From: Patescibacteria group bacterium UBA1406
Lineage (GTDB): Bacteria; Patescibacteriota; Microgenomatia; UBA1406
Direction of reading: 5' to 3'
Assembly (NCBI GenBank): GCA_002305675.1
Contig: DBQA01000006.1
Span: 25,422-89,421 of the forward strand
Length of the DNA stretch: 64,000 nt
Below the pieces are notes generated by a model, which did no database searches, was not told the origin of the DNA, and saw nothing but the letters and a program-made list of their open reading frames with translations. This document shows, in pieces, positions 1-64,000 of this stretch (positions within the stretch are counted from its first letter, which is position 1; each line of letters starts with the position of its first letter). The position numbers and the translations under genes were made by a program.

Positions 1-221
1 CAGCAAGGGCGGCGGTGCAGGCGGTCCGGAAAGCCGTTCCCAAAAGGACTGTCATGGCCGTTCCCGTCTGTGCCGCCGAGACGGCCAGGAAAATGCGGAT
101 GGAGGTGGATGAGATGATCTGCCTGCACTCCCCGGAAAATATACAGGCCATTGGTCACTATTACCAGGACTTCAGCCCGACTAGCGACGCGGAGGTAGTA
201 TCGATCCTGAATAATTACTGA
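1..221 (+). CDS. C-terminal fragment of a putative phosphoribosyltransferase-family protein (5' end outside the window)
   Basis: The frame is open from the window edge. The C-terminal pattern VMAVPVCAAETARKM..VDEMICLHSPENIQAIGHYYQDFSPTSDAEV matches my recollection of the predicted-PRTase family C-terminus (VAVPV...DEVVCL..P..F.AVG.YY.DF.Q.SD.EV). Confidence 0.55.
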   Translation, partial: ARAAVQAVRKAVPKRTVMAVPVCAAETARKMRMEVDEMICLHSPENIQAIGHYYQDFSPTSDAEVVSILNNY

Positions 222-224
222 CGG

Positions 225-521
225 TCACTTCTCTTTGACCTCAAGTTTCTTGAAGTGGCTTCTTCTTAACAGCACGGCAATGACCGCGTAAACGGCGATA
301 TCTATCCAGGTCTCTTCCAGCGATTCGTTGGTGGGGTGTTGCCTGTTTATCAGGAGATGCTTAAGCCTGTTCAGTTTATCGCTGACCCTAAAAACAATCC
401 CCAACTCCCCGGTATCCAGGATGTTCCCTTTGCCGTAATCCTTATGCTTTTTCAGGAACATCGCCAGTAGCTCGCGATTGACGTTCTCGAACGCCTCGTC
501 CAAGGTTTTAGGTTTTTGCAT
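225..521 (-). CDS. DUF1599-like (nucleotide-modification-associated domain 1-like) small protein, 98 aa
   Basis: I use the internal ATG at 521..519 (MQKPKTLDEAF...). The longer track ORF (to 809) overlaps the divergent yibE/F-like gene. The motif KKHKDYGKGNI...GIVFRVSDKLNRLKHL resembles DUF1599 as I recall it. A TATAAT box lies 6 nt upstream of the ATG. Confidence 0.45.
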   Translation of the reverse strand: MQKPKTLDEAFENVNRELLAMFLKKHKDYGKGNILDTGELGIVFRVSDKLNRLKHLLINRQHPTNESLEETWIDIAVYAVIAVLLRRSHFKKLEVKEK

Positions 522-552
522 AATTGAATTATAAACGATTATAATATGGGAG

Positions 553-1644
553 ATGAAAAGAATCATCGCTTTCATTTCAATCTGGGTATTGTTGTTGTCA
601 GGGAGCGCCGGAACGGTCTCATCGCAGGAAAGGGACTCCTCGGGCCAGGAGTACGCGGAAGCACGGATAATCAAGATCCAGAGTGAAAGAGTCCCCCAGG
701 GGCAGGTGGAGATGGTCAGGCAAAGTCTGAAAATAGAGATCCTGTCAGGCCGGAACAAGGGTAAGCAGGTGGAAACGTTGAACGTCATTCCAGATGTCCG
801 AAAAGGCATCCAGCATCAGCGGGGTGACGTTGTCATCGTGACCATGTCGGAAGGCCCGGATGGTGAGTTACAGGTCATTATTACGGATTTTGAAAGAAAG
901 AAACCGTTAGCGGTTCTGTTCCTTCTCTTCTTGGTCCTGGTTTTCGTGGTCAGCCGCAGACAGGGGCTGTTGTCGTTCGCGTCTATGGTGTTGTCGTTTT
1001 TGATAATCATCTTCTATCTAATACCTCGAATATTGGCCGGCGATAACCCGGCCCTGGCATCAATGATAGCCACCCTCGGGATAGCCCCGCTAACCTTTTT
1101 CCTGTCCCACGGTTTTAGCCGTAAAACTTCCGTCGCTCTGGTCGGGACCGTCATCACCATCGGCCTGGCGATAGTGATGGCGACTTTGGCCATATACTTT
1201 GTAAAGCTGACTGGATATGCCGATGAGCAGGCTGCTTTTCTTCAACTGATGGGAGGACAAAGCATTGACCTGAGGAACCTTCTTTTGGCGGGGATAATCA
1301 TCGGTTCCCTCGGCGTACTTGACGATATCACCATTTCGCAGGCGGCCATCGTCGAGAGGCTGTACCAGGCCAACCCGAAATATAGCTTTACCAAGCTCTA
1401 CCAGGAGACGATGTCCGTCGGTAACGACCACATTGCCTCCATTGTCAACACGCTGATCCTCGTCTATGCCGGAGCAGCCTTACCGCTATTTCTGATCTTC
1501 AGCAACACCACCCTCAGTTTTGGCCTGGCCATCAACAGCGAGATCGTCGCTACGGAAATAGTCAGGACGCTCATCGGGAGCATCAGTCTGGTCGTTTCCG
1601 TTCCCCTGACTACCTTTCTGGCCTGCCTGGCCATCAGGAAGTGA
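553..1644 (+). CDS. YibE/F-family integral membrane protein
   Basis: 363 aa with an N-terminal signal/TM and a soluble beta-rich domain, followed by multiple TM helices. The conserved stretch LGVLDDITISQAAIV..L......MSVGNDHIASIVNTLILVYAGAALPLFL is typical of YibE/F. Confidence 0.7.
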   Translation: MKRIIAFISIWVLLLSGSAGTVSSQERDSSGQEYAEARIIKIQSERVPQGQVEMVRQSLKIEILSGRNKGKQVETLNVIPDVRKGIQHQRGDVVIVTMSEGPDGELQVIITDFERKKPLAVLFLLFLVLVFVVSRRQGLLSFASMVLSFLIIIFYLIPRILAGDNPALASMIATLGIAPLTFFLSHGFSRKTSVALVGTVITIGLAIVMATLAIYFVKLTGYADEQAAFLQLMGGQSIDLRNLLLAGIIIGSLGVLDDITISQAAIVERLYQANPKYSFTKLYQETMSVGNDHIASIVNTLILVYAGAALPLFLIFSNTTLSFGLAINSEIVATEIVRTLIGSISLVVSVPLTTFLACLAIRK

Positions 1645-1756
1645 CCGTCTCTTCCTCGTCGTCCTCGGTTTCCTCTTCCATATCCTCATCTTCATCGTCC
1701 ATGTCCAGCTCGGTCTTGGGCATATTATCATCATCCAGAACGTCCATCGACCTCAT
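1634..1756 (-). CDS. Possible 40-aa extremely acidic micro-ORF (MRSMDVLDDDNMPKTELDMDDEDEDMEEETEDDEEETVTS)
   Basis: Hand-translated from the minus strand. GGGGG lies 9 nt before the second ATG (1747) and TATAAT is upstream (1765..1770, minus strand). It overlaps the yibE/F stop by 11 nt. It could be a compositional artefact. Confidence 0.15.
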   Translation of the reverse strand: MRSMDVLDDDNMPKTELDMDDEDEDMEEETEDDEEETVTS

Positions 1757-1911
1757 CCCCCTTCATTATAATGTAGCATTCAGGGCTATGTTATGGCCTT
1801 CCAATCAAGGCGGCATAAAAGCCGGGTAAGAATGACGTTAGAACATCCGTTGACGAATCCACATTTAGTTTGCTAAATTAATAACAGTTTATATAGTCGA
1901 AAGGAGCGTAC

Positions 1912-3066
1912 ATGCTTGAGGCTAATCCCGGATCAGGTCGGGGTATTGTGCGTTCTACAGACCGTAATACGCTAGCCGTTGACCTCATATCACGCATCCT
2001 GAACGAAGCCCCGGTTTCCATCACCTATGTCGGCAGGGACCTAATATACAAGGAGTGCAACCAGGAGGGGGCCAGGTCCATGGGGCTCACCCGCGAAAGG
2101 GTCATTGGCCGGCATCTGCACCAGGTGGTACCGGAAAGGCCGGAACTGTGGCGGACCGTAGAAAAGGTGATCGGGACGGGCAGATCGGTGCACAGTCTGC
2201 CGGTGCAGGTGACCTGGCCCTTCCGTCCCACAGATGGGCCGCTTCACTACCTGATGTCCTGTATAGCCGACAAGGACGCTGCCGGACATGTCCTCGGCGC
2301 GGTCGTGGTCAGGCTCGATGTGACGGACCTTGTCAGGACCGGAGAAAGATTGGAGAGGCAAACAGAGCTTTTGGAAAGGCTTAAGGAAAGAAAAGACAGA
2401 TTCATCAGTATTGCCAGCCATGAGTTGAAGAACCCCATCACCACCATCAAGGGCTATGCTCAGCTTCTGGAAAAATACCTTGGGAAAGACAAGGACCCAA
2501 AACTCCATCAGTTCGCCCAAAACATATCACTCCAGGTTGACAAGATAAGCCTGCTCATCAACGATCTGCTGGATGTTTCAAAAATCGAACAGGGGAAGCT
2601 GGAATTAAGGAAGCACACATTTGATATTACGAAACTCATCAGACGCATCGCCACTGAGATGCAAAAGAACAGCCCCAGGCACCACATCAGGTTCGGGGTG
2701 AGAAAGAGACACGAGGTCTACGCCGATGAGGACAGGATTGGCCAGGTATTGATCAACCTGATCAGCAACGCCATCAAATACTCGCCCAAAGGAGGCGATA
2801 TCATTGTCGGATTGGACGATGAGGACAGGGCACTGACGGTCTCCGTCAAGGACATGGGGATAGGTATAAACAAGTCCGATATCCCCAGGCTGTTCTCCAG
2901 GTTCTTCCGTTCCACTCGATCCGCCGAAAGTCGGATCAGCGGTTCTGGACTTGGCCTTTTTATCTGCAAGCAGATCATCAGGAAACATGGCGGCCTTATC
3001 TGGGTCAAAACCAAACCCCATAAAGGCTCGACCTTTTATTTCAGTCTGCCAAAGGAGACAGGCTAA
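1912..3066 (+). CDS. PAS-domain sensor histidine kinase
   Basis: AAGGAG Shine-Dalgarno (SD) sequence 6 nt upstream. The H-box is FISIASHELKNPITTIKGYAQLL. The N, G1 and G2 boxes are LINLISNAIKYSP, VKDMGIGI and GSGLGLFICKQII. The N-terminal ~150 aa is PAS-like. Confidence 0.9.
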   Translation: MLEANPGSGRGIVRSTDRNTLAVDLISRILNEAPVSITYVGRDLIYKECNQEGARSMGLTRERVIGRHLHQVVPERPELWRTVEKVIGTGRSVHSLPVQVTWPFRPTDGPLHYLMSCIADKDAAGHVLGAVVVRLDVTDLVRTGERLERQTELLERLKERKDRFISIASHELKNPITTIKGYAQLLEKYLGKDKDPKLHQFAQNISLQVDKISLLINDLLDVSKIEQGKLELRKHTFDITKLIRRIATEMQKNSPRHHIRFGVRKRHEVYADEDRIGQVLINLISNAIKYSPKGGDIIVGLDDEDRALTVSVKDMGIGINKSDIPRLFSRFFRSTRSAESRISGSGLGLFICKQIIRKHGGLIWVKTKPHKGSTFYFSLPKETG

Positions 3067-3599
3067 TCGGGCATATTGACCTTTCTGATCTGGTCGGCAC
3101 CGTAATCCCGGAGGATGTTTTCCGCTCTTTTTCCGTTAGACGGTACGGCCACCAGCACGCCACCTTCCCTGATCCTTCTCTCATAGTCGCGGGCCGTTTC
3201 CTCGGGCACACCCATGTTTGTCAAAGCTCCGACCAGTCCCCCAGCCAGAGCTCCGGTGACCGCTCCGGAAACCGTCGTCGCCGCCGCTCCTGTCAATCCA
3301 AGGGCAGCCGCCACCGGCCCTCCGATAAGAAGAGCGCCTATTCCCGGCACCGTTATCACTCCGATGCCTATTAGAAGCCCTGCCAGAGCACCCAGAGTGC
3401 CACCAACGGCCACTCCTTCCGCAGTTCCGGCTGCCACCTCCTCCGCTCCTCTTCGGGGTGCTTCCCTGCCCTCCCAATCACGGGTAATGACGGATATTTG
3501 CTTGACGTCGAATCCTTTATTATCAAGCTCGTCGATCGCTCGGTTCGCATTTTCCCTACTGTCGAATACTCCCAATGTTACTTCAGCGATTGTAATCAT
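3063..3599 (-). CDS. General-stress-protein-like (YflT/GSP17M-type) protein with a central glycine-zipper membrane segment
   Basis: The N-terminus VGVFDSRENANRAIDELDNKGFDVKQISVITRD resembles the YflT-type domain. The middle is Gly/Ala-rich hydrophobic (GGTLGALAGLLIGIGVITVPGIGALLIGGP...). The C-terminus is GVPEETARDYERRIREGGVLVAV. Confidence 0.55.
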   Translation of the reverse strand: MITIAEVTLGVFDSRENANRAIDELDNKGFDVKQISVITRDWEGREAPRRGAEEVAAGTAEGVAVGGTLGALAGLLIGIGVITVPGIGALLIGGPVAAALGLTGAAATTVSGAVTGALAGGLVGALTNMGVPEETARDYERRIREGGVLVAVPSNGKRAENILRDYGADQIRKVNMPD

Positions 3600-3688
3600 C
3601 TCCTTTCCAGGTTAAAATAAAGCAGACAATTCAACACCTGATTAGATTGACGTAAGAAGTTTGTAAACTGTTCTGGTAAAATTAATAA

Positions 3689-4432
3689 ATGTCCGTACTT
3701 CTCTATAGTTTTTTGGCCACTTTTGCCGTCAGTCTGGTGTCTTTTGCGGGAGCACTGACCTTTTTGCTGAATGCCAAAAGACTGAACAGGTTTCTGATCC
3801 TCCTTATAGGCCTGGCGGCCGGGACCATGATCGGAGGCGCATTCATCCATCTTATTCCCGAAGCGGTCGAGGAATACAACCATGATCGCACCTTCCTATA
3901 CGTTTTGGTAGGCTTCTCAGCCTTCTTTGCCGTGGAACGGCTCCTGCATTGGCATCATTGCCATCAACAGACCAGAAAAGACCATGTACATACCTTTACT
4001 TACATGACCTTGATCGGGGATACGGTCCATAACTTTCTGGACGGTGTGTTCATCGCGGTGAGCTTTGCGACCGACATCAGGCTGGGAGTCGCGACAACCG
4101 TGGCGGTCATCATGCATGAGATCCCACAGGAGATTTCCGACGTGGGGGTGATGGTCTATGGTGGGTTCAGTAAACGGAAAGCCCTCTTCTTTAACTTCCT
4201 GACCGCGTTGGCGGCAGTGGCCGGAGCGCTGGCCGGCTATTTCCTGACCCTCGATAATTTTATGGGATATATTCTGCCGTTCATAGCCGGGGGCTTCCTG
4301 TACGTTGGCGCTTCGGATCTAATTCCGGAGCTCCACAAAGAACAGAGAACTAATAGATCGTTCTACTCGTTCGTTTCTTTCCTGGTAGGGCTGATCATAA
4401 TGTACTATCTGAGGGTCGTACTCGAAGGATAA
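3689..4432 (+). CDS. ZIP-family divalent metal (Zn/Fe) transporter
   Basis: 247 aa and multi-TM, with a His-rich loop (HWHHCHQQTRKDHVH) and the ZIP signature HNFLDG....IMHEIPQEISD. Confidence 0.85.
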   Translation: MSVLLYSFLATFAVSLVSFAGALTFLLNAKRLNRFLILLIGLAAGTMIGGAFIHLIPEAVEEYNHDRTFLYVLVGFSAFFAVERLLHWHHCHQQTRKDHVHTFTYMTLIGDTVHNFLDGVFIAVSFATDIRLGVATTVAVIMHEIPQEISDVGVMVYGGFSKRKALFFNFLTALAAVAGALAGYFLTLDNFMGYILPFIAGGFLYVGASDLIPELHKEQRTNRSFYSFVSFLVGLIIMYYLRVVLEG

Positions 4433-4475
4433 AAAAATGCATTACCTGAAAGAGATCCAAGTAATGCATTTTTTC
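4431..4475. terminator. Bidirectional intrinsic terminator between convergent genes
   Basis: A perfect 9-bp stem ATGCATTAC (4437..4445) pairs with GTAATGCAT (4461..4469) around a 15-nt loop. It is flanked by an A-run (4431..4437) and a T-run (4469..4474). Confidence 0.55.
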
Positions 4476-4488
4476 ATATACCAGACGG

Positions 4489-4665
4489 TTATTGTCCGAG
4501 CTTCTTGAGGTCTTCCTTGCCCAATATCTTGAAGAGCTTCAGTGTCTGACCGCCCCTCTCTACTTCGGCCTGGGCTGCCTTGCGGCCGTTCTTCATTGTC
4601 ACCACTTTTACCTTATCTTCGGGGACCTCTACGGATTCCTTTAGTTGGACGCTGTAGAATTTCAT
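4489..4665 (-). CDS. Small basic hypothetical protein (58 aa)
   Basis: I prefer the ATG at 4665 (MKFYSVQLKE...), which has GGAGGTG 6 nt upstream. The GTG start in the track (4674) abuts the SD. I recognise no family confidently. Confidence 0.5.
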   Translation of the reverse strand: MKFYSVQLKESVEVPEDKVKVVTMKNGRKAAQAEVERGGQTLKLFKILGKEDLKKLGQ

Positions 4666-4824
4666 CGATTTCACCTCCTCCCTGTGGTTTTTGGATTACT
4701 AAATCCTGATATACGAGAAAGTATATTCATTTTTGCGCGGTTGTCAAGCTGGCGCACAAACCTCTTACATATCTTAAACAGCTTTACCAAAAAAAATTAA
4801 CACGGTTTTAATATATTTCGGCTG

Positions 4825-5283
4825 ATGGGAACGCTAACGGATCTGTCCGATGGTGCGTGGTACCAGCCGAGCGGCGATAGAGAAGTTGAGATAATGACCG
4901 GGCTTCTGGATCTCGGGGCTGCGGATATGGCCGTGGACCTTGGGGCGGGTGACGGGCGTATAGTGATTGCCATGGCCAAGAAAGGAGCTCATGCGGTGGG
5001 ACTGGAAAAGGACGGGCGGCTGGCCGAGATCGCCCGGGCAAACATATACAGGTCCGGGTTCTGGGATTTCGCAGAGATATACAATATCAATTTCTGGGAT
5101 AAGGATCTGTCAGCATTTAACAAGGTGGCATTATTCCAATACCACACGGTCATGGAGCGTCTGGAGCGGAAACTGATGCGTGAGCTGTCCCCGGGTAGCC
5201 TGGTCGTGTCGCATCATTGGCGGTTCCCTGCCTGGCGGGCTGAGAAACAGGTCGGCGACATCTATCTCTACCGAAAGTACTAG
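4825..5283 (+). CDS. Small class I SAM-dependent methyltransferase
   Basis: Motif I is AVDLGAGDGRIVIAMAKKG. It shares its layout and the C-terminal pattern (L.RKL.REL.PG.LVVSH) with the ORF at 55676..56224. Confidence 0.6.
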   Translation: MGTLTDLSDGAWYQPSGDREVEIMTGLLDLGAADMAVDLGAGDGRIVIAMAKKGAHAVGLEKDGRLAEIARANIYRSGFWDFAEIYNINFWDKDLSAFNKVALFQYHTVMERLERKLMRELSPGSLVVSHHWRFPAWRAEKQVGDIYLYRKY

Positions 5284-5404
5284 GGCTGGGACTAATCGAC
5301 TATGTTGGAACTTATTATAGAGAATATCTTTACAAGGATAAAGTCATGGCTTATGCCTGATTATTTTAATTGGGGAAAGAGTGAAAAAAGTCTATAATTA
5401 AACT

Positions 5405-5947
5405 ATGAAACTGTTGAAATCCAACAAACTACCTTTAATAGGAATCTTGGTAATGGTTTCACTGCTTATCGCCCTTACGATATGGAGAGGTCAACAAAAC
5501 TCACTTGCAGAAAACGCTAAAGCTCCAGGGAACGATTGGGACTCGCCTAAAAGAATTGAGGATTACTTCGTTAATGATATGCATATTCCGTCTGATGAAG
5601 CGAAAAGATATGCGGATGTTGGAGTTTCGTTTTATGTGAGAAAAGACAGTACATTGGATGGTATAGTCGGTAATTTAGCCTACTATGGCATTGTCAGGGA
5701 TGAAGAAACTTTACGATACGCTCTGAAGCACACAAATGATACAGCTCCTGGCAAGGAAGGTGCGATTAAGGTAGATGACGAGAGATCGATTGATCTGGCA
5801 GCGTATGGATTATCGAGGAATATGGACACTTGGCAGGTAGCCGATGCTCTGCTCAATAAACCTCATTTCGTCAATCTGACAGAATATACCTATATGTTTA
5901 TGCCTGGTGACCCGAATGATCGAACTGGCCCAAGGGCGAGTGAATAA
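5405..5947 (+). CDS. Hypothetical membrane-anchored protein (180 aa)
   Basis: An N-terminal TM/signal anchor (LPLIGILVMVSLLIALTIW). Codon usage is AT-rich like the island. TATAAT lies 6 nt upstream of the ATG. No family recognised. Confidence 0.45.
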   Translation: MKLLKSNKLPLIGILVMVSLLIALTIWRGQQNSLAENAKAPGNDWDSPKRIEDYFVNDMHIPSDEAKRYADVGVSFYVRKDSTLDGIVGNLAYYGIVRDEETLRYALKHTNDTAPGKEGAIKVDDERSIDLAAYGLSRNMDTWQVADALLNKPHFVNLTEYTYMFMPGDPNDRTGPRASE

Positions 5948-6068
5948 CTTTTTCCCAGATTCGTTGATTCACGCTTTTGAATAATCGTTCATGGGCATTG
6001 ATTAACGCCTGTAAGAACTTTTCCTTTTCGGTCAAGGACGCTTTAGTGAGGTTGGTTTTTACTTTCAT
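5898..6068 (-). CDS. Possible 56-aa ORF or gene remnant immediately downstream of ygjP-like gene
   Basis: Hand-translated as MKVKTNLTKASLTEKEKFLQALINAHERLFKSVNQRIWEKVIHSPLGQFDHSGHQA. Its ATG lies 3 nt after the ygjP-like stop. Its last 50 nt overlap the convergent ORF 5405..5947. Confidence 0.2.
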   Translation of the reverse strand: MKVKTNLTKASLTEKEKFLQALINAHERLFKSVNQRIWEKVIHSPLGQFDHSGHQA

Positions 6069-6071
6069 AAT

Positions 6072-6641
6072 TCAATTCAGCATCAAACCTTTGGATTTGA
6101 GTTCATGGACCAATTCCTTATAGTTAGGCAATACACTTGCCAGTAAGTTCCAATATCTTCGGGAATGGCTAAACTCCTTCAAGTGGCACAGCTCATGAAT
6201 CACAATATAATCAGCCAAATGATCAGGAAGTAAGACGATCCGCCAGTTAAAGTTTAGGTTCTTCTTTTTTGAGCAACTACCCCAGCAAGTTTTCTGGTCT
6301 TTAATAGCCACCTTATTGAACTTGAATCCAAACTTGCGGTTGAAGCGTTTGACCTTTTCTTCTACCAGCTCCAATGCTTTCTGCTTGAGAGTATCACTAT
6401 CCATATCTTCATAGGCTTTAGGCTGATTCTTTTTCAGTCCTTCAAAAAAGTCAATCTTTTCCAATACCCAGCGTGACTTTTGGATCAGATACTGGTCAAT
6501 GGTATTGGATTTGAGGGAATTTGGGACTGTTACTACAAAATCTCCTGTGCAATAGACAGTTAAGCGCATCCTCTTGGCTCTTTTACTGCGTTTGAGGGTA
6601 TAGGCAACTTCCCGATTGTGCAGTTTAATTTGTTTTTGCAT
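6072..6641 (-). CDS. YgjP-like M48/DUF45 zinc metallohydrolase
   Basis: 189 aa with an HExxH motif in IVIHELCHLKEFSHSRRYW. The start overlaps the hsdR stop (TAATG). This family is commonly linked to type I R-M loci. Confidence 0.8.
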   Translation of the reverse strand: MQKQIKLHNREVAYTLKRSKRAKRMRLTVYCTGDFVVTVPNSLKSNTIDQYLIQKSRWVLEKIDFFEGLKKNQPKAYEDMDSDTLKQKALELVEEKVKRFNRKFGFKFNKVAIKDQKTCWGSCSKKKNLNFNWRIVLLPDHLADYIVIHELCHLKEFSHSRRYWNLLASVLPNYKELVHELKSKGLMLN

Positions 6642-9550
6642 TAGAATCGTTTAATGACAACATCAATTAGCCTGTTTAGGTACTTGGAAAAGTCGGATAC
6701 TGTCAATTTCCCTCGGTAGTCTTTCAGAATAATCTCTTGCAGGGTCTTTTTGGCGTTTTTCAAAAACTCCTCACGCTTGGATGAGTTTTGCCAGCCTTCA
6801 TCTAAAATATCAGACAATCGTCTGGTAATGTCTTGCACCAGTTCAATCAACTGTTCCTGTTTGGCTTCTTTGACAAACTCCTGGGAGATGGTAAATAACC
6901 CATACTCACGCAAGTCCAACCCTAACGCTTTGGCTTCATCACCTTTGCTTTTGATGTCGTTAAGAAGATCGTAGTAACGCTTAATTCTTTCTGACAGGTC
7001 AATCTGTTGGTTCTCAAACTCTTTTTTAATAGCCGATAGCTTCTCACTGAATCTGACAAATACAGGGTTTGTATCAACATTGATGGAGATTTCCTGTTTG
7101 ATGATTTTCTCCAAGTTTCGGGCTTTCTCCTCATCATCCATCTTGTCCAGCCGCTCCATTGTATAAAGATCATTAACCTTGAGTTCCCTAAAGTTTCGGG
7201 TAATGCCTTCATAATCAATCCGGTTTTGAATAAGCTGTTTGACCTTTTCGCCATATTCGGCCAGCATTTCATAGTCAACCCCTTGGCTTCTGAACTCTTT
7301 GACAAAAGCCAGATAAAAGCTCGTGATCCACTCAAACTTGCGAAGATACTGGGACAGGAAAGGATCAGGGGACAATATCTCAAACAGAAGCTTTAACCTA
7401 CTGTACTTATCGGCAAAGAATTGTTGTTTTCTTTCATTATCGGTGAATATCTTGAGTGACCGCCTCAAGTTTTCCATTGAAGGATCTTCAATGTTGATGC
7501 CAACAAACAAATCCATAACCTCGCCCATGACTTTGGCAAACTCTTCTTTGAGCTTGTCGATGTTGAGCATGGCCGAATCAACAATACTTTCGTCAAAGTT
7601 CAGAGCATCATAAAGATTTTTGGTTATACCATAGTAATCAATGATCTTGCCGCATCCTTTGTTGGGATAAACTCGGTTGGTGCGTGCGATTGCCTGAAGC
7701 AGGTTATGATCCCGAAGGGGTTTATCCAAGTACATCACCTGCTCAAGCGGAGCATCAAAACCAGTTAAAAGCATGTCGCAGACCAGTAAAAACTTGAGCG
7801 GGCTGTTGGGGTCTTTGAATCGGGCAATAATTTTCTCTCGCTCTCGTTTGTTGGTGTTGTATTCTTTGAGATTATCGCTGTCAGTATTGGGATCGCCCGG
7901 GGAATAAACCACCTCTGACCATTCAGGGGAGGTTAACTGATCAATCATCGCTTTATACTTGGCTGTGGCTTCTCGGTCATAACAAACAATTTGAGCCTTG
8001 AATCCGTTTGGTTCAACATATAGGCGGTAATGCTCAACAATATCTCTGGCTACTGCCTCCATGCGTTTATCCAGTTTAACCAGTGCTTCTTTTTTGCCAT
8101 ACTTTCGCATCAGCAAGTCCTTCTGCTCTGGGGTAAGATCAGTAGTCATCTCGTCAAACTGCTCATCTACTTTCTGCTCGTCTATGAAAAACTTTGACAG
8201 TCGAGCTTCGTAGGTAACAGGCAAAGTGGCTCCGTCATCTATGGCTTGTTGAATCGAGTAGTAATCCAGGTATCGCTCTCCGTCTTGACCAAAGTTTCGG
8301 TGGGTATTGAGGGTCGCCTTATCAATCGGAGTGCCAGTGAAGCCAAAGTAAAAAGCTTGCTGCATTGAAGTCCGCAGGTTTATAGCTGATACTCCTTCAT
8401 TATCTCGGTGGGCTTCATCGGACAGAACAATAATGTTTTCGTTGGGATTTTCAATGTTTGATCCCAGTTCCGTAAACTTCTGGATGGTAGAAATAAAAAT
8501 ACCACGCTCTTGGTTGTAGATTTTCTGCTCCAGATCACGCCTTGAAGTAACCCGAATGACATTTTTGCCTCCACAGTTGACGAAGGTGTCGTATATCTGA
8601 TCATCCAAATCAATGCGGTCAACCAAAACAAACACTTTAGGATTATTAAGTTCCTTATCAAAGCGAAGTTTCCAGGCAGTAAAGAACATGGTCAAACTCT
8701 TGCCTGACCCTTGGGTATGCCAAATTAAGCCTCGTTTCTTTTCGCCTTCCTTGACCCGCTCCACAATTTTGTTAGTAGCCCTATACTGCTGATACCTGGC
8801 AATCTTTTTGATTTTCGCTTCTTTTTCCTGTTCAAAGGTTATAAAGTTGCCGATAATATCCAACAACCTCTCGTGTACCAATAAAGCCGATAGAGTCATC
8901 TCCAGTTGGCCACCAGTTTCTTTTTCAAGCTCCTCATCTCTCCACTGTAAGAAGTATTGGGGTGTGGCATAAGTGGCAGCATAAAAGGTCTTGAGTCCGT
9001 CTGTGGCGACATTAAAGCAGTTTGGCCAGTAGAGCTTCAGGGCGTTCTTCTCATACCGCTTGAGCTGTCCGACTGCCTTGGAATAATCAACTGATTCTCC
9101 GGCGGTTGGGCTTTTGGCTTCAATATCAACCAAAGGCAATCCATTTACAAAGACCATAATGTCCGGTCTGATGTTTTCCAGATTACCTTCAAAGTAAAAC
9201 TGGTTGGTTACGACATAACGATTGTTTTCTGGTTTATCCAGATCAACGACATGGTAATCTCGCATCTTGCCAGTTTGGGGGTCTTTCAGATTAACGCCAT
9301 AGCGGTATAGTTTCAAAAAACCCTCATTAGTGTCGATCTTTTTTACTTCCCGAAGGACAGTCAAAGCTTCATCATCTCCAATATCGTTTATGCGTTTTAT
9401 TGCCTCAAGCAGATGAGGAGTAATCAAATATTCCGTTTCAAACTCGCGAAGTTTAGAAAACTCTTCCGGCTTGATGTACTCATACCCAAGGGACTGGGAT
9501 AAGTATTTAATAATGTGTTTTTCGACTGTATATTGTTCGTTGAATTTCAT
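6641..9550 (-). CDS. hsdR: Type I restriction endonuclease subunit R
   Basis: 969 aa. The N-terminal nuclease-like region contains PDIMVFVNGLPLVDIEAK. Helicase motifs are HTQGSGKSLTMF (Walker A), VLSDEAHR (DEAH) and QAIARTNR (motif VI). Confidence 0.95.
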   Translation of the reverse strand: MKFNEQYTVEKHIIKYLSQSLGYEYIKPEEFSKLREFETEYLITPHLLEAIKRINDIGDDEALTVLREVKKIDTNEGFLKLYRYGVNLKDPQTGKMRDYHVVDLDKPENNRYVVTNQFYFEGNLENIRPDIMVFVNGLPLVDIEAKSPTAGESVDYSKAVGQLKRYEKNALKLYWPNCFNVATDGLKTFYAATYATPQYFLQWRDEELEKETGGQLEMTLSALLVHERLLDIIGNFITFEQEKEAKIKKIARYQQYRATNKIVERVKEGEKKRGLIWHTQGSGKSLTMFFTAWKLRFDKELNNPKVFVLVDRIDLDDQIYDTFVNCGGKNVIRVTSRRDLEQKIYNQERGIFISTIQKFTELGSNIENPNENIIVLSDEAHRDNEGVSAINLRTSMQQAFYFGFTGTPIDKATLNTHRNFGQDGERYLDYYSIQQAIDDGATLPVTYEARLSKFFIDEQKVDEQFDEMTTDLTPEQKDLLMRKYGKKEALVKLDKRMEAVARDIVEHYRLYVEPNGFKAQIVCYDREATAKYKAMIDQLTSPEWSEVVYSPGDPNTDSDNLKEYNTNKREREKIIARFKDPNSPLKFLLVCDMLLTGFDAPLEQVMYLDKPLRDHNLLQAIARTNRVYPNKGCGKIIDYYGITKNLYDALNFDESIVDSAMLNIDKLKEEFAKVMGEVMDLFVGINIEDPSMENLRRSLKIFTDNERKQQFFADKYSRLKLLFEILSPDPFLSQYLRKFEWITSFYLAFVKEFRSQGVDYEMLAEYGEKVKQLIQNRIDYEGITRNFRELKVNDLYTMERLDKMDDEEKARNLEKIIKQEISINVDTNPVFVRFSEKLSAIKKEFENQQIDLSERIKRYYDLLNDIKSKGDEAKALGLDLREYGLFTISQEFVKEAKQEQLIELVQDITRRLSDILDEGWQNSSKREEFLKNAKKTLQEIILKDYRGKLTVSDFSKYLNRLIDVVIKRF

Positions 9551-9551
9551 G

Positions 9552-10157
9552 TTATGATTTTTTAATTCTCTTAACTTCTATAGTTCCGTGATTATTCCTG
9601 TCACGACCAGAATAATAGTAGCCAGTTAAGGTGTCTTTTTCTTCATCGTGTACTAACTTTGCTGATCCTTCATGCATCGCCATGGTTTCGACAGCATCAT
9701 ATTTAGGCTCGTTTCTAAAAAAATAAAAAAGAGCGACCTTGTTATCAATATCACTTCTGCTGAAGTTTTCATGTACACTTACTGATTTTGACTGGTCGAA
9801 AGTGCCACATAATGTAATGTCAGTTGCTGTTTGTTCAATTACCAGTTCTGCTTTTATATCTTTCTGGAAATTATCGTAGGACGACTTAACAATACCTTGC
9901 CATTTTCCGTTAAGGTCATCGGCAATAATTATTCCAATTCTCCTAAAGAATGGATGTTTCCAAAGATAATTGTTGAAAACCCAAAATAAGATGGAATACA
10001 CACCCACAGTAGAGATCGGTAAATCAATGTAAAAAGGTAAAACAATTTGGTTACTTTTCAACAGTTGAGAGATTAAGTAAGAGATGATTACACTAACTGC
10101 TATTAAGATCAAGATAAAGTATGTGAATTTTTTATAGTTATCGCTGTTTATATTCAT
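9552..10157 (-). CDS. Two-TM, beta-strand-rich putative CBASS effector (SMODS-associated 2TM-beta / Cap15-like)
   Basis: 201 aa with two N-terminal hydrophobic helices (FTYFILILIAVSVIISYLISQLL and ISTVGVYSILFWVFNNYLW). A strand-rich C-terminal ~130 aa follows (GKWQGIVKS..ELVIEQTATDITLCGTF..VALFYFFRNEP..LTGYYYSGRDRNNHGTIEVKR). ATGA overlap with the upstream NTase gene. Confidence 0.55.
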   Translation of the reverse strand: MNINSDNYKKFTYFILILIAVSVIISYLISQLLKSNQIVLPFYIDLPISTVGVYSILFWVFNNYLWKHPFFRRIGIIIADDLNGKWQGIVKSSYDNFQKDIKAELVIEQTATDITLCGTFDQSKSVSVHENFSRSDIDNKVALFYFFRNEPKYDAVETMAMHEGSAKLVHDEEKDTLTGYYYSGRDRNNHGTIEVKRIKKS

Positions 10158-11095
10158 AGTGTTAATTTGCCCAAGAAATAATTAGCCATGACATTGATAA
10201 ACTTTATGAGATCATCCAGATTCCAGGTTTTCGGACTGAAAAGTGTATCTTGTTCATTTGCACAAATAAAACCAGTAATCCTTCCGGCCTCTATTGCGTC
10301 AAGAATAAACTGTAATGATTTGAGCATGCAATCCGTATAACTTCCATCAAAGCATGGACTGGTACAGTTGTATAAAAGATTTTCGATAAAGTATGAAGGA
10401 GCTGTTTTCTCATCTAAATGACCATGATCAATTAGATTATTCCGCATGTTTTTGTATATTCTGACCAAATCCTTGAATTTCCCAGAAGTATCAACATTCT
10501 TGGATTCGCAGTTTTCAAGATGCTTTTTGGGGTAGTTGATTATTTCAGTATCATCTGAAGTATCATAGAATCGCATCCCTTCAACAAATCTTTGGTCGGT
10601 ATATGAAAGGAATCTTTTGTAAATCCTGTATTGAAGGCAAGGTACGACATCTGCATCTACCCGATTACTATTTTTTATAACATTCAAACACTTTTTATCC
10701 CATTGAACCTGCCCCTGCCCAAAATCACGCAGTAATGCGTCATAGACATCTTTTTTGAAATGTTTGAATAAGTAAAGGCTGGTACTATGCATTGAATCAT
10801 AAAGAGCTTTTTGTGTAGATTCTAATCCGGTTGTATCAGATTTGAAAACGCTATCAAGTTGAACAACAATATCCACATCACTGTCAAATCTGACATTCGT
10901 GCTGTTGGCGTATGATCCCTGAAGATAAACTTCATATTTGAACTCGGACAAATTAAACGCTTTCTTAATTTCATCAAGAGGTAATTGCCTCCTTAATGCT
11001 TCCTCAATAATTTCTCTTGTCCTCTTAATCTTCTCCATTTCAGTAGGACTGGGAGCGCTTGACCAAGTTTGTAATTGCTGTTCAGAAATAACCAT
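10154..11095 (-). CDS. CD-NTase/SMODS-like nucleotidyltransferase
   Basis: 313 aa with the Pol-beta NTase triad layout: LQGSYANST (G-S), DSDVDIVV (DxD) and a third acidic motif VDADVVPC about 75 aa later. The helix motif PSYFIENLLYNC follows, as in CD-NTase/OAS-like enzymes. Confidence 0.65.
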   Translation of the reverse strand: MVISEQQLQTWSSAPSPTEMEKIKRTREIIEEALRRQLPLDEIKKAFNLSEFKYEVYLQGSYANSTNVRFDSDVDIVVQLDSVFKSDTTGLESTQKALYDSMHSTSLYLFKHFKKDVYDALLRDFGQGQVQWDKKCLNVIKNSNRVDADVVPCLQYRIYKRFLSYTDQRFVEGMRFYDTSDDTEIINYPKKHLENCESKNVDTSGKFKDLVRIYKNMRNNLIDHGHLDEKTAPSYFIENLLYNCTSPCFDGSYTDCMLKSLQFILDAIEAGRITGFICANEQDTLFSPKTWNLDDLIKFINVMANYFLGKLTL

Positions 11096-11099
11096 AAGT

Positions 11100-12230
11100 C
11101 TAATTCACCTCTACCTTTCTATTAAAAATATCGTGCATTAGTCCATTTTTTAGTGCAGTTAGCTTTTCTTTTGTTCGCCTTTCACTAAATAACTTTGCAT
11201 TAACAGCAGATACAGTAGCAACTATCTTTTCTTGTTCGCTTATGTCAGGTAATGGGACATCAAAATCTCTAATTTCTTCTAAATGTAAATTAGTGACTGT
11301 TCCTTGCTTGCTTCTTTTTGTTGCTTGGTTAATTAAATAATCCGATCCTAATACAATTCCCATGTAGTCTGACAAAACTTGATTGTGATCAGGTTTTATA
11401 AGACAAAGGCTGACGAAAATGCTAAACTCGCGATCCCAATTCACTATTTTTGTAATTCCTATTGTTCCATTCTTTGAAAGCAAAATATCGCCTTTTTCTG
11501 GATGACAGCGTTTTATAAGTTCCGCATGTTCTTCTGGGGAAATGTATTTGGTCGTTCCCCAGTTTATTTCAGGATCTTGTATATCGTTAATTCTCAAGAA
11601 GGGCACACCTGTTTCAGTATATTTTGGAGTTCTGTGAGTTCCATCTGTAATTTTAGAAGTAATAGTATTTAGCTTTACAATTTTCCAAGCAGGATTATTT
11701 TTCCCCTTATCAAAAAGATCAGAGATAATACCTTGTTTTAGTACTTCATTATTCTTAATAATTTCATCAGTAATTGAAATTTGTTTATTTAGTATTCGAA
11801 AATATGTTGATACTTTAACTTGAATATCTTGTGGAGGTAAGTTTACTGGTATTCCCATTAAGTCTGATTTGTTTAATTTACCTCTTGTTGTACCTGAAGT
11901 GTATTGCCTCAAATCAGCATAATTTAGGTATTCCTTTAGAAAATCAATGTCAGCATTAGTTACTCTCAAAACATGAGCGTGATTATTGACCCAACTTTTA
12001 CCCTCGATGATATAGGCAGTGTTTGCATATGCCGACCAGTCAGCTCCATCTTCACCAACAAGAAGCAACTTTTCGTCAAAGATGTAATCATCAACATAAT
12101 CAACAATTCCAGTAGCTCCATAATAAGGAATTGTGCCTTTAATCCGTTTTGATCTCGTTACAGGAACTCGTAAGTTATCCAAGTTTTCAACAAGCTCGCC
12201 GAGTTTTGATTGCTGCCAGTTATTTGTCAT
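11100..12230 (-). CDS. hsdS: Type I R-M specificity subunit S
   Basis: 376 aa with two target-recognition halves, each followed by a conserved helical spacer (LPPQDIQVKVSTYFRILNKQI and LPDISEQEKIVATVSAVNAKL). It overlaps the hsdM stop by 11 nt. Confidence 0.9.
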   Translation of the reverse strand: MTNNWQQSKLGELVENLDNLRVPVTRSKRIKGTIPYYGATGIVDYVDDYIFDEKLLLVGEDGADWSAYANTAYIIEGKSWVNNHAHVLRVTNADIDFLKEYLNYADLRQYTSGTTRGKLNKSDLMGIPVNLPPQDIQVKVSTYFRILNKQISITDEIIKNNEVLKQGIISDLFDKGKNNPAWKIVKLNTITSKITDGTHRTPKYTETGVPFLRINDIQDPEINWGTTKYISPEEHAELIKRCHPEKGDILLSKNGTIGITKIVNWDREFSIFVSLCLIKPDHNQVLSDYMGIVLGSDYLINQATKRSKQGTVTNLHLEEIRDFDVPLPDISEQEKIVATVSAVNAKLFSERRTKEKLTALKNGLMHDIFNRKVEVN

Positions 12231-13911
12231 ATCCTAATTCTTTGATGAATGAAGCAACTTTTTGATTAACAGAACTTCGTACTTCTTCCAGTTGTTTCAA
12301 TTCCTGCCAGACTTGCTTAACATCAATTACTTCCTGTTCCTCGTTTCCGTCAATGTATCGCCGGACATTGAGGTTATATTCGTTTTCCTTGATCTCCTCC
12401 ATGTCCACAACTCGGGCGTACTTCTCAATGTCCTGATACTGGTCGTAGGCCTTTATAATCTTGTCTATGTCCTGTTTGCGGAGCGTGTTCTGGTTTTTCC
12501 CTTCCAGAAAATCCCGCTCTGCGTCAATTAACAGTACCTTGTTTTTCTTTTGTTCAGGCTTGTTGTTATTCAATATCCAAACAGCAGCTGGGATTCCTGT
12601 CCCATAAAAGAGTTTGGGAGGGAGAGCGACAATTGCTTCAACAAGATCATTCTTTAATATCTGCTCTCTGATTCTACCCTCACTACCCCCTCTGAAAAGC
12701 ACACCATGAGGCAGGACAATACCAGCTCTGCCATTTGTGTTCATAGATTTGATAATGTGGAGAACAAATGCAAAGTCAGCGTTTTTCTGGGGAGGCAGAT
12801 CGTATCCGTCAATTCTTCCGTATTTGTCATTCCTATACACTTCAAACTCCCAGTCTTTAATGGAATAAGGCGGATTTGCGACCACAATGTCGAAGGTTTG
12901 CAAGTTTCCCGAATCAGTTATAAACTGCGGATTAGCCAAAGTATCACCCCTGCGGATGTCAGCACTGTCCAAGCCATGTAAAAACATATTGATTTTGGCT
13001 ATGGCAAATGTGCCGATGTTGATTTCCTGTCCGTAAAGGTAAAGCGTTCGGGCTATGGTTTCATTAACTTTGTCTTTGAGGTAGTTATAAGCTTCAAGCA
13101 AGAAACCACCTGATCCAACTGTGGGATCATAGACATGATCCTTCTGGTGAGGCTTGAGGATACCGATGATGATACGCTCAACTTCTCGTGGGGTATAAAA
13201 CTCTCCACCTTTTTTACCTGCATCTGCGGCAAACTGTTTGATCAGATATTCGTAAGCGTCACCCAACAGATCAGAGCTAATGTAGTTACTGCCAAAGTTA
13301 TACTGGGAGAAGTGGTTGATTAAGCGTTGCAGGGTTTCATTGGGGAATCGGTCTTTATTGGCAAAGTCCAGATCATCAAAGATTTTATCCAGTTTGGGGC
13401 TATTAACATTGGTGAGCTTGTCAAAGATTTCGTTGAGTTTCTTGCCGATATTTTCCGAAGTATTTTCAATCACCGACCATTTGCATTCTTTGGGAACTTG
13501 GAAGCGGTGGTTGTAATCGGCTTCGGCAAGGGATGTGTCCTTGAACTCCTCTAATACTTTTTGGTATTCCTCATCCCAGACATCGCTTATCCGTTTATAA
13601 AAAAGCAGACCAAAGATGTACTTTTTGTAGTCAGAGCTGTCTATCTTGCCTCGGAGAATATCGGCACTTCGCCATAAAAACTGTTCAAGCTGGGACAGGG
13701 TTAGTTTGCTGCCCATTTTGGCGATTATGACTTCAATATCTTCCTTGCGGTATTTGCGGTCTTTGCGTGGTCCAACCCGAAGTGGTACAAGTTCACCGCT
13801 TTTTTCCCAGTTACGAAGGGTATCCTGATGTATTTTGAAGAGCTTGGATACTTCACCGATTGTTAATAGGTCAGGGGTTTCTTCAAGAACTTTTTTTGCT
13901 ATATCTGTCAT
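12220..13911 (-). CDS. hsdM: Type I R-M N6-adenine DNA methyltransferase subunit M with an N-terminal MerR/excisionase-type HTH
   Basis: 563 aa. The HsdM N-domain contains LWRSADILRGKIDSSDYKKYIFGLLFYKRISD. The SAM motif is DPTVGSGGFL and the catalytic motif is VVANPPYS. The extra N-terminal ~65 aa is LLTIGEVSKLFKIHQDTLRNWEKSGELVPLRVGPRKDRKYRKEDIEVI. Confidence 0.95.
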   Translation of the reverse strand: MTDIAKKVLEETPDLLTIGEVSKLFKIHQDTLRNWEKSGELVPLRVGPRKDRKYRKEDIEVIIAKMGSKLTLSQLEQFLWRSADILRGKIDSSDYKKYIFGLLFYKRISDVWDEEYQKVLEEFKDTSLAEADYNHRFQVPKECKWSVIENTSENIGKKLNEIFDKLTNVNSPKLDKIFDDLDFANKDRFPNETLQRLINHFSQYNFGSNYISSDLLGDAYEYLIKQFAADAGKKGGEFYTPREVERIIIGILKPHQKDHVYDPTVGSGGFLLEAYNYLKDKVNETIARTLYLYGQEINIGTFAIAKINMFLHGLDSADIRRGDTLANPQFITDSGNLQTFDIVVANPPYSIKDWEFEVYRNDKYGRIDGYDLPPQKNADFAFVLHIIKSMNTNGRAGIVLPHGVLFRGGSEGRIREQILKNDLVEAIVALPPKLFYGTGIPAAVWILNNNKPEQKKNKVLLIDAERDFLEGKNQNTLRKQDIDKIIKAYDQYQDIEKYARVVDMEEIKENEYNLNVRRYIDGNEEQEVIDVKQVWQELKQLEEVRSSVNQKVASFIKELGYDK

Positions 13912-14088
13912 ATCAATCTTAATTTAATTCATCCATAGTTGGATGATAGTTGGTAAAGAGTATAGCTGTTCTTTTACCAAAATGCAAGAGTAATGTTTCA
14001 TAGGTATTCATAGGTTTGATCTACTTTTCCATTTGACACGAGCCTGCTCTCTGCTACGCTTACGATATACATATAAACAATTATTTAG

Positions 14089-14241
14089 ATGGATATGACA
14101 ATTAAAAGGAAAGTTATTAGGAAACGAAAAACAAGAAATACTCCAAGGCTACTCTCCCAGTCCGAGATCATCAAAAAGATCAACCGCCACACTCGAAAAA
14201 GTTACCAGTTATTCGAGTTATTGCTGTGGGAAAAAGATTGA
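14089..14241 (+). CDS. Possible 50-aa basic ORF immediately upstream of the integrase
   Basis: Hand-translated as MDMTIKRKVIRKRKTRNTPRLLSQSEIIKKINRHTRKSYQLFELLLWEKD. Its stop lies 1 nt before the integrase ATG. It is below the track cutoff. It may be an Xis-like or regulatory peptide, or spurious. Confidence 0.25.
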   Translation: MDMTIKRKVIRKRKTRNTPRLLSQSEIIKKINRHTRKSYQLFELLLWEKD

Positions 14242-14242
14242 T

Positions 14243-15202
14243 ATGGAAAATAACCTGATTGTTTATAAACATGGTCAATTTAATCCTCTGGAATGGCCAC
14301 AGAGGCTGTTTGAACACTTGGATGTGTCAGATACGACCAGAATAGAGTACGGAGCGAGAATTAACCTTTTTATTGATTTTATTAAGGAGAAAGGCTTTAA
14401 CCGCAACAGCTACCTTGAATATAAGGGACACCTGTCCCGCAGGACTGACTTTTCTGTAAGCACCAAAAACAAATACCTGATTGTTGCCAGAGTCTTTTGT
14501 AAGGAACTGCACCGGCAGGGATATTTGCCAGTTGATATTACCCAGAACATTAAATCCTTCAAGCAGTCCAGGAAACACAAAAAGGATGGACTGACAGAAG
14601 GAGAAATCCAGAAAATACTATCTCACTTTCAGACAGTTGAGAACAGTAAAGATACCAGTCGAGCCAAGGCGTTACTTTCACTGTTGATTCTGCAAGGACT
14701 TCGGCAAATTGAGATAGTTCGCCTGAATGTGACTGAAATTGATATAGTTTCCCAAACAGCTTTTGTGCAAGGTAAAGGCAGGGATGACAAGGAAGTAATT
14801 GATCTGCACCCGGTCACAGTATCAGCTCTCAAAGATTACATTAGAAAGTGGAAAGTGGCAGACGGAGCATTATTCACCAGCACAAGCAATAACAGCAAGC
14901 ACCACAGACTAACCACACGATCCATCCGTAACATCATCAACCCCTTATTAAGAAGTCTTGAGATTGATAAAACAGTACATGGATTCAGACATTACTTCAC
15001 CACCAAACTTATCAAGTCTTATAAAGGTGATCTTTTAACAGTCGCCCAGTACACCAGACACAAGAGTCTGGAAATGCTTCAGATCTACAACGACACTATC
15101 AAACACAAGGCTGATTTACCCAAATATTACCAGACTTTTGAGAGCGTCAATTTTGACCAATTTGAGCCTTCCATTTCCCATAATTTACATTACAAGAAAT
15201 AA
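14243..15202 (+). CDS. Tyrosine site-specific recombinase/integrase
   Basis: 319 aa with an N-terminal SAM-like core-binding region. Catalytic-domain motifs are LILQGLRQIEIVRL (Arg), HGFRHYFTT (H-x-x-R) and TRHKSLEMLQIY (His...Tyr). Confidence 0.85.
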   Translation: MENNLIVYKHGQFNPLEWPQRLFEHLDVSDTTRIEYGARINLFIDFIKEKGFNRNSYLEYKGHLSRRTDFSVSTKNKYLIVARVFCKELHRQGYLPVDITQNIKSFKQSRKHKKDGLTEGEIQKILSHFQTVENSKDTSRAKALLSLLILQGLRQIEIVRLNVTEIDIVSQTAFVQGKGRDDKEVIDLHPVTVSALKDYIRKWKVADGALFTSTSNNSKHHRLTTRSIRNIINPLLRSLEIDKTVHGFRHYFTTKLIKSYKGDLLTVAQYTRHKSLEMLQIYNDTIKHKADLPKYYQTFESVNFDQFEPSISHNLHYKK

Positions 15203-15207
15203 AAACT

Positions 15208-15894
15208 ATGACTGACAAAAGACAACCAAAAACAGACCAACAACCACTCATCAAAACAGATGAAACCCAAACCAAGCAGGGAAAGCGGTTTGAGCTAATG
15301 ACCAAAAACGGATATAGACTGGATGAGGTTGTCAGTGCCTTACAGAAATCAATCAGGAGAGGACAGGAACAAAGGGCTGTCTATTGGGCTTATGAGATGT
15401 TTGAATCGGGGTATATCAAGTATCTGTGGAGGAGATTATCAGTTATAGCTCTGGAAGACATAAGCCTCGCAGACCCATTCGCTGCGGTACTGGTCAATTC
15501 TCTGGCTCAATCCAGTGAACGGATCAATCAGAAAGACAAGATTGAAGTACTTCACCCTGGAATGGCTGTGATCTACTTGTGCCGAGCCAAAAAGTCCAGA
15601 GAGGTGGATTATTGTTTGGAAATTGTCGAACACCAGAGAAAATCTGGTGAAAAATTAAAACTGGAAGATTATGAATTGGATAGCCACACCGAGGAAGGTA
15701 AAAGAAAGTTAAGAAAACAGGCTAAAGAACAAGGAATTAGTTATGAGCGATTGGTCGATGAACAGTTCTATTACGAGGGAGCGTTACTGGATAACTCTGT
15801 ACCAGTTATGGATGACAAATGGAAGAAGGAAGTTTGGGAGTTAAGGAAGCTGGATAAAGGAAAAATTGATAATCAGCATAAAACAGAGAAATGA
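15208..15894 (+). CDS. Hypothetical protein with an MgsA/RarA C-terminal-like helical domain (no AAA+ module)
   Basis: VVSALQKSIRRGQEQRAVYWAYEMFESGY...LWRRLSVIALEDISLADPFA resembles the MgsA_C pattern (S.L.KSIRGSD.DAALYW.ARM...GEDP..I.RRL...A.EDIGLADP). Confidence 0.45.
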   Translation: MTDKRQPKTDQQPLIKTDETQTKQGKRFELMTKNGYRLDEVVSALQKSIRRGQEQRAVYWAYEMFESGYIKYLWRRLSVIALEDISLADPFAAVLVNSLAQSSERINQKDKIEVLHPGMAVIYLCRAKKSREVDYCLEIVEHQRKSGEKLKLEDYELDSHTEEGKRKLRKQAKEQGISYERLVDEQFYYEGALLDNSVPVMDDKWKKEVWELRKLDKGKIDNQHKTEK

Positions 15895-16040
15895 GGCTAT
15901 TCACCTTGGAAGTACAGGGTGACTGGTATATTTTATGCAAGGAGAGCTAAAGGCTATCATCCATGCAACATACAGGGTGGGAGCTCTTTTGTGCATGGAG
16001 CAGTTATAGGTCATAATTAGTATAATTAGAGCATATTGAT

Positions 16041-16838
16041 ATGTATATTGAACCGATTCCTATTGAAATTGAGGATAATAAAGTCTTTGCACAAATAGCT
16101 TATCTTTTAGATGGAACAAGCATTATCAATGAAATACTTGAAATTAGGGAATCATTCAAAATCCAGAAGCCATTTGATGCTGATAATCGTAATGCTTGGA
16201 AAACGCACTTATTAAAACTGGCTGGATACGACCTCAATGAATATAAGGATATGAAGAAAATCCATGCAGGTGATCCCAACTTGGATAATAAAGAGTGGGA
16301 AAAACTGAAACGATGGTCAGTAGAAAACGAGCAACATCAACTACAATTTGTACAACTTCAAAAACAGTTCTGGGAAAAAATTGCCCATGTAAGGCGACTG
16401 TATCACTATCCTCCTCTTTATGACGATGTAATTATCCAAGCGGTTTTATTTAACAAGGTATCTCATTTCAAATCCGCTTATGCACGATTAACCCATGGGA
16501 ATGAAACCGATCTGCTTATAGGAGATGAAAACGATATTGTACATAAAATCATTTTGACTCCTTACGCCACCAGAGAGGATGTATTAGCTGCGTTTGATGA
16601 GATTAAAGGAGAGGAAACAAAAAAAGAGTCACAATTAACTGATCCGCCTTTTTCTCCTAAACTGGAAGCGGATACAAGGAACAAAATTAGAGATTTCCGT
16701 AAGTGGTACTGGATGAACTATAAAAACAATCCAGACAAGGTAGGTTATCGTAAGTTGGCAAAATTAACTGGCATGAATATGGAAACAGTCAGGAGTGGAA
16801 TCAGGTCATATTCAGACTTCATTAGCTTCAAAGCATAG
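16041..16838 (+). CDS. Hypothetical protein with a probable C-terminal HTH
   Basis: 265 aa. The C-terminal GYRKLAKLTGMNMETVRSGIRSY looks like a helix-turn-helix. No family recognised. Confidence 0.45.
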   Translation: MYIEPIPIEIEDNKVFAQIAYLLDGTSIINEILEIRESFKIQKPFDADNRNAWKTHLLKLAGYDLNEYKDMKKIHAGDPNLDNKEWEKLKRWSVENEQHQLQFVQLQKQFWEKIAHVRRLYHYPPLYDDVIIQAVLFNKVSHFKSAYARLTHGNETDLLIGDENDIVHKIILTPYATREDVLAAFDEIKGEETKKESQLTDPPFSPKLEADTRNKIRDFRKWYWMNYKNNPDKVGYRKLAKLTGMNMETVRSGIRSYSDFISFKA

Positions 16839-16907
16839 TGTTGGTTTAGCGACACCCAATAATAACAACTTATAGAGTGCCATAAACCTTTATATCATCT
16901 TCGTAGT

Positions 16908-17117
16908 ATGAAGATGAATAAGAAATCGCAAAAACTATCTTCTCCCAAATGGCTGACAGAAGAACTTCAATTCAAGGTTAGGTCTGTTTTTGAGCCAAAG
17001 TACAATCGCCCCCTTTCTGATGACGAAGTTATTACTATTGCTGAAAACCTGGCTGATTTTATGGATCACTTTTTCAAGTTCAAATGGAGATTAGACTATG
17101 CAAATCAAACAAAATAA
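16908..17117 (+). CDS. Hypothetical small protein (69 aa)
   Basis: ORF only. It is in a co-directional array with its neighbours and overlaps the next ORF by 20 nt. Confidence 0.35.
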   Translation: MKMNKKSQKLSSPKWLTEELQFKVRSVFEPKYNRPLSDDEVITIAENLADFMDHFFKFKWRLDYANQTK

Positions 17118-17346
17118 TCAGGAAGAATACTCGACCAAAGATTTAGGTCACGCAACAGCCTTACTTACTGCCGGAATCAGGCTCATCCGCCTTGAAAAGG
17201 AATTCAATTTTTACTGGTTTGTTTTTGACAGCCAGGGTGCGGAAGAAATAACAAACGCATACCTCTCTGGAGAATTAAGACAACCAGTCAAGCAATACAG
17301 TATGAATATGCGTTTTCTAAAAGATCGTTTATTTGCAGAACGATAA
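17098..17346 (+). CDS. Hypothetical small protein, DUF5659-like
   Basis: The pattern YSTKDLGHATALLTAGIRLIRLEKE.NFYWFVFDS resembles a phage/CPR small-domain family (DUF5659, from memory). Weak call. Confidence 0.4.
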   Translation: MQIKQNNQEEYSTKDLGHATALLTAGIRLIRLEKEFNFYWFVFDSQGAEEITNAYLSGELRQPVKQYSMNMRFLKDRLFAER

Positions 17347-17371
17347 CTATTTTTTAATAGATGAATATTAT

Positions 17372-17722
17372 ATGGAATTAAGAATTAAAATCTACGCTCT
17401 CGAAACAGACTTATCGCTTCAAGCCAGAAGTGACAATATCCTTGCCTTTGTTACTTGGATTTTCAAGACAGACATTGGTGATATTAAAATTAAAGGCGGT
17501 ACTATAAGGAGAAAAGAGTTCGGATCTAAAAGCCTTTTATCCTATGATGTCCCAGCAATTAAAACCAGACATGGATATAACAAGGCTTTCTTCATGGACA
17601 ATAAGGAATTATTTTTGAAATTAAGTAACTTCACCATTCAAAAATACTGCGAAGAAAGCGGTGAACCAGTTAGCGGTTTTTCAAATATCGAAGATATTAA
17701 CCCCGATGAAATACCAATATGA
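17372..17722 (+). CDS. Hypothetical protein (116 aa), possibly SpoVG-like fold
   Basis: I prefer the ATG at 17372 (MELRIKIYAL...) over the TTG at 17333. The alternating-strand N-terminus (ILAFVTWIFKTDIGDIKIKGGTIRRKEFG) is loosely reminiscent of SpoVG. Low confidence. Confidence 0.35.
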   Translation: MELRIKIYALETDLSLQARSDNILAFVTWIFKTDIGDIKIKGGTIRRKEFGSKSLLSYDVPAIKTRHGYNKAFFMDNKELFLKLSNFTIQKYCEESGEPVSGFSNIEDINPDEIPI

Positions 17723-17738
17723 TAAAAGCTATAATGAA

Positions 17739-17822
17739 AGTAACTATTATAGTTACTATTAAGAGTAACAATAGTAACGGTGACTATATTGTTAAAGTAG
17801 TTAGTATCTGGTAAGAGGTAAC
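17739..17822. promoter_or_regulatory. GTAAC-motif cluster and palindrome upstream of the serine recombinase gene
   Basis: A 19-bp palindrome AGTAACTAT-T-ATAGTTACT at 17739..17757. Three further GTAAC copies at 17765, 17774 and 17818. All lie in the 111-nt gap before the recombinase ATG. Confidence 0.35.
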
Positions 17823-17833
17823 AATATAAAGAT

Positions 17834-19381
17834 ATGTATATGAATAATAGTATTATTTACATTGACTATAAGAGGAAATCATCAGAAGCTAAAGAACGCC
17901 AAGCTCTTTCACTAAAGGATCAGGGTGCAGAAAACAAAAAGGTTGAGCTTCGGGAAAAACTTAATGTTAAATACCGATTTTCAGAAAGTCGGTCAGCGTT
18001 CAAACCTCACAACAGGCCGGATTTTGATAAGGCCATTCAACTTATTAAAAGCGGAAAAGCCAACGCCTTCTTATGCTGGAAAGAAGATCGGCTTTGTCGA
18101 AACCCTGAAGAAGGTGGAATAATACTACAGTTATTGCAGGACGGTATCCTCAAAGAAATCCGCACAGCCACAGGAGCGGTCTATACACAGGACTCTGACC
18201 ACCTGATCCTACAAATACACTTTGGTATGGCTAATCAGTATTCCCGAAACTTGAGCCAGAATGTAAGGCGAGGCCTGAACCACAAATGTGAACGAGGAGA
18301 ATACCCAAGACCAGCCCCGATTGGTTATGAAGGGTTTGGGGATATCGGTCAAAGACAAATGAGGCCACACCCGACAGAATCAATCGTCATTAAAAAGCTG
18401 TACGAGTTAGCAAAAACTGGTGGATACTCACTATCCCAACTGGTAAAAATTGCTCAAGAGTTGGAACTAAAAACGAAACATGGAAAAAAAGTAAGTAAGA
18501 GTCACCTCTACAATATCATTACCCGACCAACTTATTATGGCTATTTTTACCACAATGGTGAGATGTTCGAAGGTACATACGAACCAATTATCACCAAGAA
18601 ACTATTTGATGAGGTGCAAGAGGCATTACAAAGGCGTTCCAAGCCTAAAGTGAAGGTATGGGAACACACTTACAATGGATTGATTACCTGTGGTGATTGT
18701 GGCTGTCAGATCACAACTACTATCAAAACAAAGTATTACAGAAGGACAAACAGGACTGTTGTTTATACCTATCACCACTGTACCCATCGCAAAGGTAACT
18801 GTTCCCAAAAAGCTATAACAGGTAAAAGGCTCGAAAAGCTGTTAATTGAAGTAATGACCAAAATTAAGATTGATGAGGAAACATGGAAGCTGGGTATCGA
18901 ACTGTTCAAGGCCAAACACCAGGAAGAGATGGAGAAGTTTTCAAAACGAGCCAGATATTTACAAAACAAGTACAACAATATCCAAACCCAATTAAAAGCA
19001 TTAGTTCGGATGAGAGCGGATGAAGAACTTACCAAAGAGGAGTTTTTGGAACAGAAAGCAGAACTTCTGAAAGACAAAAAGGACATCAAGGAAAAAGTTG
19101 AAGATAACGATTACTCTGCCGACACATGGTTAGAACTCTGTACAAAGTATTTGGAAACCGCTTTTTCCGCCAGAGAAACAATAGAAAAAGGTACGCCGCA
19201 AGAAAAGAGGGATTTAATCTTGGATTTGGGTGAGAACCTAATTTTGAAGAATGGAATACTCGATTTTCGCCTCAAAAAACCTTATGACGCACTCCTCTTG
19301 CCAGAATATCGTACTAATGTGCTGGGGGACAGGGATTCGAACCCCGATTCACGGCTCCAAAGGCCGCTGTCCTACCATTAG
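17834..19381 (+). CDS. Large serine recombinase
   Basis: The N-terminal resolvase domain has IDYKRKSSEAKERQALSLKDQ (Ser nucleophile context) and WKEDRLCRNPEEG. The recombinase domain has GEYPRPAPIGYEG. There is a zinc ribbon (CGDCGCQ...YHHCTHRKGNCSQ) and a long coiled coil. The last ~60 nt of the ORF are antisense tRNA-Gln sequence, so the true C-terminus is uncertain. ATG at 17840 is an alternative start. Confidence 0.85.
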   Translation: MYMNNSIIYIDYKRKSSEAKERQALSLKDQGAENKKVELREKLNVKYRFSESRSAFKPHNRPDFDKAIQLIKSGKANAFLCWKEDRLCRNPEEGGIILQLLQDGILKEIRTATGAVYTQDSDHLILQIHFGMANQYSRNLSQNVRRGLNHKCERGEYPRPAPIGYEGFGDIGQRQMRPHPTESIVIKKLYELAKTGGYSLSQLVKIAQELELKTKHGKKVSKSHLYNIITRPTYYGYFYHNGEMFEGTYEPIITKKLFDEVQEALQRRSKPKVKVWEHTYNGLITCGDCGCQITTTIKTKYYRRTNRTVVYTYHHCTHRKGNCSQKAITGKRLEKLLIEVMTKIKIDEETWKLGIELFKAKHQEEMEKFSKRARYLQNKYNNIQTQLKALVRMRADEELTKEEFLEQKAELLKDKKDIKEKVEDNDYSADTWLELCTKYLETAFSARETIEKGTPQEKRDLILDLGENLILKNGILDFRLKKPYDALLLPEYRTNVLGDRDSNPDSRLQRPLSYH

Positions 19382-19392
19382 ACGATCCCCCA
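19322..19392 (-). tRNA. tRNA-Gln (anticodon TTG)
   Basis: Hand-folded. The acceptor TGGGGGA pairs with TCCCCCA (U1-A72). The anticodon arm is GCGGC-CTTTGGA-GCCGT and the T arm is CGGGG-TTCGAAT-CCCTG. The discriminator is G. CCA is not fully encoded. Confidence 0.9.
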
Positions 19393-19429
19393 AATATGCC
19401 TGACTGAATCAGGTATATTTTATTATCTG

Positions 19430-19459
19430 TTGCTTGCAATTACAACCCCCGTGTATAAT
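19430..19459 (+). promoter_or_regulatory. Putative sigma70-type promoter of corA (TTGCTT-18 nt-TATAAT)
   Basis: The -35 TTGCTT is at 19430..19435 and the -10 TATAAT at 19454..19459. The ATG at 19466 lies 6 nt after the -10, implying a leaderless transcript. Confidence 0.4.
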
Positions 19460-19465
19460 TTATTC

Positions 19466-20392
19466 ATGATCAAGATATATTATAAGGACTATAAATCAGA
19501 CAAACTTTCCCTGATAGACGCTCCCCGGGCCGGGGCATGGATAAACGTGGTCGCTCCCAGCCAGAAGGAGATAGATTTTCTGGTCAAGGAATTCAAGCTG
19601 CCGGGGAACTTCATCCATGGGTCGTTGGACACAAACGAACGGCCCCATATTGATGAAGAGGGCGATATAAAGTTCATCGTCGTCAGGACCCCCATCAACG
19701 ACCAGGGCGTATACTTCATCCTGCCCGTCGGTATTATTATCACCGGCCAGAACATATTCACCATATCTTTAAGGAACAATCCCCTGCTCGAGGATTTCGA
19801 GCAGAACTTGATCCGGTCCTTCAGCACCACCAAGAGGGTCCGATTTCTCCTGCAGATCATGAAGAACGCCCACCGGTACTTCGACCTGCATACCGAGGAA
19901 ATCAAGTCCTCCGTCAGCAAGCTTGAACAGAAGCTTCTGGCGTCACAGCAGAACAAGGAGGTCATCGAATTTTTGGATATCGAAAAGACCATGGCCTATT
20001 ACCATGCGGCCATCACCTCGAACGGGGCCATGTTGGACAAGCTTGTCAACCACCAGAAGATCCCGATCTACCAACATGACAAGGAGCTTCTGGAAGACAT
20101 CATCATGGAGAACAAGGAAATTGCCGAAACACTTTATTTGTTCATCAACAACCTCTCGAACACCATGGATGCCTATGCCTCGATAATTTCCAACAACCTG
20201 AATATTACCATGAAACTATTGGCCTCTCTGACCATCATTCTCGGTCTTCCCAATATTGTGACCTCGTTTTACGGAATGAATGTCGATCTGCCCTTTGACA
20301 ATAATCCCTGGGCATACTGGATAATAATCGTGTTAGTGATCGCGATGATGGCCACTTCCTTCTATATCTTCATCAAAAGGCGGTGGCTCTAG
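19466..20392 (+). CDS. corA: CorA-family magnesium/cobalt transporter
   Basis: 308 aa from the ATG at 19466; the track uses TTG at 19430, which lies inside the putative promoter. The GMN signature is in VTSFYGMNVDLPF, with two C-terminal TM helices. Confidence 0.9.
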   Translation: MIKIYYKDYKSDKLSLIDAPRAGAWINVVAPSQKEIDFLVKEFKLPGNFIHGSLDTNERPHIDEEGDIKFIVVRTPINDQGVYFILPVGIIITGQNIFTISLRNNPLLEDFEQNLIRSFSTTKRVRFLLQIMKNAHRYFDLHTEEIKSSVSKLEQKLLASQQNKEVIEFLDIEKTMAYYHAAITSNGAMLDKLVNHQKIPIYQHDKELLEDIIMENKEIAETLYLFINNLSNTMDAYASIISNNLNITMKLLASLTIILGLPNIVTSFYGMNVDLPFDNNPWAYWIIIVLVIAMMATSFYIFIKRRWL

Positions 20393-20838
20393 ATCTCGAA
20401 CCTGACGAACTCCCCGATTCTGATGTTCTCACCTAGTTTGGCAATGTGTTGGCTGACAAGTTCGCCGACAGTGATGCTGGTATCCTTGATATATTCCTGC
20501 TTCAGTAGTTCGTCCGCTGTCTTTGGCTGCATTGAAGCGATCTGCATTGCCACCTCATAGGCCAGTTTGACAAAGTCGCCGTTCCTGGCCACAAAATCCG
20601 TCTGGCATAAAAGAGCGACCATAGCCCCCACTTTCCGGTTATGATGTATATAAGTTGATACGACACCCTGTTCCGTTGACTTCTCCTTTTTCTTCTCCGC
20701 TATCTCTATTCCCCACTGCCGGAGTAGCTTTTCCGCCTCCTCGGTATTGCCGTTGCTTTCCGACAGGGCTTTATTGATAAGCGCTATGGAAGCGCCGGTC
20801 TTACTTCTGAGCTTTTTGATTTTTTCGAGGTTCGCCAT
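20389..20838 (-). CDS. tsf: Translation elongation factor Ts (short form, 149 aa)
   Basis: I use the start at MANLEKIKKLRSKTGASIALINKALSESNGNTEEAEKLLRQWG (UBA-like N-domain). The core motif is LLCQTDFVARNGDF. The upstream extension in the track ORF overlaps rpsB. Confidence 0.85.
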   Translation of the reverse strand: MANLEKIKKLRSKTGASIALINKALSESNGNTEEAEKLLRQWGIEIAEKKKEKSTEQGVVSTYIHHNRKVGAMVALLCQTDFVARNGDFVKLAYEVAMQIASMQPKTADELLKQEYIKDTSITVGELVSQHIAKLGENIRIGEFVRFEI

Positions 20839-21628
20839 TTTTTTGTCTGGTCTTGTCAGAACTTGTATCTGGAGAGTCTTTTGTCTCCGCACTCTTGGCT
20901 TTCTTCTTCTCTGCCTGCTTCAATCCCTCGCTGTAGGCGTCCAAAAGGTGTGAAACGGCGTACTCGAGAGCGGGACTGGAGTCATCGTTAATGACTATCG
21001 GATAGTCAATCACTGTCGGGTCCGAATTGGTGTCCACGATGCCGAATATGGCCAGGGGCTTCTTCCCTTCAAGCACCCGCTGCTCCTTATATTTTATGGA
21101 TTCCGCGAGGGCGTTCTTCTCCTTCTTGACATCGATGATAAGGATGTTGTCGGGAACCGTCTCCATGGTCAGTACACCCTCATAGATGTGGTGCAGTTTA
21201 TTAAGAGTCTTCTCCAGTTTTGCCCTCTCGTGCTTGATCATGCTGTTCAGGGCGCCGGAGTCACGGTCCGAGATCATCTGATTGACCTTTTTGACGTTCT
21301 TCCTGATCTCGTCGAAGTTTGTAAAAAACCCGCCCACCCATTTCTCGCTGACGTAAAAGATACTTCTTTCTTTGCCCGTCGCCGCCAAAAATTCCTTGAT
21401 GATCCTTTTGGTACCGACGACCAGGAGTGTTTCCTCGGCCTTCCCGGCCTGAAGAAGGGCGTTCATGGCTGCCTCGATGGCCGCCTTGGTCTTGAACAGA
21501 TCGATAAGGTAGATACCGTTCTGGGGTTTATAGATGTAGGGAAGGACCTTTGGATTGGTCCGGGAAATCTTGTGTCCGAAATATGCTCCTTTTTCCAGAA
21601 GCTCTTTTACATCAATCTGAGCAACCAT
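20801..21628 (-). CDS. rpsB: 30S ribosomal protein S2 with a Lys-rich C-terminal tail
   Basis: The N-terminus LLEKGAYFGHKISRTNPKVLPYIY is canonical S2. AAGGAGGAG SD upstream. The tail overlaps the tsf start by 38 nt. Confidence 0.95.
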   Translation of the reverse strand: MVAQIDVKELLEKGAYFGHKISRTNPKVLPYIYKPQNGIYLIDLFKTKAAIEAAMNALLQAGKAEETLLVVGTKRIIKEFLAATGKERSIFYVSEKWVGGFFTNFDEIRKNVKKVNQMISDRDSGALNSMIKHERAKLEKTLNKLHHIYEGVLTMETVPDNILIIDVKKEKNALAESIKYKEQRVLEGKKPLAIFGIVDTNSDPTVIDYPIVINDDSSPALEYAVSHLLDAYSEGLKQAEKKKAKSAETKDSPDTSSDKTRQKNGEPRKNQKAQK

Positions 21629-21742
21629 TTGTCTCCTCCTTTGTGCACCCCCTACCCTTTATTGCCCCGCCGCCGGCGGAGAAAGAGGATCAGGATAGAG
21701 TGTCAAAAAACTTTTAAATAATGAGAGTATATTATACACCCT

Positions 21743-22651
21743 TCAGCCCGTTTTTACAACACTTTCCGCGAGCTGTTTCTTCAGGAAGCTCCTGAATTCG
21801 CCGTTTATCTCCTTATGGTGCAGGGCGAACTCGACAACGGTCTTAAGATACTCCAGCTTGTTGCCTGTATCGTAGTACCGGCCGTTCTCTATCTCGCAGG
21901 CGTATACGGGCATACCCTGCTCCTGCAGCTTATTGATGGCGTCGACCAGCCATATTTCCCCTCCTTTGCCGGGTGTCAGGCTTTTCAGGGCGCCGAATAT
22001 CTCGGGAGGCAGGATGTAGGCGCCGTGCGTGGCCAGGTTCGAGGGAGCTTCTGCAGGGGTCGGCTTTTCGACGATCCTTTTTATCTTGAAAACCTTATCC
22101 TCCACCTTCTCCAGATCGGCTATACCGTAGCGGTGCAGGTTCTCCTCTTCCAATATCCTGACCCCGGAGATGACAATCCCGCCGTGCTTCTCCCAGACGT
22201 CGACCATCTGTTTTAGGCGGGGAGGTTCGGCATATATGAATTCGTCGCCCCACATCACGGCAAAGTTTTCATTGCCGACGATCGGTTCGCTGGACAGGAC
22301 GGGTGTACCGTTGCCGTACGGACCTTTCTGCCTGACGTAAATGAAGTTGGCCAGGTTGGCTATGTCTTCCACCTCATCCAGAAGCGGTTTCTTTTTTTCA
22401 CCGCCCATCTTAAGGTTTTCCACCAGTTCGCGGCTTGGCAGGTCGAAGTGGTCTTCTATGGCCCGCTTGGCCGACCCGGTCACCACGATGATGTCGTTTA
22501 TGCCCGAAGCCACGGCCTCTTCGACGACATACTGGATGACCGGCTTGTCCACTACCGGCAGCATTTCCTTGGGCATGGCTTTGGTCTGGGGCAGGAATCT
22601 GGTCCCGAAACCGGCTGCTGGTATAACGGCTTTAGTGATCTTTTTTTTCAT
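21743..22651 (-). CDS. galU: UTP--glucose-1-phosphate uridylyltransferase
   Basis: KAVIPAAGFGTRFLPQTKAMPKEMLPVVDKPVIQYVVEEA is the GalU signature. 302 aa. Confidence 0.9.
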   Translation of the reverse strand: MKKKITKAVIPAAGFGTRFLPQTKAMPKEMLPVVDKPVIQYVVEEAVASGINDIIVVTGSAKRAIEDHFDLPSRELVENLKMGGEKKKPLLDEVEDIANLANFIYVRQKGPYGNGTPVLSSEPIVGNENFAVMWGDEFIYAEPPRLKQMVDVWEKHGGIVISGVRILEEENLHRYGIADLEKVEDKVFKIKRIVEKPTPAEAPSNLATHGAYILPPEIFGALKSLTPGKGGEIWLVDAINKLQEQGMPVYACEIENGRYYDTGNKLEYLKTVVEFALHHKEINGEFRSFLKKQLAESVVKTG

Positions 22652-22680
22652 GTCTTTTTGAAGAACTTGTATTTCGCTGT

Positions 22681-23100
22681 TCAGTCCGAATTGGAGAACT
22701 TGATGACCAGGCCAGTACTGAGGGGGGTACCTTCAATGGAGGCGGTCACGTTGGCCGAACCTGCGTCGGATGACTTAATGGTAAAAATGGCCTGGCCATA
22801 TTTGTCGGTGACGGAATTCTGTCTGTCCAGGTACCCCAAGGAGGAGCTCATCGTGACCGATTTGTTCTCCAGGGTTATTCCTTCCGAGTTCCTCACGAAC
22901 ACGGTCAGGGTACTGAAGTCAGTTCCGTTGGCCATGGCTTCGAGCTTATTGGCGATAATCATGGACTTGTTGATATCTACATCGGTGTTGGCCGCCCGGG
23001 TGAAAACAGGGAGCCTTTTGTTGGTGATGGCAAGATAGGAAATGGTGATAAAAACTACCAGGAAGGCTGCAAAAACAATATTTAGTTTTTGGTCCGACAT
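22681..23100 (-). CDS. Membrane-anchored protein with a bacterial Ig-like domain
   Basis: An N-terminal TM (IVFAAFLVVFITISYLAI) is followed by a beta-sandwich-like segment (QAIFTIKSSDAGSANVTASIEGTPL), as in Big_1-type domains. Confidence 0.5.
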   Translation of the reverse strand: MSDQKLNIVFAAFLVVFITISYLAITNKRLPVFTRAANTDVDINKSMIIANKLEAMANGTDFSTLTVFVRNSEGITLENKSVTMSSSLGYLDRQNSVTDKYGQAIFTIKSSDAGSANVTASIEGTPLSTGLVIKFSNSD

Positions 23101-23156
23101 CGCTATAATTATAACATACTACTAATTTACTGATTGTCAACCCGGGAATCAAGACC

Positions 23157-23555
23157 ATGAAAATCTACATCGTCGGGACGGTCGGAAAGCAAAGCCAGGC
23201 ATACAGGCGGATGGTGTCCTTCCTGACCGAAAGGGGGCATGAGATCCTGAACATGGATAGTATGAGCGGAAAGGCTCCGGAAGTATCCGACGAGGCATAT
23301 TTTGAAAACAGCCTACAGAAAGCGAAACAGGCTGAAATTCTCGTTTCCATGTGTAATCAATCGGAGCCTGCCGAAATTGGATTCTGGTTGTCCTATTCGA
23401 CCTCCAAGGGACCAAGGTTTATCCTCTTCTGCCGGCCGCTGGAAGCCGACATCCTTCCGGCCTTCATAAAAGGATGCACCTTCAAGAATTTTTTCCTGCG
23501 CCATTATCAAACATGGGAGGATATTGAACGGATATTAACCTTATTCAAACTCTGA
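23157..23555 (+). CDS. Hypothetical protein, possibly nucleoside 2-deoxyribosyltransferase-like
   Basis: MKIYIVGTVG... has a Rossmann-like start and a later EIGFWLSYSTSKGPRFILF pattern. The stop abuts the ATG of the next gene. Weak call. Confidence 0.3.
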   Translation: MKIYIVGTVGKQSQAYRRMVSFLTERGHEILNMDSMSGKAPEVSDEAYFENSLQKAKQAEILVSMCNQSEPAEIGFWLSYSTSKGPRFILFCRPLEADILPAFIKGCTFKNFFLRHYQTWEDIERILTLFKL

Positions 23556-25163
23556 ATGAGAAAAACTCTGCTCTTCTTATTGACGGCGCTAGCATTATCC
23601 CGGCTGGCGGGTTTGAACTGGGGTTTTCCGTATCTTTTCCATCCGGATGAGAATAATATGACTTTCTCGGTAATAAGACTGTCCTGTCAGTCCGGGATAG
23701 GGTCAGGCTTCATCGACGTCGTTAAGGAGTGTTACAACCCCCATTTCTTCGCTTATGGACAGTTGCCTCTATACGTGGCCAGGATTTTTCTAGATGCCGT
23801 TTCCATTGCCGTCCCTGTGCTCCGGTCGTTAACTCCCCTGCTCGCCGCATATTCGCTCCGCTTTATCTCTGCCGTCGCCTCCATAGTTACCGGATTTGTC
23901 CTATACCTCCTGGTCCGGCGGAAGATGGGCAAATCTGAGGCTCTCCTTGCCCTGATCCTGTATATCTTTACCCCGGGCCTTATCCAGAGCGCTCATTTCG
24001 GCACAACGGAGAGCCTTTTGACGATGTTCTTTATGCTGGTCATATATTTCAGGCAGGAGCTTGTCTGGACCGCTTTATTTATAGGTATGGCCGTGGCGAC
24101 AAAGGTTTCCGCCCTGGCGTTCTTGGCATTGCCTTTGTATGACGCCGTCAGCAAATCCATCAGGAGGCCGGGTTACCTGTATCTGGGCCGCTTTGTACTA
24201 GTAGCGGCTGCGGTCGTCCTTTTTGCCGTTCTCTTTTCTCCCCATTATGTCATAAGCTTTTCCGATTTTTTGAAGTCAATGGACTATGAGGGGCGGGTAG
24301 CCACGGGAACCTTGAAGGTCTTCTATACAGAGCAGTTTGAGGGCACGGTCCCGATAGTTTTCCAGCTTGTCAGCATATTTCCCTATGCAGCCGGGATTCC
24401 TTTGACCGTTCTGGCCTTGGTCGGCTGGGTCGTTTCCCTGAAGAACAGGGATAGATACCTGCCATTTGCCTTCCTGGTACTTTTTTTGTCAAACTCCCTT
24501 TTGTATGCCAAGTGGACCAGGTTTATGACGCCGGTCATTCCCTTAATGATCTATTTTGCGGTGTTGTTGGTGAAAAAACTTAACCGCAGACACGGCCGTC
24601 GGCCATCACCCGCGTTTCTGTTGGCGGTATCACTGCTCGTCGGTTATCAGATGTTTGCCGGGCTGTCCATGCTTGGAATATATCTCAGACCGGACGTGAG
24701 AGCGGAAGCGACGGAATGGATAAAGGCGAATATCCCTGCCGGAAGCAGGATCTTGTCGGAAAGCGCTAACGTCGTGGACATTCCCCTGGATGCGGTTTCC
24801 CGTTACAGGTATGTCAGCGCCGTTGTCCACGAGATGGACAATAATCCGGAATATGCCGGTTTCGTCAGGGAAAATCTGCGACAGGCAGACTATGTTTTTG
24901 TCCCATCGCGGAGGGTATATGCCAACTACTCATGTTATCAGCCATCTTTGGACGGAACGGTCAATAAAATAAGGTCGGGATGCGACGAGGTGAGGAAGAA
25001 GTTCCCCCGGATCAACGAGTATTATGACACCCTGTTCCGGAGCGGTCAGTACGAACTCGTTAAGACCTTCCGTTCGCTTCCCGGATTTAAGGATGAGCAG
25101 GCTGAGGAATCCTGGACCGTTTTCGACCACCCTGTTGTCAGGATCTATCGGCGCGTTATCTGA
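23556..25163 (+). CDS. GT-C fold membrane glycosyltransferase (family 39 / ArnT/PMT-like)
   Basis: 535 aa with about 10 or more TM helices. An early loop motif is FHPDENNM (the DE motif position of GT-C enzymes). A C-terminal soluble domain is present. Confidence 0.65.
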   Translation: MRKTLLFLLTALALSRLAGLNWGFPYLFHPDENNMTFSVIRLSCQSGIGSGFIDVVKECYNPHFFAYGQLPLYVARIFLDAVSIAVPVLRSLTPLLAAYSLRFISAVASIVTGFVLYLLVRRKMGKSEALLALILYIFTPGLIQSAHFGTTESLLTMFFMLVIYFRQELVWTALFIGMAVATKVSALAFLALPLYDAVSKSIRRPGYLYLGRFVLVAAAVVLFAVLFSPHYVISFSDFLKSMDYEGRVATGTLKVFYTEQFEGTVPIVFQLVSIFPYAAGIPLTVLALVGWVVSLKNRDRYLPFAFLVLFLSNSLLYAKWTRFMTPVIPLMIYFAVLLVKKLNRRHGRRPSPAFLLAVSLLVGYQMFAGLSMLGIYLRPDVRAEATEWIKANIPAGSRILSESANVVDIPLDAVSRYRYVSAVVHEMDNNPEYAGFVRENLRQADYVFVPSRRVYANYSCYQPSLDGTVNKIRSGCDEVRKKFPRINEYYDTLFRSGQYELVKTFRSLPGFKDEQAEESWTVFDHPVVRIYRRVI

Positions 25164-26589
25164 TCCGCCTGTAAATAACCGCCACATCGTCCCGATACGT
25201 TTGCTGCCACTCGGGATGGGTCTTTTTGGCAAGCTCCAGATCTAGAAAGGTCCCCGTCTTGATGAGCAAGAGGTCCGTATTGTGTCTGTCAAGAGTTTTT
25301 TGCCAACCTCTCTTGGCCTGTATGATGTCAAGGTAGACCTCATAGGGGCTTCTGCCGTCGGTATCCTTCCAGGCCGGCATCCGGCCGTCGACAAAGACCT
25401 TAGATTGCGGCAGTTTCCAGATCAGGTATCCTCCCCACTCATATAGGGAATAGATATTGGCCTTTTCGTTTTCGAGGCGTTCCACTGCCAAGCAAGGAAG
25501 CTCAGACTGCCCGTCTCGGCAATAGCTGCCCATATCCGAATTGAACCTGATGTTACCGGGCAACATCAATAGACCGATCATAAGGCCGGTCAGCACGATT
25601 CCGAATGAAACGCTTCTGTTCAAATATCCCGTCAGCTTATCCTGAAAAGTCTTTATTTCAAATAGGACGTAGGCGGCGGTCATGTAGAAAAGTGGCAGGT
25701 TGCGCCGGGCTGTTAAGGCCAAATACGTGGTTAAGGACAATATCATAATAGCAAACAGCCAGTCTTCGGGCCGATGCTTCAGAAGCGACCAGGCTAGAGC
25801 AGAAGATAAGGCGACTATAACGGCCATCTGCCAATAGTCTGGCCTGACCCATTCTGCGATCATCCGTCCAAGGGGAGAATTGAAGTGCTGCCATATTTCG
25901 GCATAAACCCTGAACCCGAAACTATTCAGTCCGGTGGACAACATCGCGGCTATGAATAGAACTAAAGGGAAGAACCTTTTATACCGTAACTCGATAAAAG
26001 CGTAAAATCCTAAAGTCAGTAGGCCGACGAAAAAGCCGGGGTGACTGTTTGTCCAAAGTATAAATAGGACGACAGTGCATGAGGCATAGAGGAGCTTTTG
26101 CATTTTGCGAAGAACCTCCTGTTTCTTCAGCCTGTTGATCATAAGTAACAGTATCGAATAGAACAGGAGGGACATGAGCTGCGAACGGAAACCAAGTTCG
26201 ATGACCGTCCAGGACATTGCCATGACGATGAATACGGCCAGATATTTTACGGCGCTTTCGCCGGTCCTGAAAGCGAGATGGAGAACATACATGGTCAGAG
26301 CCAACACGGCTGCTCCGACTGCGGATACGCCGACAAAACCCCATCCGTCAAAGGCGGCGGCCAGGATAACGTCATAGATAAGGGAGGAATACGCCCAGGG
26401 ATGGCCGGGAAGAAAATAGGAAAAGGTATTCTGGCTGCAGACGGTCCCCGACTGCATGAACTCAAGTCCGCACCGGTAATGCCATCCGAAATCGGTATCC
26501 TTCACAGAAAACAGGGCTAGCACAAATATGCTGGCGATAAACAGGATTTTCAGTAGAGATACTGCTCTTTTATCGGAAAATGTCGGCAA
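25156..26589 (-). CDS. Polytopic membrane protein, probable GT-C-like glycosyltransferase
   Basis: 477 aa and multi-TM with a C-terminal soluble domain. The only in-frame start near the N-terminal TM is TTG at 26589, which overlaps the glyA end by 40 nt, so the start is uncertain. Confidence 0.45.
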   Translation of the reverse strand: MPTFSDKRAVSLLKILFIASIFVLALFSVKDTDFGWHYRCGLEFMQSGTVCSQNTFSYFLPGHPWAYSSLIYDVILAAAFDGWGFVGVSAVGAAVLALTMYVLHLAFRTGESAVKYLAVFIVMAMSWTVIELGFRSQLMSLLFYSILLLMINRLKKQEVLRKMQKLLYASCTVVLFILWTNSHPGFFVGLLTLGFYAFIELRYKRFFPLVLFIAAMLSTGLNSFGFRVYAEIWQHFNSPLGRMIAEWVRPDYWQMAVIVALSSALAWSLLKHRPEDWLFAIMILSLTTYLALTARRNLPLFYMTAAYVLFEIKTFQDKLTGYLNRSVSFGIVLTGLMIGLLMLPGNIRFNSDMGSYCRDGQSELPCLAVERLENEKANIYSLYEWGGYLIWKLPQSKVFVDGRMPAWKDTDGRSPYEVYLDIIQAKRGWQKTLDRHNTDLLLIKTGTFLDLELAKKTHPEWQQTYRDDVAVIYRRIR

Positions 26590-27887
26590 AGCTTTTTAAT
26601 TTCCCTGTTAATTTCCTTAATGCGCACCGATGACCCGATGAGTTTATTCCTGACTGAAAGTTTTCTTTCCTCAATGTCGCTGATACCCAGTCTCTTTTTG
26701 AGAAGGACCAGATCACCGACTACATCATTGATCCAAGCGGCTATTCTCTTCATCTCCCTCTTTCCCATACCGCGGCTCGTTATGCCCGGAGTACCGAGCC
26801 TCAGACCCGAAGGGTAGAATGGAGGGTTCGTATCGAACGGAACAGAGTTCTTATTGACGATTATGCCTGCCCTCTCAAGTGCTTCGGCAGCTGTGTTACC
26901 CAGAATGCCTTTGTTACGCAGATCAAGCAGGATGAGATGACAGTCGGTGCCCCCGGAAATCAAATTAAAGCCGGATCTGGACAACTCCTCCGCCAGGACC
27001 TTGGCGTTCTCGACCACTCTGGCGGCATATTTCCTGAAGGACGAAAAAGACGCTTCCTTCAGGGCGACCGCTATACCGGCGATGGTATTGATGTGCGGAC
27101 CCCCCTGCAGGCCAGGGAAGACCGCCTTGTCGATCTTCGCGGCCAGATCGGGATCCTTTTTCATACCTTTGTCGGTGACCATGACCATGGCTCCCCTCGG
27201 GCCTCTGAGCGTCTTGTGGGTGGTAGTAGTGATGATATCAACGTATGGAGTTGGATTCGGATATACCCCGGCTATCACCAGTCCGGATAGATGGGCGATA
27301 TCCGCCATCAGGTAAGCATCCGCTTCCTTGGCGATGGAGGAGAATTTTTTCCAATCCAGGAACCTTGGATATGCGGTAATACCCGCGATGATGAGCTTGG
27401 GTTTGTTCTCCTGAACCATTTTTCGCAGCTCAGAATAGTCGATCAGGCCTTTTTCGTTAAGTTCATACGAGACCGACCTGAAGAATTTGCCCGTGATGGA
27501 GACCGGAGCTCCGTGGGTGAGATGTCCGCCAAAGGCAAGGGACAGGCCCATAACAGTGTCTCCCGGGGAAAGAAGGGCCAGGTATATCGAAAGATTGGCG
27601 GGTGACCCCGAATAGGGCTGTACGTTCACATGCGCCACTCCGTACATCCTCTTGGCCCTGTCTCTGGCTAAATCCTCGACCCTGTCCACATGCTCCTGTC
27701 CCTGGTAGTACCGTTTGAAGGGATAACCCTCGGCATACTTGTTGCCGAGCGAAGAGCCGACCGCCTCCTCCACCGCCTTTGAGGCAGTGTTCTCGGACGG
27801 GATCATCATCAGGGTCTGCCGCTGTCTTTTTTCTTCCTGTCTGATAAGTTCATATATCTCCCGATCGGTACGTTTGAGGAATTTCAT
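26550..27887 (-). CDS. glyA: Serine hydroxymethyltransferase
   Basis: The motif TTTTHKTLRGPRG contains the PLP-binding lysine. The N-terminus is MIPSENTASKAVEEAVGS..NKYAEGYP. Confidence 0.95.
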   Translation of the reverse strand: MKFLKRTDREIYELIRQEEKRQRQTLMMIPSENTASKAVEEAVGSSLGNKYAEGYPFKRYYQGQEHVDRVEDLARDRAKRMYGVAHVNVQPYSGSPANLSIYLALLSPGDTVMGLSLAFGGHLTHGAPVSITGKFFRSVSYELNEKGLIDYSELRKMVQENKPKLIIAGITAYPRFLDWKKFSSIAKEADAYLMADIAHLSGLVIAGVYPNPTPYVDIITTTTHKTLRGPRGAMVMVTDKGMKKDPDLAAKIDKAVFPGLQGGPHINTIAGIAVALKEASFSSFRKYAARVVENAKVLAEELSRSGFNLISGGTDCHLILLDLRNKGILGNTAAEALERAGIIVNKNSVPFDTNPPFYPSGLRLGTPGITSRGMGKREMKRIAAWINDVVGDLVLLKKRLGISDIEERKLSVRNKLIGSSVRIKEINREIKKLCRHFPIKEQYLY

Positions 27888-27919
27888 AACAGTAAAAGTA
27901 TCAAGCCGCTAAAAAAAAA

Positions 27920-28600
27920 TCAAGGAGTAATTTTTTCGGATTTTAGGAGCGCGATAATCCTGTCACCAACCGTCTCCTTCGTTAAAAGAAGGCCTTCTTG
28001 GTCGGTACAGTCTATTTTATGCCAGTGGTCAAACCTCTCGCACAGTTTTAGATATCTCTCCTCCACTCGGGCACGGTTCTGCTGGTCCCGTTCCTGAATG
28101 TCTAGCCCGGAATGGCTTTTCCTGTCCGCATATTTATGCTCCGATAGCTTGTAACCTATCCTCCATGGGACATAAAGATATATGACCAGGTCCTCCTTGG
28201 GCAGGCCGATGTGTCCGTACTCAAGTTCAGACAGCCAGTCCACGTACCTCCAGAAGTCCTTGTCCTTATCCAGCCTTGCACCCCAGTGGGCCATGCTTGA
28301 GGTCGTGTATCGGTTGGAAACGGCAATACCGCTTGTAGTAAGATATGACCTGAGCTCGTCGACAAAGGCGGACCGGTCCAGTGAGTACGGCAGGCTGGCC
28401 AGGTACGGGGAAAGTTGGTTCAACCGTCCGAACTCTCCGTCCAGCAATCTTTTTACCAACGAGCCGTAAAATGACCCGTAGTTAGGAAAATCAAACAGTC
28501 TGTACCCTATCCCTTCTGTCTGGAAATATTCTGTCAAAAGTTTGGCTTGGACCGTCTTACCAGACCCGTCCCCGCCTTCAATAATAATGAGCTTTCCCAT
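27920..28600 (-). CDS. tmk: Thymidylate kinase-family protein
   Basis: The P-loop is IIIEGGDGSGKTVQAKLL. FDFPNYGSFYGSLVKRLLDGEFG resembles the archaeal/eukaryote-like dTMP kinase LID region. Confidence 0.7.
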   Translation of the reverse strand: MGKLIIIEGGDGSGKTVQAKLLTEYFQTEGIGYRLFDFPNYGSFYGSLVKRLLDGEFGRLNQLSPYLASLPYSLDRSAFVDELRSYLTTSGIAVSNRYTTSSMAHWGARLDKDKDFWRYVDWLSELEYGHIGLPKEDLVIYLYVPWRIGYKLSEHKYADRKSHSGLDIQERDQQNRARVEERYLKLCERFDHWHKIDCTDQEGLLLTKETVGDRIIALLKSEKITP

Positions 28601-28634
28601 AATATATTATTCTAATATAGAGGGAACGGAGTCT

Positions 28635-29426
28635 TTATGCAAGAGCGGATATGTCAAGCTTCAGGGAGGGACTCATCGTGGTCTTGACAAAAGCGCTGTC
28701 TATATTCTTACGGCCGACCGACTTGAGGAAGGCGGTCATGTTTTCCAGAAGCTCCTTCTCACCGAACGATACTTTACCGACAACCTGGTGCAATAAAGGA
28801 AACTTAGGTTCGCTCTTGTAATGTATGTTCCCGGCCGCGAGCTTCTTTTTGGCAGCGTTCAGGTCCTCAACCAGGGTTCCCTTCTTTGGAGAGGGCATCA
28901 GGCCCTTGGGGCCGAGCATCTTGGCGTATTTGACTAGGGACTTCATATCCTCTGGCTTGGCAAGAAGGATGTCGAAATCAAGCTGGTTCTTCTGTATTTT
29001 AGTTTCAACTTCCGGACCGAATTCTGCCACTCTCAGCTCTTTGCCTGTTCCGTGGGGAAGCCTTACCTCACCCTTAACGTCCTTGTCTACCAAATTGAGA
29101 TGTATCTCGACCGAAGCGCTGAACCCCTCGAAGGAGATTTCCTTCAATAGCTTAATGGCCTCCTCAAAACTATAGACTTTCTTAAGGGCGGCTTTTTTCA
29201 GGGCCAGGCTGTATTTTTTGCCTCTGGATCTCTTGGGTGCGGATTTTTGGGTGGCCTTTTCTTTCTTTTTCGCTTCCGCAGGTTTGTTTTGCACGGGTGC
29301 AGGTTCAGCTTCGGGCTCAGCTTTCTTTTTCAGTTCCTTTTTTTTAGCCGCTCTCATCTTGGCCTTTTCTTTCTCCTGCTGCTCCAAGTCGGAGATGCCT
29401 AGTGTTTTACCTCTGGTTTTTCCCAT
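28635..29426 (-). CDS. rplA: 50S ribosomal protein L1 with an N-terminal Lys/Glu/Ala/Pro-rich extension of about 65 aa
   Basis: The canonical L1 start (GKKYSLALKK....YSFEEAIKLLKE) appears only at about residue 68. The rest is collinear with L1. Confidence 0.9.
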   Translation of the reverse strand: MGKTRGKTLGISDLEQQEKEKAKMRAAKKKELKKKAEPEAEPAPVQNKPAEAKKKEKATQKSAPKRSRGKKYSLALKKAALKKVYSFEEAIKLLKEISFEGFSASVEIHLNLVDKDVKGEVRLPHGTGKELRVAEFGPEVETKIQKNQLDFDILLAKPEDMKSLVKYAKMLGPKGLMPSPKKGTLVEDLNAAKKKLAAGNIHYKSEPKFPLLHQVVGKVSFGEKELLENMTAFLKSVGRKNIDSAFVKTTMSPSLKLDISALA

Positions 29427-29431
29427 GATAT

Positions 29432-29854
29432 TTATGCAATTTCTACTCCCATGCTCCGGGCAGTGCCTTTGACCACGTTCTTGGCCTGCTCAATGTCTAG
29501 GGTGTTCAGATCATTCATTTTCTCTCTGGCTATTTCCTCAACCTGCTGTTCGGTCAGTTTACCGACCTTGTCCTTGTTCGGTCTGCCGGACCCGGCTTTG
29601 ATATTTAGCCTTTTCTTGATGAGTTCGGCTACAGGCGGCAGCTTGGTGACAAATGTAAAGCTCCGATCCTCATAGATAGTGATGACGACCGGAATTATCT
29701 GGCCCCGCTTGTCAGCAGTAGCAGCGTTGTACTTATTGATGAAGTCCATGATAGGTACGCCATGCTGCCCGAGAGCCGGTCCTGCCGGGGGCGCGGCGGT
29801 CGCCTGTCCGCCTGGTAAATTAAGTTTAACGATTGCCTTTATCTCTTTTGCCAT
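29432..29854 (-). CDS. rplK: 50S ribosomal protein L11
   Basis: [33 protein letters not shown] is the canonical L11 N-terminus. Confidence 0.95.
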
Positions 29855-29856
29855 GC

Positions 29857-30426
29857 TTATATCTTCTGAATTTGTAGAAAGTCCAAGTCAACAGGTGTTT
29901 CCCGTCCAAAGATGGATATCAGGACCTGGACCTTGCCCTGGTCCTCGTCAACCGATTTTATCGTGCCCAGGAAATCAGTGAACGGTCCGTCAATTATCTT
30001 TACAGCCTCACCCCTGGAGAACTTAGCCTTGAACTTCGGCGCCTCCTGGGTAGCAAACCTTAAAATAGCCTCTACCTCTTTATCCGAAATGGGAGTAGGT
30101 TTATTGCCTGCCCCGACGAAACCGGTCACTCCTTCCGTAGTCCTGACCACCAGCCAGCTGTCGTCTGTCAGGACCATATTGACGATTATGTAGCCGGGGA
30201 AAAGTTTCTCCTTGATTTGCTTTTTCTTTCCCTGTTTGATGGTGATGACATCCTTCATCGGGATGATGATATCGAATATCTGCTCCTCGAAGCCAAGGGT
30301 CTTTATCCGCTGTTCAAGCGCCGTTTTTGTCTTTTGCTCATAACCGGCCTGGGTATGGATGACATACCACCTCGAATCATCCGGCTTGTTTTTTGCTGTA
30401 AGTGTTTTTTCCGTATGTTCGTCCAT
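29857..30426 (-). CDS. nusG: Transcription termination/antitermination factor NusG
   Basis: I use the start at [22 protein letters not shown]. The TAATG overlap with the secE stop supports this start. The KOW motif is [18 protein letters not shown]. Confidence 0.9.
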
Positions 30427-30620
30427 TATCTGAAACCTAAAATGATGTTTAACAGCTGAGCGAAAATATAGTCGAACAGACCAATATAGGCACCCAACAG
30501 AAAGGAAATTATAACAACCACCGAGGTCAGATGCAACGCCTCTTGACGGCTCGGCCAATCCACCTTCTTCAGCTCGTCGGTGATGTTCTTGAACACCTGC
30601 GGATTGATCTTTTTGTCCAT
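30426..30620 (-). CDS. secE: Preprotein translocase subunit SecE
   Basis: 64 aa with a single C-terminal TM. The motif ELKKVDWPSRQE is typical of SecE. It sits in the conserved secE-nusG-rplK-rplA order. Confidence 0.8.
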   Translation of the reverse strand: MDKKINPQVFKNITDELKKVDWPSRQEALHLTSVVVIISFLLGAYIGLFDYIFAQLLNIILGFR

Positions 30621-30652
30621 GACTATAAATTATAGATGATAAAGGTCTTTTT

Positions 30653-33262
30653 TTAAAGCGATAAAGTTATGACCGGCGTAGGCGAGGGTGTGCTTGTAGC
30701 AGTGGGAATTGCATTTTCCTGACCCACTTCCCTTCTGACACCGATCCTCAGAACAACCTCGGATCGCTTGTCTTTCTCATTAACTGCCACGAACTTGACG
30801 GTATAGATCCCGTCATCAAGATGAATGGTCCGGTCTATGACAGCGTCACCTGTATTTTCTTTGAGCGCATCATTTATGAAGACCTGGAACGACCTCAGGC
30901 TTCTTTCGGAGATGGCCTTGGCAAATAGACGGATGTCGTTAGCGTCGATTTTCTGCTTGTCTGACGGTTCCATCACCTGTATGCTGATGTCGTCCGAGTT
31001 TGTATCCGAGACCTCCCCGGGAGGTTTCCATTTCTCATCCCCCTGTTCCGATGCCCATTTGTTGATCGCTTCCTGCCATCTGTTCTTGCCGTCGGTCGAG
31101 AGCGGATCCTCCTCCACCACCACGAAGAACTCCTTCTCCTCATAGTTGCCCGAGGCTATTTCCAGGGCATTGGCCTTTTTGCCCGTACTTTTCGAAATCT
31201 TTATCTTCTTATAGAAAGGTGATGCTTCCTTCGGCTCAGTTCCTTCGATGAAATATTCCGACCTCTTGGGAATCCCGTCATAAGGTGTTCCCCCGAAGAA
31301 CGCATCTATCTCTAATGCCCTGACCTTGTCCGGTAGGGCCATCAGTCCGTCCTTATATCCTTGTTCAAAGGCCTTCAGGAATATCCTTCTCCAGATGGGA
31401 GCCGCTCCGCTTATGCCCGAGGCCAATGCCTGGTTCATTTGCCGGCCGTCGTTGTTCCCGACCCAGACTCCGACCACCAGATCGCGCGTGTATCCCACCG
31501 TCCAGTTGTCCTTTTTGTCATCGGTTGTTCCGGTTTTGACCGCCACCGTCTTGCCAGGAATATTGAGGTAGCTGTTCGTCCCGAAACTGATAAGACGGGC
31601 ATTGTTGTCGCTAAGTATATGAGAGACTAGAAAGACCGACTCGCGTGAGAATATCCGGCGATTTGGTTCCTTCTTATGTCTGTATAGAAGCTTATTCTTA
31701 TAATCCCTTACCTCCATGATGGCGGCGGACGGGGTGGTCTTGCCCTCATTGGCGAGCACGCCATAGGCTGTCACCAGGTCCAAAAGCCTTACTTCTCCGC
31801 CTCCCAGGGTCAGAGATAGCCCGAACTTTCTCATATTGTTGGTCGTCGGCTCCAGAGTGACCAGTCCGGCGTCGAAGGCTTTCTGCATAAACGGTTTCAG
31901 GCCGACCCGGGCCAGGACCTTCACCGCCGGTACGTTTAAGGAATTTCCCAGAGCCATTCTGAGCTGGACCGGTCCCCGGTACTTGCCGTCATAGTTCACG
32001 GGGGTATATGATTCGCCACCCTCTCCGCCGGAGGTAAAATCCGTCGGAACGTCCATGATGACGGATGAAGGGGTAAAGCCATTCTCCAGGGCCAGTGCAT
32101 AAGTGAACGGTTTAAGGGTCGATCCCGGTTGCCTAAGTCCCAGGGCAGCGTTGTACTTTCCGAATTCTTCGTTGTTGAAGTCGATGGAGCCGACCATTGC
32201 CAAAATATCCCCGGTCTTAGGGTCCATCACTACCGCTGCCCCGTTCGTTATGTTCAGCCCTTTGCTGTCCTCTATCTCCTGGCGGATGATCTTTTCCGCC
32301 TCTTTTTGGAGATCCAGGTCAAGGGTGGTCTTGATGACCAGTCCTTTCTTGAACAGGGCGTCGTTGTCTATCATCTCATCCAGCAGGCTCTTTACGTAAA
32401 AAACGAAATGGGCGGCCGGAAAAGAGGTGACGTTCTTTTTGAATTTGACTTTGGGGAGCTTTTCGACAAGTTCCTTTTCCTTTTCCCTGTCTATATGTTT
32501 GTCTTCCCTCATCCTTCTCAGAACCTGCTCGGTCCGGTTAATGTACGCCCCCTTCTCCCCGATATAGGGGGAGTAAAGGCTCGGACTTTGTGGAAATCCG
32601 GCGAGTACCGCCGCCTCGATCAGCGTAAGGTCTTTGGCATCCTTACCGAAGTAATGCTGCGCCGCAGACTGGATACCGTAGGCAGTCCCGCCATACGGAG
32701 TCATGTTGAGATACATCTCCAGGATCTGTTCCTTTGAGTAGCGTCTCTCGAGCTCAATGGCCAGGATGAGCTCCTTGAACTTCCGGGTGATGGTCTTCTC
32801 CGGGGACAGGAGGTTGTTCTTAACGAGCTGCTGTGTCAGGGTTGATCCTCCTTCACGCCTGCCGAACAGGGTATTTTTGACGGCCGCCCGGAAGATACCG
32901 AACAACGAGAACCCCTTGTGCTTGAAAAAGTCCTTGTCCTCGACCGCTATGGTGGCCTGCCCGACGTGCTCCGGCAGGTCCTTCAATTCGACCGGGACAA
33001 TATTCTTGTCCTCAAATACCTGATACACCACTTTCCCGTTCCGGTCAAGTATAGAAGTGGAATACTCGGCATTCCGGGCAATATTGTCGGGTGTAGGCAG
33101 GTCCTTGACAACGGCAGCGATGAACAGGAACGGCAACAGTAAAAAAACGACGGCCAAAACCGCAGCCGTATGCAGCGGCTTCTTTTGAATAAGCTTGATG
33201 ATATCGTTCGTTTTGCTCTTCAGTCTCCTCTTCTGAAGTACAAAGGCAAAATCCCTTCTCAT
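30653..33262 (-). CDS. Class A penicillin-binding protein (glycosyltransferase + transpeptidase) with a long C-terminal extension
   Basis: N-terminal TM. GT51 motifs are AVEDKDFFKHKGF and RKFKE. Transpeptidase motifs are STLKP, SLN and KTGTT. About 250 aa follow the transpeptidase domain, ending in a Thr/Pro tail. Confidence 0.9.
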   Translation of the reverse strand: MRRDFAFVLQKRRLKSKTNDIIKLIQKKPLHTAAVLAVVFLLLPFLFIAAVVKDLPTPDNIARNAEYSTSILDRNGKVVYQVFEDKNIVPVELKDLPEHVGQATIAVEDKDFFKHKGFSLFGIFRAAVKNTLFGRREGGSTLTQQLVKNNLLSPEKTITRKFKELILAIELERRYSKEQILEMYLNMTPYGGTAYGIQSAAQHYFGKDAKDLTLIEAAVLAGFPQSPSLYSPYIGEKGAYINRTEQVLRRMREDKHIDREKEKELVEKLPKVKFKKNVTSFPAAHFVFYVKSLLDEMIDNDALFKKGLVIKTTLDLDLQKEAEKIIRQEIEDSKGLNITNGAAVVMDPKTGDILAMVGSIDFNNEEFGKYNAALGLRQPGSTLKPFTYALALENGFTPSSVIMDVPTDFTSGGEGGESYTPVNYDGKYRGPVQLRMALGNSLNVPAVKVLARVGLKPFMQKAFDAGLVTLEPTTNNMRKFGLSLTLGGGEVRLLDLVTAYGVLANEGKTTPSAAIMEVRDYKNKLLYRHKKEPNRRIFSRESVFLVSHILSDNNARLISFGTNSYLNIPGKTVAVKTGTTDDKKDNWTVGYTRDLVVGVWVGNNDGRQMNQALASGISGAAPIWRRIFLKAFEQGYKDGLMALPDKVRALEIDAFFGGTPYDGIPKRSEYFIEGTEPKEASPFYKKIKISKSTGKKANALEIASGNYEEKEFFVVVEEDPLSTDGKNRWQEAINKWASEQGDEKWKPPGEVSDTNSDDISIQVMEPSDKQKIDANDIRLFAKAISERSLRSFQVFINDALKENTGDAVIDRTIHLDDGIYTVKFVAVNEKDKRSEVVLRIGVRREVGQENAIPTATSTPSPTPVITLSL

Positions 33263-33410
33263 ATGCTAACCTATATTATATTATTAATTTGACTGATATG
33301 TCCAGGTTCAGAAAATCCCTAAAGCTTATTAGGAAAAACTTTTTTAAGATCCTGATCGTGATCGCCTCACTGTTGCTTTTGCTCTCATCCTTTATACCAT
33401 ATTTCATAAG

Positions 33411-35444
33411 ATGAGCGGTTCCTTTAAACTGGACGACCTCCTACTGAAGGTGCCTGGCATCGGGCCGTCCACCTATTTGAGACTGCAAAAGAAGGGCATC
33501 AACACGGTTCTGGACTTGTTGCAGCTCTACCCCACCCGGTATGAGGACTATTCTCTCGTCTCGGCCGTCGCCACGCTCCAACCAGGCGAAACGGTAACCA
33601 TCAGCGGCCGGATCAAATCCTTTGATAATACCTATACGCGCAAAAGAATGACCATCCAGAAGGCCAGGATAAATGACGGTACCGGCACCATCGACCTTGT
33701 CTGGTTCAACCAGCCATACCTCAGGACCAATCTGAAGATAAATGAGGTATATTCCATCGCCGGTACCTGCGAGCTTTTTCGGGACAAGCCAGTATTCCGT
33801 CCGGCAGAGTACGAGGTCTTGTCGGGGGAGAAGATTCATACCGGCAGGATAGTTCCATATTACTCTGAAACGACCGGCTCTTCCTCCAAATTCATCAGGC
33901 AAAAAATCCATATGGTTCTGCGGCAGCTCTCGGATTTCGGGCCGGATTATCTGGCCGAAGCCCTTGGCAATAAGCTGATGGACCCGTACCGGACCTTCTG
34001 GAGTATCCACTTTCCTCGAAATAGGCAACTGTTGGCCAGGGCCAGAGAAAGGCTGGTACACGAAGAACTTTTCTATCTGTCCCTGGAGACAAACTTAAAG
34101 AAACGCGCCCTGCAAGGACAGATTGCCCGTTCCATAAAAACAACCGCAGATACATTCGACGCATATTCCCGTCTCATTCCTTTTCGCTTGACCGGCGCAC
34201 AGGAAAGGTCTTTAAAAGAGATATACGACGACATGTCGCACGGTTATCCCATGAACAGGCTGCTCTTAGGCGATGTCGGGAGCGGCAAGACGGTTGTCAT
34301 CGCCGGAGCCGTCCATGCCGTTTTGAAAAACAATTTCAAAACCGTTGTTCTGGTCCCTACCGAGATACTGGCCGAACAGCATTACCGTACCTTAGCGCGC
34401 ATCTTTTCCGGCCAGAAATATCGTATTGCCCTGCTAACATCCCGGACCAAGGCAGAAGAGGTCGACTATTCCGGGACAGATATTCTCGTGTCTACCCATG
34501 CGATTCTTTATCATAAGAAACCCCTGGGAAAGATCGGCCTTATTGTAATTGACGAGCAGCACAGGTTCGGGGTCAGGCAACGCCAGAAGCTGATCGAACT
34601 GACCAAGGAGGATGACAACCATCCTCACTCCCTTTATGTTTCGGCCACTCCCATCCCCCGCTCTCTGGCTCTCGTGATCTACGGCAATCTCAGCCTGTCG
34701 ATTATCGACGAAATGCCTGCCGGCCGAAAGAAAGTAAAAACATTCATCATACCCGAGACGAAAAGGAACAATGGCTATAAGTGGATTAGGGAACGCGTCA
34801 TGAAAGACCGGATGCAGGTGTTTGTCGTTTGCCCCCTGATCGAGGGTTCCGACAATGAGAAGATGCAGGACGTTAAATCCGTCGAGAACGAGCTCCAAAA
34901 ACTGAAGGAGGTTTTCCCGGACCTTAGTTTGGGTGCTGTCCACAGCCGTACCTCCCATAAGGATAAGCTGATGCATGAGTTCAAGGAAGGCCGGATAGAC
35001 ATTCTTGTGTCTACCTCGGTCATCGAGGTCGGTGTTGACATCGAGAATGCCAACATCATGTTGATAGAGGATGCGGACAGGTTCGGTCTGGCACAACTGC
35101 ACCAGTTAAGGGGCAGGATAGGCCGTGGCCAGGACCAGGCGTTCTGTTTCCTGTTCTCAAGGGCGTCCTCGGGCCAAGCTCTCGCCCGTCTAAGGCATAT
35201 GGAAACGGTGTTTGACGGATTTAAGCTTTCCGAGATTGACCTGAGGCTTCGCGGCCCCGGAGACCTGACGGGTCTGGACCAGCACGGTTTCAAAAACCTT
35301 AGGCTGGAACACCTGATGGACAGCCGGCTTATCGGGTCTGTGAACGGCGCCGTTCATAAACTGCTTGAAAAAAACCCCCAATTCACTTATAATTCTTTAT
35401 TCATAAGCAATATCAGTTTCCAGGACGGTCTGATCCTTAATTAA
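33411..35444 (+). CDS. recG: ATP-dependent DNA helicase RecG
   Basis: The wedge/OB N-domain is followed by helicase motifs GDVGSGKT, DEQHRFG, SATPIPR and QLRGRIGRG. Confidence 0.9.
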   Translation: MSGSFKLDDLLLKVPGIGPSTYLRLQKKGINTVLDLLQLYPTRYEDYSLVSAVATLQPGETVTISGRIKSFDNTYTRKRMTIQKARINDGTGTIDLVWFNQPYLRTNLKINEVYSIAGTCELFRDKPVFRPAEYEVLSGEKIHTGRIVPYYSETTGSSSKFIRQKIHMVLRQLSDFGPDYLAEALGNKLMDPYRTFWSIHFPRNRQLLARARERLVHEELFYLSLETNLKKRALQGQIARSIKTTADTFDAYSRLIPFRLTGAQERSLKEIYDDMSHGYPMNRLLLGDVGSGKTVVIAGAVHAVLKNNFKTVVLVPTEILAEQHYRTLARIFSGQKYRIALLTSRTKAEEVDYSGTDILVSTHAILYHKKPLGKIGLIVIDEQHRFGVRQRQKLIELTKEDDNHPHSLYVSATPIPRSLALVIYGNLSLSIIDEMPAGRKKVKTFIIPETKRNNGYKWIRERVMKDRMQVFVVCPLIEGSDNEKMQDVKSVENELQKLKEVFPDLSLGAVHSRTSHKDKLMHEFKEGRIDILVSTSVIEVGVDIENANIMLIEDADRFGLAQLHQLRGRIGRGQDQAFCFLFSRASSGQALARLRHMETVFDGFKLSEIDLRLRGPGDLTGLDQHGFKNLRLEHLMDSRLIGSVNGAVHKLLEKNPQFTYNSLFISNISFQDGLILN

Positions 35445-35446
35445 AA

Positions 35447-35596
35447 ATGGCCTTACCAAAAAGAAGACATTCTACCCGGAGTGGAGGCAAGCGGTTTGCC
35501 ACCAAAAAGAAATCATTGCCCCCGACAATTAAGTGCCGGCACTGCGGAGGCGACAAACTTCCCCACCGCGTGTGCCCTCACTGCGGCAGATTATGA
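35447..35596 (+). CDS. rpmF: 50S ribosomal protein L32
   Basis: Hand-translated 49 aa: MALPKRRHSTRSGGKRFATKKKSLPPTIKCRHCGGDKLPHRVCPHCGRL. This has the L32 N-terminal motif plus a CxxC...CxxC zinc ribbon. It is below the track cutoff. ATGA overlap with nusB. Confidence 0.85.
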   Translation: MALPKRRHSTRSGGKRFATKKKSLPPTIKCRHCGGDKLPHRVCPHCGRL

Positions 35597-35988
35597 AAAC
35601 CAATAGCGATCCTAGGCATCAAAGAAGAATCAGGCTTCTAAAAGCCCTATATAGCCAACAGTTCGCTTCCACCCAAACTCCCGAGCTCTTCCCTGAGGAC
35701 CGGGAGAAGCTCTCCGACATTAATGCCCGTCTGTCCGAGATCAATGACCTGATAGACAGAATGTCGGTCAAATTCGCTTCCGACAGGATGGCCAAGATAG
35801 ACCTTTCCATCCTGCAGCTCGGCGTTTACGAGATGATGATGGAAAAGAAAGAGCCCTATAAGGTCATTATCGATGAGTGTATCGAACTGGCCAAAGAGTT
35901 CGGTGGGATAAACTCACCCAAATTCGTTAACGGCATTCTTGGTAAAATTATTGAAGAGGAAAAACATGGAACCGGCGGACAAGCTTGA
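35593..35988 (+). CDS. nusB: Transcription antitermination factor NusB
   Basis: I use the start MKTNSDPRHQRRIRLLKALY. The later motif IDLSILQLGVYEMM....P.KVIIDECIELAKEFG is NusB-like. Confidence 0.85.
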   Translation: MKTNSDPRHQRRIRLLKALYSQQFASTQTPELFPEDREKLSDINARLSEINDLIDRMSVKFASDRMAKIDLSILQLGVYEMMMEKKEPYKVIIDECIELAKEFGGINSPKFVNGILGKIIEEEKHGTGGQA

Positions 35989-36655
35989 GAAAATCATTGG
36001 CTTAGATTTCAAGGACAAGACCCTGCTTTTAACTGCCCTGACACACCCTTCTTTCATCAACGAGAACGCTATAGACAGGGATTCATACCAGCGGCTGGAG
36101 TTTTTCGGCGACGCCATCCTTGAGTTCATCGCTTCGGAATACCTTTACCGCCGTTTCCACGACATCCGAGAGGGCCGGCTGACAGAAATCCGAGCCGCCC
36201 TGGTCAGAACGGAAAGTCTCGCCAAGTGTGCCCGGAAAATGGAACTCGGTAAATTCCTTTTTCTCTCGAAAGGAGAAGAATTGAATAACGGACGGGACAA
36301 CCAGAACATCCTGGCCGATGCCTTAGAGGCAATGATAGGCGCCATTTATCTAGACCAGGGCATGGACAGTTCGACCGCCTTCTTCAATAGATATATCCGG
36401 GAGGAACTGGATACCATCGTCGCGAACAAGCTTTATATCGATCCCAAAACACGTCTGCAGGAGATCATCCAAGGCCAGTACAAGATAACCCCAGAATACA
36501 GACTGATCCAGGAGACGATCAGCGAAAACAGCCTAAGTTTCGAGATAGGCGTCTATTTCAACAACAAGCTCATCGGAAAGGGCAAAGGCAAGAACAAGAA
36601 GCTGGCAGAGCAGGAAGCAGCCATAAATGCCCTTGGAAAACTGGACAGGTTGTGA
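35966..36655 (+). CDS. rnc: Ribonuclease III
   Basis: The signature is YQRLEFFGDAILEF. The C-terminal dsRBD contains GKGKGKNKKLAEQEAAINAL. I prefer the ATG at 35966 over the TTG at 35939. Confidence 0.9.
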   Translation: MEPADKLEKIIGLDFKDKTLLLTALTHPSFINENAIDRDSYQRLEFFGDAILEFIASEYLYRRFHDIREGRLTEIRAALVRTESLAKCARKMELGKFLFLSKGEELNNGRDNQNILADALEAMIGAIYLDQGMDSSTAFFNRYIREELDTIVANKLYIDPKTRLQEIIQGQYKITPEYRLIQETISENSLSFEIGVYFNNKLIGKGKGKNKKLAEQEAAINALGKLDRL

Positions 36656-36669
36656 TATTATTTCAATCT

Positions 36670-36906
36670 ATGGTAGTAAAAATAAGGCTGGCCCGAATAG
36701 GCAAAAAGAAAAATCCCAAATATCGGGTAGTGGCCATGGATAAAAATAAGAGCCGCGATTCAAAATACCTGGAACAGCTCGGATTCTATGATCCGATGGT
36801 TGAGAAGGACAATCTTAAAATAGATGAGGCCCGCCTTAACGACTGGGTATCGAAAGGCGCCAAACTTTCGGAATCCCTGGCCCAACTCCTCTCCAAGAGG
36901 AAATAA
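36670..36906 (+). CDS. rpsP: 30S ribosomal protein S16
   Basis: MVVKIRLARIGKKKNPKYRVVAMD is the canonical S16 N-terminus. Confidence 0.9.
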   Translation: MVVKIRLARIGKKKNPKYRVVAMDKNKSRDSKYLEQLGFYDPMVEKDNLKIDEARLNDWVSKGAKLSESLAQLLSKRK

Positions 36907-37590
36907 TCAGAACTCCTTGAACGGGTCCTCTTTGCTCTCGTAATCGTCGGATATCGCTTCGCTATCACCTACATCCACGTTTTCCCTGATCTTCTCCAAA
37001 ATCTTGTCGTCGATGGAGTCCAGATTGCTCCTGACGTTTTCATTAAGGTCAATATTTGGGTCATAGGCATAGATATTCAGGCTGAGGTTTGTGATCAGGT
37101 TGTTGGTGCCGATCAAGTTTACATTGTCTATGGTGATGATCTGTCCGGTGATGTACTTGTACTCCTTAAGGAAGGCCAAAAAAGCTTGCGGTGTGCCCGA
37201 TCCAGCTATCTGGAGCTGCTTTGTCTGGAGCTTGTCCTTCACATCCAAGTTCTGAAAAGAAAGGATGAACGAATCAACGTTGAACCCTGTTTGGTCTCCT
37301 ATCCTTTCGATCAGGTTTAAGGTCCTGAAGACGTTGAATCTATCGGGGAGGAACCCCGTCAAGAGACTGGTGTTCTCGTTGACCTTGAAGATGGCGGCCG
37401 TATTTATGTTCTGTCCCGAAATGTTGATGGTCGGAGCCAATATTTTAATCTCATCCATGACGGCCTGTCTTTTCTTCAGGGTCCAGATGACTCCCAAAGC
37501 CACAACAAGCGTTACTACGAACAGCAACATCATCAACGGCCTAAGCCTTATCCAGACGAACTTGACCAGCTTGACATCAACCTTCTTCAT
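36907..37590 (-). CDS. Bitopic membrane protein in the PilO position of the pilus operon
   Basis: 227 aa with a single N-terminal TM (LMMLLFVVTLVVALGVIW). It overlaps the pilN stop by 14 nt. The assignment rests on position only. Confidence 0.35.
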   Translation of the reverse strand: MKKVDVKLVKFVWIRLRPLMMLLFVVTLVVALGVIWTLKKRQAVMDEIKILAPTINISGQNINTAAIFKVNENTSLLTGFLPDRFNVFRTLNLIERIGDQTGFNVDSFILSFQNLDVKDKLQTKQLQIAGSGTPQAFLAFLKEYKYITGQIITIDNVNLIGTNNLITNLSLNIYAYDPNIDLNENVRSNLDSIDDKILEKIRENVDVGDSEAISDDYESKEDPFKEF

Positions 37591-38158
37591 TTTGGAAAGT
37601 ACTCCGGAACTGTATTTTTAGTGCGATTCTGAAACCATCCTCTGTTTCGACTACTTTCCCTTTCTGTAGGGTAATGGCATCCACGTTCAGAACACTGAAA
37701 TTGTGGATTACCTGCTCGGATTCCAGCTTTTCTATTAGTTCAAAGATGCTTTCCAGGTCTCTGGTAAAAAGGGTCAATTCAGCACTGTTCTCCTTGTTAA
37801 GGGAAAATCCTTCGATGACGATATTTTCCCTTTCCAGTATCAGGTCCAGCAGGAAATCGTACTGCTTGTAGTATTCGGGCGCGGATACATAGAGGTTCCT
37901 GATCTCGTTGAGTTTCTTCAACCCGTAAATGCCTTTGGAAAGAGTCTGGGGGTCCTGCAATGTCCCGGAAAGCCTGCTGATGGACGTTTTGGCCATTTGC
38001 TCCAGTCTTTGCTGTGATACAACTAGCAAAAGGAAAATGGCTCCGTACACGACTAGCATTAAAGGGATCAGGATCAGGATGACCAGCCGTGTTTTGGCAA
38101 CGGTGTTGCGGTATAACTGGACCTTTGTCGCATGTTTAATTAAATTGATGCGGAACAT
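37577..38158 (-). CDS. pilN: PilN-like type IV pilus assembly protein
   Basis: I use the start MFRINLIKH (PilN-type INLL motif), 4 nt after the pilM stop. There is a single TM (LVILILIPLMLVVYGAIFLLLVV). Confidence 0.55.
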   Translation of the reverse strand: MFRINLIKHATKVQLYRNTVAKTRLVILILIPLMLVVYGAIFLLLVVSQQRLEQMAKTSISRLSGTLQDPQTLSKGIYGLKKLNEIRNLYVSAPEYYKQYDFLLDLILERENIVIEGFSLNKENSAELTLFTRDLESIFELIEKLESEQVIHNFSVLNVDAITLQKGKVVETEDGFRIALKIQFRSTFQNEEG

Positions 38159-38162
38159 CGCT

Positions 38163-39191
38163 TTATATAACGGCGGCAATTGAGGTAATGTAGTTGTCCA
38201 GCTTTGTCTTGTCAACTCCCGCATTGAGATTTAGCTGCTTTGGCGACACCTGAGCAAAAGACAGCCTCTGGATATTGTATCCCGCCTGACCAAGGGCATC
38301 TTTGAACAAAGAAACAAAAGTGTCTATTCCGTTTTCGGCCGAAATCAGGATATTCTTTACCGGGACGCTTAGTCTGGCCATGGCCATGGCCAGTATCTTC
38401 TGAATCTCCTTGTCGTATTCCTGGAACACAGGTGAAAGAATCTTCTGGTATTCGCTGTTTTCCTTTTTGAGTTTGGCAAAAAGGTTGACAGCTTCTACCA
38501 GGTTGATGTTCAGATTGTTGTGGAGGGCTTTGGTAAAAAAGTTAAGACCGATATTGAAACTGTGGGTTGTTACCAGCTGTTTTTGCTTGACGTTCATGAT
38601 AGAGGCCTGAGTGCTTTGGTTGCCGATGTTCATGAACAATACCAGCTGATCGGGAGAATTGTACATATTGCCGCTCAGGTATCTGAATACGGCCGTCGAT
38701 TCGGGTTCCAGGGTAGCCGGGTAAAGGCCCAGTTCCAGAACAAAATCAGCCACTCGGTTGATCATATCTTTCAGGCTGACAACTACAAGCACGGACATCT
38801 GTTTCTCCTGCTGATTAGTAGACAATATCTGGTAGTCAAAGCTGGCTTTTTCAATGGGGTATGGGACGAATTCCTCTGCCTGCAGTTCTATGGCAGATAC
38901 GATTTCCTTCTCCGACACGAGCGGCAGTTTGATTATCTGCAGCGAACAGACTTGGTCGGGTATGGTGATACTGGCCTCCATCTCCATCAGTCGAGCAGCC
39001 TGAAAGTTGTTTTTGAGGAGGGCCGAGATCTTGGTCACCTCCTTCTCCTCTTCCAGGCTCAGGTTTCCGTAGAAGTCCAGGATCTTCAGATCCAGTTCGA
39101 AGAAATTCTGGATGTGGTAACTGCCGTTCACATCCACTACCGAAACTTTGAGTTTATTGTGATTAAGGTTGATTCCGACCGCCCTTTTCAT
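38163..39191 (-). CDS. pilM: Type IV pilus assembly ATPase-fold protein PilM
   Basis: 342 aa with an actin/FtsA-like fold pattern (VGINLNHNKLKVSVVD...). It occupies the conserved position upstream of pilN. Confidence 0.75.
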   Translation of the reverse strand: MKRAVGINLNHNKLKVSVVDVNGSYHIQNFFELDLKILDFYGNLSLEEEKEVTKISALLKNNFQAARLMEMEASITIPDQVCSLQIIKLPLVSEKEIVSAIELQAEEFVPYPIEKASFDYQILSTNQQEKQMSVLVVVSLKDMINRVADFVLELGLYPATLEPESTAVFRYLSGNMYNSPDQLVLFMNIGNQSTQASIMNVKQKQLVTTHSFNIGLNFFTKALHNNLNINLVEAVNLFAKLKKENSEYQKILSPVFQEYDKEIQKILAMAMARLSVPVKNILISAENGIDTFVSLFKDALGQAGYNIQRLSFAQVSPKQLNLNAGVDKTKLDNYITSIAAVI

Positions 39192-39236
39192 ATCTATAGT
39201 TAAGTATATATCACCCTATTTATTTTACAAGCCTAA

Positions 39237-39773
39237 CTACCGCCTGATATAAACGTAATATTGATAGCTCAGACTCTGGGAAGACATATAATCTACGGTC
39301 GGAGTATAGACTACGCTGTAGGAAAACTTGACAATCTTGTTGTTTATCGTGAAGCCGTCATTGCCGGCCCTGATCTCCGCAGTCAAGGGGAAATCCTCAT
39401 CCGTTCCGCTGATGAAGTAGGCAGGCGAGCTTATCAGGGCGCTGTGAGAAGCCAGTCTCCCCTGGTCATCTATGTAGAAGCCGAACGGGTTGTTGTAAAT
39501 GTCTTTGAAGCAAACCTTGATGCTTGCGCCCGCGAACTCGGCTGGCAGAGCCGGATCGGCGCAAGTCGGGTCAACGTCCAGGGTATTGTTACGAACGATG
39601 CTGGATATTCTCTTCTCGGCAAAATCTCCCGCTTCCTTTACTCTTTGCAGTTGCCCCAGGGACAGCTGCTGTCTCACTATCAAGAAAACGATGGAAAAGA
39701 ATACCGGCAGCATGACCCCGATAATCCCAACGACGATCAGCATCTCCACGAATGTAAAGCCTCCTCTTTTCAT
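39237..39773 (-). CDS. Prepilin-type minor pilin/pseudopilin (178 aa)
   Basis: Class III signal: MKRGG|FTFVEMLIVVGIIGV (G-1, E+5). ATGA overlap with the upstream gene. Confidence 0.75.
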   Translation of the reverse strand: MKRGGFTFVEMLIVVGIIGVMLPVFFSIVFLIVRQQLSLGQLQRVKEAGDFAEKRISSIVRNNTLDVDPTCADPALPAEFAGASIKVCFKDIYNNPFGFYIDDQGRLASHSALISSPAYFISGTDEDFPLTAEIRAGNDGFTINNKIVKFSYSVVYTPTVDYMSSQSLSYQYYVYIRR

Positions 39774-40237
39774 AATCTGTTGATATAAAAATCTATGGTC
39801 ACGCTCTTTACCCGCTGCAGGATATACCACGAGGTGACGACGGTGGCACTGACCTCATTGGCGGAACGCCTTTGCAGTGACAGTTCCCTTTTGAAGAAAT
39901 TACCCAATCCATAACCGCTGCAGTTGCCGCTCGAACCTGGCCAGCTGTCCAGCGTGACGCTGTTAAAACAATAAACGGTCGGCGGGTTCGCTACGGGCGC
40001 AGCCCGGTTGTATATAGACAGGAAGCCGTTCGCCTCCCGCTGGAACTTCAGCCATTCCGTCAGCTCTTCCGAATAACGGCTGGCCACCACCTTGTGCCGG
40101 GAGTCTTGAAATATCACACCGGAGTAGCTGACAATGGCAATAATGGCCACTATGGCCAGGGTAAAGACGGAGATAAAGACCACCACCTCGATGATCGTAA
40201 AACCACTCCTTTTAGAGACAGGCAATGTCGTCATCAA
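39770..40237 (-). CDS. Prepilin-type minor pilin/pseudopilin (155 aa)
   Basis: Class III signal: KRSG|FTIIEVVVFISVFTLAIV. Confidence 0.7.
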   Translation of the reverse strand: MMTTLPVSKRSGFTIIEVVVFISVFTLAIVAIIAIVSYSGVIFQDSRHKVVASRYSEELTEWLKFQREANGFLSIYNRAAPVANPPTVYCFNSVTLDSWPGSSGNCSGYGLGNFFKRELSLQRRSANEVSATVVTSWYILQRVKSVTIDFYINRL

Positions 40238-40733
40238 AGGAAATAATGCCGAACTGGTTAACAGACAGCGAGGAACACTTGTTCAGGCCGGCGTGCTTGA
40301 GACGGATCGTCTGGGTAGCGGTCGTGTTCAATTCGCCTGTTCTTTTTTTAAAATAGAACGAGACTGTCGAGGTATTGTTGATGTTCATCTGTTTGTATTT
40401 GGTCAATAGAATATTCCTGACGACGGTTCTGGTGGGACAGTAGTAGTTTATCTCGATATTGGTAGCTCCGGCTGTGGCCCTGAAACCGTACCCCAAAAAA
40501 TCAGAATATGAAGCGCACCCGTCCGGCAACTCGCTGGTCACCGCCCTTTGCCTGGCATATTCAACGGTGCTGCGCAGCTCCCTGTTGGCAGCCTTCATTG
40601 TTTGTTTCTGTTGATTCGTGACATAGTTCGCTATAGTCAGTCCGGTAAAGAGCGATGCGGCCGTCACCGCCATCAACAGCTCAACCAGGGTGAACCCCCT
40701 TTTTCGGCGGACTAGTCTGTTCTTATTCCTCAC
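40212..40733 (-). CDS. Prepilin-type minor pilin/pseudopilin (173 aa)
   Basis: Class III signal: RKRG|FTLVELLMAVTAASL. Confidence 0.75.
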   Translation of the reverse strand: MRNKNRLVRRKRGFTLVELLMAVTAASLFTGLTIANYVTNQQKQTMKAANRELRSTVEYARQRAVTSELPDGCASYSDFLGYGFRATAGATNIEINYYCPTRTVVRNILLTKYKQMNINNTSTVSFYFKKRTGELNTTATQTIRLKHAGLNKCSSLSVNQFGIISFDDDIACL

Positions 40734-41127
40734 CGAGCGGCCCTAATTTGTAATAACAGGTACCGCCGCAGTTCGCACAGCAGGTTTTAGAGGCGCCGGC
40801 AACCTCCAGGGTGGAGCAAAGCGAATAACTGGTCATGCTACCCGGACTTCCGGTCGGACAATAGGCATAGGAGTTAGTGGTCCTCGGATCTGACGGAGTG
40901 CGGGGAATGTAAGAGGTGAGTGCGGGCAGTGTATCCGGGTAATAGCTGTTGTCCGAACGGTACATTTCCAGGGCGGACCTGATCTGTTCCAGGTCAGCCT
41001 TTCTTTTTGAATCCCTGGACTGTTTCCCAAGGGCGTTATACGATACAGAACCGACGGCCGCCAGCATAGAGATGATGGTGGCCACGACCAGTAACTCGAC
41101 CAAAGTGAAGCCTCTATTTCTTTTCAT
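40723..41127 (-). CDS. GspG/PilA-like prepilin paralog (134 aa)
   Basis: MKRNRG|FTLVELLVVATIISML is followed by SRDSKRKADLEQIRSALEMY. The C-terminus has 6 Cys. The start at 41127 gives an ATGA overlap. Confidence 0.8.
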   Translation of the reverse strand: MKRNRGFTLVELLVVATIISMLAAVGSVSYNALGKQSRDSKRKADLEQIRSALEMYRSDNSYYPDTLPALTSYIPRTPSDPRTTNSYAYCPTGSPGSMTSYSLCSTLEVAGASKTCCANCGGTCYYKLGPLGEE

Positions 41128-41519
41128 TGCTGGTTGGTGACGCATATGGTACCGCTGTCAACTTCTGGGGTGGCGCACAAAGTGAACTGGGTAGAGTTAC
41201 AGGTCCCGTTGCAGCCGTAGGTACTGCCTGACTTCGGGTCCATGGGAAGGCTTTCCGTCGGGATCATGGTCACGTTCCCGGTCGGGCACGAGATACCTCT
41301 TGTACCGAGATTTGTTGGATAAACGAATCCGCAAACGGAATAATACTGCTCTGCCGCCTGCTGGATGGTCTTGAGGTCTCCCCTTCTCTTGGCATCCCTG
41401 GACTTTTTCTGTGAGGTGCTGTAGCTTGAAAGGCCGAACGTCAGCAGGATGCTCATGATCCCGATAACAACCAGTAGTTCCAACAGACTGAATCCTTGCT
41501 TCCTATCTATTTTTTTCAT
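41124..41519 (-). CDS. GspG/PilA-like prepilin paralog (131 aa)
   Basis: I use the internal start MKKIDRKQG|FSLLELLVVIGIMS, followed by SRDAKRRGDLKTIQQAAEQYY. The track's longer N-terminus overlaps the neighbouring gene and has no pilin logic. Confidence 0.8.
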   Translation of the reverse strand: MKKIDRKQGFSLLELLVVIGIMSILLTFGLSSYSTSQKKSRDAKRRGDLKTIQQAAEQYYSVCGFVYPTNLGTRGISCPTGNVTMIPTESLPMDPKSGSTYGCNGTCNSTQFTLCATPEVDSGTICVTNQQ

Positions 41520-41539
41520 ATTTTCCTTCTTTATAATTA

Positions 41540-42028
41540 TTAAGGCTGTTTCCGATAATACCAGGCGGAACAGTTGCTCCAGTTGCCGTTGGGCGGGTTG
41601 CTGACCACCTCCGGATCCGCGCTGTCCTCCAGACAGGCGCCAAGAAGGTACTCCACGTCGCTCATCCTTGAGTATCGGTAATGATATCTCGAACTGTCTA
41701 TGTCCTGAAGCGGGTCCTTGGGGAACTTGTTTATGTATATGGTCCCGATACCGTTGTTCCATTCCGCTCCGGGGGTAATGGCCAGTACCACGCCTTCTGG
41801 CTGGGATGCACCGGCACCTGTCGGGTACCTGGGCAGGCTCTGATCAAGCTTATACATCTCTAGCGCCTCGGCTATCGCCTTCAGGTCCGCCTTCCTTTTC
41901 CGGTCGCGGGCTGATTTCCTGATCTCGTTCAGGTTTGGCAGTAGGGCCCCCATGATCAGGGCCAGGATGGAGATGACTATCAAAAGCTCCACCAGCGTCA
42001 TTCCTCTGTCCCGTCTATGGTCTCGCAT
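41540..42028 (-). CDS. GspG/PilA-like prepilin paralog (162 aa)
   Basis: MRDHRRDRG|MTLVELLIVISILA is followed by ARDRKRKADLKAIAEALEMY. An alternative ATG is at 42046. Confidence 0.8.
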   Translation of the reverse strand: MRDHRRDRGMTLVELLIVISILALIMGALLPNLNEIRKSARDRKRKADLKAIAEALEMYKLDQSLPRYPTGAGASQPEGVVLAITPGAEWNNGIGTIYINKFPKDPLQDIDSSRYHYRYSRMSDVEYLLGACLEDSADPEVVSNPPNGNWSNCSAWYYRKQP

Positions 42029-42488
42029 TCGTGCTAGAAACTCCATAATGACATGTACTGTTACAGCCCGTACCGCAGTTCGGTGCCGCTGCGGGTGTAA
42101 TCTTATCGTAGTCTATATCCTCTGTGTTTTCAAGGCAAGAATACAACTTGAATATCTGCCGGCTGCCATCTGTCTGATAAATATAGTTGGTATTCGACGA
42201 GTTCGGATCCTGGGGCAGCTTTTCCATGAATATCCTGTTACCGTCCGTAAAACGCTCACCCCAAGGCAGGCCGGCCGCTCCCGTGACCCCGGGATAACTT
42301 TCGTGCTCCGAATAATATATGTCGAGGGCGGTCTTGACCTGGTCCAGGTCCTGCTTCCTCCGTGAGTCCCGAGCCTTTTTCAATGACCTGATGAAGTTAC
42401 CCATAACCATAATGGCCAGAATGCCGAGGATGGCGATCACGGTCAATATCTCCAGCAAAGTGAACCCTTTGTTTTTTTTAGTTCGCAT
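42015..42488 (-). CDS. GspG/PilA-like prepilin paralog (157 aa)
   Basis: MRTKKNKG|FTLLEILTVIAILG is followed by ARDSRRKQDLDQVKTALDIYY. Confidence 0.8.
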   Translation of the reverse strand: MRTKKNKGFTLLEILTVIAILGILAIMVMGNFIRSLKKARDSRRKQDLDQVKTALDIYYSEHESYPGVTGAAGLPWGERFTDGNRIFMEKLPQDPNSSNTNYIYQTDGSRQIFKLYSCLENTEDIDYDKITPAAAPNCGTGCNSTCHYGVSSTNARP

Positions 42489-43197
42489 CTAAGTTGCATT
42501 GGTCGAGACACCATTGGGGATTGCAATACAGCCTGGTCCAGCCCGTCCGGCAGGTATGGTTTGGGCATCCCTGGCATTTGGCGTTACAATCAGCCCCTTG
42601 TAGTCTGCCGTAATAAGCTATAAGCTTGTCCGGTGTACAGTCGAACTTATAATCGGTGGAATTGACCTTGTAGTTGAAGACGAACTGCGAGGTGGTATTG
42701 TCCGGGTCCCGGTAATCCAGAAAGTAGCTGCACCCGAATTCACAGTTGCTGGCCTTGATACCGTAATCCTCAGGGTACGAGAGCGTGGTAAAAACGGCGA
42801 AGTACTGTCCGTCCGGGGTGACGAAATAGACATAGTCCTCCTTGGGGCTTCTCGGGTGGCAGGGAAGCTCGTTGTAATAGGGCTTGAGATCGTTTCCGGT
42901 ATATGTGTTTCCGCAGATCTTGCCTGCGAGGTTGGTATCAGGCATATAGACCGTCTGGCCAAGCTGGTTCTTGTAGGCCATCTGCTCCACGGTCGGATAT
43001 CGGTTGTGGTCCGCATAATAATCTTCCAGAATGCGCCGGTAGACGTTCAGATGGTCCTTCTTGCGTGTGTCGTACGCCTTTTTCGACTGCATGAACATAT
43101 TAGCCGCGACCAGTGCTCCCAAAAGTGCCAGAAGCATCCCAACGACGATCAGGAGTTCGGCCAGGGTAACTCCTTGCAGTTTTACATTAGAACCCAT
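42478..43197 (-). CDS. Large cysteine-rich prepilin-type protein (239 aa)
   Basis: MGSNVKLQG|VTLAELLIVVGMLL is followed by YDTRKKDHLNVYRRILEDYY. There are 12 Cys, 7 of them in the last ~35 residues. Confidence 0.75.
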   Translation of the reverse strand: MGSNVKLQGVTLAELLIVVGMLLALLGALVAANMFMQSKKAYDTRKKDHLNVYRRILEDYYADHNRYPTVEQMAYKNQLGQTVYMPDTNLAGKICGNTYTGNDLKPYYNELPCHPRSPKEDYVYFVTPDGQYFAVFTTLSYPEDYGIKASNCEFGCSYFLDYRDPDNTTSQFVFNYKVNSTDYKFDCTPDKLIAYYGRLQGADCNAKCQGCPNHTCRTGWTRLYCNPQWCLDQCNLDAN

Positions 43198-43910
43198 AGT
43201 ATTATGAGAAAACCAGCGGTCAAAAAAGGCCCGAAAGCAATTTTTGATTTCAACCCTTTCCTTCTCGCTAATAAAAGTATGACAGAGACCACACCACCTG
43301 TCAAGAAAGCTAAATAGACACCTAAACCCAGAGCCACCGGCGGCAGGATTAAACCCATGGCAAATACATACTTGACATCCCCGAATCCCATAGCCTTGCC
43401 TCGGCTGAAATAATGCAGTAGCCAGAACAGAAAAGCGGCGATCATCGAACCCGTCAGATGGACAAACAGCCTGTCATAGTTCATCAACAGGCCCATGGCG
43501 ATGATAATCACAAGCACCTCATCAAGGATGATGGTATATTTGAAATCCGCCATGGCAATCGTCAACAATGCCCCGACTATGACCAGAAGGAAAAACAGAC
43601 CGGTCGAGGGATAAAATCCGCCCCGGGAGGCGAAGAGCCAGAATACGGTTCCAGACAGGATCTCGGTTACGGGATACTTCCATGACAGACGTTTCCGGCA
43701 GTAGCGGCATCTACCCTTCAGAAAAAAGAATGATATTACTGGTATCAGGTCGTGCCAGGCGATGGTCTTTCGGCAGTGGTCGCACTTCGACCGGCCCAGA
43801 ATAGACTTATTTTCCGGAAGGCGGTCGGAAACCACATTTATGAAGGAGCCTGCTGCTGCTCCAAATAAGAAATACCAGAGACCTATCAGGATATCGCCCA
43901 CTAATAGCAT
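43182..43910 (-). CDS. pilD: Prepilin peptidase (A24 family)
   Basis: The N-terminus is GSFINVVSDRLP with a zinc-binding CDHC...CRYC pair. Multi-TM, with GFGDVKY (catalytic Asp context). Confidence 0.9.
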   Translation of the reverse strand: MLLVGDILIGLWYFLFGAAAGSFINVVSDRLPENKSILGRSKCDHCRKTIAWHDLIPVISFFFLKGRCRYCRKRLSWKYPVTEILSGTVFWLFASRGGFYPSTGLFFLLVIVGALLTIAMADFKYTIILDEVLVIIIAMGLLMNYDRLFVHLTGSMIAAFLFWLLHYFSRGKAMGFGDVKYVFAMGLILPPVALGLGVYLAFLTGGVVSVILLLARRKGLKSKIAFGPFLTAGFLIILWVLM

Positions 43911-43917
43911 TATATAC

Positions 43918-45852
43918 CTATTTCAATCTTCTGTAGACCCCTTCCCAATACAGATAACCGATTCTGTCCCTGAAACAGACCGCCCTCAGCCGGGACAGGG
44001 CATAGGCAAAGTCCTTATCATTATGTTTGAAATAGTAGTCGATCAGTATTGACTCGGCTCTTTTGCACTCGTTCAGTTTCCCGAGCGTTAAAGCGTATTG
44101 CAGGTTTATCCGGCGGTTGTCGGTGTTCAGGTCATAGGCCTGGCCAAAATAAAAGGCGCTTCGGCGGTATTGCCCCTTCTTGAAGTGGTAGTTTCCCATC
44201 TCCCCGAACCAGGCCTGGTATCCGTCCTGGAGAGACTCGTAAAATAGAATCTGGTTGTTGATCTCTTCCAGTTCGGGATAGAAAGGCCTCTTAAGGCTGA
44301 CGGGCATATCCTCCGGCGCGGCAGTGCTCTCGTCGGGAACCAGCTCATAGAGAATGCCTCTTTGTACGGGTCTGTATCCCTGTACCATCAGCTTGAAGTT
44401 GGCAAAGATCCTTCTATGCTCAATGTTTTCTGAGATAAACATCTGCAGCCTGTCCTTCTCATTCCGGCCGGGCACCATCAACTCGGGATAATTCCGTGCG
44501 ATGAGACCGTAATAGTAGTCGTATCCCATCCGGCTGTATTGCAGAACGGCCACATCCTTTCGGTAATTTTTAACATACCTGAGGTATTGGACCGGAAAGA
44601 GGTCCATATCCCCCTGCAATAAAAGTATAGAATTTCTGTCCGTCACGCTGAGTATGTTCAGGCCGTGGTTTTCAAATACGGGCAACCGATAGAGGCGGCT
44701 GAAAAAATAGATATTCTTGACCGCCAGAAGGGCTGGGAACATGATCAGGAATATAAACACCAACCCGTTTCTCAAAAAATAGAAACTTCTGGCCGAGGAG
44801 AACAACTTCTTATATCTTTCCAGATAGGCCGGTATCCCCAGAACGGATGCATAGAACAGCACCATCAGCCAGGGCATGGACAGGAGAGCAAAGCGCTCAA
44901 GCATGGCGCGGCCCACAAACGTGTCCGAGGGCAGGCCGATATACAGAAAAAGAAGTACACCATACAAAAAAAGGTTAAACAAGACTACCTGGGATATTCT
45001 GGTGTTCTTCCTGATCAGATATCTGGCTCCGAAAGCAGCTGGAATAAGGACGGCGAAGGAGAAGTTCTGCCAAAGCATGTTCAGATAGAAAGCCAGATTC
45101 CTTATTCTGTCCATGATACCGAGGTTATATACCCGGCTGGCGTCAAAGAAGCCGTATTCACTCCTGGTCATCATCGCCCATATGCCAGGCAGCGATATTT
45201 CCCGCCAGTTGATCATAGAAGCCTCACCCCATGTGTAAAAGAAGTACGCATAAGGGGCGATTCCCGCCAAGAAAAAAACCCCAAGTTTCCAGCCGTTACG
45301 TCCGATGAAGTCAAGAGCTTCTTTCCGATGGCGGATCACGAGTGTCGCATAGACCAGGCCCGTCAGCAACGAGATATAATGGTGGAAAACGGCCACTGCC
45401 ATAGTAAGATAGAACCACCGATGGCTCCCCTGTTCCCTAAAACCTCCGAGATATGTCCGGATTAAGAAATAGCCGGCTGTTACTGTCAGGAAAACGGTCA
45501 TCATGAACACTTCCTGCACCGAGCTGTAAAGAAGGAATGCCTGTGAGAAGAATAGGACCGATAGGGTGGCCAGCTTGGCCAGAAGAAGGTATCTGGTCTT
45601 TTGTGCGTGGAGAGCTTTATCAAGCAGCCCGAATAGGTTGTATAGGACTGTCAGGGTGGCGATCGAGAAGGCCAGCGAGAGCAACGATATCCTTTGAGCC
45701 TCTGTGCCGAAAGGCAGATGGGCCAAGAGCTTCCCGAGCATTGTGTATAACGGGAATCCCGGGGCGTGTGGAGCGCCGTTCGTAAATATTGCGCCTACCA
45801 GGTCACCCGCATCACCTGACCAGATATACTTATACGGGAAGTTGAACTGCAT
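43918..45852 (-). CDS. DUF2723/TMEM260-like GT-C membrane glycosyltransferase with C-terminal TPR-like repeats
   Basis: The N-terminus WSGDAGDLVGAIFTNGAPHAPGFPLYTMLGKLLAHLPFG matches my recollection of the DUF2723 signature (GDSGEL..AA..LG..HPPGYPLY). About 10 TM helices. The C-terminal part GNYHFKKGQYRRSAFYFGQAYDL is TPR-like. Confidence 0.6.
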   Translation of the reverse strand: MQFNFPYKYIWSGDAGDLVGAIFTNGAPHAPGFPLYTMLGKLLAHLPFGTEAQRISLLSLAFSIATLTVLYNLFGLLDKALHAQKTRYLLLAKLATLSVLFFSQAFLLYSSVQEVFMMTVFLTVTAGYFLIRTYLGGFREQGSHRWFYLTMAVAVFHHYISLLTGLVYATLVIRHRKEALDFIGRNGWKLGVFFLAGIAPYAYFFYTWGEASMINWREISLPGIWAMMTRSEYGFFDASRVYNLGIMDRIRNLAFYLNMLWQNFSFAVLIPAAFGARYLIRKNTRISQVVLFNLFLYGVLLFLYIGLPSDTFVGRAMLERFALLSMPWLMVLFYASVLGIPAYLERYKKLFSSARSFYFLRNGLVFIFLIMFPALLAVKNIYFFSRLYRLPVFENHGLNILSVTDRNSILLLQGDMDLFPVQYLRYVKNYRKDVAVLQYSRMGYDYYYGLIARNYPELMVPGRNEKDRLQMFISENIEHRRIFANFKLMVQGYRPVQRGILYELVPDESTAAPEDMPVSLKRPFYPELEEINNQILFYESLQDGYQAWFGEMGNYHFKKGQYRRSAFYFGQAYDLNTDNRRINLQYALTLGKLNECKRAESILIDYYFKHNDKDFAYALSRLRAVCFRDRIGYLYWEGVYRRLK

Positions 45853-45884
45853 CAGAAAATCTTACCCTTTTGCAATTTCCTTTG

Positions 45885-46412
45885 TCAATAGATGCACCAG
45901 TAGCAGACGTCCGTGCCACCGTCCAGGATGCAGCCGACGCCGTCACCGAGCGTATCCGTGGTCGGAACACCGTTAGTAAACTGCGGATTACTGTATTTGG
46001 TGTTCGCGTCAGCGCTTCTGAACGACTTTGACTCCGGCGAGAAACAGGAGAGAATGCTGGAGCCGGTGATGGCCACGTATATCTTGTTGAGCTGATCGTC
46101 GGCGATCTCAATGAAATTGGATTTCAATTCGCCGGCCGTGATCAGAGGTTCAACCACACTACCCGGATCCGACTCCCCGATGGTAATACCGTTCCAAACG
46201 CCTGTGTCATCCCAGCCGGAAGGCCAATCGCTTCTCTGGGCATAGTACCTGATGGCCGCATTATAGACCTCCTGGGTGGTGTTGCGCACACCGGTGTCTG
46301 TTCCCTTCTTGAACTGTTCAAATGGGTCTATGGCAGCCAGAAGTGCGACAGCGAGGGTTCCCAATAGTGCGATGACTATTAGAAGCTCAATAAGTGTAAA
46401 ACCTTTTTTCAT
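45885..46412 (-). CDS. Probable major type IV pilin (175 aa)
   Basis: MKKG|FTLIELLIVIALLGTLAVALLAAI is a canonical type IVa pilin N-terminus. It is the first gene of the minus-strand pilus operon, with its own TTGACA-17-TAATCT promoter candidate upstream. Confidence 0.8.
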   Translation of the reverse strand: MKKGFTLIELLIVIALLGTLAVALLAAIDPFEQFKKGTDTGVRNTTQEVYNAAIRYYAQRSDWPSGWDDTGVWNGITIGESDPGSVVEPLITAGELKSNFIEIADDQLNKIYVAITGSSILSCFSPESKSFRSADANTKYSNPQFTNGVPTTDTLGDGVGCILDGGTDVCYWCIY

Positions 46413-46490
46413 GGTTAACGTGAATTAATTTGTAACTCTAAGTATCAGATTAGAAGAATTTAAAATGTTTGTCAAGGGATATTTTGTAAG

Positions 46491-46518
46491 TTGACAAGTC
46501 GGACACAAAAAGTACAAT
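46491..46518 (+). promoter_or_regulatory. Putative sigma70-type promoter of pilB (TTGACA-16 nt-TACAAT)
   Basis: A consensus -35 TTGACA at 46491..46496 and a -10 TACAAT at 46513..46518. The pilB ATG lies 6 nt after the -10, and there is no SD. Confidence 0.5.
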
Positions 46519-46524
46519 AAATCT

Positions 46525-48240
46525 ATGGCCGGTTATTCATTTAATAAATTCTTTGAGTATTTTGTCAGAAACAATGTCATTGATGCCGATACCGCCAAGA
46601 AAGTGCAGGTAGACATCCTGAAATCGGATATCCCGGCCGAGGAGTACCTAATTAAAAAGAAGCTTATTACCGGGGAGGAGCTTTATGGCGCCAAGGCATA
46701 CGCCATGGGTGTCGAGTATATCAACCTTCTCAACATCGCCGCCTCTCCCCAAGCCCTGGCCTTTGTCCCGGAGGTCATCGCGCGGGAATATAATGTCTTC
46801 CCTTTCGAATATGACAGCAAGAACAATCTCCTGAAAGTGGCTATGGAGGACCCGTTAAATCTGGATACTATCAGCTTCCTCGAAAAGAAGACGGGGAAAA
46901 AGATCATGCCTTATCTGGAATCACGGGAAAATATTGAGGAGGTGATCCGGATCCAGTACCAGCAAAGCATCTCCCCCACAGTCACAACGGCGCTTGAAGA
47001 ATATACCGAACAACAGAAGGAGTTCGAACCCCAGTCGGTCAAGGGAAAAGTGGTCAAGGAGCCACCTATTGCCCGGCTCGTCAATACCATCCTCGAATAC
47101 GCTGTCAAGGGTAGGGCGTCCGACGTGCATATCGAGCCCCAGGAATTCAGGACCCGCGTCCGCTATCGCATCGACGGTGTCCTTTACGAGAAACTGAGCC
47201 TTCCCAAGTCCCTGCACGACTCCTTCATTTCCAGGATCAAGATCCTGTCGCAGATGCGTATAGACGAAAGGCGACTTCCCCAGGACGGCCGTTTCACCTT
47301 TAAGATCGGCGACCAGGAGATCGACCTGCGTGTTTCAAGCCTCCCAACTGTGCACGGAGAGAAGATAGTCATGAGGCTTCTGAAGAAAACGGGTGGTATT
47401 CCTACCCTGCCCGACCTTGGCTTGATGGGCACTACCCTGAAAAACCTGGAGATAGCCATCGCCAAACCGTACGGGATAGTCCTAATCACCGGCCCGACCG
47501 GTTCGGGTAAAACGACCACCCTTTACTCCATGCTCTCCAGATTGAATAAGCCAAGCGTCAACATCATGACGCTTGAAGACCCGGTCGAATACGAACTGCC
47601 GGGCATAAATCAGGTTCAAATAAACACCCAGGCCGGCCTGACCTTTGCGAGCGGTCTTCGCTCCTTTCTCCGCCAGGACCCCAACATCATCCTCGTCGGA
47701 GAGATCAGAGACAAAGAGACAACCACTTTGGCTGTACAGGCTGCTTTGACAGGCCACCTGGTCTTTTCCACCCTGCATACGAATAACGCCTCCACTGCCA
47801 TTCCGCGTTTACTTGACCTTGGGGCCGAACCATTCCTGATAGCCTCGATCCTGGCAGCCACGGTTGGACAGAGGATCTTGCGTCAAGTGTGCTCGCACTG
47901 CCGCGTCCAGTACCAGCCTACCCCGGAGGTCGACCAGAACATTAGGTCCGTCCTCGGTGAACTTCTTCCCCAGAAATTCAAAGACCAACCACTGACCGTA
48001 TATAAGGGCAAAGGCTGTGACGAATGCGGCGGCAGCGGATATTTCGGGCGGGTGGGCATATTTGAGGTCATCCTCTCGGACCAGGACATCGGTCACCTGA
48101 TCCTCAAAAGCGCCACTGCCGAGACCATTGAGGCTCAGGCAAAACATAACGGCATGATCACCATGATCCAGGACGGATTCTTAAAAGTTCTTTCGGGCAT
48201 CACCTCGGTAGAGGAGGTCTTGAGGGTTGCCCAGGAGTAA
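46525..48240 (+). CDS. pilB: Type IV pilus assembly ATPase PilB (GspE family)
   Basis: The Walker A motif is GPTGSGKTTT. Other motifs are the Asp box, Walker B (ILVGEIRD), the His box (TGHLVFSTLHTN) and the tetracysteine CSHC...CDEC. Confidence 0.95.
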   Translation: MAGYSFNKFFEYFVRNNVIDADTAKKVQVDILKSDIPAEEYLIKKKLITGEELYGAKAYAMGVEYINLLNIAASPQALAFVPEVIAREYNVFPFEYDSKNNLLKVAMEDPLNLDTISFLEKKTGKKIMPYLESRENIEEVIRIQYQQSISPTVTTALEEYTEQQKEFEPQSVKGKVVKEPPIARLVNTILEYAVKGRASDVHIEPQEFRTRVRYRIDGVLYEKLSLPKSLHDSFISRIKILSQMRIDERRLPQDGRFTFKIGDQEIDLRVSSLPTVHGEKIVMRLLKKTGGIPTLPDLGLMGTTLKNLEIAIAKPYGIVLITGPTGSGKTTTLYSMLSRLNKPSVNIMTLEDPVEYELPGINQVQINTQAGLTFASGLRSFLRQDPNIILVGEIRDKETTTLAVQAALTGHLVFSTLHTNNASTAIPRLLDLGAEPFLIASILAATVGQRILRQVCSHCRVQYQPTPEVDQNIRSVLGELLPQKFKDQPLTVYKGKGCDECGGSGYFGRVGIFEVILSDQDIGHLILKSATAETIEAQAKHNGMITMIQDGFLKVLSGITSVEEVLRVAQE

Positions 48241-48243
48241 AAT

Positions 48244-49302
48244 ATGGAATTGAAGGCAGAGCAGCTTTTAGATGAAGTCATCAACCGTAATGCCGCCGAC
48301 CTGCATCTGGTGCAGGGCTACCCGCCGGCGGTCAGGGTCAATGGCGTACTTGTCCAGCTTAATCTATACCCCATCATCAACGGACAGTATATCTATAACT
48401 TCTTCTTGTCCTTTACAACCAAAGAGCAGCAGGAAGCCTTGAACCTGAACCGAGAGCTCGATTTCGGCATCACCTACCAGGGAAACCGGTTCCGTGTTAA
48501 CGCTTATTACGAACAGGACTCGATGGCCTTGTCTTTACGTCTTATCCCCAAGAACATCCGTGATGTCGAAGAACTAAACCTGCCCAGAGTGCTTCATGAC
48601 CTGGCCGATGCCAGACAAGGTTTTGTTCTCATCACCGGCCAGACCAGCCAGGGTAAGTCGACCACTCTTGCTTCTCTGATTAATGAGATCAATAATAAAA
48701 GACAGGCCCATGTGGTGACCATAGAAGACCCCATTGAGTTTACCTACCCCAAGGCGAAAGCGATCATCTCCCAGAGGGAGGTCAGGCGGGATACGCTGTC
48801 TTTCCATAATGCCCTTCGTTCTGTCCTTAGAGAGGATCCGGACGTCATTGTCATCGGCGAGATGAGAGACTATGAAACTATCTCTACCGCCCTGACGCTG
48901 GCCGAGACCGGCCACCTGGTCTTTTCCACCCTGCACACAAACAGCGCCGCCCAAACAATCGATCGTATCATAGATGTATTCCCCGAAGAGCAACAGCCCC
49001 AAATCAGGACCCAGCTCGCAAACGTACTTAAGGCTATCGTCTGCCAAAGGCTCGTACCGAACACTGCCGGGGAAAAGATGGTTCCTGCCTGCGAGATCCT
49101 TTTCAACAACACGGCCGTGGCCTCCCTGATCCGCGAAGGAAAGACCTTCCAGATAGACAACGTCATCCATACGAGCGCCGACGAGAAGATGATCGTTCTG
49201 GAGCAGTATCTTAAGAATCTTGTTATCACCGGCCAGATCACCAAGGAGACTGCGCTGCGCCACGCGATCAGGCCTAGGCTCATCGAGGAGCTTTTAAAAT
49301 AA
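48244..49302 (+). CDS. pilT: Type IV pilus retraction ATPase PilT
   Basis: About 350 aa. Motifs are GQTSQGKSTT, VIVIGEMRD, TGHLVFSTLHTNSAAQTIDRI and the AIVCQRL motif. Confidence 0.9.
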   Translation: MELKAEQLLDEVINRNAADLHLVQGYPPAVRVNGVLVQLNLYPIINGQYIYNFFLSFTTKEQQEALNLNRELDFGITYQGNRFRVNAYYEQDSMALSLRLIPKNIRDVEELNLPRVLHDLADARQGFVLITGQTSQGKSTTLASLINEINNKRQAHVVTIEDPIEFTYPKAKAIISQREVRRDTLSFHNALRSVLREDPDVIVIGEMRDYETISTALTLAETGHLVFSTLHTNSAAQTIDRIIDVFPEEQQPQIRTQLANVLKAIVCQRLVPNTAGEKMVPACEILFNNTAVASLIREGKTFQIDNVIHTSADEKMIVLEQYLKNLVITGQITKETALRHAIRPRLIEELLK

Positions 49303-49308
49303 AAAGAC

Positions 49309-50532
49309 ATGATCTTCGAATATACAGTCCTGGATGTCAAGAACAAACGTCTCAAGGGAACGGTCGAGGCCACCTCCCTCAAGGACGCCAAGAACATCCT
49401 TAAGGAGAAGCGATACTTTCTGGTGACGCTGAACCAAAAGAAGCAACTCCTGGACCCCTCACTGTTTCTGAAAAAGAACAAGAACGGCCGGCTCAACTTT
49501 ACCTCACTGGTCGATTTTACACGCCAGATGGGAATTATGATCAATGCCGGCCTGACCCTTATCGACGCGCTCGAGATCATCAACACACAGACCAAAGACA
49601 TAAATCAGAAGCTTGTGGTGGGCCGGATATCGGAATACATCAAAGGAGGCAACCCGCTTTCCACTGCTATGAAGGACTTGCCCGAAAGCTTTCCCGACTA
49701 TTATGTTTCCCTAGTCAAGGCGGGTGAATCTTCCGGAAAGCTGGATGATGTGTTTCTGAGACTGGCGGAAAACCTGGAAAAGGCCCGCGAATTCAGGGGG
49801 AAGGTTGTCGGAGCCCTTATCTACCCGATGATCATCATCGGCGGCATCATCATCGTCGCCTTTGTAATGATGACCTTCGTGCTACCCCAGCTTCTGGAGC
49901 TTTATAAGAATTTCAATATCGACTTACCCATTAGCACCCAGGTGGTCATGGTAATATCATCCTTCCTGTCGCGCTTCTGGCCGCTGGTCATAATATCCGC
50001 CTTTCTTTTTGGTTCATTCTCCAAGGTGCTCCTTAAAAATCCTAAGAACAAGAAAATCCTAGACATGTATCTGATAAAGATGCCCGTATTCGGTGGCATC
50101 ATCCAGAAATCCATCCTGGTCGATACCACCCGCACCCTGTCCATTTTGGTCAAATCCGGCGTCCCGCTCCTGGAGGCCATCCAGATCGTCAAGAACACCA
50201 CCACGAACCAACTATACAAGGAGGCTCTCGATGACGTCTATCTTGATGTTGAGAAGGGTCGCTCTTTCGGCGATTCACTGAGCGAGGTGGGAGTGTTCCC
50301 GCCCATATTCGTCCAGATGACATCGGTCGGCGAAAGAACGGGAAAACTGGACGAGACCCTGCTGCGACTCTCGCGTTATTTCCAGATGGAGTCAGAACTG
50401 GCGGTCAAGGCGGCAACCACACTGATAGAACCCTTGATACTGGTGGTTCTCGGAGTCGGGGTGGGCTTCTTGGTCGTTTCGGTCCTGACCCCCATCTACA
50501 ACCTGACAAGCTCTATCGGAGCGGCTCAGTAG
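49309..50532 (+). CDS. pilC: Type IV pilus platform protein PilC (GspF family)
   Basis: 407 aa with a duplicated GspF domain. The pattern GERTGKLDETLLRLSRYF and 3 TM segments are present. Confidence 0.95.
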   Translation: MIFEYTVLDVKNKRLKGTVEATSLKDAKNILKEKRYFLVTLNQKKQLLDPSLFLKKNKNGRLNFTSLVDFTRQMGIMINAGLTLIDALEIINTQTKDINQKLVVGRISEYIKGGNPLSTAMKDLPESFPDYYVSLVKAGESSGKLDDVFLRLAENLEKAREFRGKVVGALIYPMIIIGGIIIVAFVMMTFVLPQLLELYKNFNIDLPISTQVVMVISSFLSRFWPLVIISAFLFGSFSKVLLKNPKNKKILDMYLIKMPVFGGIIQKSILVDTTRTLSILVKSGVPLLEAIQIVKNTTTNQLYKEALDDVYLDVEKGRSFGDSLSEVGVFPPIFVQMTSVGERTGKLDETLLRLSRYFQMESELAVKAATTLIEPLILVVLGVGVGFLVVSVLTPIYNLTSSIGAAQ

Positions 50533-50597
50533 CGGTTCATACCGGAATATTACTTATATCTTACCCTTTTAAGAGCTTCATTGTTTACGTTAACGTC

Positions 50598-50759
50598 ATG
50601 GATCTCTTGCTACTGATGCTCGCCGTGCTCTTACCCCCGCTGGGGGTCTTCTTCGCAGTCGGGCTCGGGACCCACTTCTGGATCAACGTCATCCTAACCC
50701 TTTTGGGTTACGTTCCCGGAATCATCCATGCGTTATGGGTCATCCTCTCTTTCTCTTAG
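50598..50759 (+). CDS. YqaE/Pmp3-family small proteolipid (53 aa)
   Basis: Hand-translated: MDLLLLMLAVLLPPLGVFFAVGLGTHFWINVILTLLGYVPGIIHALWVILSFS. LPPL.V......FWIN..LTLLGY.PG..HA is the UPF0057 signature. Below the track cutoff. Confidence 0.75.
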   Translation: MDLLLLMLAVLLPPLGVFFAVGLGTHFWINVILTLLGYVPGIIHALWVILSFS

Positions 50760-51805
50760 AGTAGCTTTTTCAGATAGAGGTAGGCCCCATAGACAGATTT
50801 ATGTGCCCTTATCCAGTCCTTAATATCCTCTCCGGACAACCATAGGTGTCTTAAGATGGGGTTCCTTGAATACAGAACATCAAACTGTTCATATGTATGG
50901 CTAGTGAATTCCCTTTTCAGAACACTCTCTCCCCGCCCGAAATCAAAGACGGCCATACCGGCATCCTTGAGGCGACAGAGGATATGGTAGATGAGGACCT
51001 TGCCCGGAGTCATTTCCCGGTATTGTGCGTCATAGGCGGTATTCAGGGTCTGGTGGGTCCTTTTGTATGTCAGGCCGATGTTATAAGCAATTGCCCTGTT
51101 GTCCGCATACAGCATGTCCACCACAAACGACCGCTTGAACTTGGCCAAAAGTTCGTAGTAGAACAGTTTGTCCCCCGGGGAGGCAAATGTCGGTTTGCCG
51201 GCCTGTTTTTTCCGGCTCCGGTCATCAATCTCAAAGGCCGCCTCCAGGGCCTTCTTGTCTGACCGGTAGCTACGGTAAACGATATCTCCGGAGAGCCTTC
51301 TTACCCTGTTTACAAGCTTGTTCCTTTTTCTTCTGTCCATGAGGGCAAACGGATCACTGCCTATGTTTATATAGGGGCAGACCGACCCCTCCTTCCTGAT
51401 CATATCCCGGCCATAAAGATACTCCGATATGTCCTCCGGGACCTCATCCAGGCAAAAACTGCCCATCCCCTTGAGCATCGCGGTCATCATAACGATGGCA
51501 GTACGTCCATCGCCGTCTCCGAGAAACGCTGACCGATCGAGATGCTTTCCGCCCGGATTAGCAAGCACGGACAGCCCATAATACCTTTCTACTGCCAGGG
51601 GTGTCACAGCGGCATAGGAACCATCCTCTCTCTGGGCGACCATGATACGGTAATCCCTTAGGCGGAACGCGTCCCGGCAGGCCAGAAACCACTCCGGACT
51701 GTTGCATGGATGGGCATGGCTACTCCTGTTCCACAGTTCCCGCCATTTTTCGATGAGAAGGTTGTCAATCTGACGGTGAATTTTGAGTTCAATCGCTTTT
51801 CCCAT
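50756..51805 (-). CDS. CelD/BcsL-like (FemAB-fold, GNAT-related) acyl/aminoacyl-transferase
   Basis: 349 aa. The N-terminus WRELWNRSSHAHPCNSPEWFLAC and the C-terminal FDFGRGESVLKREF resemble the BioF2-like/CelD acetyltransferase family as I recall it. Confidence 0.55.
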   Translation of the reverse strand: MGKAIELKIHRQIDNLLIEKWRELWNRSSHAHPCNSPEWFLACRDAFRLRDYRIMVAQREDGSYAAVTPLAVERYYGLSVLANPGGKHLDRSAFLGDGDGRTAIVMMTAMLKGMGSFCLDEVPEDISEYLYGRDMIRKEGSVCPYINIGSDPFALMDRRKRNKLVNRVRRLSGDIVYRSYRSDKKALEAAFEIDDRSRKKQAGKPTFASPGDKLFYYELLAKFKRSFVVDMLYADNRAIAYNIGLTYKRTHQTLNTAYDAQYREMTPGKVLIYHILCRLKDAGMAVFDFGRGESVLKREFTSHTYEQFDVLYSRNPILRHLWLSGEDIKDWIRAHKSVYGAYLYLKKLL

Positions 51806-52583
51806 CGGCTAGGTTTATGAAATATTGTTCCGTCTCCGGCAGCTCGAGGCCATCCTTAAAAAGAGCTTTGAATTGGCTTTTGTAGCCCGTCACCAGGGCA
51901 GTCTTCTCTTCCGTTTTCCCCTGGAATCTGAAGGTCAGATATTTCCGGCTTCCGTCAGGTTCATACAGCCTGTCATATGGAAAGTCCGACCAGTATATCG
52001 GATCCGTGAAAAGCAGTTCGCAAGCAGTCCTGACTATCACATGGTCCACATGACCTCCGATACCGAAGGGACAGAAGACCACCCCCTCCGTTATCACGCC
52101 TCTTAACTTCTCCGTCACCTGCCGTACCGTTTTCTCATCCTCGGTGGCTATTCTTCCGTTCAAAACATGAAAGTAGTAGGTAGGGTAGATGTGTTCAAGC
52201 TCTGGGATGATCTTCCCGAAGAGGCCAAGACCCTTCGGCAGCCTCTGTCTTCGCCGCCACAGGGCGTCCACAAAACCCAGGTTCACAACTGTTTTGGCAA
52301 CAGGCAACAGCGTTTCCCTGTCCTCTATCTGCCTGTCCTTGTATAGAAGCTCCGCATTGTCATAGCCGAGCTGCCCGAGAAAGGACAGGCCGGAACGGGT
52401 ATGAGGCGGAGGACCCGCCTTGGTAAAGACATTCACCACATGCACATCCGTGTATCCGGAAAGATGGCTCATAAGAGCTCCGGCCGACAATACCGCGTCG
52501 TCCAGATGGGGAGAAACGAAATAACAGGGTCTTTTTCCGTGGATTATGTCTGCCACCGCGCTGTTTTTCATCTCAGGCAGCAT
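51789..52583 (-). CDS. PIG-L/LmbE-family de-N-acetylase
   Basis: The motif VSPHLDDAVLSAGAL is a PHxDD variant, with GGHVDHV later. The start is ambiguous (ATG at 52583 or 52571); the longer track start overlaps the upstream GT4 gene. Confidence 0.7.
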   Translation of the reverse strand: MLPEMKNSAVADIIHGKRPCYFVSPHLDDAVLSAGALMSHLSGYTDVHVVNVFTKAGPPPHTRSGLSFLGQLGYDNAELLYKDRQIEDRETLLPVAKTVVNLGFVDALWRRRQRLPKGLGLFGKIIPELEHIYPTYYFHVLNGRIATEDEKTVRQVTEKLRGVITEGVVFCPFGIGGHVDHVIVRTACELLFTDPIYWSDFPYDRLYEPDGSRKYLTFRFQGKTEEKTALVTGYKSQFKALFKDGLELPETEQYFINLADGKSD

Positions 52584-53676
52584 TAATAATGTCTGAGACA
52601 ACTGATAGGTATGACCGGACGCTTTTTTCCCAAGTATAGTCTGCCGCTGCCTCTCTGGCGGCCACAGCCATGTTTTGCCTTGTTTTGGGACTAGCAATCA
52701 AGGCCAGAATCTTCTCCCCGAAGACGACCCGATCAAAAGGCCTGACCCTTAAAATACAGCCTTCAGGCACCCACGACAGTCCTTTAATATCAAAAGACAC
52801 TATCGGCTTACCGTGGGCCATCGCCTCCAGGGCAACTAGGGAGAAGGTTTCGAACCGGGATGGGATAACGACCAGCATGCACTCACCGAGTAACCGTGCC
52901 TTTTCCGATCCTTCCACCTTTCCCAGGCAGGTCACCATGCCCTGCAGGTTACGGGTATGGATATGTCTTTCGATCGCCTGCCTTTCCGCGAGACTCCCTC
53001 CTCCGGCTATCAGAAGCGGGACATCGGTCCGGCCAGAGATGGCAGTGTATGCGTCTATCAGAAGATCCAGCCCCTTCTGGTCCATCTCCAATCGACCGAT
53101 AAAAAGTATGTACGGTCTGGATTTGCGGGGTCGTATCTCATCGTCTATCCTCCCAATCCCGTTCGGGACCACGTAAACCCGGGCATGCCTGTTCGCTGAC
53201 AGTATCTTTTCCCGAAATGCCTCCGTAACGACGATGACATGACGGTACAGTTTCAGGCCGGCATCCTCTATCAACCGGAACGGCAGCTTATATTTCCGTT
53301 CCATGTCTTCGGCACTCAGCATGTGGGCCCACCCCACCACCGGCCGATGCGTGAATGCCGGCAAGAACGAAGTGGAGAATGGCGGTGTGAAACACTCTAT
53401 CCAGATATCAAAGTCGGCCTTCCTTACCTCCCGGACCAGAAACAGATGAAAGAGGAGTTGCGAGAGTCTGGGTCCGGTGAAGGACCATCCGATCCGCCTG
53501 AATTTTATTCCTGATACCGTCAGATCAGAAGCGCCCCGGTAGTTTCCGGTGACAACGGTCACCTCATACTCGTCCCGGAGCCGTCCGGCTATTTCTTTTA
53601 CAGCCGACGCACCGCCCCCGGCATAATAGGGATTGCCTATGTCGTCATAGATCGATATGGTTACCTTTTTCTTCAC
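52573..53676 (-). CDS. GT4-family (group 1) glycosyltransferase
   Basis: 367 aa with a GT-B layout. The C-terminal EX7E-type region contains PSRFETFSLVALEAMAHGKPIV. Confidence 0.85.
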   Translation of the reverse strand: MKKKVTISIYDDIGNPYYAGGGASAVKEIAGRLRDEYEVTVVTGNYRGASDLTVSGIKFRRIGWSFTGPRLSQLLFHLFLVREVRKADFDIWIECFTPPFSTSFLPAFTHRPVVGWAHMLSAEDMERKYKLPFRLIEDAGLKLYRHVIVVTEAFREKILSANRHARVYVVPNGIGRIDDEIRPRKSRPYILFIGRLEMDQKGLDLLIDAYTAISGRTDVPLLIAGGGSLAERQAIERHIHTRNLQGMVTCLGKVEGSEKARLLGECMLVVIPSRFETFSLVALEAMAHGKPIVSFDIKGLSWVPEGCILRVRPFDRVVFGEKILALIASPKTRQNMAVAAREAAADYTWEKSVRSYLSVVSDIINAA

Positions 53677-53745
53677 CTAGAGCTTTATAGCGGGTATTGT
53701 TTAAATATGGGTTAGAGCAGGGTAAGAATAGGGTGATAACGTGCT

Positions 53746-53823
53746 TGGGGTGGCTGACCGGACTTGAACCGGCAACCTTCTGCTCCACAGGCAGATGCTC
53801 TAACCAGTTGAGCTACAGCCACC
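53746..53823 (-). tRNA. tRNA-His (anticodon GTG) with encoded G-1 and 3' CCA
   Basis: Hand-folded. G-1 plus acceptor GTGGCTG pairs with CAGCCAC. The anticodon arm is TCTGC-CTGTGGA-GCAGA. The discriminator is C, followed by CCA. Confidence 0.9.
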
Positions 53824-53829
53824 AATCGG

Positions 53830-53903
53830 TGCTCCCAAGAGGATTCGAACCTCTGACCTACCGCTTAGAAGGCGGTCGCTCTATCCGACTGAGCTATGGG
53901 AGC
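53830..53903 (-). tRNA. tRNA-Arg (anticodon TCT)
   Basis: Hand-folded. The acceptor GCTCCCA pairs with TGGGAGC. The anticodon arm is ACCGC-CTTCTAA-GCGGT. The T loop is TTCGAAT. No encoded CCA. Confidence 0.9.
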
Positions 53904-53957
53904 AGACCGCACGATGAACTGAATATATTATAGCAAACGGACGGCCAGGGAGAAGCC

Positions 53958-55595
53958 CTATACGATCTCTTCCTTGCGGCGGCGGATGAACCCTATCCAC
54001 TCCTCGACCACCTCAAAGAGTACTTTGAACGGAGCCTCGATCAGGAAGTCGAATATGAATAGGATAAAGTTAATCCTGGCTATCTCCGAGCTCAGCCACT
54101 TGCCCACAGACACCAGAGGCATCAGGAAAAAGTCTATGACCGGTGTCAGCACGTTCTCCTTTTCCTTGATGGTGTATTCCTGGGCGATCCTTCTGATTCT
54201 GTACCCGAAAAAGCTGACCGCGGAAACGAAGAAGAAAAAGATAAGTTTGCTCGTCAGGTGGAAGTTGAGCAGGTCAAGAAAGTAGTTGATGAGGATAAAT
54301 GTCACGGCAAAGGTCGCAAAATAAAAGCTCCAGAAGGAAAGGGAGAACAGGAAGTTCTTCTGTTTTTTCCTTTTTTCCTTGAAGACAACCTTCTCCACGT
54401 TGCCCTGGTAGACAAACTGCTTTATCCTTTCAATGATGCGGTTCGTATTGTCTTCGCCCGGGATGCCGGTCATCAACACGAACATCGACATCAGGAGGGG
54501 CGGAAAAAGGGCGTTGATGGCGAGGGTGATATAGTCAATGCTCTCTCCCATGGCCTGCATGATGGGATATTCGGCTATGAAAACAAAGACTACCTTGGTC
54601 AGGAAGATATACAATATGCTCCTGACCCCGGCCCGGGTCAGTTTTTCCTTTGATATCTGGTATTTTTCCCGGCAGACGGAATCGACGATGGCCGTCAGTC
54701 TTTTTTCGTCCGCGAGTATCTCCTTCATTTCCTGCCTATTCCTAAGCATGGTTTCCTTCAGGACAAGATAGGCCGGCCGCAGGTTTCTCAGGTAACGGCT
54801 GATGTTGCGATTAACAGGTGCGTCGATATGCCTGTCGATGAAATGGAAGGACTTCTTGAATTCGGACAGATGTTCCACGAACTTATCCGGTTTTATTTTC
54901 AGCAGGTGCTCGAAGATGAGCTTGAACAGGTTGTATCTGAGGTAGACACGGTCGCTCTTCATGAACACCTGTTCCATGGCAATATAGAATCTCAGGTCCT
55001 TCTCTTCGGCTGAAATCCCTTCAACCACCACGTTCGGATTTAGCACCTGATAAAAATAGAACAGGAATGTCTTTTCCATCTCCGATTCCTTCTGGCTGAA
55101 CACCTCCTCGATCTGACAGACCAGAAGGTCACGGATAAATTCAGAAAAATACTGTGCCTTGCCCCGTTCCTCACCCTTGATAAGCAGGTTCTTCAGGGTC
55201 ACATACCATTCGATGACCTTTGAGAGCTGGTCGATGCTCTTCTCGGGGATCTTGTCTTTCTTATAGTAGCCCGCCCAGGCTAACTCTTTGGCGATGGATG
55301 TCGCCTCATCCAACAGGTTGGGATTGAAGGCTATCCGCCGGTTGATGATCCGGTTGATGGCATTCCTTCTGATGATATGCTCATCCTTGAACTCGATGAC
55401 ATTGCGGAACTTCTCATAAATGACGGCAAAGAACGAGACGGTCTTGGAGACATCGATAGCCTCGGTGTCATCGAACTCGGGTTTTTCGTAAACCTTTTCG
55501 ATAGCACTTATAAGGGACTTGGTTTTGTTTGATATGTCGGCCATAGTACTTGTTTGGTATAATGATTGTATCATATCTTTGGCGATTTGTATCAA
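53958..55595 (-). CDS. Large hypothetical membrane protein (545 aa)
   Basis: A soluble helical N-terminal ~330 aa is followed by about 6 TM helices. No motif I can name confidently. The start is uncertain (several ATGs in the first 18 codons). Confidence 0.45.
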   Translation of the reverse strand: MIQIAKDMIQSLYQTSTMADISNKTKSLISAIEKVYEKPEFDDTEAIDVSKTVSFFAVIYEKFRNVIEFKDEHIIRRNAINRIINRRIAFNPNLLDEATSIAKELAWAGYYKKDKIPEKSIDQLSKVIEWYVTLKNLLIKGEERGKAQYFSEFIRDLLVCQIEEVFSQKESEMEKTFLFYFYQVLNPNVVVEGISAEEKDLRFYIAMEQVFMKSDRVYLRYNLFKLIFEHLLKIKPDKFVEHLSEFKKSFHFIDRHIDAPVNRNISRYLRNLRPAYLVLKETMLRNRQEMKEILADEKRLTAIVDSVCREKYQISKEKLTRAGVRSILYIFLTKVVFVFIAEYPIMQAMGESIDYITLAINALFPPLLMSMFVLMTGIPGEDNTNRIIERIKQFVYQGNVEKVVFKEKRKKQKNFLFSLSFWSFYFATFAVTFILINYFLDLLNFHLTSKLIFFFFVSAVSFFGYRIRRIAQEYTIKEKENVLTPVIDFFLMPLVSVGKWLSSEIARINFILFIFDFLIEAPFKVLFEVVEEWIGFIRRRKEEIV

Positions 55596-55602
55596 TACAT
55601 AA

Positions 55603-55674
55603 GCCTCCGTGGTGTAATGGACAGCACCCAGGTCTTCGGAACCTGTTGTAGAGGTTCGAGTCCTCTCGGAGGCA
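55603..55674 (+). tRNA. tRNA-Arg (anticodon TCG)
   Basis: Hand-folded. The acceptor GCCTCCG pairs with CGGAGGC. The anticodon arm is CAGGT-CTTCGGA-ACCTG. The T arm is AGAGG-TTCGAGT-CCTCT. The discriminator is A. Confidence 0.85.
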
Positions 55675-55675
55675 C

Positions 55676-56224
55676 ATGCTGCCCTTCGTGTTTGCCTTTT
55701 TTGTCCAATTCGTCATGCTGCTCCTTCTCATCTACCTGCTTTTGTATTTCCTCAGTATGATCATCTCGGACTTCTTCGGGGTTCCCTTTGTCCCCACCCG
55801 GGGCCGCTCCATCAGTGAGATATTCGATGAGGTCAGGTTCAGGAAGAGGGACGTTTTCTATGACCTTGGTTGCGGAGACGGCCGACTGACGTTCTATGTC
55901 TGGCAGAAGTTCGGCATCAAGAGCATCGGCATTGAGCTCAATCCACTGCTCCATTGGTACACCAGTCTGAAAAAGAGGCTTATCAAGGCCGACCGGACAA
56001 TCTTTCTAAAGAAAGACCTTTTCGATGTCGACCTGAGGGACGCGACCGTGATCTACGTCTTTCTTTTCCCGGAGGTCCTCGACAGACTCAGCCGGAAACT
56101 GTCCCGGGAATGCCGTAAAGGCACCCTGATCGTTTCACACGGCTTTAAAATCAAGGGGTTCGGAAGGAAACTGGAGAAGCAAAAGACAGAGAAGCCGTTC
56201 TCTACTTATTATTACCGTCTGTAG
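55676..56224 (+). CDS. Membrane-anchored small class I SAM-dependent methyltransferase
   Basis: An N-terminal TM (FAFFVQFVMLLLLIYLLLYFL) and motif I VFYDLGCGDGRLTF. It is a paralog-like match to 4825..5283. The ATG lies 2 nt after the tRNA-Arg 3' end. Confidence 0.6.
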   Translation: MLPFVFAFFVQFVMLLLLIYLLLYFLSMIISDFFGVPFVPTRGRSISEIFDEVRFRKRDVFYDLGCGDGRLTFYVWQKFGIKSIGIELNPLLHWYTSLKKRLIKADRTIFLKKDLFDVDLRDATVIYVFLFPEVLDRLSRKLSRECRKGTLIVSHGFKIKGFGRKLEKQKTEKPFSTYYYRL

Positions 56225-58214
56225 ACCTCTTCACCCTGACCCGGGCGTCATTCTCAAGGTACGCGGTCATGTCCGGTAGGATCGTTTTGTGGGCTTTGCC
56301 CGGATGGCTGTAAATCCTCATGGTAATGAAGTTCCGGAATCTGCTGACGTACTCGATCTTCCAGATCTCGGGGAAGCGCTTGGATAGCCCGCGGGTTATT
56401 TCCTCCCAATGAGCTTTCGGGCTGAATTCATAGGTGATGTCCTCAATGACCGGAGAGCCCATATCACTCTCAGGAACGCTTTCAAGATATCTGAAGGCAC
56501 GGGCATATACCCCCATATCGATCTCGGCCACCACATACCTGTCGGGAAGTGACAGCTCGTAGAGGATCCGGGGGTCAACCTGGCCAATATAACCTGCCTC
56601 CCGGTTGTCAATGTATATTTTGGCCGACAGGTCTTCTTTCAGGTACGGTCTCCCGGCACCAGCCCGATAAGAGTACCTCCTGGACTTGGAGAACTTCAGT
56701 AGGGCATCCACAAACCCTTTCAGCCGGTCGTAGCCGCCCCTCATGACGAGTCCGAGCGTTCTCGACTCCAAAGGCAGGTCGTTCTCCCTTGGCAGATAGG
56801 TGTTTGCGATCTCAAATATCATGATCCCCTGATAACCCTTGTTTATCCTAGCATCCTTGACCAATGAAGGGACCAGGCTCTGCCGAAAACTGACCAGTTC
56901 CTTGGACATCGGGTTGATCATCTTTATGGAATCGCTGCTCGTGCCGAACAGTTTCTCTTCCTCTTCGGAGATCATGGAGTAGTTGTGGACTTCGAAAAAG
57001 CCCAGGTGGGCTAAAAACTTTCTGGTCTCGTTCTCCTTTTGGAAATTCTCCCGCTCCGTTCTGATGAAATCGTCCGTGATGTACGCAAAGGGCGGCAGGT
57101 GGGTAGGTATCCTTCCATAACCGTAGATGCGCGCTACCTCCTCGATGAGATCCTCTTTGATGCCGATATCGTTCATCCGATGGCTTGGGACCTCAAAACG
57201 CATCAGGCTGTCCTTTTCCTCTTCCAGACCGAAGCCAAGGTCTGCCAGGATCGAAACGACCTCATCCCGACCGATCTCCACTGCCATGTAGGCTCGGATA
57301 TCCGCCAGCGTGATGCCGATAACCTTCCTTTCGGCTTCCTCACTTCTTACATCCTGATACCGTCCGGCCACTTTGCCTTTGGCCAATTTACGGTACAATG
57401 CCACTCCCCGGAAGAAGGCCGTTTCGGCCAGGTTCGGGTCCGGACTGTTTTCGTTATATGAGGCGGCCATGGTCCTGATCCCGTGCCTCATGGAACTCCG
57501 TCTGATATTGACCGGATCGTTAGATTCTATAAAGAATAGGATTCTTTTTGTCCCGTTATGCACTACACTGTTCTCAGTTCCCATGATGCCCGGCAGGTCG
57601 ATGATCCGGCCGGTACCGTCGTCGATGACCACGTCGGTATTGTCCAGCCGATGCTTTTTTCCGTCCAGGGTGACGATCTCCTCGCCCTTCCGGGCCTGCC
57701 TGACCAAGAGGGTACGAGAGTTCAGCCTGTCCAGATCGAACACATGGGCCGGATGGCCAACCTCAAGCATGACGTAGTTGGTGATGTCAATCAAGTTGTT
57801 CAGCGCACGGATGCCTGCCGCCTCCAGCCTTTCCCTAATATAGGCCGGCGATTCTCCAACCTCAACGTCCTCGATAATGATGGCCAGCATCCTGTCCAGA
57901 AGCCTTTCCGGATCCTTGAGAGTTATGGGCTCCGCGTCCTTGTCAGGCTCGGGTCTCGGAGTGTCGAGCGGCCTTAGTTCGGCCGGGATGCCGTTCCTTT
58001 TGAGGATGGTGGCCGCTTCCCTGGCTATACCATAGACCGAGGCGGCGTCTATTCTGTTGGTGGTCACCTCTATGTCATACAGATGATCGCTGCCCGCCTT
58101 CTCCAGTCTTTCCACGGCCGGACCTGACAGGGATAACAGCTCCTGTATTTCTATCGGCGTAGCTTTTGTGTCCAGGTATTCCCTTAGCCAACTATCCAAT
58201 ATGCGGATGTTCAT
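56202..58214 (-). CDS. pheT: Phenylalanine--tRNA ligase beta subunit
   Basis: 670 aa with B3/4 and B5 domain patterns. ATGA overlap with pheS. It lacks the N-terminal tRNA-binding (EMAP-like) domain length of the ~800-aa forms. Confidence 0.9.
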   Translation of the reverse strand: MNIRILDSWLREYLDTKATPIEIQELLSLSGPAVERLEKAGSDHLYDIEVTTNRIDAASVYGIAREAATILKRNGIPAELRPLDTPRPEPDKDAEPITLKDPERLLDRMLAIIIEDVEVGESPAYIRERLEAAGIRALNNLIDITNYVMLEVGHPAHVFDLDRLNSRTLLVRQARKGEEIVTLDGKKHRLDNTDVVIDDGTGRIIDLPGIMGTENSVVHNGTKRILFFIESNDPVNIRRSSMRHGIRTMAASYNENSPDPNLAETAFFRGVALYRKLAKGKVAGRYQDVRSEEAERKVIGITLADIRAYMAVEIGRDEVVSILADLGFGLEEEKDSLMRFEVPSHRMNDIGIKEDLIEEVARIYGYGRIPTHLPPFAYITDDFIRTERENFQKENETRKFLAHLGFFEVHNYSMISEEEEKLFGTSSDSIKMINPMSKELVSFRQSLVPSLVKDARINKGYQGIMIFEIANTYLPRENDLPLESRTLGLVMRGGYDRLKGFVDALLKFSKSRRYSYRAGAGRPYLKEDLSAKIYIDNREAGYIGQVDPRILYELSLPDRYVVAEIDMGVYARAFRYLESVPESDMGSPVIEDITYEFSPKAHWEEITRGLSKRFPEIWKIEYVSRFRNFITMRIYSHPGKAHKTILPDMTAYLENDARVRVKRSTDGNNK

Positions 58215-59260
58215 CTGTTTATTTCGGGGAAAAGTCCGAGCTCGCCGCTGAATAGCTTTCTCAGGTCGGACAACTGATATTTCATCATGTATACCCTCTC
58301 CACCCCGAATCCGAAGGCCCAGCCCGAATATCTGTCAGGATCTATTTTTCCCTCCCTCAGGACATAAGGGTGTACCATACCCGCCCCGCCGAGTTCCAGC
58401 CAGCCGCTTTTGCAGACGCGGCACTTCTCACCGTTGACGCGCATCGTCCCCCGGCAGATGGTGCAGGTCGTGTCCACTTCGAACGACGGTTCGGTGAACT
58501 GAAAATGATATGGCCTGAGCCTTATCTTGACGTCGTAGCCGAAATACTCCTTGGCAAAAAAATCGATAGCTCCCTTAAGATGGGTGATGTTAATGCCCTT
58601 ATCGACGCAGAGGCCCTCGAACTGATGGAACATCGGGGTGTGCGTCACGTCCCAGTTGCGCCGGAAGCATCTCGCCACATTGATCATTCTGATCGGCGGT
58701 TTTTTCCTCCGCCACATCTCCCTTACCTGCCCCGAGGAGGTGTGGGGAGACAGAACCATCCGACCGAATTTTTCGGAAGGTGGGCCATCGACCGCAAAGG
58801 ATTCGAACTCGTCCCTTGCCGGGTGTGTCGAGGGCATGTTCAGGCTGTCGAAGGCGAAATACTCATACTCTATCTCATGGTAGGAAACCTTATAGAAGCC
58901 TATCTTTGTGAAAATGTCCACGATCTCCTCGATGGTCCTGGAGACGGGATGGATGGAGCCGACAGGAACCTGTTGACCGGGAAGCGTTGGATCCATGGTG
59001 TCGTTCGTTCTCTGTAGGAGTTCCCGCCTCTTTACTTCTATCGCTCTGGTAATCCTTCCTTTGGTGGTGTTTATGGTTGAGCCGAGTTTTTTCTTTTCTT
59101 CAGAGTCCTTTACACCCTTCAGTACTCGAAGCCATTCGTTGACGGTGCCTTTCCTGCCCAAAACGCTGACCTCTACGGCCTCCAGTTCATTCAGGTCATG
59201 GGCGGAGTTTATCTTATCTATCAGGTTGTTGACAACTGGGTCAATCTTTTTGGGATCCAT
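58211..59260 (-). CDS. pheS: Phenylalanine--tRNA ligase alpha subunit
   Basis: Class II motifs are HPARDEFESF, CFRRNWDVTHTPMFHQFEG and GWAFGFGVERV. Confidence 0.95.
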   Translation of the reverse strand: MDPKKIDPVVNNLIDKINSAHDLNELEAVEVSVLGRKGTVNEWLRVLKGVKDSEEKKKLGSTINTTKGRITRAIEVKRRELLQRTNDTMDPTLPGQQVPVGSIHPVSRTIEEIVDIFTKIGFYKVSYHEIEYEYFAFDSLNMPSTHPARDEFESFAVDGPPSEKFGRMVLSPHTSSGQVREMWRRKKPPIRMINVARCFRRNWDVTHTPMFHQFEGLCVDKGINITHLKGAIDFFAKEYFGYDVKIRLRPYHFQFTEPSFEVDTTCTICRGTMRVNGEKCRVCKSGWLELGGAGMVHPYVLREGKIDPDRYSGWAFGFGVERVYMMKYQLSDLRKLFSGELGLFPEINR

Positions 59261-59278
59261 TTTAATCGGTGGCCTCGT

Positions 59279-59623
59279 TTATTTTTTTACTTCTTTGACA
59301 AATTTCGTGAACAGCTCTTTGTTTTGGGCCATGACCGCCAATATCTTGCGGTCGATCTCGACCTTCCTGGCCTTCAGGAGGTGGATAAGCTCCGAATACT
59401 TCATGCCCATCTCCCTGATACCTGCATTTATCCTCAGGATCCATAGACGCCTCATCTGGCGCTTCCGGTGCTTCCGTCCGGCATAGGCATATTCCCCGGC
59501 GTGCAGCACCGCCTCTTTCGCTACCTTGTAAAGCCTATTCTTGGTCATCCGATAGCCCTTGGCGAGCTGGAGGACCTTCTTATGTCTTTTGTGCGTGGTG
59601 ACGCCTCTTTTGACTCTGGCCAT
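59279..59623 (-). CDS. rplT: 50S ribosomal protein L20
   Basis: MARVKRGVTTHKRHKKVLQLAKGY is the canonical L20 N-terminus. Confidence 0.95.
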   Translation of the reverse strand: MARVKRGVTTHKRHKKVLQLAKGYRMTKNRLYKVAKEAVLHAGEYAYAGRKHRKRQMRRLWILRINAGIREMGMKYSELIHLLKARKVEIDRKILAVMAQNKELFTKFVKEVKK

Positions 59624-59626
59624 AAT

Positions 59627-59821
59627 TCATTCTGACAGTAACTTCTTAACTTTTTTAGCAATGGTAGAGAAGAGGACCTTGGGTGTCTTCAGCCTCCTGA
59701 TCCTGGCCTTGGACTTAGTGGACCTCAGATGCCTCAGGTTATGGCTGCGGTGAACCACCTTGCCACCTTTCGTGACCTTGAATCTTTTGGCGATCGATTT
59801 CCTGGTTTTCTGCTTACTCAT
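59627..59821 (-). CDS. rpmI: 50S ribosomal protein L35
   Basis: MSKQKTRKSIAKRFKVTKGGKVV is L35-like. An alternative upstream ATG is at 59836. Confidence 0.9.
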   Translation of the reverse strand: MSKQKTRKSIAKRFKVTKGGKVVHRSHNLRHLRSTKSKARIRRLKTPKVLFSTIAKKVKKLLSE

Positions 59822-60362
59822 TTTTCTTTTTTTCATAGCTTATAACAACTCTGAGCACCCTGCCGTGGAAGGCCGGCTCGCTGACCGCCTTGGCATCCTC
59901 TATCTTGCTGATGAAGCTGATGAGGAAGGCCTTGGCGTCCTCCTTTTTGCCGAGCTCCCTGCCCTTAAGCCAAAGACTGATCCTGACCTGATGGCCGTCC
60001 TTCAGGAACTCGCCCGCCCTTCTGATCAGCCGCGCCACATCGTGGTCGGCCATGAAGAGCCCTATTTTAAGTTCTTTTGTTTCCGTCTTGCCTTTCTTTT
60101 CGTTCTTCGTTTTCTTGGCCAACTGGTACAAATACTTGTTAAAGTCTATGATCTTGGCCACGGGCGGTTGCGCCTTTGGGGCGACCTCCACCAGGTCCAG
60201 GCCTTCGGTTCTGGCACGCGAGAGCGCGTCATTCCTGGACATGATCCCCAGGAACTCGCCTTCATCCGACAACACTCTTAAAGTGCCTGCCTGGATCCTC
60301 TCGTTCACAAATATGCTGCGTTTCAGGAGCTGTTTTTTGCTTGGGCTACGCCTTCTTCTCAA
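59814..60362 (-). CDS. infC: Translation initiation factor IF-3
   Basis: VNERIQAGTLRVLSDEGEFLGIMS and the C-domain are collinear with IF-3. There is no in-frame ATG before residue 41. Candidate starts are TTG 60362, ATA 60314 and GTG 60308, which fits the non-AUG start typical of infC. Confidence 0.9.
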   Translation of the reverse strand: MRRRRSPSKKQLLKRSIFVNERIQAGTLRVLSDEGEFLGIMSRNDALSRARTEGLDLVEVAPKAQPPVAKIIDFNKYLYQLAKKTKNEKKGKTETKELKIGLFMADHDVARLIRRAGEFLKDGHQVRISLWLKGRELGKKEDAKAFLISFISKIEDAKAVSEPAFHGRVLRVVISYEKKKNE

Positions 60363-62109
60363 TTTGGGCTTTTATCTCATTGATAAACTCGTAAAGGTTC
60401 TTGAGGCCAAGATCCTTGCCCTCCCTGGTCCGAACAGACACGTAGGCCTTGTCTTTGCCTTTCATAGACACCTCTTTCTCACCAATTATACAGATATAGG
60501 GAACCTTTTGCAATGTCCATTCTCTGATTTTTGCCGACAGGGTTTTATTCTCAGCGTCAAAGGCGGTCCTGATCCCAGCTGCCGACATTTCCTGCCGGAC
60601 ATCATTGGCCGCATCCATGAATTTGTCGCTGACGGGGACGACTACGGCCTGATCCGGAGAGAGCCACACAGGGAGTGCCCCGGCGTAATGCTCGAGAAGG
60701 ATCATCATGAACCGCTCCGGGGAACCGACTATCGCCCGGTGGATCATTACCGGCTGTTTACTAGAGCCATCCTTGTCCGTGTATTCAAGGTTGAACCTCT
60801 TGGGCATGAACATGTCTATCTGGACCGTTGACAGCTGCCACTCCCTTCCCAGGGCATCCGTGGCCATGAGGTCCATCTTCGGGGCGTAGAAAGCCGCCTC
60901 TCCTTCGCCCACATAGTAGTCTATCTTATTCCGCTTCATGATCTTTTCCGCCCATTCCTCCACCATGTCCCACTCCTTCGGATCGCCGATGTACTTTTCC
61001 GGATGGTTCTTGTCCCTGACCGACAGGCGGTACCTGTACTTGAATCCGTAGGTCGCCATTATTTTCTTCGTCATGGACAGTGCCCTGTCAATCTCTTCGT
61101 CCACCTGGTCCAACCGGCAGAAAACATGGCAGTCGTCCTGGGAGAACGATCTGACCCGGGACAGACCCGACAGTTCGCCCGGTTTTTCGTCCCGGTACAG
61201 CATGGCGAAATCCGTCATCCGGATGGGCAGGTCGCGGTAGCTCCTGGGCCTGGAAGCATAGATCTGCGTATGCTGGGGACAGTTCATGGGCTTAAGGAAA
61301 AACTCTTCCTCCGAATAATGCGACCTGACCATGAACATATCGTCCTTGTATTTGTCATAGTGCCCGGATACCTTGAAAAGCTCTGCCTTGGCGATCTGGG
61401 GTGTCCACACCTGTCTGTAGCCTTCCGTTGCCTGCACTTCTTCGACGTATTCGTTGATAAGCCGCCGGACCAAAGCCCCCCTGGGGGTGTAGATGGGCAG
61501 TCCACTCCCTACATAATCCGAGAAAGTAAAGAGGTCCAGTTTCTTGCCCAGTTTGCGGTGGTCCCTCTTCCTGGCCTCCTCAAGCTGCCATAAATAGTCT
61601 TTCAGTTCCTTATCGCTCGGAAAGGCGGTCCCGTATATCCGGGTCAGCATTTTTTTCTTCTCATCCCCCCGCCAGTATGCGCCGGCCAGGTTCAAAAGCT
61701 TGAAATGCTTCAACTCCGCCTTTGGATTTACGATGTGTCCGCCTTCGCACAGATCCGCGAACCCACCGGATTTGTAAGCGGTCAGTTTCTGACCGTCCGA
61801 CTCGAACTCTTCTATTAGTTCCTTCTTATACGGGTTCCGACCGAACATTTCCCGGGCCTCTTTTCCGGTCAGTTCAAGCCTCTGGACACTGTCCCATCCC
61901 TTGACTATCTCCCGCATCCTTTGTTCGATCTTTGCCAGATCTTCTTCGGTAACCGGCCGGGGGAAGTCGAAGTCGTAATAGAAACCGTTCTCTATGGCCG
62001 GGCCGATGGCCGGACGTGTTTCAGGCCACAACTCAAGGACGGCCGCCGCCATCAGGTGGGAGGCGGTATGCCTTAAATGCCTGAGATACTCCTGGTTATC
62101 CGTTCTCAT
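60346..62109 (-). CDS. thrS: Threonine--tRNA ligase (no N-terminal TGS domain)
   Basis: The protein starts directly in the editing/SAD region (LRHTASHLMAAAV). Class II catalytic and anticodon-binding domains follow. 587 aa. Confidence 0.95.
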   Translation of the reverse strand: MRTDNQEYLRHLRHTASHLMAAAVLELWPETRPAIGPAIENGFYYDFDFPRPVTEEDLAKIEQRMREIVKGWDSVQRLELTGKEAREMFGRNPYKKELIEEFESDGQKLTAYKSGGFADLCEGGHIVNPKAELKHFKLLNLAGAYWRGDEKKKMLTRIYGTAFPSDKELKDYLWQLEEARKRDHRKLGKKLDLFTFSDYVGSGLPIYTPRGALVRRLINEYVEEVQATEGYRQVWTPQIAKAELFKVSGHYDKYKDDMFMVRSHYSEEEFFLKPMNCPQHTQIYASRPRSYRDLPIRMTDFAMLYRDEKPGELSGLSRVRSFSQDDCHVFCRLDQVDEEIDRALSMTKKIMATYGFKYRYRLSVRDKNHPEKYIGDPKEWDMVEEWAEKIMKRNKIDYYVGEGEAAFYAPKMDLMATDALGREWQLSTVQIDMFMPKRFNLEYTDKDGSSKQPVMIHRAIVGSPERFMMILLEHYAGALPVWLSPDQAVVVPVSDKFMDAANDVRQEMSAAGIRTAFDAENKTLSAKIREWTLQKVPYICIIGEKEVSMKGKDKAYVSVRTREGKDLGLKNLYEFINEIKAQIEKKA

Positions 62110-62244
62110 ATCTTACTATTATAACCCTTGCCGCAAAATTTTAAAACCTTACCCAAATCTTACTACCTTTTTATGCTTATCAGAATTCACCAAACTAACA
62201 TTACGTTAATTTAACAGTTCATAAACGGGGAGACGTTAACAAAT

Positions 62245-62526
62245 ATGCCTGACAAACAACTGACCAGGGAAACTAAATTATTCACCGAGTATGCCGACCG
62301 CAGGCAGCTGAGGATAGTTGTGACCACGGAAGAGGGTGATGACGTCTTCAGGCTCATCAGCGAGATAGCCGAGCTCGCGGAGCGGGAACGCTACTATGCC
62401 GGTGTGAAACTGTTCAAGGATAATACACTGGAAGTCGCAGTTTACCTTGGCAACGATCGCGCTAAAGAGAGACGAGACGAACAGGGATTCGTCCGGCAGA
62501 TAGAGAAGCTGGTCATTAACTCCTGA
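62245..62526 (+). CDS. Hypothetical protein (93 aa)
   Basis: ORF with GGGAG 12 nt upstream. No recognisable motif. Confidence 0.4.
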   Translation: MPDKQLTRETKLFTEYADRRQLRIVVTTEEGDDVFRLISEIAELAERERYYAGVKLFKDNTLEVAVYLGNDRAKERRDEQGFVRQIEKLVINS

Positions 62527-62764
62527 GCACCTGCCTTAATTTCCGGATCAAGAAAGAGGAGACAGCAAGACCCAACACTCCGCCTACCCCTCCCCTGTTG
62601 CGCTGCAGGAATAGAAGCAGGCCGCGCAAGAGGTTATTGGGAAATTTATCTATAGCCCTTTTCAGCGAGATTGCCACTGCGATCAGGCCGGCCAGAAAGC
62701 CGGCCGCGATCAGCATAAAGATAATGCCGACGATATAGAATATGGCTTGGACATCGACTGTCAT
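62516..62764 (-). CDS. Hypothetical small membrane protein (82 aa)
   Basis: One clear N-terminal TM (IFYIVGIIFMLIAAGFLAGLIAVAI). It is co-directional with and 15 nt downstream of the YtxH-like gene. Confidence 0.35.
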   Translation of the reverse strand: MTVDVQAIFYIVGIIFMLIAAGFLAGLIAVAISLKRAIDKFPNNLLRGLLLFLQRNRGGVGGVLGLAVSSFLIRKLRQVLRS

Positions 62765-62779
62765 CGGTCAGAGGGCAAT

Positions 62780-63160
62780 TTAAGCGAACCTTCTTTTTAT
62801 CCTGTCCCAGTCCTCTTCCAGTCTTTCCCTGACCTCCTTGGCTGTGTCATCGTTGACCCTGGCGTCCTCTTTAAGGTCCTCGATAACATCCTTGACCAGC
62901 CGGGTGTAGCGGTTCTTGTCTATCTTTTCCTTGGCAGTGTCCAGCTGCTTGTCCACCTCGTCCCGAACCTCGTAATAGAACTTGGCGGTGCCTGCCTTGG
63001 TCCTGTCCGCCATATCCTTCATCCGCCGGGTGATGTCCTCGCGCGTTTCGCGACCCGATTTGGGGGCCAGAAGCATCCCGAGCGCCCCTCCAATGGCGCT
63101 ACCGATTATCAGGCCAAGTCCGAACTTGGCGGCGTTGTTCCCGTTACCGTTGTTTGTCAT
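62780..63160 (-). CDS. YtxH-domain protein
   Basis: GLGLIIGSAIGGALGMLLAPKSGRETREDI followed by a charged helical region is the YtxH pattern. Confidence 0.7.
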   Translation of the reverse strand: MTNNGNGNNAAKFGLGLIIGSAIGGALGMLLAPKSGRETREDITRRMKDMADRTKAGTAKFYYEVRDEVDKQLDTAKEKIDKNRYTRLVKDVIEDLKEDARVNDDTAKEVRERLEEDWDRIKRRFA

Positions 63161-63262
63161 GGTTTTGCCTTTTAACTTTTAATTGTTACGCCAATCTTAA
63201 GGCAACAGGATAAGTGATCTGTTAAACCGGCGTTAAAGTTCGGTAAGCCCCTGGAGTTTTAG

Positions 63263-63336
63263 TGGCCGCTAATGGACTCGAACCATTGACCTCACGGATG
63301 TAAGCCGTGCGCTCTAACCGACTGAGCTAAGCGGCC
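63263..63336 (-). tRNA. tRNA-Val (anticodon TAC)
   Basis: Hand-folded. The acceptor GGCCGCT pairs with AGCGGCC. The anticodon arm is CACGG-CTTACAT-CCGTG. The T loop is TTCGAGT. The discriminator is A, with no CCA. Confidence 0.9.
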
Positions 63337-63357
63337 GTACTGGGATTAGTATAACAT

Positions 63358-63969
63358 TTAACCCGGAATAGAGGACTGGGTCAGTTCCTTGGACATGGAG
63401 AACTTGGTGCCTTTGCTCTTGGCCATCCGCCAGAATTTTTTCTGCTTCTTTTTCTCGAAAGTGGCCGAAAGCCACATCCTGCCTTCCGAAACTTTCTTTC
63501 TGATGGATTGCAAAAGCTTGATGATGAACTCCAGGAAACGGAGGTGGTAGATACCGGCATCCTTGGGGACCTCGGACATGGTCAGTTTGGTGATGTCGTT
63601 GACGAGCGCCTTGTCTTCAAGCTTTATCTGTTCCACTTCCTTCTTGACCTGTTTGATGAGCTCCTTGATTTCATTGTGAATGCGATTCTTTTCCTGCCTT
63701 TCCATGTAGTTGAAGACGACCTCGGTGCGCCTGACCCTGGTCGGTTCCTTCTTCTCCTCTTTTCTCTTGAAGGGATCGAATCTCTCCGGGGGGGATTGGT
63801 TATCGCCCGGCTCCCAGCCTTTGCCACCAAAGAGCTGCGAACCGAAATCGCTGAAGGAATTTTTGACGGCGTCCTTGGAATTGGACCAGAAGTCATCAGA
63901 GAAGGATTCGAAAGTGTTCTTTATCTCTTTTAAGACACCCCCCTTGGCGTTCTTATGCGCTGTCTTCAT
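63358..63969 (-). CDS. Hypothetical charged/coiled-coil protein (203 aa)
   Basis: Long ORF with coding-like composition. The middle is Lys/Glu-rich. No motif I can name with confidence. Confidence 0.45.
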   Translation of the reverse strand: MKTAHKNAKGGVLKEIKNTFESFSDDFWSNSKDAVKNSFSDFGSQLFGGKGWEPGDNQSPPERFDPFKRKEEKKEPTRVRRTEVVFNYMERQEKNRIHNEIKELIKQVKKEVEQIKLEDKALVNDITKLTMSEVPKDAGIYHLRFLEFIIKLLQSIRKKVSEGRMWLSATFEKKKQKKFWRMAKSKGTKFSMSKELTQSSIPG

Positions 63970-64000
63970 AATCGACTAGTATACTATAGGTCGCCTAAAA

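What the first reader, a model, noticed from the sequence alone, without database searches (positions are those of the whole stretch)
5290..19392. AT-rich 14-kb island inserted at the 3' side of tRNA-Gln, carrying both a tyrosine and a large serine recombinase
Composition drops visibly from about 50% GC in the flanks to about 30-40% between about 5.3 kb and the tRNA-Gln 3' end. This is judged from hand counts on sampled lines, not computed. The content is entirely accessory: an R-M/CBASS-like array, two recombinases of different families and six ORFs of unknown function. Two recombinases suggest either a composite of two elements (boundary near 13.9-14.2 kb) or a division of labour. Mobile elements in CPR-like genomes are poorly characterised.
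Basis: partly seen in the sequence, partly recalled or inferred. Interest (0 to 1): 0.6.

Follow-up and report, generated by a model that had tools for sequence, protein, structure and literature searches.

The report
Serine-integrase defence island in tRNA-Gln
A 14-kb mobile island carrying phage-defence genes sits exactly at the end of a tRNA-Gln gene in a candidate-phyla-radiation bacterium, and it appears to have been inserted by a large serine integrase, an enzyme type scarcely known to use tRNA genes as targets.

Summary
Window 5289-19324 (14,036 bp, 39.1% GC against 50.5% elsewhere) is a discrete insertion. Two contigs from other metagenomes, with flanks 99.7-99.9% identical, join the methyltransferase stop codon directly to tRNA-Gln. 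This is the empty site, and only GCTGGG is shared by both junctions.

The large serine recombinase (LSR) ORF runs across the right junction into the antisense of the tRNA. In 54 of 80 related loci, mostly candidate-phyla-radiation (CPR) genome bins, a tRNA 3' end abuts the LSR gene. Among the close relatives it does so in a fixed nucleotide register. Sibling elements of 6-7 kb have no tyrosine recombinase but show the same junction, so the LSR is the integrase.

The far end carries a conserved 30-nt P' arm. It extends the LSR frame (ALVDYVGTFY-type tail) and shows codon-like variation. Integration therefore swaps the integrase C-terminus.

The tyrosine recombinase is Xer-like and belongs to a conserved backbone that recurs with different LSRs and different cargo. 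Its role is unknown. A composite of two independent elements is unlikely.

The cargo is a type I restriction-modification operon with a CBASS system nested inside it.

The parts
5285..5290 (.). attL core. GCTGGG is shared with attR; the inferred crossover dinucleotide TG is at 5287-5288.
   Evidence: The empty-site contigs L001 and L002 read ...GTACTAGGGCTGGGGGACAGGG..., while the window reads ...gtactagggctggg|actaatcgac. Identity to L001 ends exactly at 5290.
5289..5360 (+). P' arm of the attachment site (30 conserved nt, 5289-5318). It continues as the predicted C-terminal tail of the LSR in the circular form: GLIDYVGTYYREYLYKDKVMAYA, then a stop.
   Evidence: The position-weight-matrix (PWM) score is 37-41 bits against a background maximum of about 10. 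The same motif lies upstream of LSR genes in about 25 loci. Single-nucleotide codon differences are 61% synonymous in the LSR frame and 17-18% in the other two frames. A natural contiguous P-P' junction occurs in L094.
5405..5947 (+). orf180, a secreted or membrane-anchored protein of unknown function. It is the first gene after attL.
   Evidence: It lies inside the insertion. A 90% identical homologue occupies the same position in the L090 element. The only Pfam match is a weak YceG hit.
6072..6641 (-). YgjP-like metallopeptidase, the last gene of the restriction-modification operon.
   Evidence: Pfam PF01863, E = 1.5e-44. Syntenic in L091-L093.
6641..9550 (-). Type I restriction enzyme subunit HsdR.
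   Evidence: Pfam HSDR_N, SWI2_SNF2 and ResIII; PADLOC REase_I, E = 1.5e-137.
9552..10157 (-). CBASS effector Cap15 (two transmembrane helices plus a cyclic-dinucleotide receptor domain).
   Evidence: Pfam PF18153 and PF23471; PADLOC 2TM effector, E = 6e-54.
10154..11095 (-). CBASS CD-NTase (oligonucleotide cyclase).
   Evidence: PADLOC Cyclase, E = 8e-95; Pfam NTP_transf_2 and SMODS.
11100..12230 (-). Type I specificity subunit HsdS.
   Evidence: Pfam Methylase_S; PADLOC Specificity_I. Only 27-28% identical to HsdS in sibling elements whose HsdR and HsdM are 83-89% identical.
12220..13911 (-). Type I methyltransferase HsdM with an N-terminal MerR-type helix-turn-helix.
   Evidence: Pfam N6_Mtase, E = 6e-111, plus HsdM_N and MerR_1; PADLOC MTase_I.
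13996..14016 (+). Motif TTTCATAGGTATTCATAGGTT at the cargo end, just before the cargo/backbone boundary (14016-14028).
   Evidence: It occurs once in the window, with 0 of 100 shuffles giving a match. It is present in L091 and as an inverted pair in L092/93.
14089..14241 (+). Small conserved basic ORF (50 aa) at the start of the backbone operon, behind a conserved TTGACA-type promoter-like sequence.
   Evidence: Translation; conservation in alignment A2.
14243..15202 (+). Xer-like tyrosine recombinase. It is a backbone gene, and the evidence argues it is not the tRNA integrase.
   Evidence: Pfam PF00589. The best solved-structure relatives are XerC-like, XerA, XerD and XerH. It has 2079 homologues, many above 60% identity. 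It co-occurs with MgsA_C and an LSR in L005-7, L085-88 and L090-93.
15208..15894 (+). Protein consisting only of an MgsA/RarA C-terminal domain. Always found next to the tyrosine recombinase.
   Evidence: Pfam PF12002; PHROG 33349; synteny.
16041..16838 (+). orf265, unknown function.
   Evidence: No family hit. Homologues in L005-7 and L085.
16908..17117 (+). orf69, a small protein linked to the LSR. Candidate regulator or recombination directionality factor (RDF).
   Evidence: Found just upstream of the LSR in 30 related loci.
17098..17346 (+). DUF5659 protein, linked to the LSR.
   Evidence: Pfam PF18903. Found in 20 related loci next to the LSR.
17333..17722 (+). orf129, unknown function.
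   Evidence: No family hit. 60% identical homologue in L085.
17834..19381 (+). Large serine recombinase. Codons up to L495 (19324) are element-encoded. The last 20 codons (GDRDSNPDSRLQRPLSYH...) are the antisense of the host tRNA-Gln.
   Evidence: Pfam Resolvase, Recombinase and Zn_ribbon_recom. The AF2 model of homologue P0070 shows a catalytic domain, recombinase domain, zinc ribbon and long coiled coil. Foldseek aligns it full-length to Bxb1, PhiC31, LI and other serine integrases at E = 1e-21 to 1e-12. Junction anatomy.
19291..19326 (.). attR. The P arm lies inside the LSR codons for PEYRTNVL. The core GCTGGG is at 19321-19326, with the inferred crossover TG at 19323-19324 (tRNA positions 72-71).
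   Evidence: The 11-nt register between the N493 codon and the tRNA end is constant in all close relatives. DNA homology to relatives ends at 19323. The core intersection is G[C/A]T[G/C].
19322..19392 (-). Host tRNA-Gln(UUG), the integration target. It is intact after insertion.
   Evidence: ARAGORN; Rfam tRNA, 62.3 bits. The sequence is identical in the empty-site contigs.

Best explanation
Window 5289-19324 is one integrative mobile element of 14,036 bp. Its own large serine recombinase (LSR, 17834-19381) inserted it by site-specific recombination into the extreme 3' end of tRNA-Gln(UUG) in a Patescibacteria (Microgenomates-group) genome.

Inferred mechanism. The circular form carries attP inside the 3' end of the LSR gene. 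The P arm is the codons for ...PEYRTNVL. The crossover is a TG dinucleotide. The P' arm continues the reading frame as a conserved tail (G/A-L-I/V-D-Y-V-G-T-Y/F-Y). attB is centred on tRNA positions 71-72. Its B' half-site is the acceptor/T-arm of the tRNA and its B half-site is the variable downstream DNA.

Recombination leaves the tRNA sequence unchanged, because the element supplies the discriminator base. It places the LSR gene convergent with and overlapping the tRNA, and moves the last conserved LSR codons 14 kb away to attL. The integrated copy therefore encodes an LSR whose C-terminus is replaced by a peptide read from the antisense of the tRNA.

The element consists of a conserved backbone (small ORF, Xer-like tyrosine recombinase, MgsA_C protein, orf265, orf69, DUF5659, orf129, LSR) and exchangeable defence cargo. 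Here the cargo is a type I restriction-modification operon with a two-gene CBASS nested between hsdS and hsdR, plus YgjP.

The tyrosine recombinase is not needed for tRNA insertion. It most likely acts on the element itself, for example by resolving multimers of the circular form.

What is shown: the insertion polymorphism, the exact junctions, the family-wide link between LSR and tRNA, the conserved P' arm with a coding signature, and the mosaic structure. What is inferred: the catalytic event, the exact crossover dinucleotide, any regulatory meaning of the tail swap, and the role of the tyrosine recombinase.
For: (1) Empty site. Contigs from SRR8427164 and SRR28719897 join the methyltransferase stop codon directly to tRNA-Gln. 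Their flanks are 99.66% identical over 5290 bp and 99.89% over 11,035 bp.

(2) Foreign composition.

(3) Only 6 bp (GCTGGG) are shared by the two junctions, and no tRNA fragment is repeated. In sibling elements the shared core is only 4-7 bp. This fits a serine integrase.

(4) The LSR ORF crosses attR. In 54 of 80 related loci a minus-strand tRNA overlaps or abuts the LSR 3' end (13 tRNA types, 26 of them Gln), against a background of 0.094 tRNA per kb. In every close relative where a tRNA was called, the tRNA end lies in one fixed register after the N493 codon: 11 nt, or 9 nt where the call includes an encoded CCA.

(5) Of the 120 best homologues, 56 have tails that read as antisense T-arm and 51 stop within 4 aa of the core.

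(6) Elements with no detected tyrosine recombinase have the same attL/attR logic: L012 (6.9 kb, type II restriction-modification) and L032 (6.3 kb, CBASS plus an FtsK-like gene).

(7) A conserved P' arm lies at the far ends of about 25 elements. It is in frame with the LSR, with 61% synonymous differences against 17-18% in the other frames. A contiguous natural P-P' junction (L094) closely matches the attP predicted for the window.

(8) TTCGAAC in B' and TTGGAAC in P' lie 5 bp apart relative to the core, and GTGC-TG-GCAC forms an inverted repeat around the core. This matches the known attB/attP logic of large serine integrases.

(9) DNA homology to relatives integrated at other tRNAs ends at 19323.

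(10) The fold and domains are those of a large serine integrase.
Against: - Excision or a circular form of this particular element has not been seen. The predicted attP junction has no exact match in the JGI metagenome contigs, and reads could not be examined.
- No recombination directionality factor was identified.
- The B half-sites are poorly conserved between hosts, and the symmetry of attP is only partial.
- The crossover dinucleotide is inferred from an intersection of shared cores, not measured.
- The integrated LSR lacks its conserved tail and could be inactive, which would leave the element immobile.
- The empty sites come from other samples, not from the source sample.
- A second recombinase with no assigned function is present.
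Confidence: 0.85

Rival explanations
1. The tyrosine recombinase (14243-15202) is the integrase that put the island into tRNA-Gln, as in classical tRNA-targeting genomic islands. The serine recombinase would then be a passenger or a resolvase.
For: tRNA genes are the typical targets of tyrosine integrases. [quoted passage not shown] A 6-bp identical core is compatible with a tyrosine-recombinase overlap region. The catalytic motifs look intact (by inspection).
Against: Sibling elements without any tyrosine recombinase show the same junctions. The junction keeps a fixed nucleotide register with LSR codons. The far-end arm continues the LSR reading frame with a coding signature. The tyrosine recombinase sits 5 kb from the nearer end. 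It is Xer-like, with no arm-binding domain detected. The same tyrosine recombinase (71-89% identity) occurs in elements at tRNA-Asn and tRNA-Glu, with a different LSR at each.
Confidence: 0.04
2. The island is a composite of two independently integrated elements lying in tandem, joined near 13.9-14.2 kb. The left one would be a defence element that has lost its integrase.
For: Homology to several relatives starts sharply at 14025-14028. Tandem arrays of LSR elements do occur in this family (L085-88 and L090). The cargo and the backbone are on opposite strands.
Against: No P, P' or tRNA-like sequence lies at the boundary, and the only P' arm in the window is at 5289. There is no LSR remnant in 13912-14027. 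The complete layout of restriction-modification cargo, tyrosine recombinase, MgsA_C and LSR recurs in L091-L093. orf180 at the far left is 90% identical to the leftmost gene of the L090 element, whose tyrosine recombinase and MgsA_C are 89-91% identical. GC and tetranucleotide usage are alike in the two halves. The boundary is better read as the edge of a cargo-exchange region within one element.
Confidence: 0.07
3. The element is a phage-derived satellite or a defective prophage that moves between cells in capsids supplied by a helper phage, rather than a plasmid-like or conjugative island.
For: It is small (family range 5.9-14 kb). Its integrase matches a phage integrase family (PHROG 95). 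A relative in attP configuration (L089) lies next to a small-terminase gene. Relatives carry P4-cII-like and Prim-Pol/D5-type genes.
Against: The island has no capsid, portal, terminase or lysis gene. No relative was found in IMG/VR. One sibling carries an FtsK/SpoIIIE-type gene, which hints at a different transfer route. This rival concerns only intercellular transfer and is compatible with the integration mechanism above.
Confidence: 0.15
4. This is not an insertion. The region would be ancestral, and the 'empty' genomes would have lost it by deletion.
For: Only two empty-site contigs were seen, both from other samples.
Against: GC is 11 points lower and tetranucleotide usage is foreign. The breakpoints fall exactly at integrase-type att sites. 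The same element family sits at 13 different tRNA types. Precise loss through attL x attR would itself be integrase-mediated excision.
Confidence: 0.03

Closest known systems
Large serine integrases of temperate phages and islands (PhiC31, Bxb1, Listeria A118/LI integrase, TP901-1; CcrAB of SCCmec)
   Same: Same domain order: resolvase catalytic domain, recombinase domain, zinc ribbon with an inserted coiled coil. Short att sites with a tiny shared core and no long direct repeats. The integrase gene lies next to attP. A conserved outer motif is offset by 5 bp between the B-type and P-type half-sites. Like SCCmec at rlmH, the target is the 3' end of a conserved housekeeping gene.
   Different: Only 15-20% identical to any solved LSR, with no PDB hit by sequence for the single protein. 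The target is the 3' end of tRNA genes across a whole clade. Use of a tRNA or tmRNA gene by a serine integrase was described as not previously reported and in need of proof (PMC7192596), and the large LSR survey PMC10083194 does not mention tRNA. attP lies inside the integrase ORF, so integration replaces the C-terminus.
tRNA-targeting genomic islands with tyrosine integrases (Islander/TIGER class, P4-like islands)
   Same: Insertion at the 3' part of a tRNA gene with the tRNA restored. The integrase gene sits at the tRNA-proximal end. Foreign composition and accessory cargo. Repeated use of the same site, including tandem arrays and orphan arms.
   Different: A different enzyme family. The identity block is 4-7 bp instead of a duplicated tRNA fragment of tens of bp. 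Algorithms that look for a tRNA fragment would miss these islands.
Integration-dependent gene truncation in mycobacteriophages BPs and Brujita (Broussard et al. 2013; recalled from memory, not checked here)
   Same: attP lies within the 3' end of a phage gene, so the integrated and free forms encode proteins with different C-termini.
   Different: In those phages the recombinase is a tyrosine integrase and the split gene is the repressor. Here the split gene is the serine integrase itself, and any regulatory effect is untested.
Defence islands: type I restriction-modification operons with an embedded second system (for example prrC inside EcoprrI, recalled from memory) and two-gene type I CBASS with a Cap15 effector
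   Same: hsdM-hsdS-[insert]-hsdR order, with the extra system between hsdS and hsdR. CD-NTase plus a 2TM Cap15 effector.
   Different: The embedded system is CBASS. In L091 a different two-gene insert occupies the same slot. The whole unit rides on an LSR element in a CPR genome.

Membership tests
Large serine recombinase (serine integrase) | N-terminal resolvase-type catalytic domain with the nucleophilic serine | tested here: met
   Pfam PF00239 on residues 10-156. Y12, R14, S16 and Q23 are invariant in 32 homologues. The profile hits the TP901-1 and TnpX catalytic domains.
Large serine recombinase (serine integrase) | C-terminal recombinase domain plus a zinc-ribbon domain with an inserted coiled coil | tested here: met
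   Pfam PF07508 and PF13408. The AF2 model of homologue P0070 has beta-ribbons at 289-313 and helices at 345-392 and 398-441. Foldseek gives full-length matches to Bxb1, PhiC31 and LI integrases, E = 1e-21 to 1e-12.
Large serine recombinase (serine integrase) | Short attP/attB with a 2-bp crossover, imperfect inverted half-sites, and a B-type versus P-type offset of the outer motif | tested here: inconclusive
   The shared core is 4-7 bp, with an invariant T followed by G (Gln) or C (Asn). GTGC-TG-GCAC shows symmetry around the core. TTCGAAC and TTGGAAC are offset by 5 bp. These points are consistent with the family, but the cut site was not measured and the B arms are not conserved.
Large serine recombinase (serine integrase) | Catalyses attP x attB integration; excision needs a recombination directionality factor | not testable with these tools
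   This needs a recombination assay. No directionality factor was recognised; orf69, DUF5659 and orf129 are candidates only.
Integrative genomic island at a tRNA gene | Present or absent at the same site in near-identical genomes (an empty site exists) | tested here: met
   L001/L002 together with L003/L004; flanks 99.66-99.89% identical.
Integrative genomic island at a tRNA gene | Foreign composition and an integrase gene at the tRNA-proximal end | tested here: met
Integrative genomic island at a tRNA gene | Island flanked by the tRNA gene and a direct repeat of a tRNA fragment (the Islander signature of tyrosine-integrase islands) | tested here: not met
   Only GCTGGG (6 bp) is repeated, with no longer direct repeat. 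The window therefore does not belong to the classical tyrosine-integrase class.
Type I restriction-modification system | HsdR, HsdM and HsdS encoded together | tested here: met
   Pfam and PADLOC hits for all three subunits.
CBASS (type I, two-gene) | CD-NTase cyclase adjacent to an effector that carries a nucleotide-sensing domain, with no Cap2/Cap3 or HORMA/TRIP13 genes | tested here: met
   PADLOC Cyclase E = 8e-95 and 2TM effector E = 6e-54; Pfam Cap15_CD_rec and Cap15_TM. No ancillary genes lie between 9552 and 11095.
Prophage | Capsid, portal, terminase, tail and lysis genes | tested here: not met
   No such Pfam or PHROG hit in any island ORF. No IMG/VR relative.
Integrative conjugative or mobilisable element | Relaxase, coupling protein or type IV secretion genes, or an oriT | tested here: not met
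   None was detected among the island proteins. An FtsK-like gene occurs only in sibling L032. oriT cannot be tested.
Integron-like cassette platform (considered for the tyrosine recombinase) | An IntI-type integrase with an adjacent attI site, and cassettes bounded by attC-type repeats | tested here: not met
   The cargo is divergent from the recombinase and is swapped between fixed points (5947 and 14025). However, no repeat above chance links the two boundaries, and the enzyme is Xer-like.

The most novel reading that the evidence does not exclude
A large, CPR-wide clade of large serine integrases has specialised on the 3' ends of tRNA genes. These integrases carry attP inside their own coding sequence. 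The conserved last ten or so residues (ALVDYVGTFY type) are joined to the enzyme only in the circular form, and integration exchanges them for a peptide read from the antisense of the tRNA. This tail swap would act as a built-in switch, changing integrase activity, stability or directionality between the free and integrated states. If so, it would be the first serine-integrase counterpart of integration-dependent gene truncation. The partnered, highly conserved Xer-like recombinase would serve the circular replicon or cargo exchange.
Probability: 0.3. Interest if true: 0.8.

Novelty: new variant of a known kind. Interest (0 to 1): 0.68.

Why it matters
Serine integrases are the workhorses of genome engineering, and they have been regarded as avoiding tRNA genes.

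- A whole clade that targets tRNA 3' ends with 4-7 bp of shared core would add a set of natural, highly conserved landing sites.
- It would explain why mobile islands in CPR genomes escape detectors that search for repeated tRNA fragments.
- It would provide the first defined vehicle for defence systems (restriction-modification, CBASS, Thoeris-like TIR) in these reduced genomes.
- The split integrase gene offers a directly testable idea about how directionality could be set without, or in addition to, a separate directionality factor.
- It also flags a systematic annotation artefact: integrase proteins in databases end in translated antisense tRNA.

Tried and rejected
- Direct or inverted repeats marking the island ends: nothing beyond GCTGGG.
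- Exact look-up of the LSR protein: not on record under that gene call, although the homologue search did return it.
- Exact search for the predicted attP junction in JGI metagenome contigs: 0 hits.
- Family scan of IMG/VR: no relatives.
- Single-sequence search of the LSR against PDB sequences: no hit. The profile reached only catalytic domains, so the fold search was needed.
- Promoter and terminator scans: not above shuffled expectation.
- Repeat search between the two cargo boundaries, testing an integron-like role for the tyrosine recombinase: not above chance.
- The AF2 model gave the attP-form tail only low confidence (pLDDT below 55), so it says nothing about tail function.
- Contigs carrying attP-type LSR tails (L094-L096) end just after the gene, so circularity could not be judged.
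- Literature searches found no description of tRNA-targeting serine integrases in Patescibacteria.
- An NCBIfam scan failed on a coordinate error and was not repeated.

Full report

Yes. Sliding-window GC falls from about 0.50 in the flanks to 0.33-0.44 between 5.5 and 19.4 kb. Over the exact insertion the GC is 39.1%, against 50.5% for the rest of the window. No 1-kb window inside the island exceeds 44.1%, and none outside falls below 45.2%. The tetranucleotide L1 distance to the host mean is 0.42-0.44 for both halves of the island, against 0.10-0.14 for 7-kb host segments.

tRNA-Gln(UUG) is on the minus strand at 19321-19392 by ARAGORN and at 19322-19392 by the Rfam tRNA model. Its 3' end faces the island.

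Family searches give the following gene content:
- a YgjP-like peptidase;
- HsdR, HsdS and HsdM (the last with a MerR-type helix-turn-helix);
- a Cap15 effector and a CD-NTase;
- a tyrosine recombinase and a protein with only an MgsA C-terminal domain;
- a DUF5659 protein;
- a 515-aa large serine recombinase (LSR) with Resolvase, Recombinase and zinc-ribbon domains;
- several ORFs with no match.

**2. Exact boundaries and the empty site**

Exact-protein look-ups of the two flanking host genes found contigs from two other sequencing runs, SRR8427164 and SRR28719897. In both, the stop codon of the methyltransferase gene (window 5283) is followed directly by the tRNA...GTACTAGGGCTGGGGGACAGGGATTCGAACC.... 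The neighbouring contigs continue from the tRNA into corA.

These flanks are 99.66% identical to the window over 5290 bp and 99.89% identical over 11,035 bp. The alignment stops exactly at 5290. The window reads ...gtactagggctggg|actaatcgac at the left junction and ...cgtactaatgt|gctggg|ggacaggg at the right junction.

The insertion is therefore 14,036 bp, and only GCTGGG is shared by the two junctions. No longer repeat of tRNA sequence exists. The tRNA is identical in the occupied and empty states.

**3. Which recombinase did it?**

The LSR ORF (17834-19381) does not stop at the junction. Its last 20 codons (GDRDSNPDSRLQRPLSYH...) are the antisense of the tRNA.

A homologue search returned 526 proteins at E <= 1e-10. 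The named ones come from Curtissbacteria, Woesebacteria, Microgenomates, Pacebacteria and 'Patescibacteria group' bins. The conserved sequence ends at ...KKPYDvLLxPEYRTNVL, after which the tails diverge. Among the best 120 homologues:
- 56 tails contain the antisense T-arm signature (D/E/G-S-N);
- 51 stop within four residues;
- 4 resemble a different, conserved tail.

A scan of one genome per species gave 80 loci, nearly all from CPR bins. In 54 of them a minus-strand tRNA overlaps or abuts the LSR 3' end. These cover 13 tRNA types, 26 of them Gln. Five further loci end at the contig edge. Several others show tRNA-like 3' halves that ARAGORN does not call. The background density is 0.094 tRNA per kb.

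In every relative of 48-80% identity where a tRNA was called, the tRNA end begins in one fixed register after the first base of the codon aligned to N493. The offset is 11 nt, or 9 nt where the call includes an encoded CCA. DNA homology between the window and relatives sitting at tRNA-Asn ends at 19323.

Two sibling elements were mapped end to end and have no tyrosine recombinase:
- L012 is 6.9 kb and carries Vsr, Dcm and an NgoFVII-like endonuclease.
- L032 is 6.3 kb and carries an FtsK-like gene and a CBASS pair.

Together these results make the LSR the integrase.

**4. The attachment sites**

Translating upstream DNA in the LSR orientation revealed a recurrent motif at the far ends of the elements. 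Its consensus is TG|GCACTGGTTGACTATGTAGGAACTTTTTAT, which encodes ALVDYVGTFY. In the window it starts at 5289: GGACTAATCGACTATGTTGGAACTTATTAT, encoding GLIDYVGTYY.

A position-weight matrix built from eight such arms finds sites of 18-43 bits in about 25 loci, where the next-best hits are around 10 bits. It finds only one site in the whole 64-kb window. Eight elements could be mapped at both ends, and they measure 5.9-14 kb.

Joining the P arm (the LSR 3' end) to the P' arm predicts the circular-form attP and a 520-aa LSR ending ...NVLGLIDYVGTYYREYLYKDKVMAYA. A natural contig, L094, contains just such a contiguous junction. Its P arm is identical over the compared stretch and its P' arm is closely similar. 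Its protein, P0070, ends ...NVLALINFVRTYYREIPG....

Variation in the first 30 nt of the P' arm is codon-like:
- Entropy is 0.64, 0.67 and 1.08 bits at codon positions 1, 2 and 3.
- 61% of single-nucleotide codon differences are synonymous in the LSR frame, against 17-18% in the other two frames.

The tail is therefore under protein-level selection, and it is joined to the LSR only in the attP configuration.

The cores shared by attL and attR intersect on G[C/A]T[G/C]. TG (Gln elements) or TC (Asn elements) is the only non-palindromic dinucleotide common to all, and it corresponds to tRNA positions 72-71. The core is flanked by the inverted repeat GTGC/GCAC. TTCGAAC in the tRNA half-site and TTGGAAC in the P' half-site lie 5 bp apart relative to the core. 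This is the offset known for the zinc-ribbon motif in attB and attP half-sites of serine integrases (established knowledge; Rutherford et al. 2013, not checked here). The B arms downstream of the tRNAs are not conserved.

**5. The LSR as a protein**

An AF2 model of homologue P0070 has a mean pLDDT of 83. It shows the catalytic domain, the recombinase domain, zinc-ribbon strands and a long antiparallel coiled coil. The tail has low confidence. Foldseek aligns the model over its full length to solved serine integrases, including Bxb1, PhiC31 and the LI integrase, at E = 1e-21 to 1e-12 and 15-20% identity. Sequence searches against PDB reach only the catalytic domain.

**6. One element or two?**

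DNA homology to the closest relatives begins sharply at 14025-14028, at a conserved TTGACA-type sequence. This lies ahead of a small basic ORF (14089-14241) that abuts the tyrosine recombinase gene. Left of that point the content varies between relatives. The evidence is as follows:
- L090 has orf180, the tyrosine recombinase and MgsA_C at 89-91% identity. Its cargo is different (HaeII-type restriction-modification, Vsr, a ThsB-like TIR protein), and its LSR is only 31% identical and sits at tRNA-Asn. The exchanged segment runs exactly from 5947 to 14025.
- L092/L093 carry the same cargo: HsdR 86%, HsdM 86%, CD-NTase 67%, Cap15 70%, YgjP 71% and HsdS 28%. They also have the tyrosine recombinase (71%), but an LSR with no detectable similarity to the window's, overlapping tRNA-Glu.
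- L091 has the same restriction-modification operon, with a different two-gene insert in place of CBASS.
- No P, P' or tRNA-like sequence lies near 14.0 kb.
- The two cargo boundaries share no repeat above chance.

The tyrosine recombinase family is very large (2079 hits) and strongly conserved. Its nearest solved relatives are the Xer recombinases. Its function remains open. I favour a role on the circular form, such as multimer resolution, but this is inference only.

**7. Host and kind of element**

Ribosomal protein S2 from the flank is at most 60% identical to anything else. Its named matches are Patescibacteria, Roizmanbacteria, Gottesmanbacteria and Microgenomates.

The island has no phage structural, lysis, relaxase or secretion genes, and IMG/VR holds no relatives. 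How it moves between cells is unknown. Hints from relatives point in different directions: a small-terminase neighbour in L089, an FtsK-like gene in L032 and a Prim-Pol/D5 primase in L090.

**8. Comparison with what is known**

[quoted passage not shown] The TIGER paper found tRNA or tmRNA use in 14 of 297 serine-integrase islands, and called it previously unreported and in need of experimental proof (PMC7192596). The large LSR survey PMC10083194 analyses only protein-coding target genes and never mentions tRNA. Searches for Patescibacteria together with serine recombinase found nothing relevant.

As a tRNA-associated defence island the element is ordinary. It is unusual in three respects: the enzyme family that inserts it, the clade-wide specialisation on tRNA 3' ends, and an attP inside the integrase gene with the resulting tail swap. 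I file it as a new variant of a known kind.

**9. Limits**

- No reads were available, so excision was not observed.
- The crossover dinucleotide, the meaning of the tail swap and the role of the tyrosine recombinase are inferences.
- Some record titles in the genome collection ('uncultured Gammaproteobacteria' and the like) are evidently placeholder labels. The statement about taxonomic range rests on the properly named bins.

Noticed in passing
window 9552-11095 (within 6072-13911); L091 4442-6701; L092 4861-6401: The two-gene CBASS is nested between hsdS and hsdR of the type I restriction-modification operon. L092/93 have the same nesting. L091 has a different two-gene insert (319 and 432 aa, no Pfam hit) in the same slot. 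HsdS is only 27-28% identical between elements whose HsdR and HsdM are 83-89% identical. This slot looks like a hot spot for embedded defence genes, as with prrC in EcoprrI.
   Followed up: partly
window 13996-14016; L092 9654-9713 and 12901-12959: The motif TTTCATAGGTATTCATAGGTT (two CATAGGT repeats) lies upstream of hsdM, whose product has an N-terminal MerR-type helix-turn-helix. In L092/93 an inverted pair of about 60 nt containing this motif brackets the 3.2-kb segment holding the tyrosine recombinase, MgsA_C, an HTH gene and orf182. It could be an operator or a recombination site.
   Followed up: partly
L085-L088 (for example L085 2319-19689); L090: Two LSR elements lie in tandem. In L085-L088 the 3' end of the first LSR is fused to the P' arm of the second element (a P-P' hybrid), and only the second LSR abuts tRNA-Asn. 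Canonical attP x attB recombination does not obviously produce such arrays.
   Followed up: no
L016 (4009, 6083), L020 (2131, 2958), L021 (2080, 2805, 3372), L022 (364, 1212), L035 (2614, 3637), L037 (1328, 3736): Several P'-arm copies are stacked upstream of one element, each preceded by a core-like (G)CTG or GTTG. They look like remnants of earlier occupants of the same tRNA site.
   Followed up: no
L005, L008, L018, L022, L025, L031, directly after the LSR core: ARAGORN calls no tRNA here, yet the sequence after the junction looks like a tRNA 3' half (for example GCTCCCCCGGCTGGATTCGGACC). These could be intron-containing tRNA-Asn or tRNA-Asp genes of the kind reported for Patescibacteria (PMC13011429). 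L022 and L025 may instead simply be cut off at the contig end.
   Followed up: no
proteins P0001-P0120: Many database entries for this integrase family end in ...DSNP/DSNL/DSNQ...SYH or SYR, which is translated antisense tRNA. Gene callers extend the ORF through the tRNA, so the annotated C-termini are host-derived.
   Followed up: yes
L032 5522-6673; L090 668-3211; L089 80-313: Sibling elements carry an FtsK/SpoIIIE-type protein, a Prim-Pol/D5_N primase-helicase, or sit next to a small-terminase gene. These hints about replication and transfer modes differ from element to element.
   Followed up: no
L001 end and L003 start; L002 end and L004 start: In both samples holding the empty site, the assembly breaks inside the tRNA-Gln gene, with 30-nt overlaps between contigs. 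This suggests branching assembly graphs there, from other tRNA-Gln copies or from co-existing occupied variants.
   Followed up: no
record titles of L005-L008, L012, L016 and others: Many bins holding these typical CPR elements are titled 'uncultured Gammaproteobacteria/Pseudomonadales bacterium'. These titles look like placeholder or wrong taxonomy labels in the deposited records.
   Followed up: no
window 13902-13920 and 14234-14252; 13906-13923 and 14083-14100: Short inverted repeats (18-19 nt, 84-89% complementary) pair the hsdM start region with the start regions of the small ORF and of the tyrosine recombinase gene. All three starts share ATGGATATG/ATGACA-like sequence. The significance is unknown.
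   Followed up: no

Follow-up and report, generated by a model that had tools for sequence, protein, structure and literature searches.

The embedding of defence systems in type I restriction-modification (R-M) operons is established and has been systematically surveyed (PMC11411939, PMC12255303, bioRxiv 10.1101/2024.01.29.577857, PMC12629846), with PrrC, TgvAB and DarTG2 as documented cases and "guilt by embedding" as the concept. In the text and text-form supplements of Payne et al. (2024), the architecture class is the same as that of the locus described here, embedded genes lie on the same strand in 96.7% of cases and known systems make up a share of them, while the genomes are those of RefSeq, where CPR bacteria are scarce. 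TgvAB in the type I R-M system of Vibrio cholerae VPI-2 (PMC11411939) and PrrC in EcoprrI resemble the present locus in same-orientation nesting and in offering complementary layers. However, TgvAB is a type IV restriction system, and PrrC, an anticodon nuclease, is under the physical control of the R-M complex, a dependence not indicated for the present cassette. The RptR-regulated type I operon is similar in carrying a two-gene abortive-type defence at the hsdS-hsdR junction of M-S-R and in having a single upstream promoter with direct-repeat operators, and the authors who described it regard this junction as a possible hotspot for the recombination of defence systems. Its cargo is a toxin-antitoxin pair instead of a cyclic-nucleotide system, its regulator is the separate small protein RptR whereas the candidate here is a MerR-type HTH within HsdM, and the host of the present locus is a CPR bacterium. 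As for the cargo itself, the closest described systems are the EfCdnE, ClCdnE and LpCdnE operons (PDB 7X4C, 7X4A and 7X4F; Cap15, 7N34; PMC10442399), which share with it the two-gene architecture, the catalytic GS/DxD/D residues, the Asn lid residue, the K/R-x-W C-terminal motif and an effector of two TM helices plus a receptor domain. Identity to the solved structures is modest (cyclase E values of 1e-33 to 1e-47; Cap15, 3e-5), and those operons were described as free-standing, whereas the present cassette lies inside the operon of another system, without a promoter region of its own.

The window, i.e., the whole stretch of 64,000 nucleotides that was analysed, comes from a Patescibacteria genome, as judged from ThrS homologues, which bears out the CPR-type host suggested by an earlier sequence-only reading. 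On its minus strand, the open reading frame list gives the order hsdM, hsdS, CD-NTase, Cap15, hsdR and ygjP-like. The hsdM and hsdS genes overlap by 11 nt (common sequence ATGACAAATAA), a 4-nt gap separates hsdS from the NTase gene (stop TAG, then ACTT, then ATG), the NTase and Cap15 (2TM) genes share ATGA, a 1-nt gap lies before hsdR (stop TAA, then C, then ATG), and hsdR and ygjP overlap by 1 nt in TAATG. The gene order and all five junctions are therefore as that reading had claimed. Strong HMM support from PADLOC and Pfam for all six genes shows that they are not chance open reading frames, and the CBASS pair, which shares its strand with the type I R-M genes on either side of it, is embedded in the sense of Payne et al. 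(2024).

The genes around the pair constitute an intact type I R-M system together with the YgjP-like gene. The methyltransferase HsdM (12220..13911, minus strand; 563 aa; PADLOC MTase_I, 9e-147) matches the Pfam models N6_Mtase (5.8e-111), HsdM_N (3.9e-26) and MerR_1 (2e-9), the last corresponding to an extra N-terminal MerR-type HTH at residues 15-65, and has NPPY at 346 and the AdoMet motif DPTVGSG at 262. The specificity subunit HsdS (11100..12230, minus strand; 376 aa; PADLOC Specificity_I, 9e-46) contains two target-recognition domains (Pfam Methylase_S in two stretches, 1.1e-32) and ends in LKNGLMHDIFNRKVEVN, a C-terminus kept across the backbone family. The restriction and translocase subunit HsdR (6641..9550, minus strand; 969 aa; PADLOC REase_I, 1.5e-137) combines HSDR_N, SWI2_SNF2, ResIII, T1R_D3-like and T1RH-like_C domains, with D-IEAK at 142, GSGKS at 281 and DEAH at 378, so that both the nuclease and the SF2 motor are in place. 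The last gene of the operon encodes a YgjP-like (HExxH) metallopeptidase (6072..6641, minus strand; 189 aa; Pfam YgjP-like, 1.5e-44) with HELCH at 149, and such a gene also follows hsdR in the related loci L082, L163-L173 and L133. A 56-aa open reading frame after ygjP was considered as a remnant of the downstream gene of the relatives and showed no significant similarity to it.

Judged by its sequence, the inner pair is a true minimal two-gene type I CBASS module, and the sequence-only reading, which had placed a CBASS-like pair within a type I R-M operon, is upheld here: in the PADLOC annotation that it had proposed as a check, both inner genes match defence families, and Pfam recognises both as well. 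The CD-NTase (10154..11095, minus strand; 313 aa; PADLOC Cyclase PDLC00788, 8e-95) is clade-E-like, with RmCdnE as a PDB match (6E0K, 7.5e-47) in whose alignment GSY.NSTN.R.DSDVD and ADVV line up. The GS...[DE]x[DE]...[DE] signature of the Pol-beta fold is found in it, the catalytic residues G60-S61, D73, D75 and D149 being present and invariant in 40 homologues, while the lid residues of CdnE (PMC10442399) have N187 and K289-x-W291 as their counterparts in the alignment; the product of this CdnE-like cyclase is probably a uridine-containing cyclic dinucleotide. The Cap15-family effector (9552..10157, minus strand; 201 aa; PADLOC Effector-2TM, 6e-54) is laid out as two N-terminal TM helices, with a hydrophobic segment at about residues 11-33 by hydropathy, and a C-terminal cyclic-dinucleotide receptor domain. 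Both Pfam models exceed their gathering scores (Cap15_CD_rec, 3.3e-25, 89.2 bits against a cut-off of 31.2; Cap15_TM, 2.3e-7, 31.8 bits against 28.2), and the match to Cap15 in PDB 7N34 (2.7e-5) spans residues 80-199. The two TM helices and the minimal beta-barrel receptor of the family are thus recognisable at the sequence level, the single-sequence AlphaFold model being poor (pLDDT 46). The effector, with its sensing domain Cap15_CD_rec, directly adjoins the cyclase through the ATGA overlap. No Cap2/Cap3 (E1/E2/JAB) or HORMA/TRIP13 proteins were found among the six operon proteins or the other scanned open reading frames of the island, and the direct neighbours of the pair are hsdS and hsdR.

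The same two proteins bear on the possibility of inverse signalling as in Panoptes, in which a constitutive nucleotide would keep a Cap15-like effector off and phage sponges or nucleases would trigger killing. The 2TM-beta effector of Panoptes, homologous to Cap15, has the opposite ligand response (PMC12657230, PMC12657218), which lends this scheme some ground. However, the Panoptes cyclase is mCpol, with a Cas10 palm, whereas the window gene encodes a Pol-beta-fold CD-NTase with RmCdnE and EfCdnE as its nearest relatives, enzymes that are naturally paired with canonical Cap15 proteins (PMC10442399), and the effector matches the Pfam Cap15 and PADLOC CBASS 2TM models; inverse signalling is thus very improbable here. 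In the Panoptes paper, hsdR and hsdS are mentioned only as part of strain genotypes.

Upstream of hsdM, a candidate operon promoter and a possible operator occupy 13950..14015 on the minus strand. A tandem repeat, ACCTATGAA-T-ACCTATGAAAC, at 14015-13995 precedes a candidate -35 hexamer TTGCAT (13987-13982), a 17-nt spacer and a candidate -10 hexamer TATACT (13964-13959), the latter flanked on both sides by the inverted repeat TTGGTAAA/TTTACCAA. The repeat pair and both hexamers are kept upstream of hsdM in loci L163-L171, whatever the cargo, while the sequence immediately 5' of hsdR varies with each cargo in the related loci, and so expression of hsdR is most simply explained by read-through. 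From the junctions and this conserved upstream promoter, the six genes plausibly form one co-transcribed operon, in which the cassette is most likely transcribed from the promoter upstream of hsdM and the MerR-type HTH fused to HsdM is a candidate regulator. The alternative is that the neighbouring genes are separate transcription units, with a promoter for the cassette or for hsdR lying within the coding sequence ahead of it, so that expression of the two layers would be uncoupled. The cassette is AT-rich, promoter-like hexamer pairs occur on the minus strand within cdn (10848-10819 and 10566-10539) and cap15 (9748-9720), and in the embedded L027 locus a dedicated HTH-M78 (CapH/CapP-like) regulator gene stands ahead of the cassette. 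As well, some classical type I systems transcribe hsdR from a promoter of its own. However, minus-strand promoter-like sites over the operon are at shuffle expectation (29 compared with 22.8 +/- 5.5 in shuffles, counted with a sigma-70-like consensus from which CPR promoters may differ), the operon scan showed no excess of terminator-like sequences over shuffles, the junctions are of 0-4 nt or overlapping in the window and its relatives, and it is the hsdM promoter that is conserved while the sequence upstream of hsdR changes with the cargo. Separate transcription is unlikely; the promoter and terminator scan by itself points neither way. The earlier statement that there is no room for internal promoters is right for intergenic space but too strong as worded, because promoters can sit inside coding sequence, and promoter-like sites do occur within the cassette, at background frequency.

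A low-GC island of about 14 kb, approximate at its left boundary, contains the array; it carries two recombinases and adjoins tRNA-Gln, and horizontal acquisition by the Patescibacteria genome is the best explanation for it. Next to hsdM, a divergent tyrosine recombinase similar to XerA/XerC/XerD (14243-15202, plus strand) is followed by an MgsA_C-domain protein (15208-15894, plus strand; 2.2e-14). These two genes travel with the R-M backbone, with visible nucleotide homology to the relatives: in L163-L167 both Phage_integrase and MgsA_C neighbour hsdM, and L169 has only MgsA_C there. At the right end of the island, a large serine recombinase (17834-19381, plus strand) overlaps tRNA-Gln (19321-19392, minus strand), and the contig of a sister strain, 99.9% identical, stops at window position 19358, within this tRNA gene. 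A search of the left island end for att sites, in the form of direct repeats or an incomplete copy of tRNA-Gln, gave chance 8-11-mers only. The GC content is nested, at about 0.50 in the host, 0.42-0.44 in hsdM and hsdR, and 0.32-0.36 in hsdS and the cassette.

A search with HsdR alone, and thus independent of the cargo, yielded a small sample of seven distinct loci with 74-89% identity, the closest backbone relatives, at 80-89%, bearing cargo other than that of the window; the neighbour-joining tree is without support values. Between hsdS and hsdR, three of these loci carry Cdn and Cap15, two (L163 and L164) carry SMODS-AGS_C (PADLOC Cyclase, 2e-91) and SLATT_4 (PADLOC 2TM effector, 7e-65), the last two have a single gene of unknown family, and none has an empty slot (0/7). 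The single cargo genes encode proteins of 230 and 238 aa, and small genes also occur in the hsdM-hsdS slot. Compared with relatives bearing other cargo, homology is lost where hsdM ends and returns 5-16 nt before hsdR. Every HsdS of the backbone ends in LKxGLMxDIFxxKVEVN, every hsdR starts with ATGAAATT[C/T]AA[C/T] or ATGAAGTTTAAC, and the CBASS cassette brings no flanking DNA with it. The hsdS-hsdR slot is probably exchangeable, its cargo being swapped by recombination in the conserved flanks.

The arrangement is no one-off: the comparative check that was run found the same array order in at least seven other public contigs (L003, L081, L082, L167, L169, L170 and L173). The order M-S-Cdn-Cap15-R is present in L082, L167, L169, L170-172 and L173, where the called genes meet at junctions of 0-4 nt and YgjP follows wherever the contig extends beyond hsdR, while L081 has a fused M/half-S; no HsdR relatives were found among viral contigs. 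L003 is a gammaproteobacterial MAG whose Cdn and Cap15 are 63 and 77% identical to the window pair, its Cdn being 84% identical to that of L169. Its nucleotide homology is limited to the two open reading frames (o.5812-7354, compared with cdn from 5806 to cap15 at 7349), and its cassette junctions are as tight as in the window. In total, four unrelated type I backbones contain an embedded CdnE/Cap15 cassette, at two positions. Outside R-M, relatives of the cassette with 59-68% identity occur in other mobile contexts (L001, L004, L005 and L009), which argues for cassette autonomy, and of the 75 family loci that extend 3.5 kb or more on each side, 65 have no type I gene nearby. Among PLSDB plasmids, tblastn with the cyclase gave 51 distant matches (<60% identity), none of which coincides with an R-M feature.

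These comparisons weigh on a guard model similar to PrrC, in which the cyclase would be held inactive by HsdMSR, or would sense its inhibition by anti-restriction proteins of phages or its DNA-processing products, and then launch membrane killing. The four unrelated backbones and the second CBASS type in the same slot in L163 and L164 are in its favour, and to our knowledge the triggers of minimal type I CBASS are little understood. As well, PrrC inside EcoprrI is a precedent, cited in PMC12657230, PMC12629846 and bioRxiv 10.1101/2024.01.29.577857. However, the 63-84% identical L003 cassette stands beside HsdM and HsdR of only 27-30% identity, which makes a specific protein-protein interface unlikely, most family loci have no type I gene nearby, close relatives are free-standing, and the same backbone also bears non-CBASS cargo. 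The guard model is therefore improbable, and the functional cross-talk with R-M that the sequence-only reading had suggested is not favoured, since related cassettes occur in unrelated R-M systems and outside R-M, while the backbone takes other cargo. Nevertheless, the fact that CBASS cargo recurs in four unrelated backbones, and that two types of CBASS occupy one slot, could point to a functional link and not mere hitch-hiking.

In our judgement, the pair is likely a minimal CBASS cassette that is autonomous and occupies an exchangeable slot of a type I operon, layered with restriction rather than in obligate cross-talk with it. It fills the cargo slot that runs from the conserved hsdS 3' end to the first codons of hsdR, and its expression would start at the promoter upstream of hsdM and depend on read-through, as that of hsdR does. 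Restriction would act on unmodified incoming DNA, and CBASS would serve as an abortive-infection backstop against phages that escape it: the signal of the CdnE-like cyclase would be bound by Cap15, which would oligomerise and break the inner membrane. The two modules would be independent in action and have regulation and inheritance in common; the anti-phage activity of the cassette and the independence of the two layers are inferred.

The sequence-only reading was not aware of any description of this arrangement. General embedding is known, and PADLOC models detect both parts readily, but the literature gave no explicit report of CBASS as type I operon cargo, the word "cbass" is absent from the text and text-form supplements of Payne et al. 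(2024), and the Geobacillus and Pseudomonas papers describe no such arrangement. The locus is thus a real but modest addition to restriction operons that bear other defences as swappable cargo. Because the slot is always filled in the seven cargo-independent relatives, by two unrelated CBASS pairs or unknowns, it is a practical hunting place for new defence genes, the cargo genes for the 230- and 238-aa proteins and the small hsdM-hsdS genes among the candidates. Moreover, the same backbone with different cargo and related cargo with different backbones offer a natural experiment for separating co-regulation from functional coupling of embedded systems. It is doubtful that CBASS is adapted to type I operons, with an obligately filled slot and 2TM modules that guard restriction and are fired by anti-restriction or by an HsdR-made ligand; if true, minimal type I CBASS would thereby gain a defined trigger. 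CPR bacteria are thought to depend mainly on restriction for defence, and here a widely transferred CPR restriction island also bears abortive-infection modules.

The six minus-strand genes at 6072-13911 (hsdM, hsdS, CD-NTase, the 2TM gene Cap15, hsdR and a ygjP-like gene) form a real and well-annotated array. The ORF listing contains all six where the sequence-only reading had placed them, and its five junctions match the sequence exactly: an 11-nt overlap joins hsdM to hsdS (ATGACAAATAA), hsdS is followed by a 4-nt gap, the NTase and 2TM genes overlap in ATGA, a 1-nt gap precedes hsdR, and hsdR and ygjP meet in TAATG. HMM-based defence annotation with PADLOC and Pfam confirmed the R-M and CBASS identities. 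HsdM (MTase_I, 9e-147) carries an extra N-terminal MerR-type HTH, HsdS has two target-recognition domains, HsdR matches REase_I (1.5e-137), and the YgjP-like protein is an HExxH peptidase (1.5e-44); the NPPY, AdoMet, D-x-E-x-K, GSGKS and DEAH motifs of the R-M proteins are intact. A 56-aa minus-strand ORF (5898-6068) begins 3 nt past the stop codon of ygjP and overlaps in part with the convergent ORF 5405-5947, and the position after ygjP varies in relatives (Imm5_like, 206-aa, 286-289-aa Cys-rich and 106-aa proteins).

The inner pair, previously read as CBASS-like, is a minimal type I CBASS by its Pfam and PADLOC matches, cyclase residues and Cap15 models, since it lacks accompanying Cap2/3 or HORMA/TRIP13 genes. 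The cyclase (PADLOC Cyclase, 8e-95) has clade-E enzymes as its closest solved structures (RmCdnE, 6E0K, 7.5e-47, then EfCdnE, ClCdnE and LpCdnE) and retains G60, S61, D73, D75 and D149, which are invariant across 40 homologues. The Asn lid of the enzyme (N187) is present too, and K289-x-W291 occupies the position of the (R/Q)xW motif carried by di-pyrimidine CdnEs (PMC10442399), so that a uridine-containing cyclic dinucleotide is a reasonable, if unproven, guess for its product. The effector exceeds the Pfam gathering scores of Cap15_CD_rec (3e-25) and Cap15_TM, and it also matches the PADLOC 2TM effector (6e-54) and PDB 7N34. CdnE-Cap15 operons are already established (PMC10442399), and Panoptes-like inverse signalling by the pair is considered very improbable.

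Comparative genomics of the hsdS-hsdR cargo, as the sequence-only reading had proposed, shows that this position is a swappable slot, which is a useful result. A search by HsdR alone (74-89% identity) yielded seven distinct loci; each has the order hsdM, small-gene slot, hsdS, cargo, hsdR and ygjP, and most keep integrase and MgsA_C genes upstream. The cargo is CdnE plus Cap15 in L167, L169 and L170-172, while L163 (6195-8004) and L164 (6184-7998) carry a 416-aa SMODS-AGS_C cyclase with a SLATT_4 2TM effector (PADLOC Cyclase 2e-91, 2TM 7e-65); these two are the closest HsdR relatives (88-89%), yet hold a different minimal CBASS. L165/L166 contain a single 230-aa gene product without Pfam or PADLOC match (L165 7312-8004), and L168 a single 238-aa protein with a weak DUF3800 match (2693-3409), both of which are candidate new defence genes. 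None of the seven slots is empty. Between the window and relatives with other cargo, homology ends at the end of hsdM and returns 5-16 nt before hsdR. Every HsdS of the backbone ends in LKxGLMxDIFxxKVEVN, and hsdR begins with near-identical codons in every locus; conserved sequence thus flanks the cargo on both sides and could mediate its exchange by homologous recombination. The target-recognition domains of HsdS are shuffled without regard to cargo. The hsdM-hsdS junction forms another variable slot (L163 4560-5036, L164 4637-4984, L165 4955-6082, L167 4934-5278, L082 913-1539), which contains up to three small genes of 107-158 aa without family matches (at least one in each case) or, in L082, an NYN-domain protein; in the window this slot is unoccupied and the two genes overlap.

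The regulatory layout also appears independent of cargo. Upstream of hsdM, within 13950-14015 on the minus strand, a tandem direct repeat, ACCTATGAA-n-ACCTATGAAA (ACCTATGAA twice), immediately precedes a predicted -35/-10 pair (TTGCAT or TTGACA, 17-18 nt, TATACT), and both elements are conserved in all backbone relatives (L163-L171) whatever their cargo. The repeat is a candidate operator that recalls the RptR direct repeats. The MerR/HTH_17 domain of HsdM (aa 15-65; 13717-13869), which Pfam MerR, MerR_1 and HTH_17 detect in the called HsdM of all these relatives, may autoregulate the operon. As the bases preceding hsdR differ with each cargo and the hsdM promoter does not, the most economical explanation is that a single regulated promoter serves the operon, with transcription continuing through the cargo to hsdR and ygjP. 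A clear Shine-Dalgarno-like GAGGTG precedes only the cyclase gene, and the remaining start codons lie within overlaps or 1-4 bases past a stop, a placement consistent with translational coupling. The earlier claim of no room for internal promoters or terminators holds for intergenic DNA and does not cover sites in coding sequence. A consensus scan of the operon for promoters and terminators gave counts no higher than in shuffled sequence, which speaks neither for nor against internal sites; separate internal promoters in the array are judged unlikely.

The array is a conserved, transferred unit rather than a singleton. Scanning a cyclase-family alignment against species-representative genomes and metagenomes gave 160 loci, whose flanks were annotated with HMMs built from the window proteins. 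In the 75 loci whose two flanks each reach 3.5 kb or more, the pair is embedded in a type I operon in four (two of identical sequence), has type I genes on one side alone in six and lacks them in 65. Within the sub-clade of the window, the M-S-Cdn-Cap15-R order recurs in L081, L082 and L173 and in the HsdR-ascertained L167, L169 and L170-172, with YgjP present wherever the contig extends beyond hsdR and with proteins 63-81% identical, HsdS and YgjP excepted. In L081 (1995-4271), the HsdM frame runs into a single Methylase_S domain, and this 759-aa stop-to-stop ORF, which immediately precedes the cassette, reflects either a fusion of HsdM to half of HsdS or a frameshift from sequencing. The R-M backbone itself is very widely transferred. 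Its HsdR homologues form more than 100 protein clusters at 72-75% identity across many CPR lineages (Gottesman-, Nomura-, Morani-, Kaiser- and Woesebacteria, Minisyncoccia), and one homologue, at 86%, lies on a contig labelled Deltaproteobacteria; equal-sized contigs in this list (P0032/P0342, 8673 bp; P0013/P0298, 7627 bp) hint at possible further CBASS-bearing copies.

Comparison with other loci marks the cassette as a self-contained mobile unit. In L003, which is a gammaproteobacterial MAG contig of 660 kb, the order is again M-S-Cdn-Cap15-R, with junctions of 4-nt overlaps and a 1-nt gap. The L003 cyclase shares 63% identity with that of the window and 84% with that of L169, and the L003 Cap15 shares 77% with that of the window; HsdM and HsdR of L003 share just 27-30% identity with those of any other locus, and nucleotide similarity to the window is limited to the two cassette ORFs. 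In a rough NJ tree, L003 is nested in the CPR cassette clade, and free-standing and embedded cassettes are interspersed. The free-standing L001 (by TraG-like and M23 genes), L005 (by a serine recombinase), L004 and L009 resemble the window in the coding region alone. Moreover, distant cassettes (30-37% identity) lie between hsdM and hsdS in two more unrelated backbones, that of L027 and L036 and that of L133/L136. In L027 (8850-12645), a fused HTH_3-Peptidase_M78 gene (CapH/CapP-like) precedes CdnE/Cap15 and a TIR-domain gene follows, and in L133/L136 a Shedu gene (SduA_C) precedes CdnE/Cap15 (9016-11459). With the window, these loci and L003 make at least four backbones, three cassette lineages and two positions. 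Such repeated capture of CBASS-type cargo hints at a PrrC-like guard link between the pair and the restriction system, but related cassettes pair with unrelated restriction proteins or often with none, and the same backbone also takes other cargo, which leaves this link quite unlikely. In several distant loci of the cyclase family (L016-L018, L021, L029, L044, L084, L088), a very large ORF of 3-4 kb that encodes an N6-methyltransferase domain stops shortly before the cyclase gene, suggesting that other enzymes with a methyltransferase, possibly type IIG-like, are also directly followed by CdnE/Cap15 pairs.

The guess of a CPR host is supported by ThrS, whose best database homologues (64-69% identity) are Patescibacteria in every organism-labelled case. 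Two further features agree with a reduced CPR genome: EF-Ts is just 149 aa long (20389-20838), and the window has a type IV pilus cluster (PilB at 46525-48240, with PilM and pilin genes observed in L161). GC is low around the array (0.32-0.44 vs host about 0.50), over a tract of roughly 5.3-19.4 kb in which hsdS and the cassette (0.32-0.36) exceed hsdM and hsdR (0.42-0.44) in AT content. Genes for a tyrosine recombinase and an MgsA_C protein, which diverge from hsdM, also lie in the tract, as do several ORFs without family matches (16041-16838, 17333-17722, 5405-5947) and, at its right edge, a large serine recombinase gene that overlaps tRNA-Gln (19321-19392) with its 3' end. A sister-strain contig (L162, 99.9% identical) ends at 19358, inside this tRNA, which is consistent with a variable island, though a search for att repeats found none.

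Defences nested in type I operons are known from PrrC (cited in PMC12629846), TgvAB (PMC11411939), Pseudomonas islands (PMC12629846) and the systematic "guilt by embedding" survey (bioRxiv 10.1101/2024.01.29.577857), and DarTG2, with a direct-repeat operator, occupies the same hsdS-hsdR junction as the CBASS pair (PMC12255303). The sequence-only reading was aware of no description of the arrangement. Nesting is established and the array recurs in other contigs; neither CBASS as embedded cargo nor this CPR island was found in the incomplete set of literature that the search covered. The array is a known kind of architecture with a new cargo type, CBASS, in a new host group, CPR. Probably, an autonomous CBASS cassette is carried at an interchangeable cargo position within a mobile type I operon, with which it would be co-transcribed and co-inherited, so that restriction would act as the first layer of defence and membrane-disrupting abortive infection as the second.

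Follow-up and report, generated by a model that had tools for sequence, protein, structure and literature searches.

Organization of the locus

The DNA that we analysed, hereafter referred to as the window, is a stretch of 64,000 nucleotides from contig DBQA01000006.1 of Patescibacteria group bacterium UBA1406. It contains a type I restriction-modification (R-M) operon with the gene order MerR-HsdM, HsdS, CdnE, Cap15, HsdR and YgjP-like protein, in which the cdnE-cap15 pair occupies the slot between hsdS and hsdR (Table 1). Both members of the pair lie on the minus strand, at the coordinates given in the initial annotation of this DNA.

Table 1. Genes of the operon, in order of transcription (positions are those of the window)
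Gene	Position	Strand	Product or assignment	Basis and remarks
hsdM	12220..13911	-	Methyltransferase of the type I R-M system; MerR-type HTH at its N-terminus (aa 15-65)	First gene of the operon
hsdS	11100..12230	-	Type I specificity subunit	Methylase_S, 1.1e-32, in two stretches
cdnE	10154..11095	-	313-aa clade-E cGAS/DncV-like nucleotidyltransferase (CD-NTase)	PADLOC, PDB, AF2/Foldseek
cap15	9552..10157	-	201-aa S-2TM-beta effector	Pfam, PADLOC, PDB, AF2/Foldseek
hsdR	6641..9550	-	Type I restriction subunit	TIGR00348 hsdR, 553 bits; HSDR_N, SWI2_SNF2 and T1R_D3-like domains
YgjP-like metallopeptidase gene	6072..6641	-	YgjP-like metallopeptidase	PF01863, 1.5e-44; overlaps the stop of hsdR; final gene of the operon

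The first gene product matched the profiles N6_Mtase (5.8e-111), HsdM_N (3.9e-26) and MerR_1 (2e-9), as well as TIGR00497 hsdM with 282 bits, above its cut-off. The genes around the pair are tightly packed. The hsdS stop codon lies 4 nt ahead of the cdnE start, with a Shine-Dalgarno-like AGGTAGAGGTGA within the 3′ end of hsdS; cdnE and cap15 share a 4-nt ATGA stop/start overlap; and hsdR starts 1 nt past the cap15 stop. Such junctions, all of 1-4 nt or overlapping, suggest a single transcript, and the pair would most likely be co-transcribed with the R-M genes that surround it. A scan of positions 5800-14400 returned 28 promoter-like sites, which is not above the 22.4 +/- 4.1 found in shuffled sequences, and 9 terminator-like sites against 5.8 +/- 2.3 in the shuffles, none of them at a gene junction. 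Upstream of hsdM, the only notable operator-like repeat was a 10-nt imperfect palindrome at 14191-14218.

The operon lies in a mobile island of low GC content, flanked by DNA of about 50% GC. A comparison of the two island edges (4300-6200 against 19200-19600) for att-type repeats gave no exact match of at least 12 nt, and an Rfam scan of the window returned tRNAs only. Complete E. coli genomes, searched by megablast with the pair and with the left flank, contained no match to either.

The 313-residue protein is a clade-E CD-NTase

The initial annotation had recognized in the 313-residue protein the G-S / DxD / D motif set of cyclic-oligonucleotide synthases. All four motifs that it quoted were found, namely LQGSYANST (aa 58-66), DSDVDIVV (aa 71-78), VDADVVPC (aa 146-153) and PSYFIENLLYNC (aa 233-244), the second and the third being 75 aa apart as described. 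The catalytic residues are G60-S61, D73, D75 and D149, Asn187 is the lid-1 residue, and Cys278, Lys289 and Trp291 line the donor pocket. In an alignment of 44 homologs, S61, the acidic triad D73, D75 and D149, N187 and W291 were invariant, and G60 was present in 41, so the catalytic set is intact. Homology searches gave 1003 homologs of this protein at E<=1e-10 and 120 homologs of its 201-residue partner at E<=1e-5; both genes are thus real, and chance open reading frames can be excluded.

Profile and structure comparisons both place the protein among the CBASS cyclases. The PADLOC model 'oligonucleotide-cyclase' (PDLC00788) matched residues 1-307 with 8.2e-95, and a precomputed match to PF26305 (CD_NTase_C) exists for P0001, a protein identical to the window CdnE. 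The sequence matches of the window CdnE in the PDB were RmCdnE, EfCdnE, EmCdnE, ClCdnE and LpCdnE (6E0K, 7X4C, 6E0M, 7X4A and 7X4F), the best being RmCdnE 6E0K with 7.5e-47. The AF2 model (pLDDT 94.7, pTM 0.89) has the full-length bilobed CD-NTase fold, composed of the NTase core and the C-terminal helical domain, and its nearest structures are those of clade E. In the Foldseek comparison 6E0K again came first (E 5e-27, TM 0.83/0.88), and the best 14 matches were all CdnE (TMq 0.66-0.85, with the 12 close CdnE structures at 0.74-0.85), with CdnD, CdnC, CdnB and cGAS ranking below the CdnE structures. The CD-NTase call of the initial annotation is borne out by these results: the 313-residue protein is a clade-E CD-NTase (CdnE) and a putative cyclic-nucleotide synthase.

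Several family models, of narrow scope or older date, fell short of their thresholds. Pfam SMODS (PF18144), which some close homologs of the protein bear, scored 20.5 bits against a gathering score of 26.5, and NCBIfam CBASS_cyclase_b scored 50.6 against a cut-off of 200. Because SMODS remained below its gathering score, the assignment relies on the CD-NTase-specific models and on the fold. The equivalog cut-offs of CBASS_cyclase_a, CBASS_cyclase_b and DS2_2 were unmet. DS2_2 (NF053871) was the top NCBIfam match, with 279 bits against an equivalog cut-off of 350, and was set aside as the family of CdnE since its score is below the cut-off and DS-2 is itself a CBASS variant, composed of a phospholipase, a cGAS-like cyclase and a DAC. 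The window system resembles DS-2 in the cyclase that this model describes and differs in its effector, which is a phospholipase in DS-2, and in the additional DAC of DS-2.

A Pol-beta-type core is shared by enzymes that do not signal, and the 313-residue protein could in principle be an MNT/KNTase antitoxin or a poly(A)- or CCA-adding enzyme that stands next to an unrelated membrane protein. Pfam NTP_transf_2 indeed scored 26.8 against a cut-off of 21, Polbeta matched weakly, and a model of the archaeal CCA-adding enzyme matched with E 4.5e-6. However, these matches cover only residues 41-88, which is the shared Pol-beta core, whereas the CD-NTase models and the CdnE structures match the full length, and the CCA model gave 25.7 bits against a cut-off of 281 bits. 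The protein has no HEPN partner; the partner is Cap15, as described below. With its 313 residues it includes the CD-NTase C-terminal domain, and no MNT/KNTase appeared among the best 50 structural matches. Where the initial annotation had asked about best matches to MNT/KNTase or poly(A)-polymerase-like enzymes, the best profile and structure matches proved to be CBASS cyclases instead. The MNT/KNTase or CCA/poly(A) reading is effectively refuted, and we regard a non-signalling pair as having practically no chance of being correct.

The 201-residue protein is Cap15

The 201-residue protein matched both Pfam domains of Cap15 above their cut-offs, Cap15_CD_rec with 89.2 bits against 31.2 (3.3e-25) and Cap15_TM with 31.8 bits against 28.2 (2.3e-7), and the 2TM effector model of PADLOC matched with 6.3e-54; the assignment made in the initial annotation thus stands. 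A sequence match to PDB 7N34 had an E-value of 2.7e-5. The Kyte-Doolittle profile has one strongly hydrophobic segment at about aa 11-30, with a maximum of 2.59 at aa 20, and the AF2 model (pLDDT 91.8) has helices at residues 8-35 and 48-63 followed by eight beta-strands over residues 84-200. The two N-terminal helices and the beta-rich C-terminus were as had been described from the sequence, but the C-terminal part measures about 117-120 aa rather than the ~130 aa proposed. This part is predicted to form a beta-barrel, which Foldseek superposed on 7N34 with a TM score of 0.84 (on target) and an rmsd of 2.4 Å over 120 columns.

These results unambiguously identify the 201-residue protein as Cap15, with a pair of TM helices at the N-terminus and a C-terminal barrel that is a putative cyclic-dinucleotide receptor. 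The same architecture of two TM helices and a C-terminal barrel receptor is found in Cap15 of Yersinia aleksiciae (YaCap15; 7N34/7N35), around which the Pfam families matched above were built, although the barrels of the two proteins share only about 22% identity.

The pair as a type I-B CBASS

With Pfam and PADLOC we examined every ORF that lies in the region from 4.8 to 19.4 kb and encodes 110 aa or more. Besides CdnE and Cap15, these island ORFs encode R-M subunits, the YgjP-like protein, an integrase, MgsA_C, a serine recombinase and unknowns only. Neither Cap2/Cap3 (E1/E2/JAB) nor HORMA/TRIP13 nor any other ancillary CBASS gene was among them, which classifies the pair as a CBASS of type I (two genes, subtype I-B) and agrees with the 'minimal type I CBASS' of the initial annotation. 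The two genes also stay together in other genomes: of the 71 related loci that have room for a downstream gene, 57 have Cap15 as the gene immediately downstream of CdnE.

We conclude that the pair is very probably a type I-B CBASS anti-phage system, in which the CdnE signal would lead to membrane disruption by Cap15. Systems of this kind are already well described. CdnE03 and Cap15 of S. schleiferi form a working type I-B CBASS, in which a phage RNA serves as activator of the cyclase and Cap15 makes the membrane permeable (PMC10686824); uracil-containing cyclic dinucleotides are sensed by Cap15, which oligomerizes (PMC10419184); and Cap15 is also found in the operons of EfCdnE, ClCdnE and LpCdnE (PMC10442399). 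By analogy with these characterized homologs, phage infection would cause CdnE to make a cyclic dinucleotide, which would bind the C-terminal beta-barrel of the two-TM Cap15. Ligand-bound Cap15 would then oligomerize in the inner membrane and disrupt it, and the infected cell would probably be killed ahead of phage release, that is, by abortive infection.

The S. schleiferi system (Banh et al. 2023, PMC10686824), compared here by its description, resembles the window pair in that its operon consists of two genes, for a clade-E CD-NTase and then Cap15, and lacks ancillary genes, and in that a type I R-M system flanks it also. It differs in its host, the window having flanks of about 50% GC, and in its signal, because Ssc-CdnE03 makes cGAMP on binding phage cabRNA (PMC10686824) whereas the product predicted for the window CdnE contains uracil.

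The effector family by itself would fit a signal of the opposite polarity, in which a nucleotide made constitutively by CdnE keeps the Cap15-like effector inactive until phage sponges or nucleases deplete it and the cell is killed. In Panoptes, OptE/2TM-beta belongs to the S-2TM-beta family and conserves the ligand residues of Cap15, yet it is inhibited by its ligand (PMC12657218; PMC12657230). The synthases of Panoptes (OptS), however, are mCpol enzymes and not CD-NTases (PMC12657218; PMC12657230). Minimal DAC synthases have also been reported, and these likewise are not CD-NTases. The window synthase is a full-length CdnE, and neither an mCpol nor a DAC gene was among the island ORFs scanned. 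Panoptes combines inverse polarity with a synthase of the mCpol or DAC class, to which CdnE does not belong, and the window pair was for this reason rejected as a member. Signalling is positive in the characterized CdnE-Cap15 operons (Ssc-CBASS, PMC10686824; YaCap15, PMC10419184, PMC12657218). We thus consider inverse signalling very improbable for the window pair.

A predicted uracil-containing signal

RmCdnE of Rhodothermus marinus (6E0K/6E0L), the cUMP-AMP synthase that is the closest match of the window CdnE in both sequence and fold, offers a basis for predicting the signal of this type I-B CBASS. The two enzymes share the GS/DxD/D set as well as three further residues: N187 of the window CdnE aligns with N166 of RmCdnE, the uracil-reading residue of lid 1, Cys278 aligns with C252, and W291 corresponds to W267. 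They differ in that their identity is only 37% and that Glu265 of RmCdnE is replaced by Lys289. On the basis of its lid residues, the window CdnE is predicted to make a product that contains uracil and resembles cUMP-AMP.

EfCdnE, ClCdnE and LpCdnE, which are cyclic di-UMP synthases of type I CBASS with Cap15, likewise have the lid-1 Asn and the Trp of the C-terminal loop (PMC10442399). In these enzymes, purines are kept out by an (R/Q)xW motif and the Glu to which it is clamped (PMC10442399), whereas in the window family the clamp-Glu position is Cys in 39 of the 44 aligned homologs and the Arg/Gln position of (R/Q)xW is variable, with Lys in 22 of the 44. With these replacements, the window family lacks the Glu-Arg clamp that di-pyrimidine synthases have. 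The pattern of Asn187, Cys278 and Trp291 without an Arg/Gln-Glu clamp makes a cUMP-AMP-like signal a prediction that is cheap to test.

Relation of the pair to the R-M operon

Nesting in R-M operons recurs among the relatives of the pair. The pair directly follows hsdS of a type I R-M system in 9 of 14 close relatives (at least 59% identity). One of these nine, L002, has a pair of this lineage (63% and 77% identity) in the same slot of an R-M system that is unrelated (HsdM 28%, HsdR 30%). Among more distant pairs, that of L036 is nested between the M and S genes and those of L061 and L069 abut hsdM.

An arrangement of this kind is known from an R-M guard. In E. coli, prrC lies in the same slot, the order being prrA/hsdM-prrB/hsdS-prrC-prrD/hsdR. 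The EcoprrI type IC locus has prrC embedded within it, and PrrC is activated when Stp of phage T4 inhibits EcoprrI (PMC12707154). CdnE-Cap15 might by analogy be silenced or monitored by the surrounding R-M complex, so that an anti-restriction protein (Ocr, ArdA or Stp-like) would trigger its firing. The position of the pair between hsdS and hsdR, its recurrence in this slot and next to hsdM as listed above, and the packed junctions with the single transcript that they suggest are all on the side of such coupling, which, if true, would make the pair the first cyclic-nucleotide system to act as the guard of a restriction system.

The wider distribution of the pair argues otherwise. Full-length, free-standing pairs of the same subclade were found at five loci (L003, L004, L091, L092 and L097), and in a neighbour-joining tree they intermix with the R-M-nested pairs; the pair thus needs no R-M system, which speaks against an obligate dependence. 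Of the 45 loci for which at least one flank reached 3 kb, only 8 had a gene of a type I R-M system at a distance of 1.5 kb or less. The slot itself is a generic hotspot that also houses DarTG2, TgvAB and other cassettes, and the characterized CdnE03 is triggered by phage RNA rather than by inhibition of an R-M system (PMC10686824). A PrrC-like guard role is therefore very unlikely in our estimation, and we are just as doubtful that the lineage is a CBASS specialized for type I R-M operons, with its activation coupled to the state of the restriction complex and its firing set off by disablement of HsdMSR. The type I-B CBASS pair would rather constitute a second, mechanistically independent defence layer of the island.

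Other type I R-M operons that contain a second defence module, oriented like the operon itself, are those with PrrC (EcoprrI), DarTG2 (RRDM island of EPEC) and TgvAB (VPI-2 of V. cholerae). DarTG2 shares the hsdS-hsdR slot, and for defence systems its authors considered this slot a probable hotspot of recombination. The window operon differs from these examples in that its module is a CBASS and that its regulatory HTH is fused to HsdM instead of being a separate RptR. PrrC, moreover, is functionally coupled to its R-M system, a link that for the window pair would be hypothetical. CBASS thus joins PrrC, DarTG2 and TgvAB among the modules that use the hsdS-hsdR hotspot, and the operon offers a concrete case for asking whether restriction and abortive infection truly communicate or whether such embedding amounts to co-regulation only. 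The value of the locus lies mainly in annotation and census.

The cassette of MerR-HsdM, HsdS, CdnE, Cap15, HsdR and YgjP-like protein recurs in several metagenomic contigs, with CdnE identities of 60-81%. The YgjP-like gene, for its part, is found at the same position in L006, L036, L061, L069, L090 and L096.

Identity of the cyclase and its partner

The four motifs that the initial annotation had quoted from the 313-aa protein were located at residues 58–66, 71–78, 146–153 and 233–244, with the third Asp motif 75 residues past the DxD motif, as had been described. In an alignment of 44 sequences, S61, D73, D75, D149, N187, H192 and W291 were invariant and G60 was kept in 41. Homology searches gave 1003 relatives of the 313-aa enzyme (E≤1e-10) and 120 of the 201-aa partner (E≤1e-5); the cdnE stop codon and the cap15 start codon are joined in one ATGA. 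Judged from their sequences, both ORFs are real genes.

The PADLOC CBASS ‘oligonucleotide-cyclase’ model PDLC00788 matched residues 1–307 of the enzyme (8.2e-95), and more than 20 further cyclase models matched the protein. The nearest solved structures by sequence were all clade-E CD-NTases, namely RmCdnE (6E0K; 7.5e-47), EfCdnE, EmCdnE, ClCdnE and LpCdnE. When the AF2 model of the enzyme (pLDDT 94.7, pTM 0.89) was submitted to Foldseek, the best 14 matches were all CdnE structures (RmCdnE, TM 0.83/0.88, 37% identity), followed by CdnD, CdnC, CdnB and animal cGAS; the top 50 contained neither an MNT/KNTase antitoxin nor a poly(A) polymerase. The proposed CD-NTase identity is thus upheld by profile, by sequence and by fold, and these same PADLOC, PDB and Foldseek results effectively refute the reading of the protein as a generic nucleotidyltransferase or antitoxin. 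The identical protein in the database carries a precomputed match to Pfam CD_NTase_C (PF26305). Pfam SMODS (20.5 bits; threshold 26.5), NCBIfam DS2_2 (279 bits; threshold 350) and NCBIfam CBASS_cyclase_a/b fell below threshold; we regard these models as narrow, and do not count the shortfall against membership. The DS2_2 match is consistent with the other evidence, as DS-2 is a variant of CBASS in which a cGAS-like cyclase is combined with a phospholipase and a diadenylate cyclase.

The 201-aa partner scored above the cut-offs of both Pfam Cap15 domains (Cap15_CD_rec, 89.2 against 31.2 bits; Cap15_TM, 31.8 against 28.2 bits), PADLOC ‘2TM effector’ models spanned its full length (best 6.3e-54), and its only PDB sequence match was Y. 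aleksiciae Cap15. Its AF2 model (pLDDT 91.8) has helices at residues 8–35 and 48–63, the first segment being strongly hydrophobic (Kyte-Doolittle maximum 2.59), followed by eight strands within residues 84–200. The two N-terminal helices and the β-rich C-terminal domain that had been proposed are therefore present in the model, whereas the domain measures ~117–120 residues instead of ~130. The modelled domain is a β-barrel that fits 7N34 with a TM of 0.84 (target-normalised) and an rmsd of 2.4 Å, in agreement with the Cap15 (S-2TM-β) assignment. None of the three computable contrary outcomes (best matches to MNT/KNTase antitoxins or poly(A) polymerases; a partner lacking a barrel; ancillary CBASS genes beside the pair) was obtained.

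System type and conservation of the pairing

We scanned every ORF of 110 aa or more in ~4.8–19.4 kb of the window with Pfam and PADLOC, and found no Cap2/Cap3, HORMA/TRIP13, mCpol or DAC gene among them. By this gene content the pair is a type I CBASS, as had been suggested, and of subtype I-B if named in the same way as the S. schleiferi system (PMC10686824). Panoptes-like inverse signalling by the Cap15-like effector is very improbable: the effector sequence by itself cannot tell polarity, but the synthase is of the CBASS class and the known CdnE-Cap15 systems signal positively. Among 88 related loci, 71 had room for a downstream gene, and Cap15 directly followed the cyclase gene in 57 of these, a lower bound because the count took in only relatives of the window’s own Cap15, in a census confined to loci that the pattern scans retrieved. 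Judged from this gene order, the CdnE-Cap15 pairing is conserved.

The host operon and island

The pair lies in the hsdS|hsdR slot of a type I R-M operon, whose genes are listed in the table with those of the surrounding island.

Features of the operon and the island (window coordinates)
Feature	Position	Strand	Remark
152-aa ORF	4825–5283	+	left island edge
YgjP-like metallopeptidase gene (PF01863)	6072–6641	-	last gene of operon; overlaps hsdR stop codon
hsdR	6641–9550	-	downstream neighbour of pair
cap15	9552–10157	-	201 aa
cdnE	10154–11095	-	313 aa
hsdS	11100–12230	-	upstream neighbour of pair
hsdM	12220–13911	-	first gene of operon; N-terminal MerR-type HTH
Tyrosine integrase	14243–15202	+	island
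MgsA_C-like gene	15208–15894	+	island
265-aa ORF	16041–16838	+	island
129-aa ORF	17333–17722	+	island
Large serine recombinase	17834–19381	+	island
tRNA-Gln	19321–19392	-	overlapped by 3′ end of serine recombinase ORF, opposite strand

Every junction of the operon is an overlap or a gap of 1–4 nt, and an SD-like AGGTAGAGGTGA precedes cdnE within the 3′ end of hsdS. Scans found no terminator-like site at any operon junction and no enrichment of promoter-like sites over shuffled sequences. We infer that the pair is likely co-transcribed with the R-M operon. The GC3 values of hsdS (0.25), cdnE and cap15 (0.34 each) differ from those of hsdM (0.47), hsdR and ygjP (0.48 each), a break that indicates different histories for the central and the outer genes; the central block (9552–12230) is evidently exchanged independently of hsdM, hsdR and ygjP, judged from GC3 and from the divergent HsdS of the related locus L006.

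The operon is inside an island with a GC content of 33–43%, against ~50% in the flanks. This low-GC island (~5200–19400) carries two recombinases; a comparison of its edges for exact att-type repeats (12 nt or longer) gave none. The related locus L094 also has the integrase, MgsA_C and MerR-HsdM genes in this divergent arrangement, a shared layout by which this may be one conserved mobile unit. The HTH, of the MerR/HTH_17 type, occupies HsdM residues 15–65 (MerR_1, 2e-9), and the fusion is kept in L090, L093, L094, L095 and L096. It could autoregulate the R-M/CBASS operon in the way that RptR, a separate repressor, does in the EPEC island with DarTG2 in R-M; here the HTH is fused to HsdM. A YgjP-like gene also directly follows hsdR in L006, L036, L061, L069, L090 and L096, in both related and unrelated type I R-M systems, where its role is perhaps HsdR turnover or restriction alleviation. 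The 152-aa ORF, with a host-like GC content, matched PADLOC mad2 (1.2e-12) only over profile positions 269–395 of 492, in the middle of a methyltransferase model, and may be a methyltransferase remnant. The 265-aa and 129-aa ORFs, which had no Pfam or PADLOC match, sit in a defence-island setting.

Recurrence of the nested arrangement

Defence genes embedded in R-M loci have precedents. In the work on DarTG2, which occupies the same slot as our pair, the hsdS|hsdR junction is described as a likely hotspot at which defence systems recombine (PMC12255303); TgvAB is embedded in a V. cholerae type I R-M (PMC11411939), the S. schleiferi CdnE03-Cap15 operon is drawn with type I R-M flanking it (PMC10686824), and embedded genes in type I R-M, BREX and DISARM numbered in the thousands in a systematic survey, 96.7% of them in the same orientation.

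Among 14 close relatives (CdnE identity of at least 59%, usable flanks), the pair follows hsdS in a type I R-M in nine. The window, L005, L006, L090, L093, L095 and L096 share the same MerR-HsdM-type cassette, of which only the upstream half matches in L094. There, genes for a 284-aa and a 380-aa protein without Pfam matches (8184–10181) follow cap15 at the place expected for hsdR; either the R subunit was replaced or the contig stops before hsdR. In L002 the pair (CdnE 63%, Cap15 77% identical to the window’s) occupies the same S|R slot, but in an R-M unrelated to that of the window (HsdM 28%, HsdR 30%). L006 has a divergent HsdS (26%) with similar HsdM (80%) and HsdR (71%), which shows a specificity-subunit swap around a kept pair. 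More distant pairs (31–40% identity; 34–36% for the three named here) lie between hsdM and hsdS (L036, 9986–11459) or directly upstream of, and co-oriented with, hsdM (L061, 914–2396; L069, 3902–5384), indicating that the association recurs at differing insertion points.

The remaining five close relatives (L003, L004, L091, L092 and L097) are free-standing, in a conjugative element, beside serine recombinases or in CPR genomes, and only 8 of 45 loci with a flank of at least 3 kb on one or both sides had a gene of a type I R-M no more than 1.5 kb away. An NJ tree built without support values mixes nested with free-standing pairs, which argues for an autonomous module that would enter and leave R-M operons. 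PrrC, embedded in EcoprrI, guards that system (PMC12707154), and the recurrent nesting would suit a similar guard role for CdnE-Cap15; we nevertheless regard it as quite unlikely, given that some relatives are free-standing, that the hotspot is a generic one and that CdnE03 is triggered by RNA.

CdnE proteins 59–64% identical to the window’s occur in an archaeal MAG (L001, Archaeoglobaceae archaeon), in a gammaproteobacterial MAG (L002) and in CPR (L003, L004 and L097), a distribution across archaea, Gammaproteobacteria and Patescibacteria that implies cross-domain horizontal transfer. Predicted viral contigs (IMG/VR; L085–L089) encode CdnE of 34–37% identity, with Cap15 directly downstream in three of the five.

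Both proteins come from well-characterised families, and published precedents exist for the clade, for the two-gene layout and also for the R-M neighbourhood. What is new is modest: a member that shares 37% identity with the closest CdnE of solved structure and 22% with the solved Cap15, a six-gene composite cassette that recurs, and a single locus (L002) where the pair occupies this slot in an unrelated R-M.

Predicted mechanism and product

The steps proposed here derive from characterised homologs. Ssc-CdnE03 is activated by structured phage RNA and makes cGAMP, leading to Cap15-dependent membrane permeabilisation (PMC10686824); the Cap15 barrel binds uracil-containing cyclic dinucleotides, and its oligomerisation disrupts the inner membrane (PMC10419184). 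By analogy, infection would activate the window’s cyclase, and its cyclic dinucleotide would bind the Cap15 barrel, which would then oligomerise and disrupt the inner membrane.

In HMMER alignments, N187 corresponds to RmCdnE N166 of the uracil-reading lid 1, W291 to the donor-base-contacting Trp of the (R/Q)xW lid 3, C278 to the clamp partner (RmCdnE C252, Glu in EfCdnE), and K289 to the clamp Arg/Gln position (EfCdnE R279, RmCdnE E265). Of the 44 family sequences, 39 have Cys and none has Glu at position 278, and position 289 is variable, so that the Glu-Arg clamp is missing. This clamp excludes purines in di-pyrimidine synthases, in contrast to the window enzyme, whose pocket resembles that of RmCdnE, a cUMP-AMP synthase. 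EfCdnE, ClCdnE and LpCdnE, whose operons also hold Cap15, make cyclic di-UMP (PMC10442399). With about even confidence, the predicted product is a cyclic dinucleotide that contains uracil and is probably of mixed pyrimidine-purine type. A basic pair on the N-terminal spine helix of the enzyme, K22 and K24, is mostly K/R in the family and is compatible with a possible nucleic-acid ligand.
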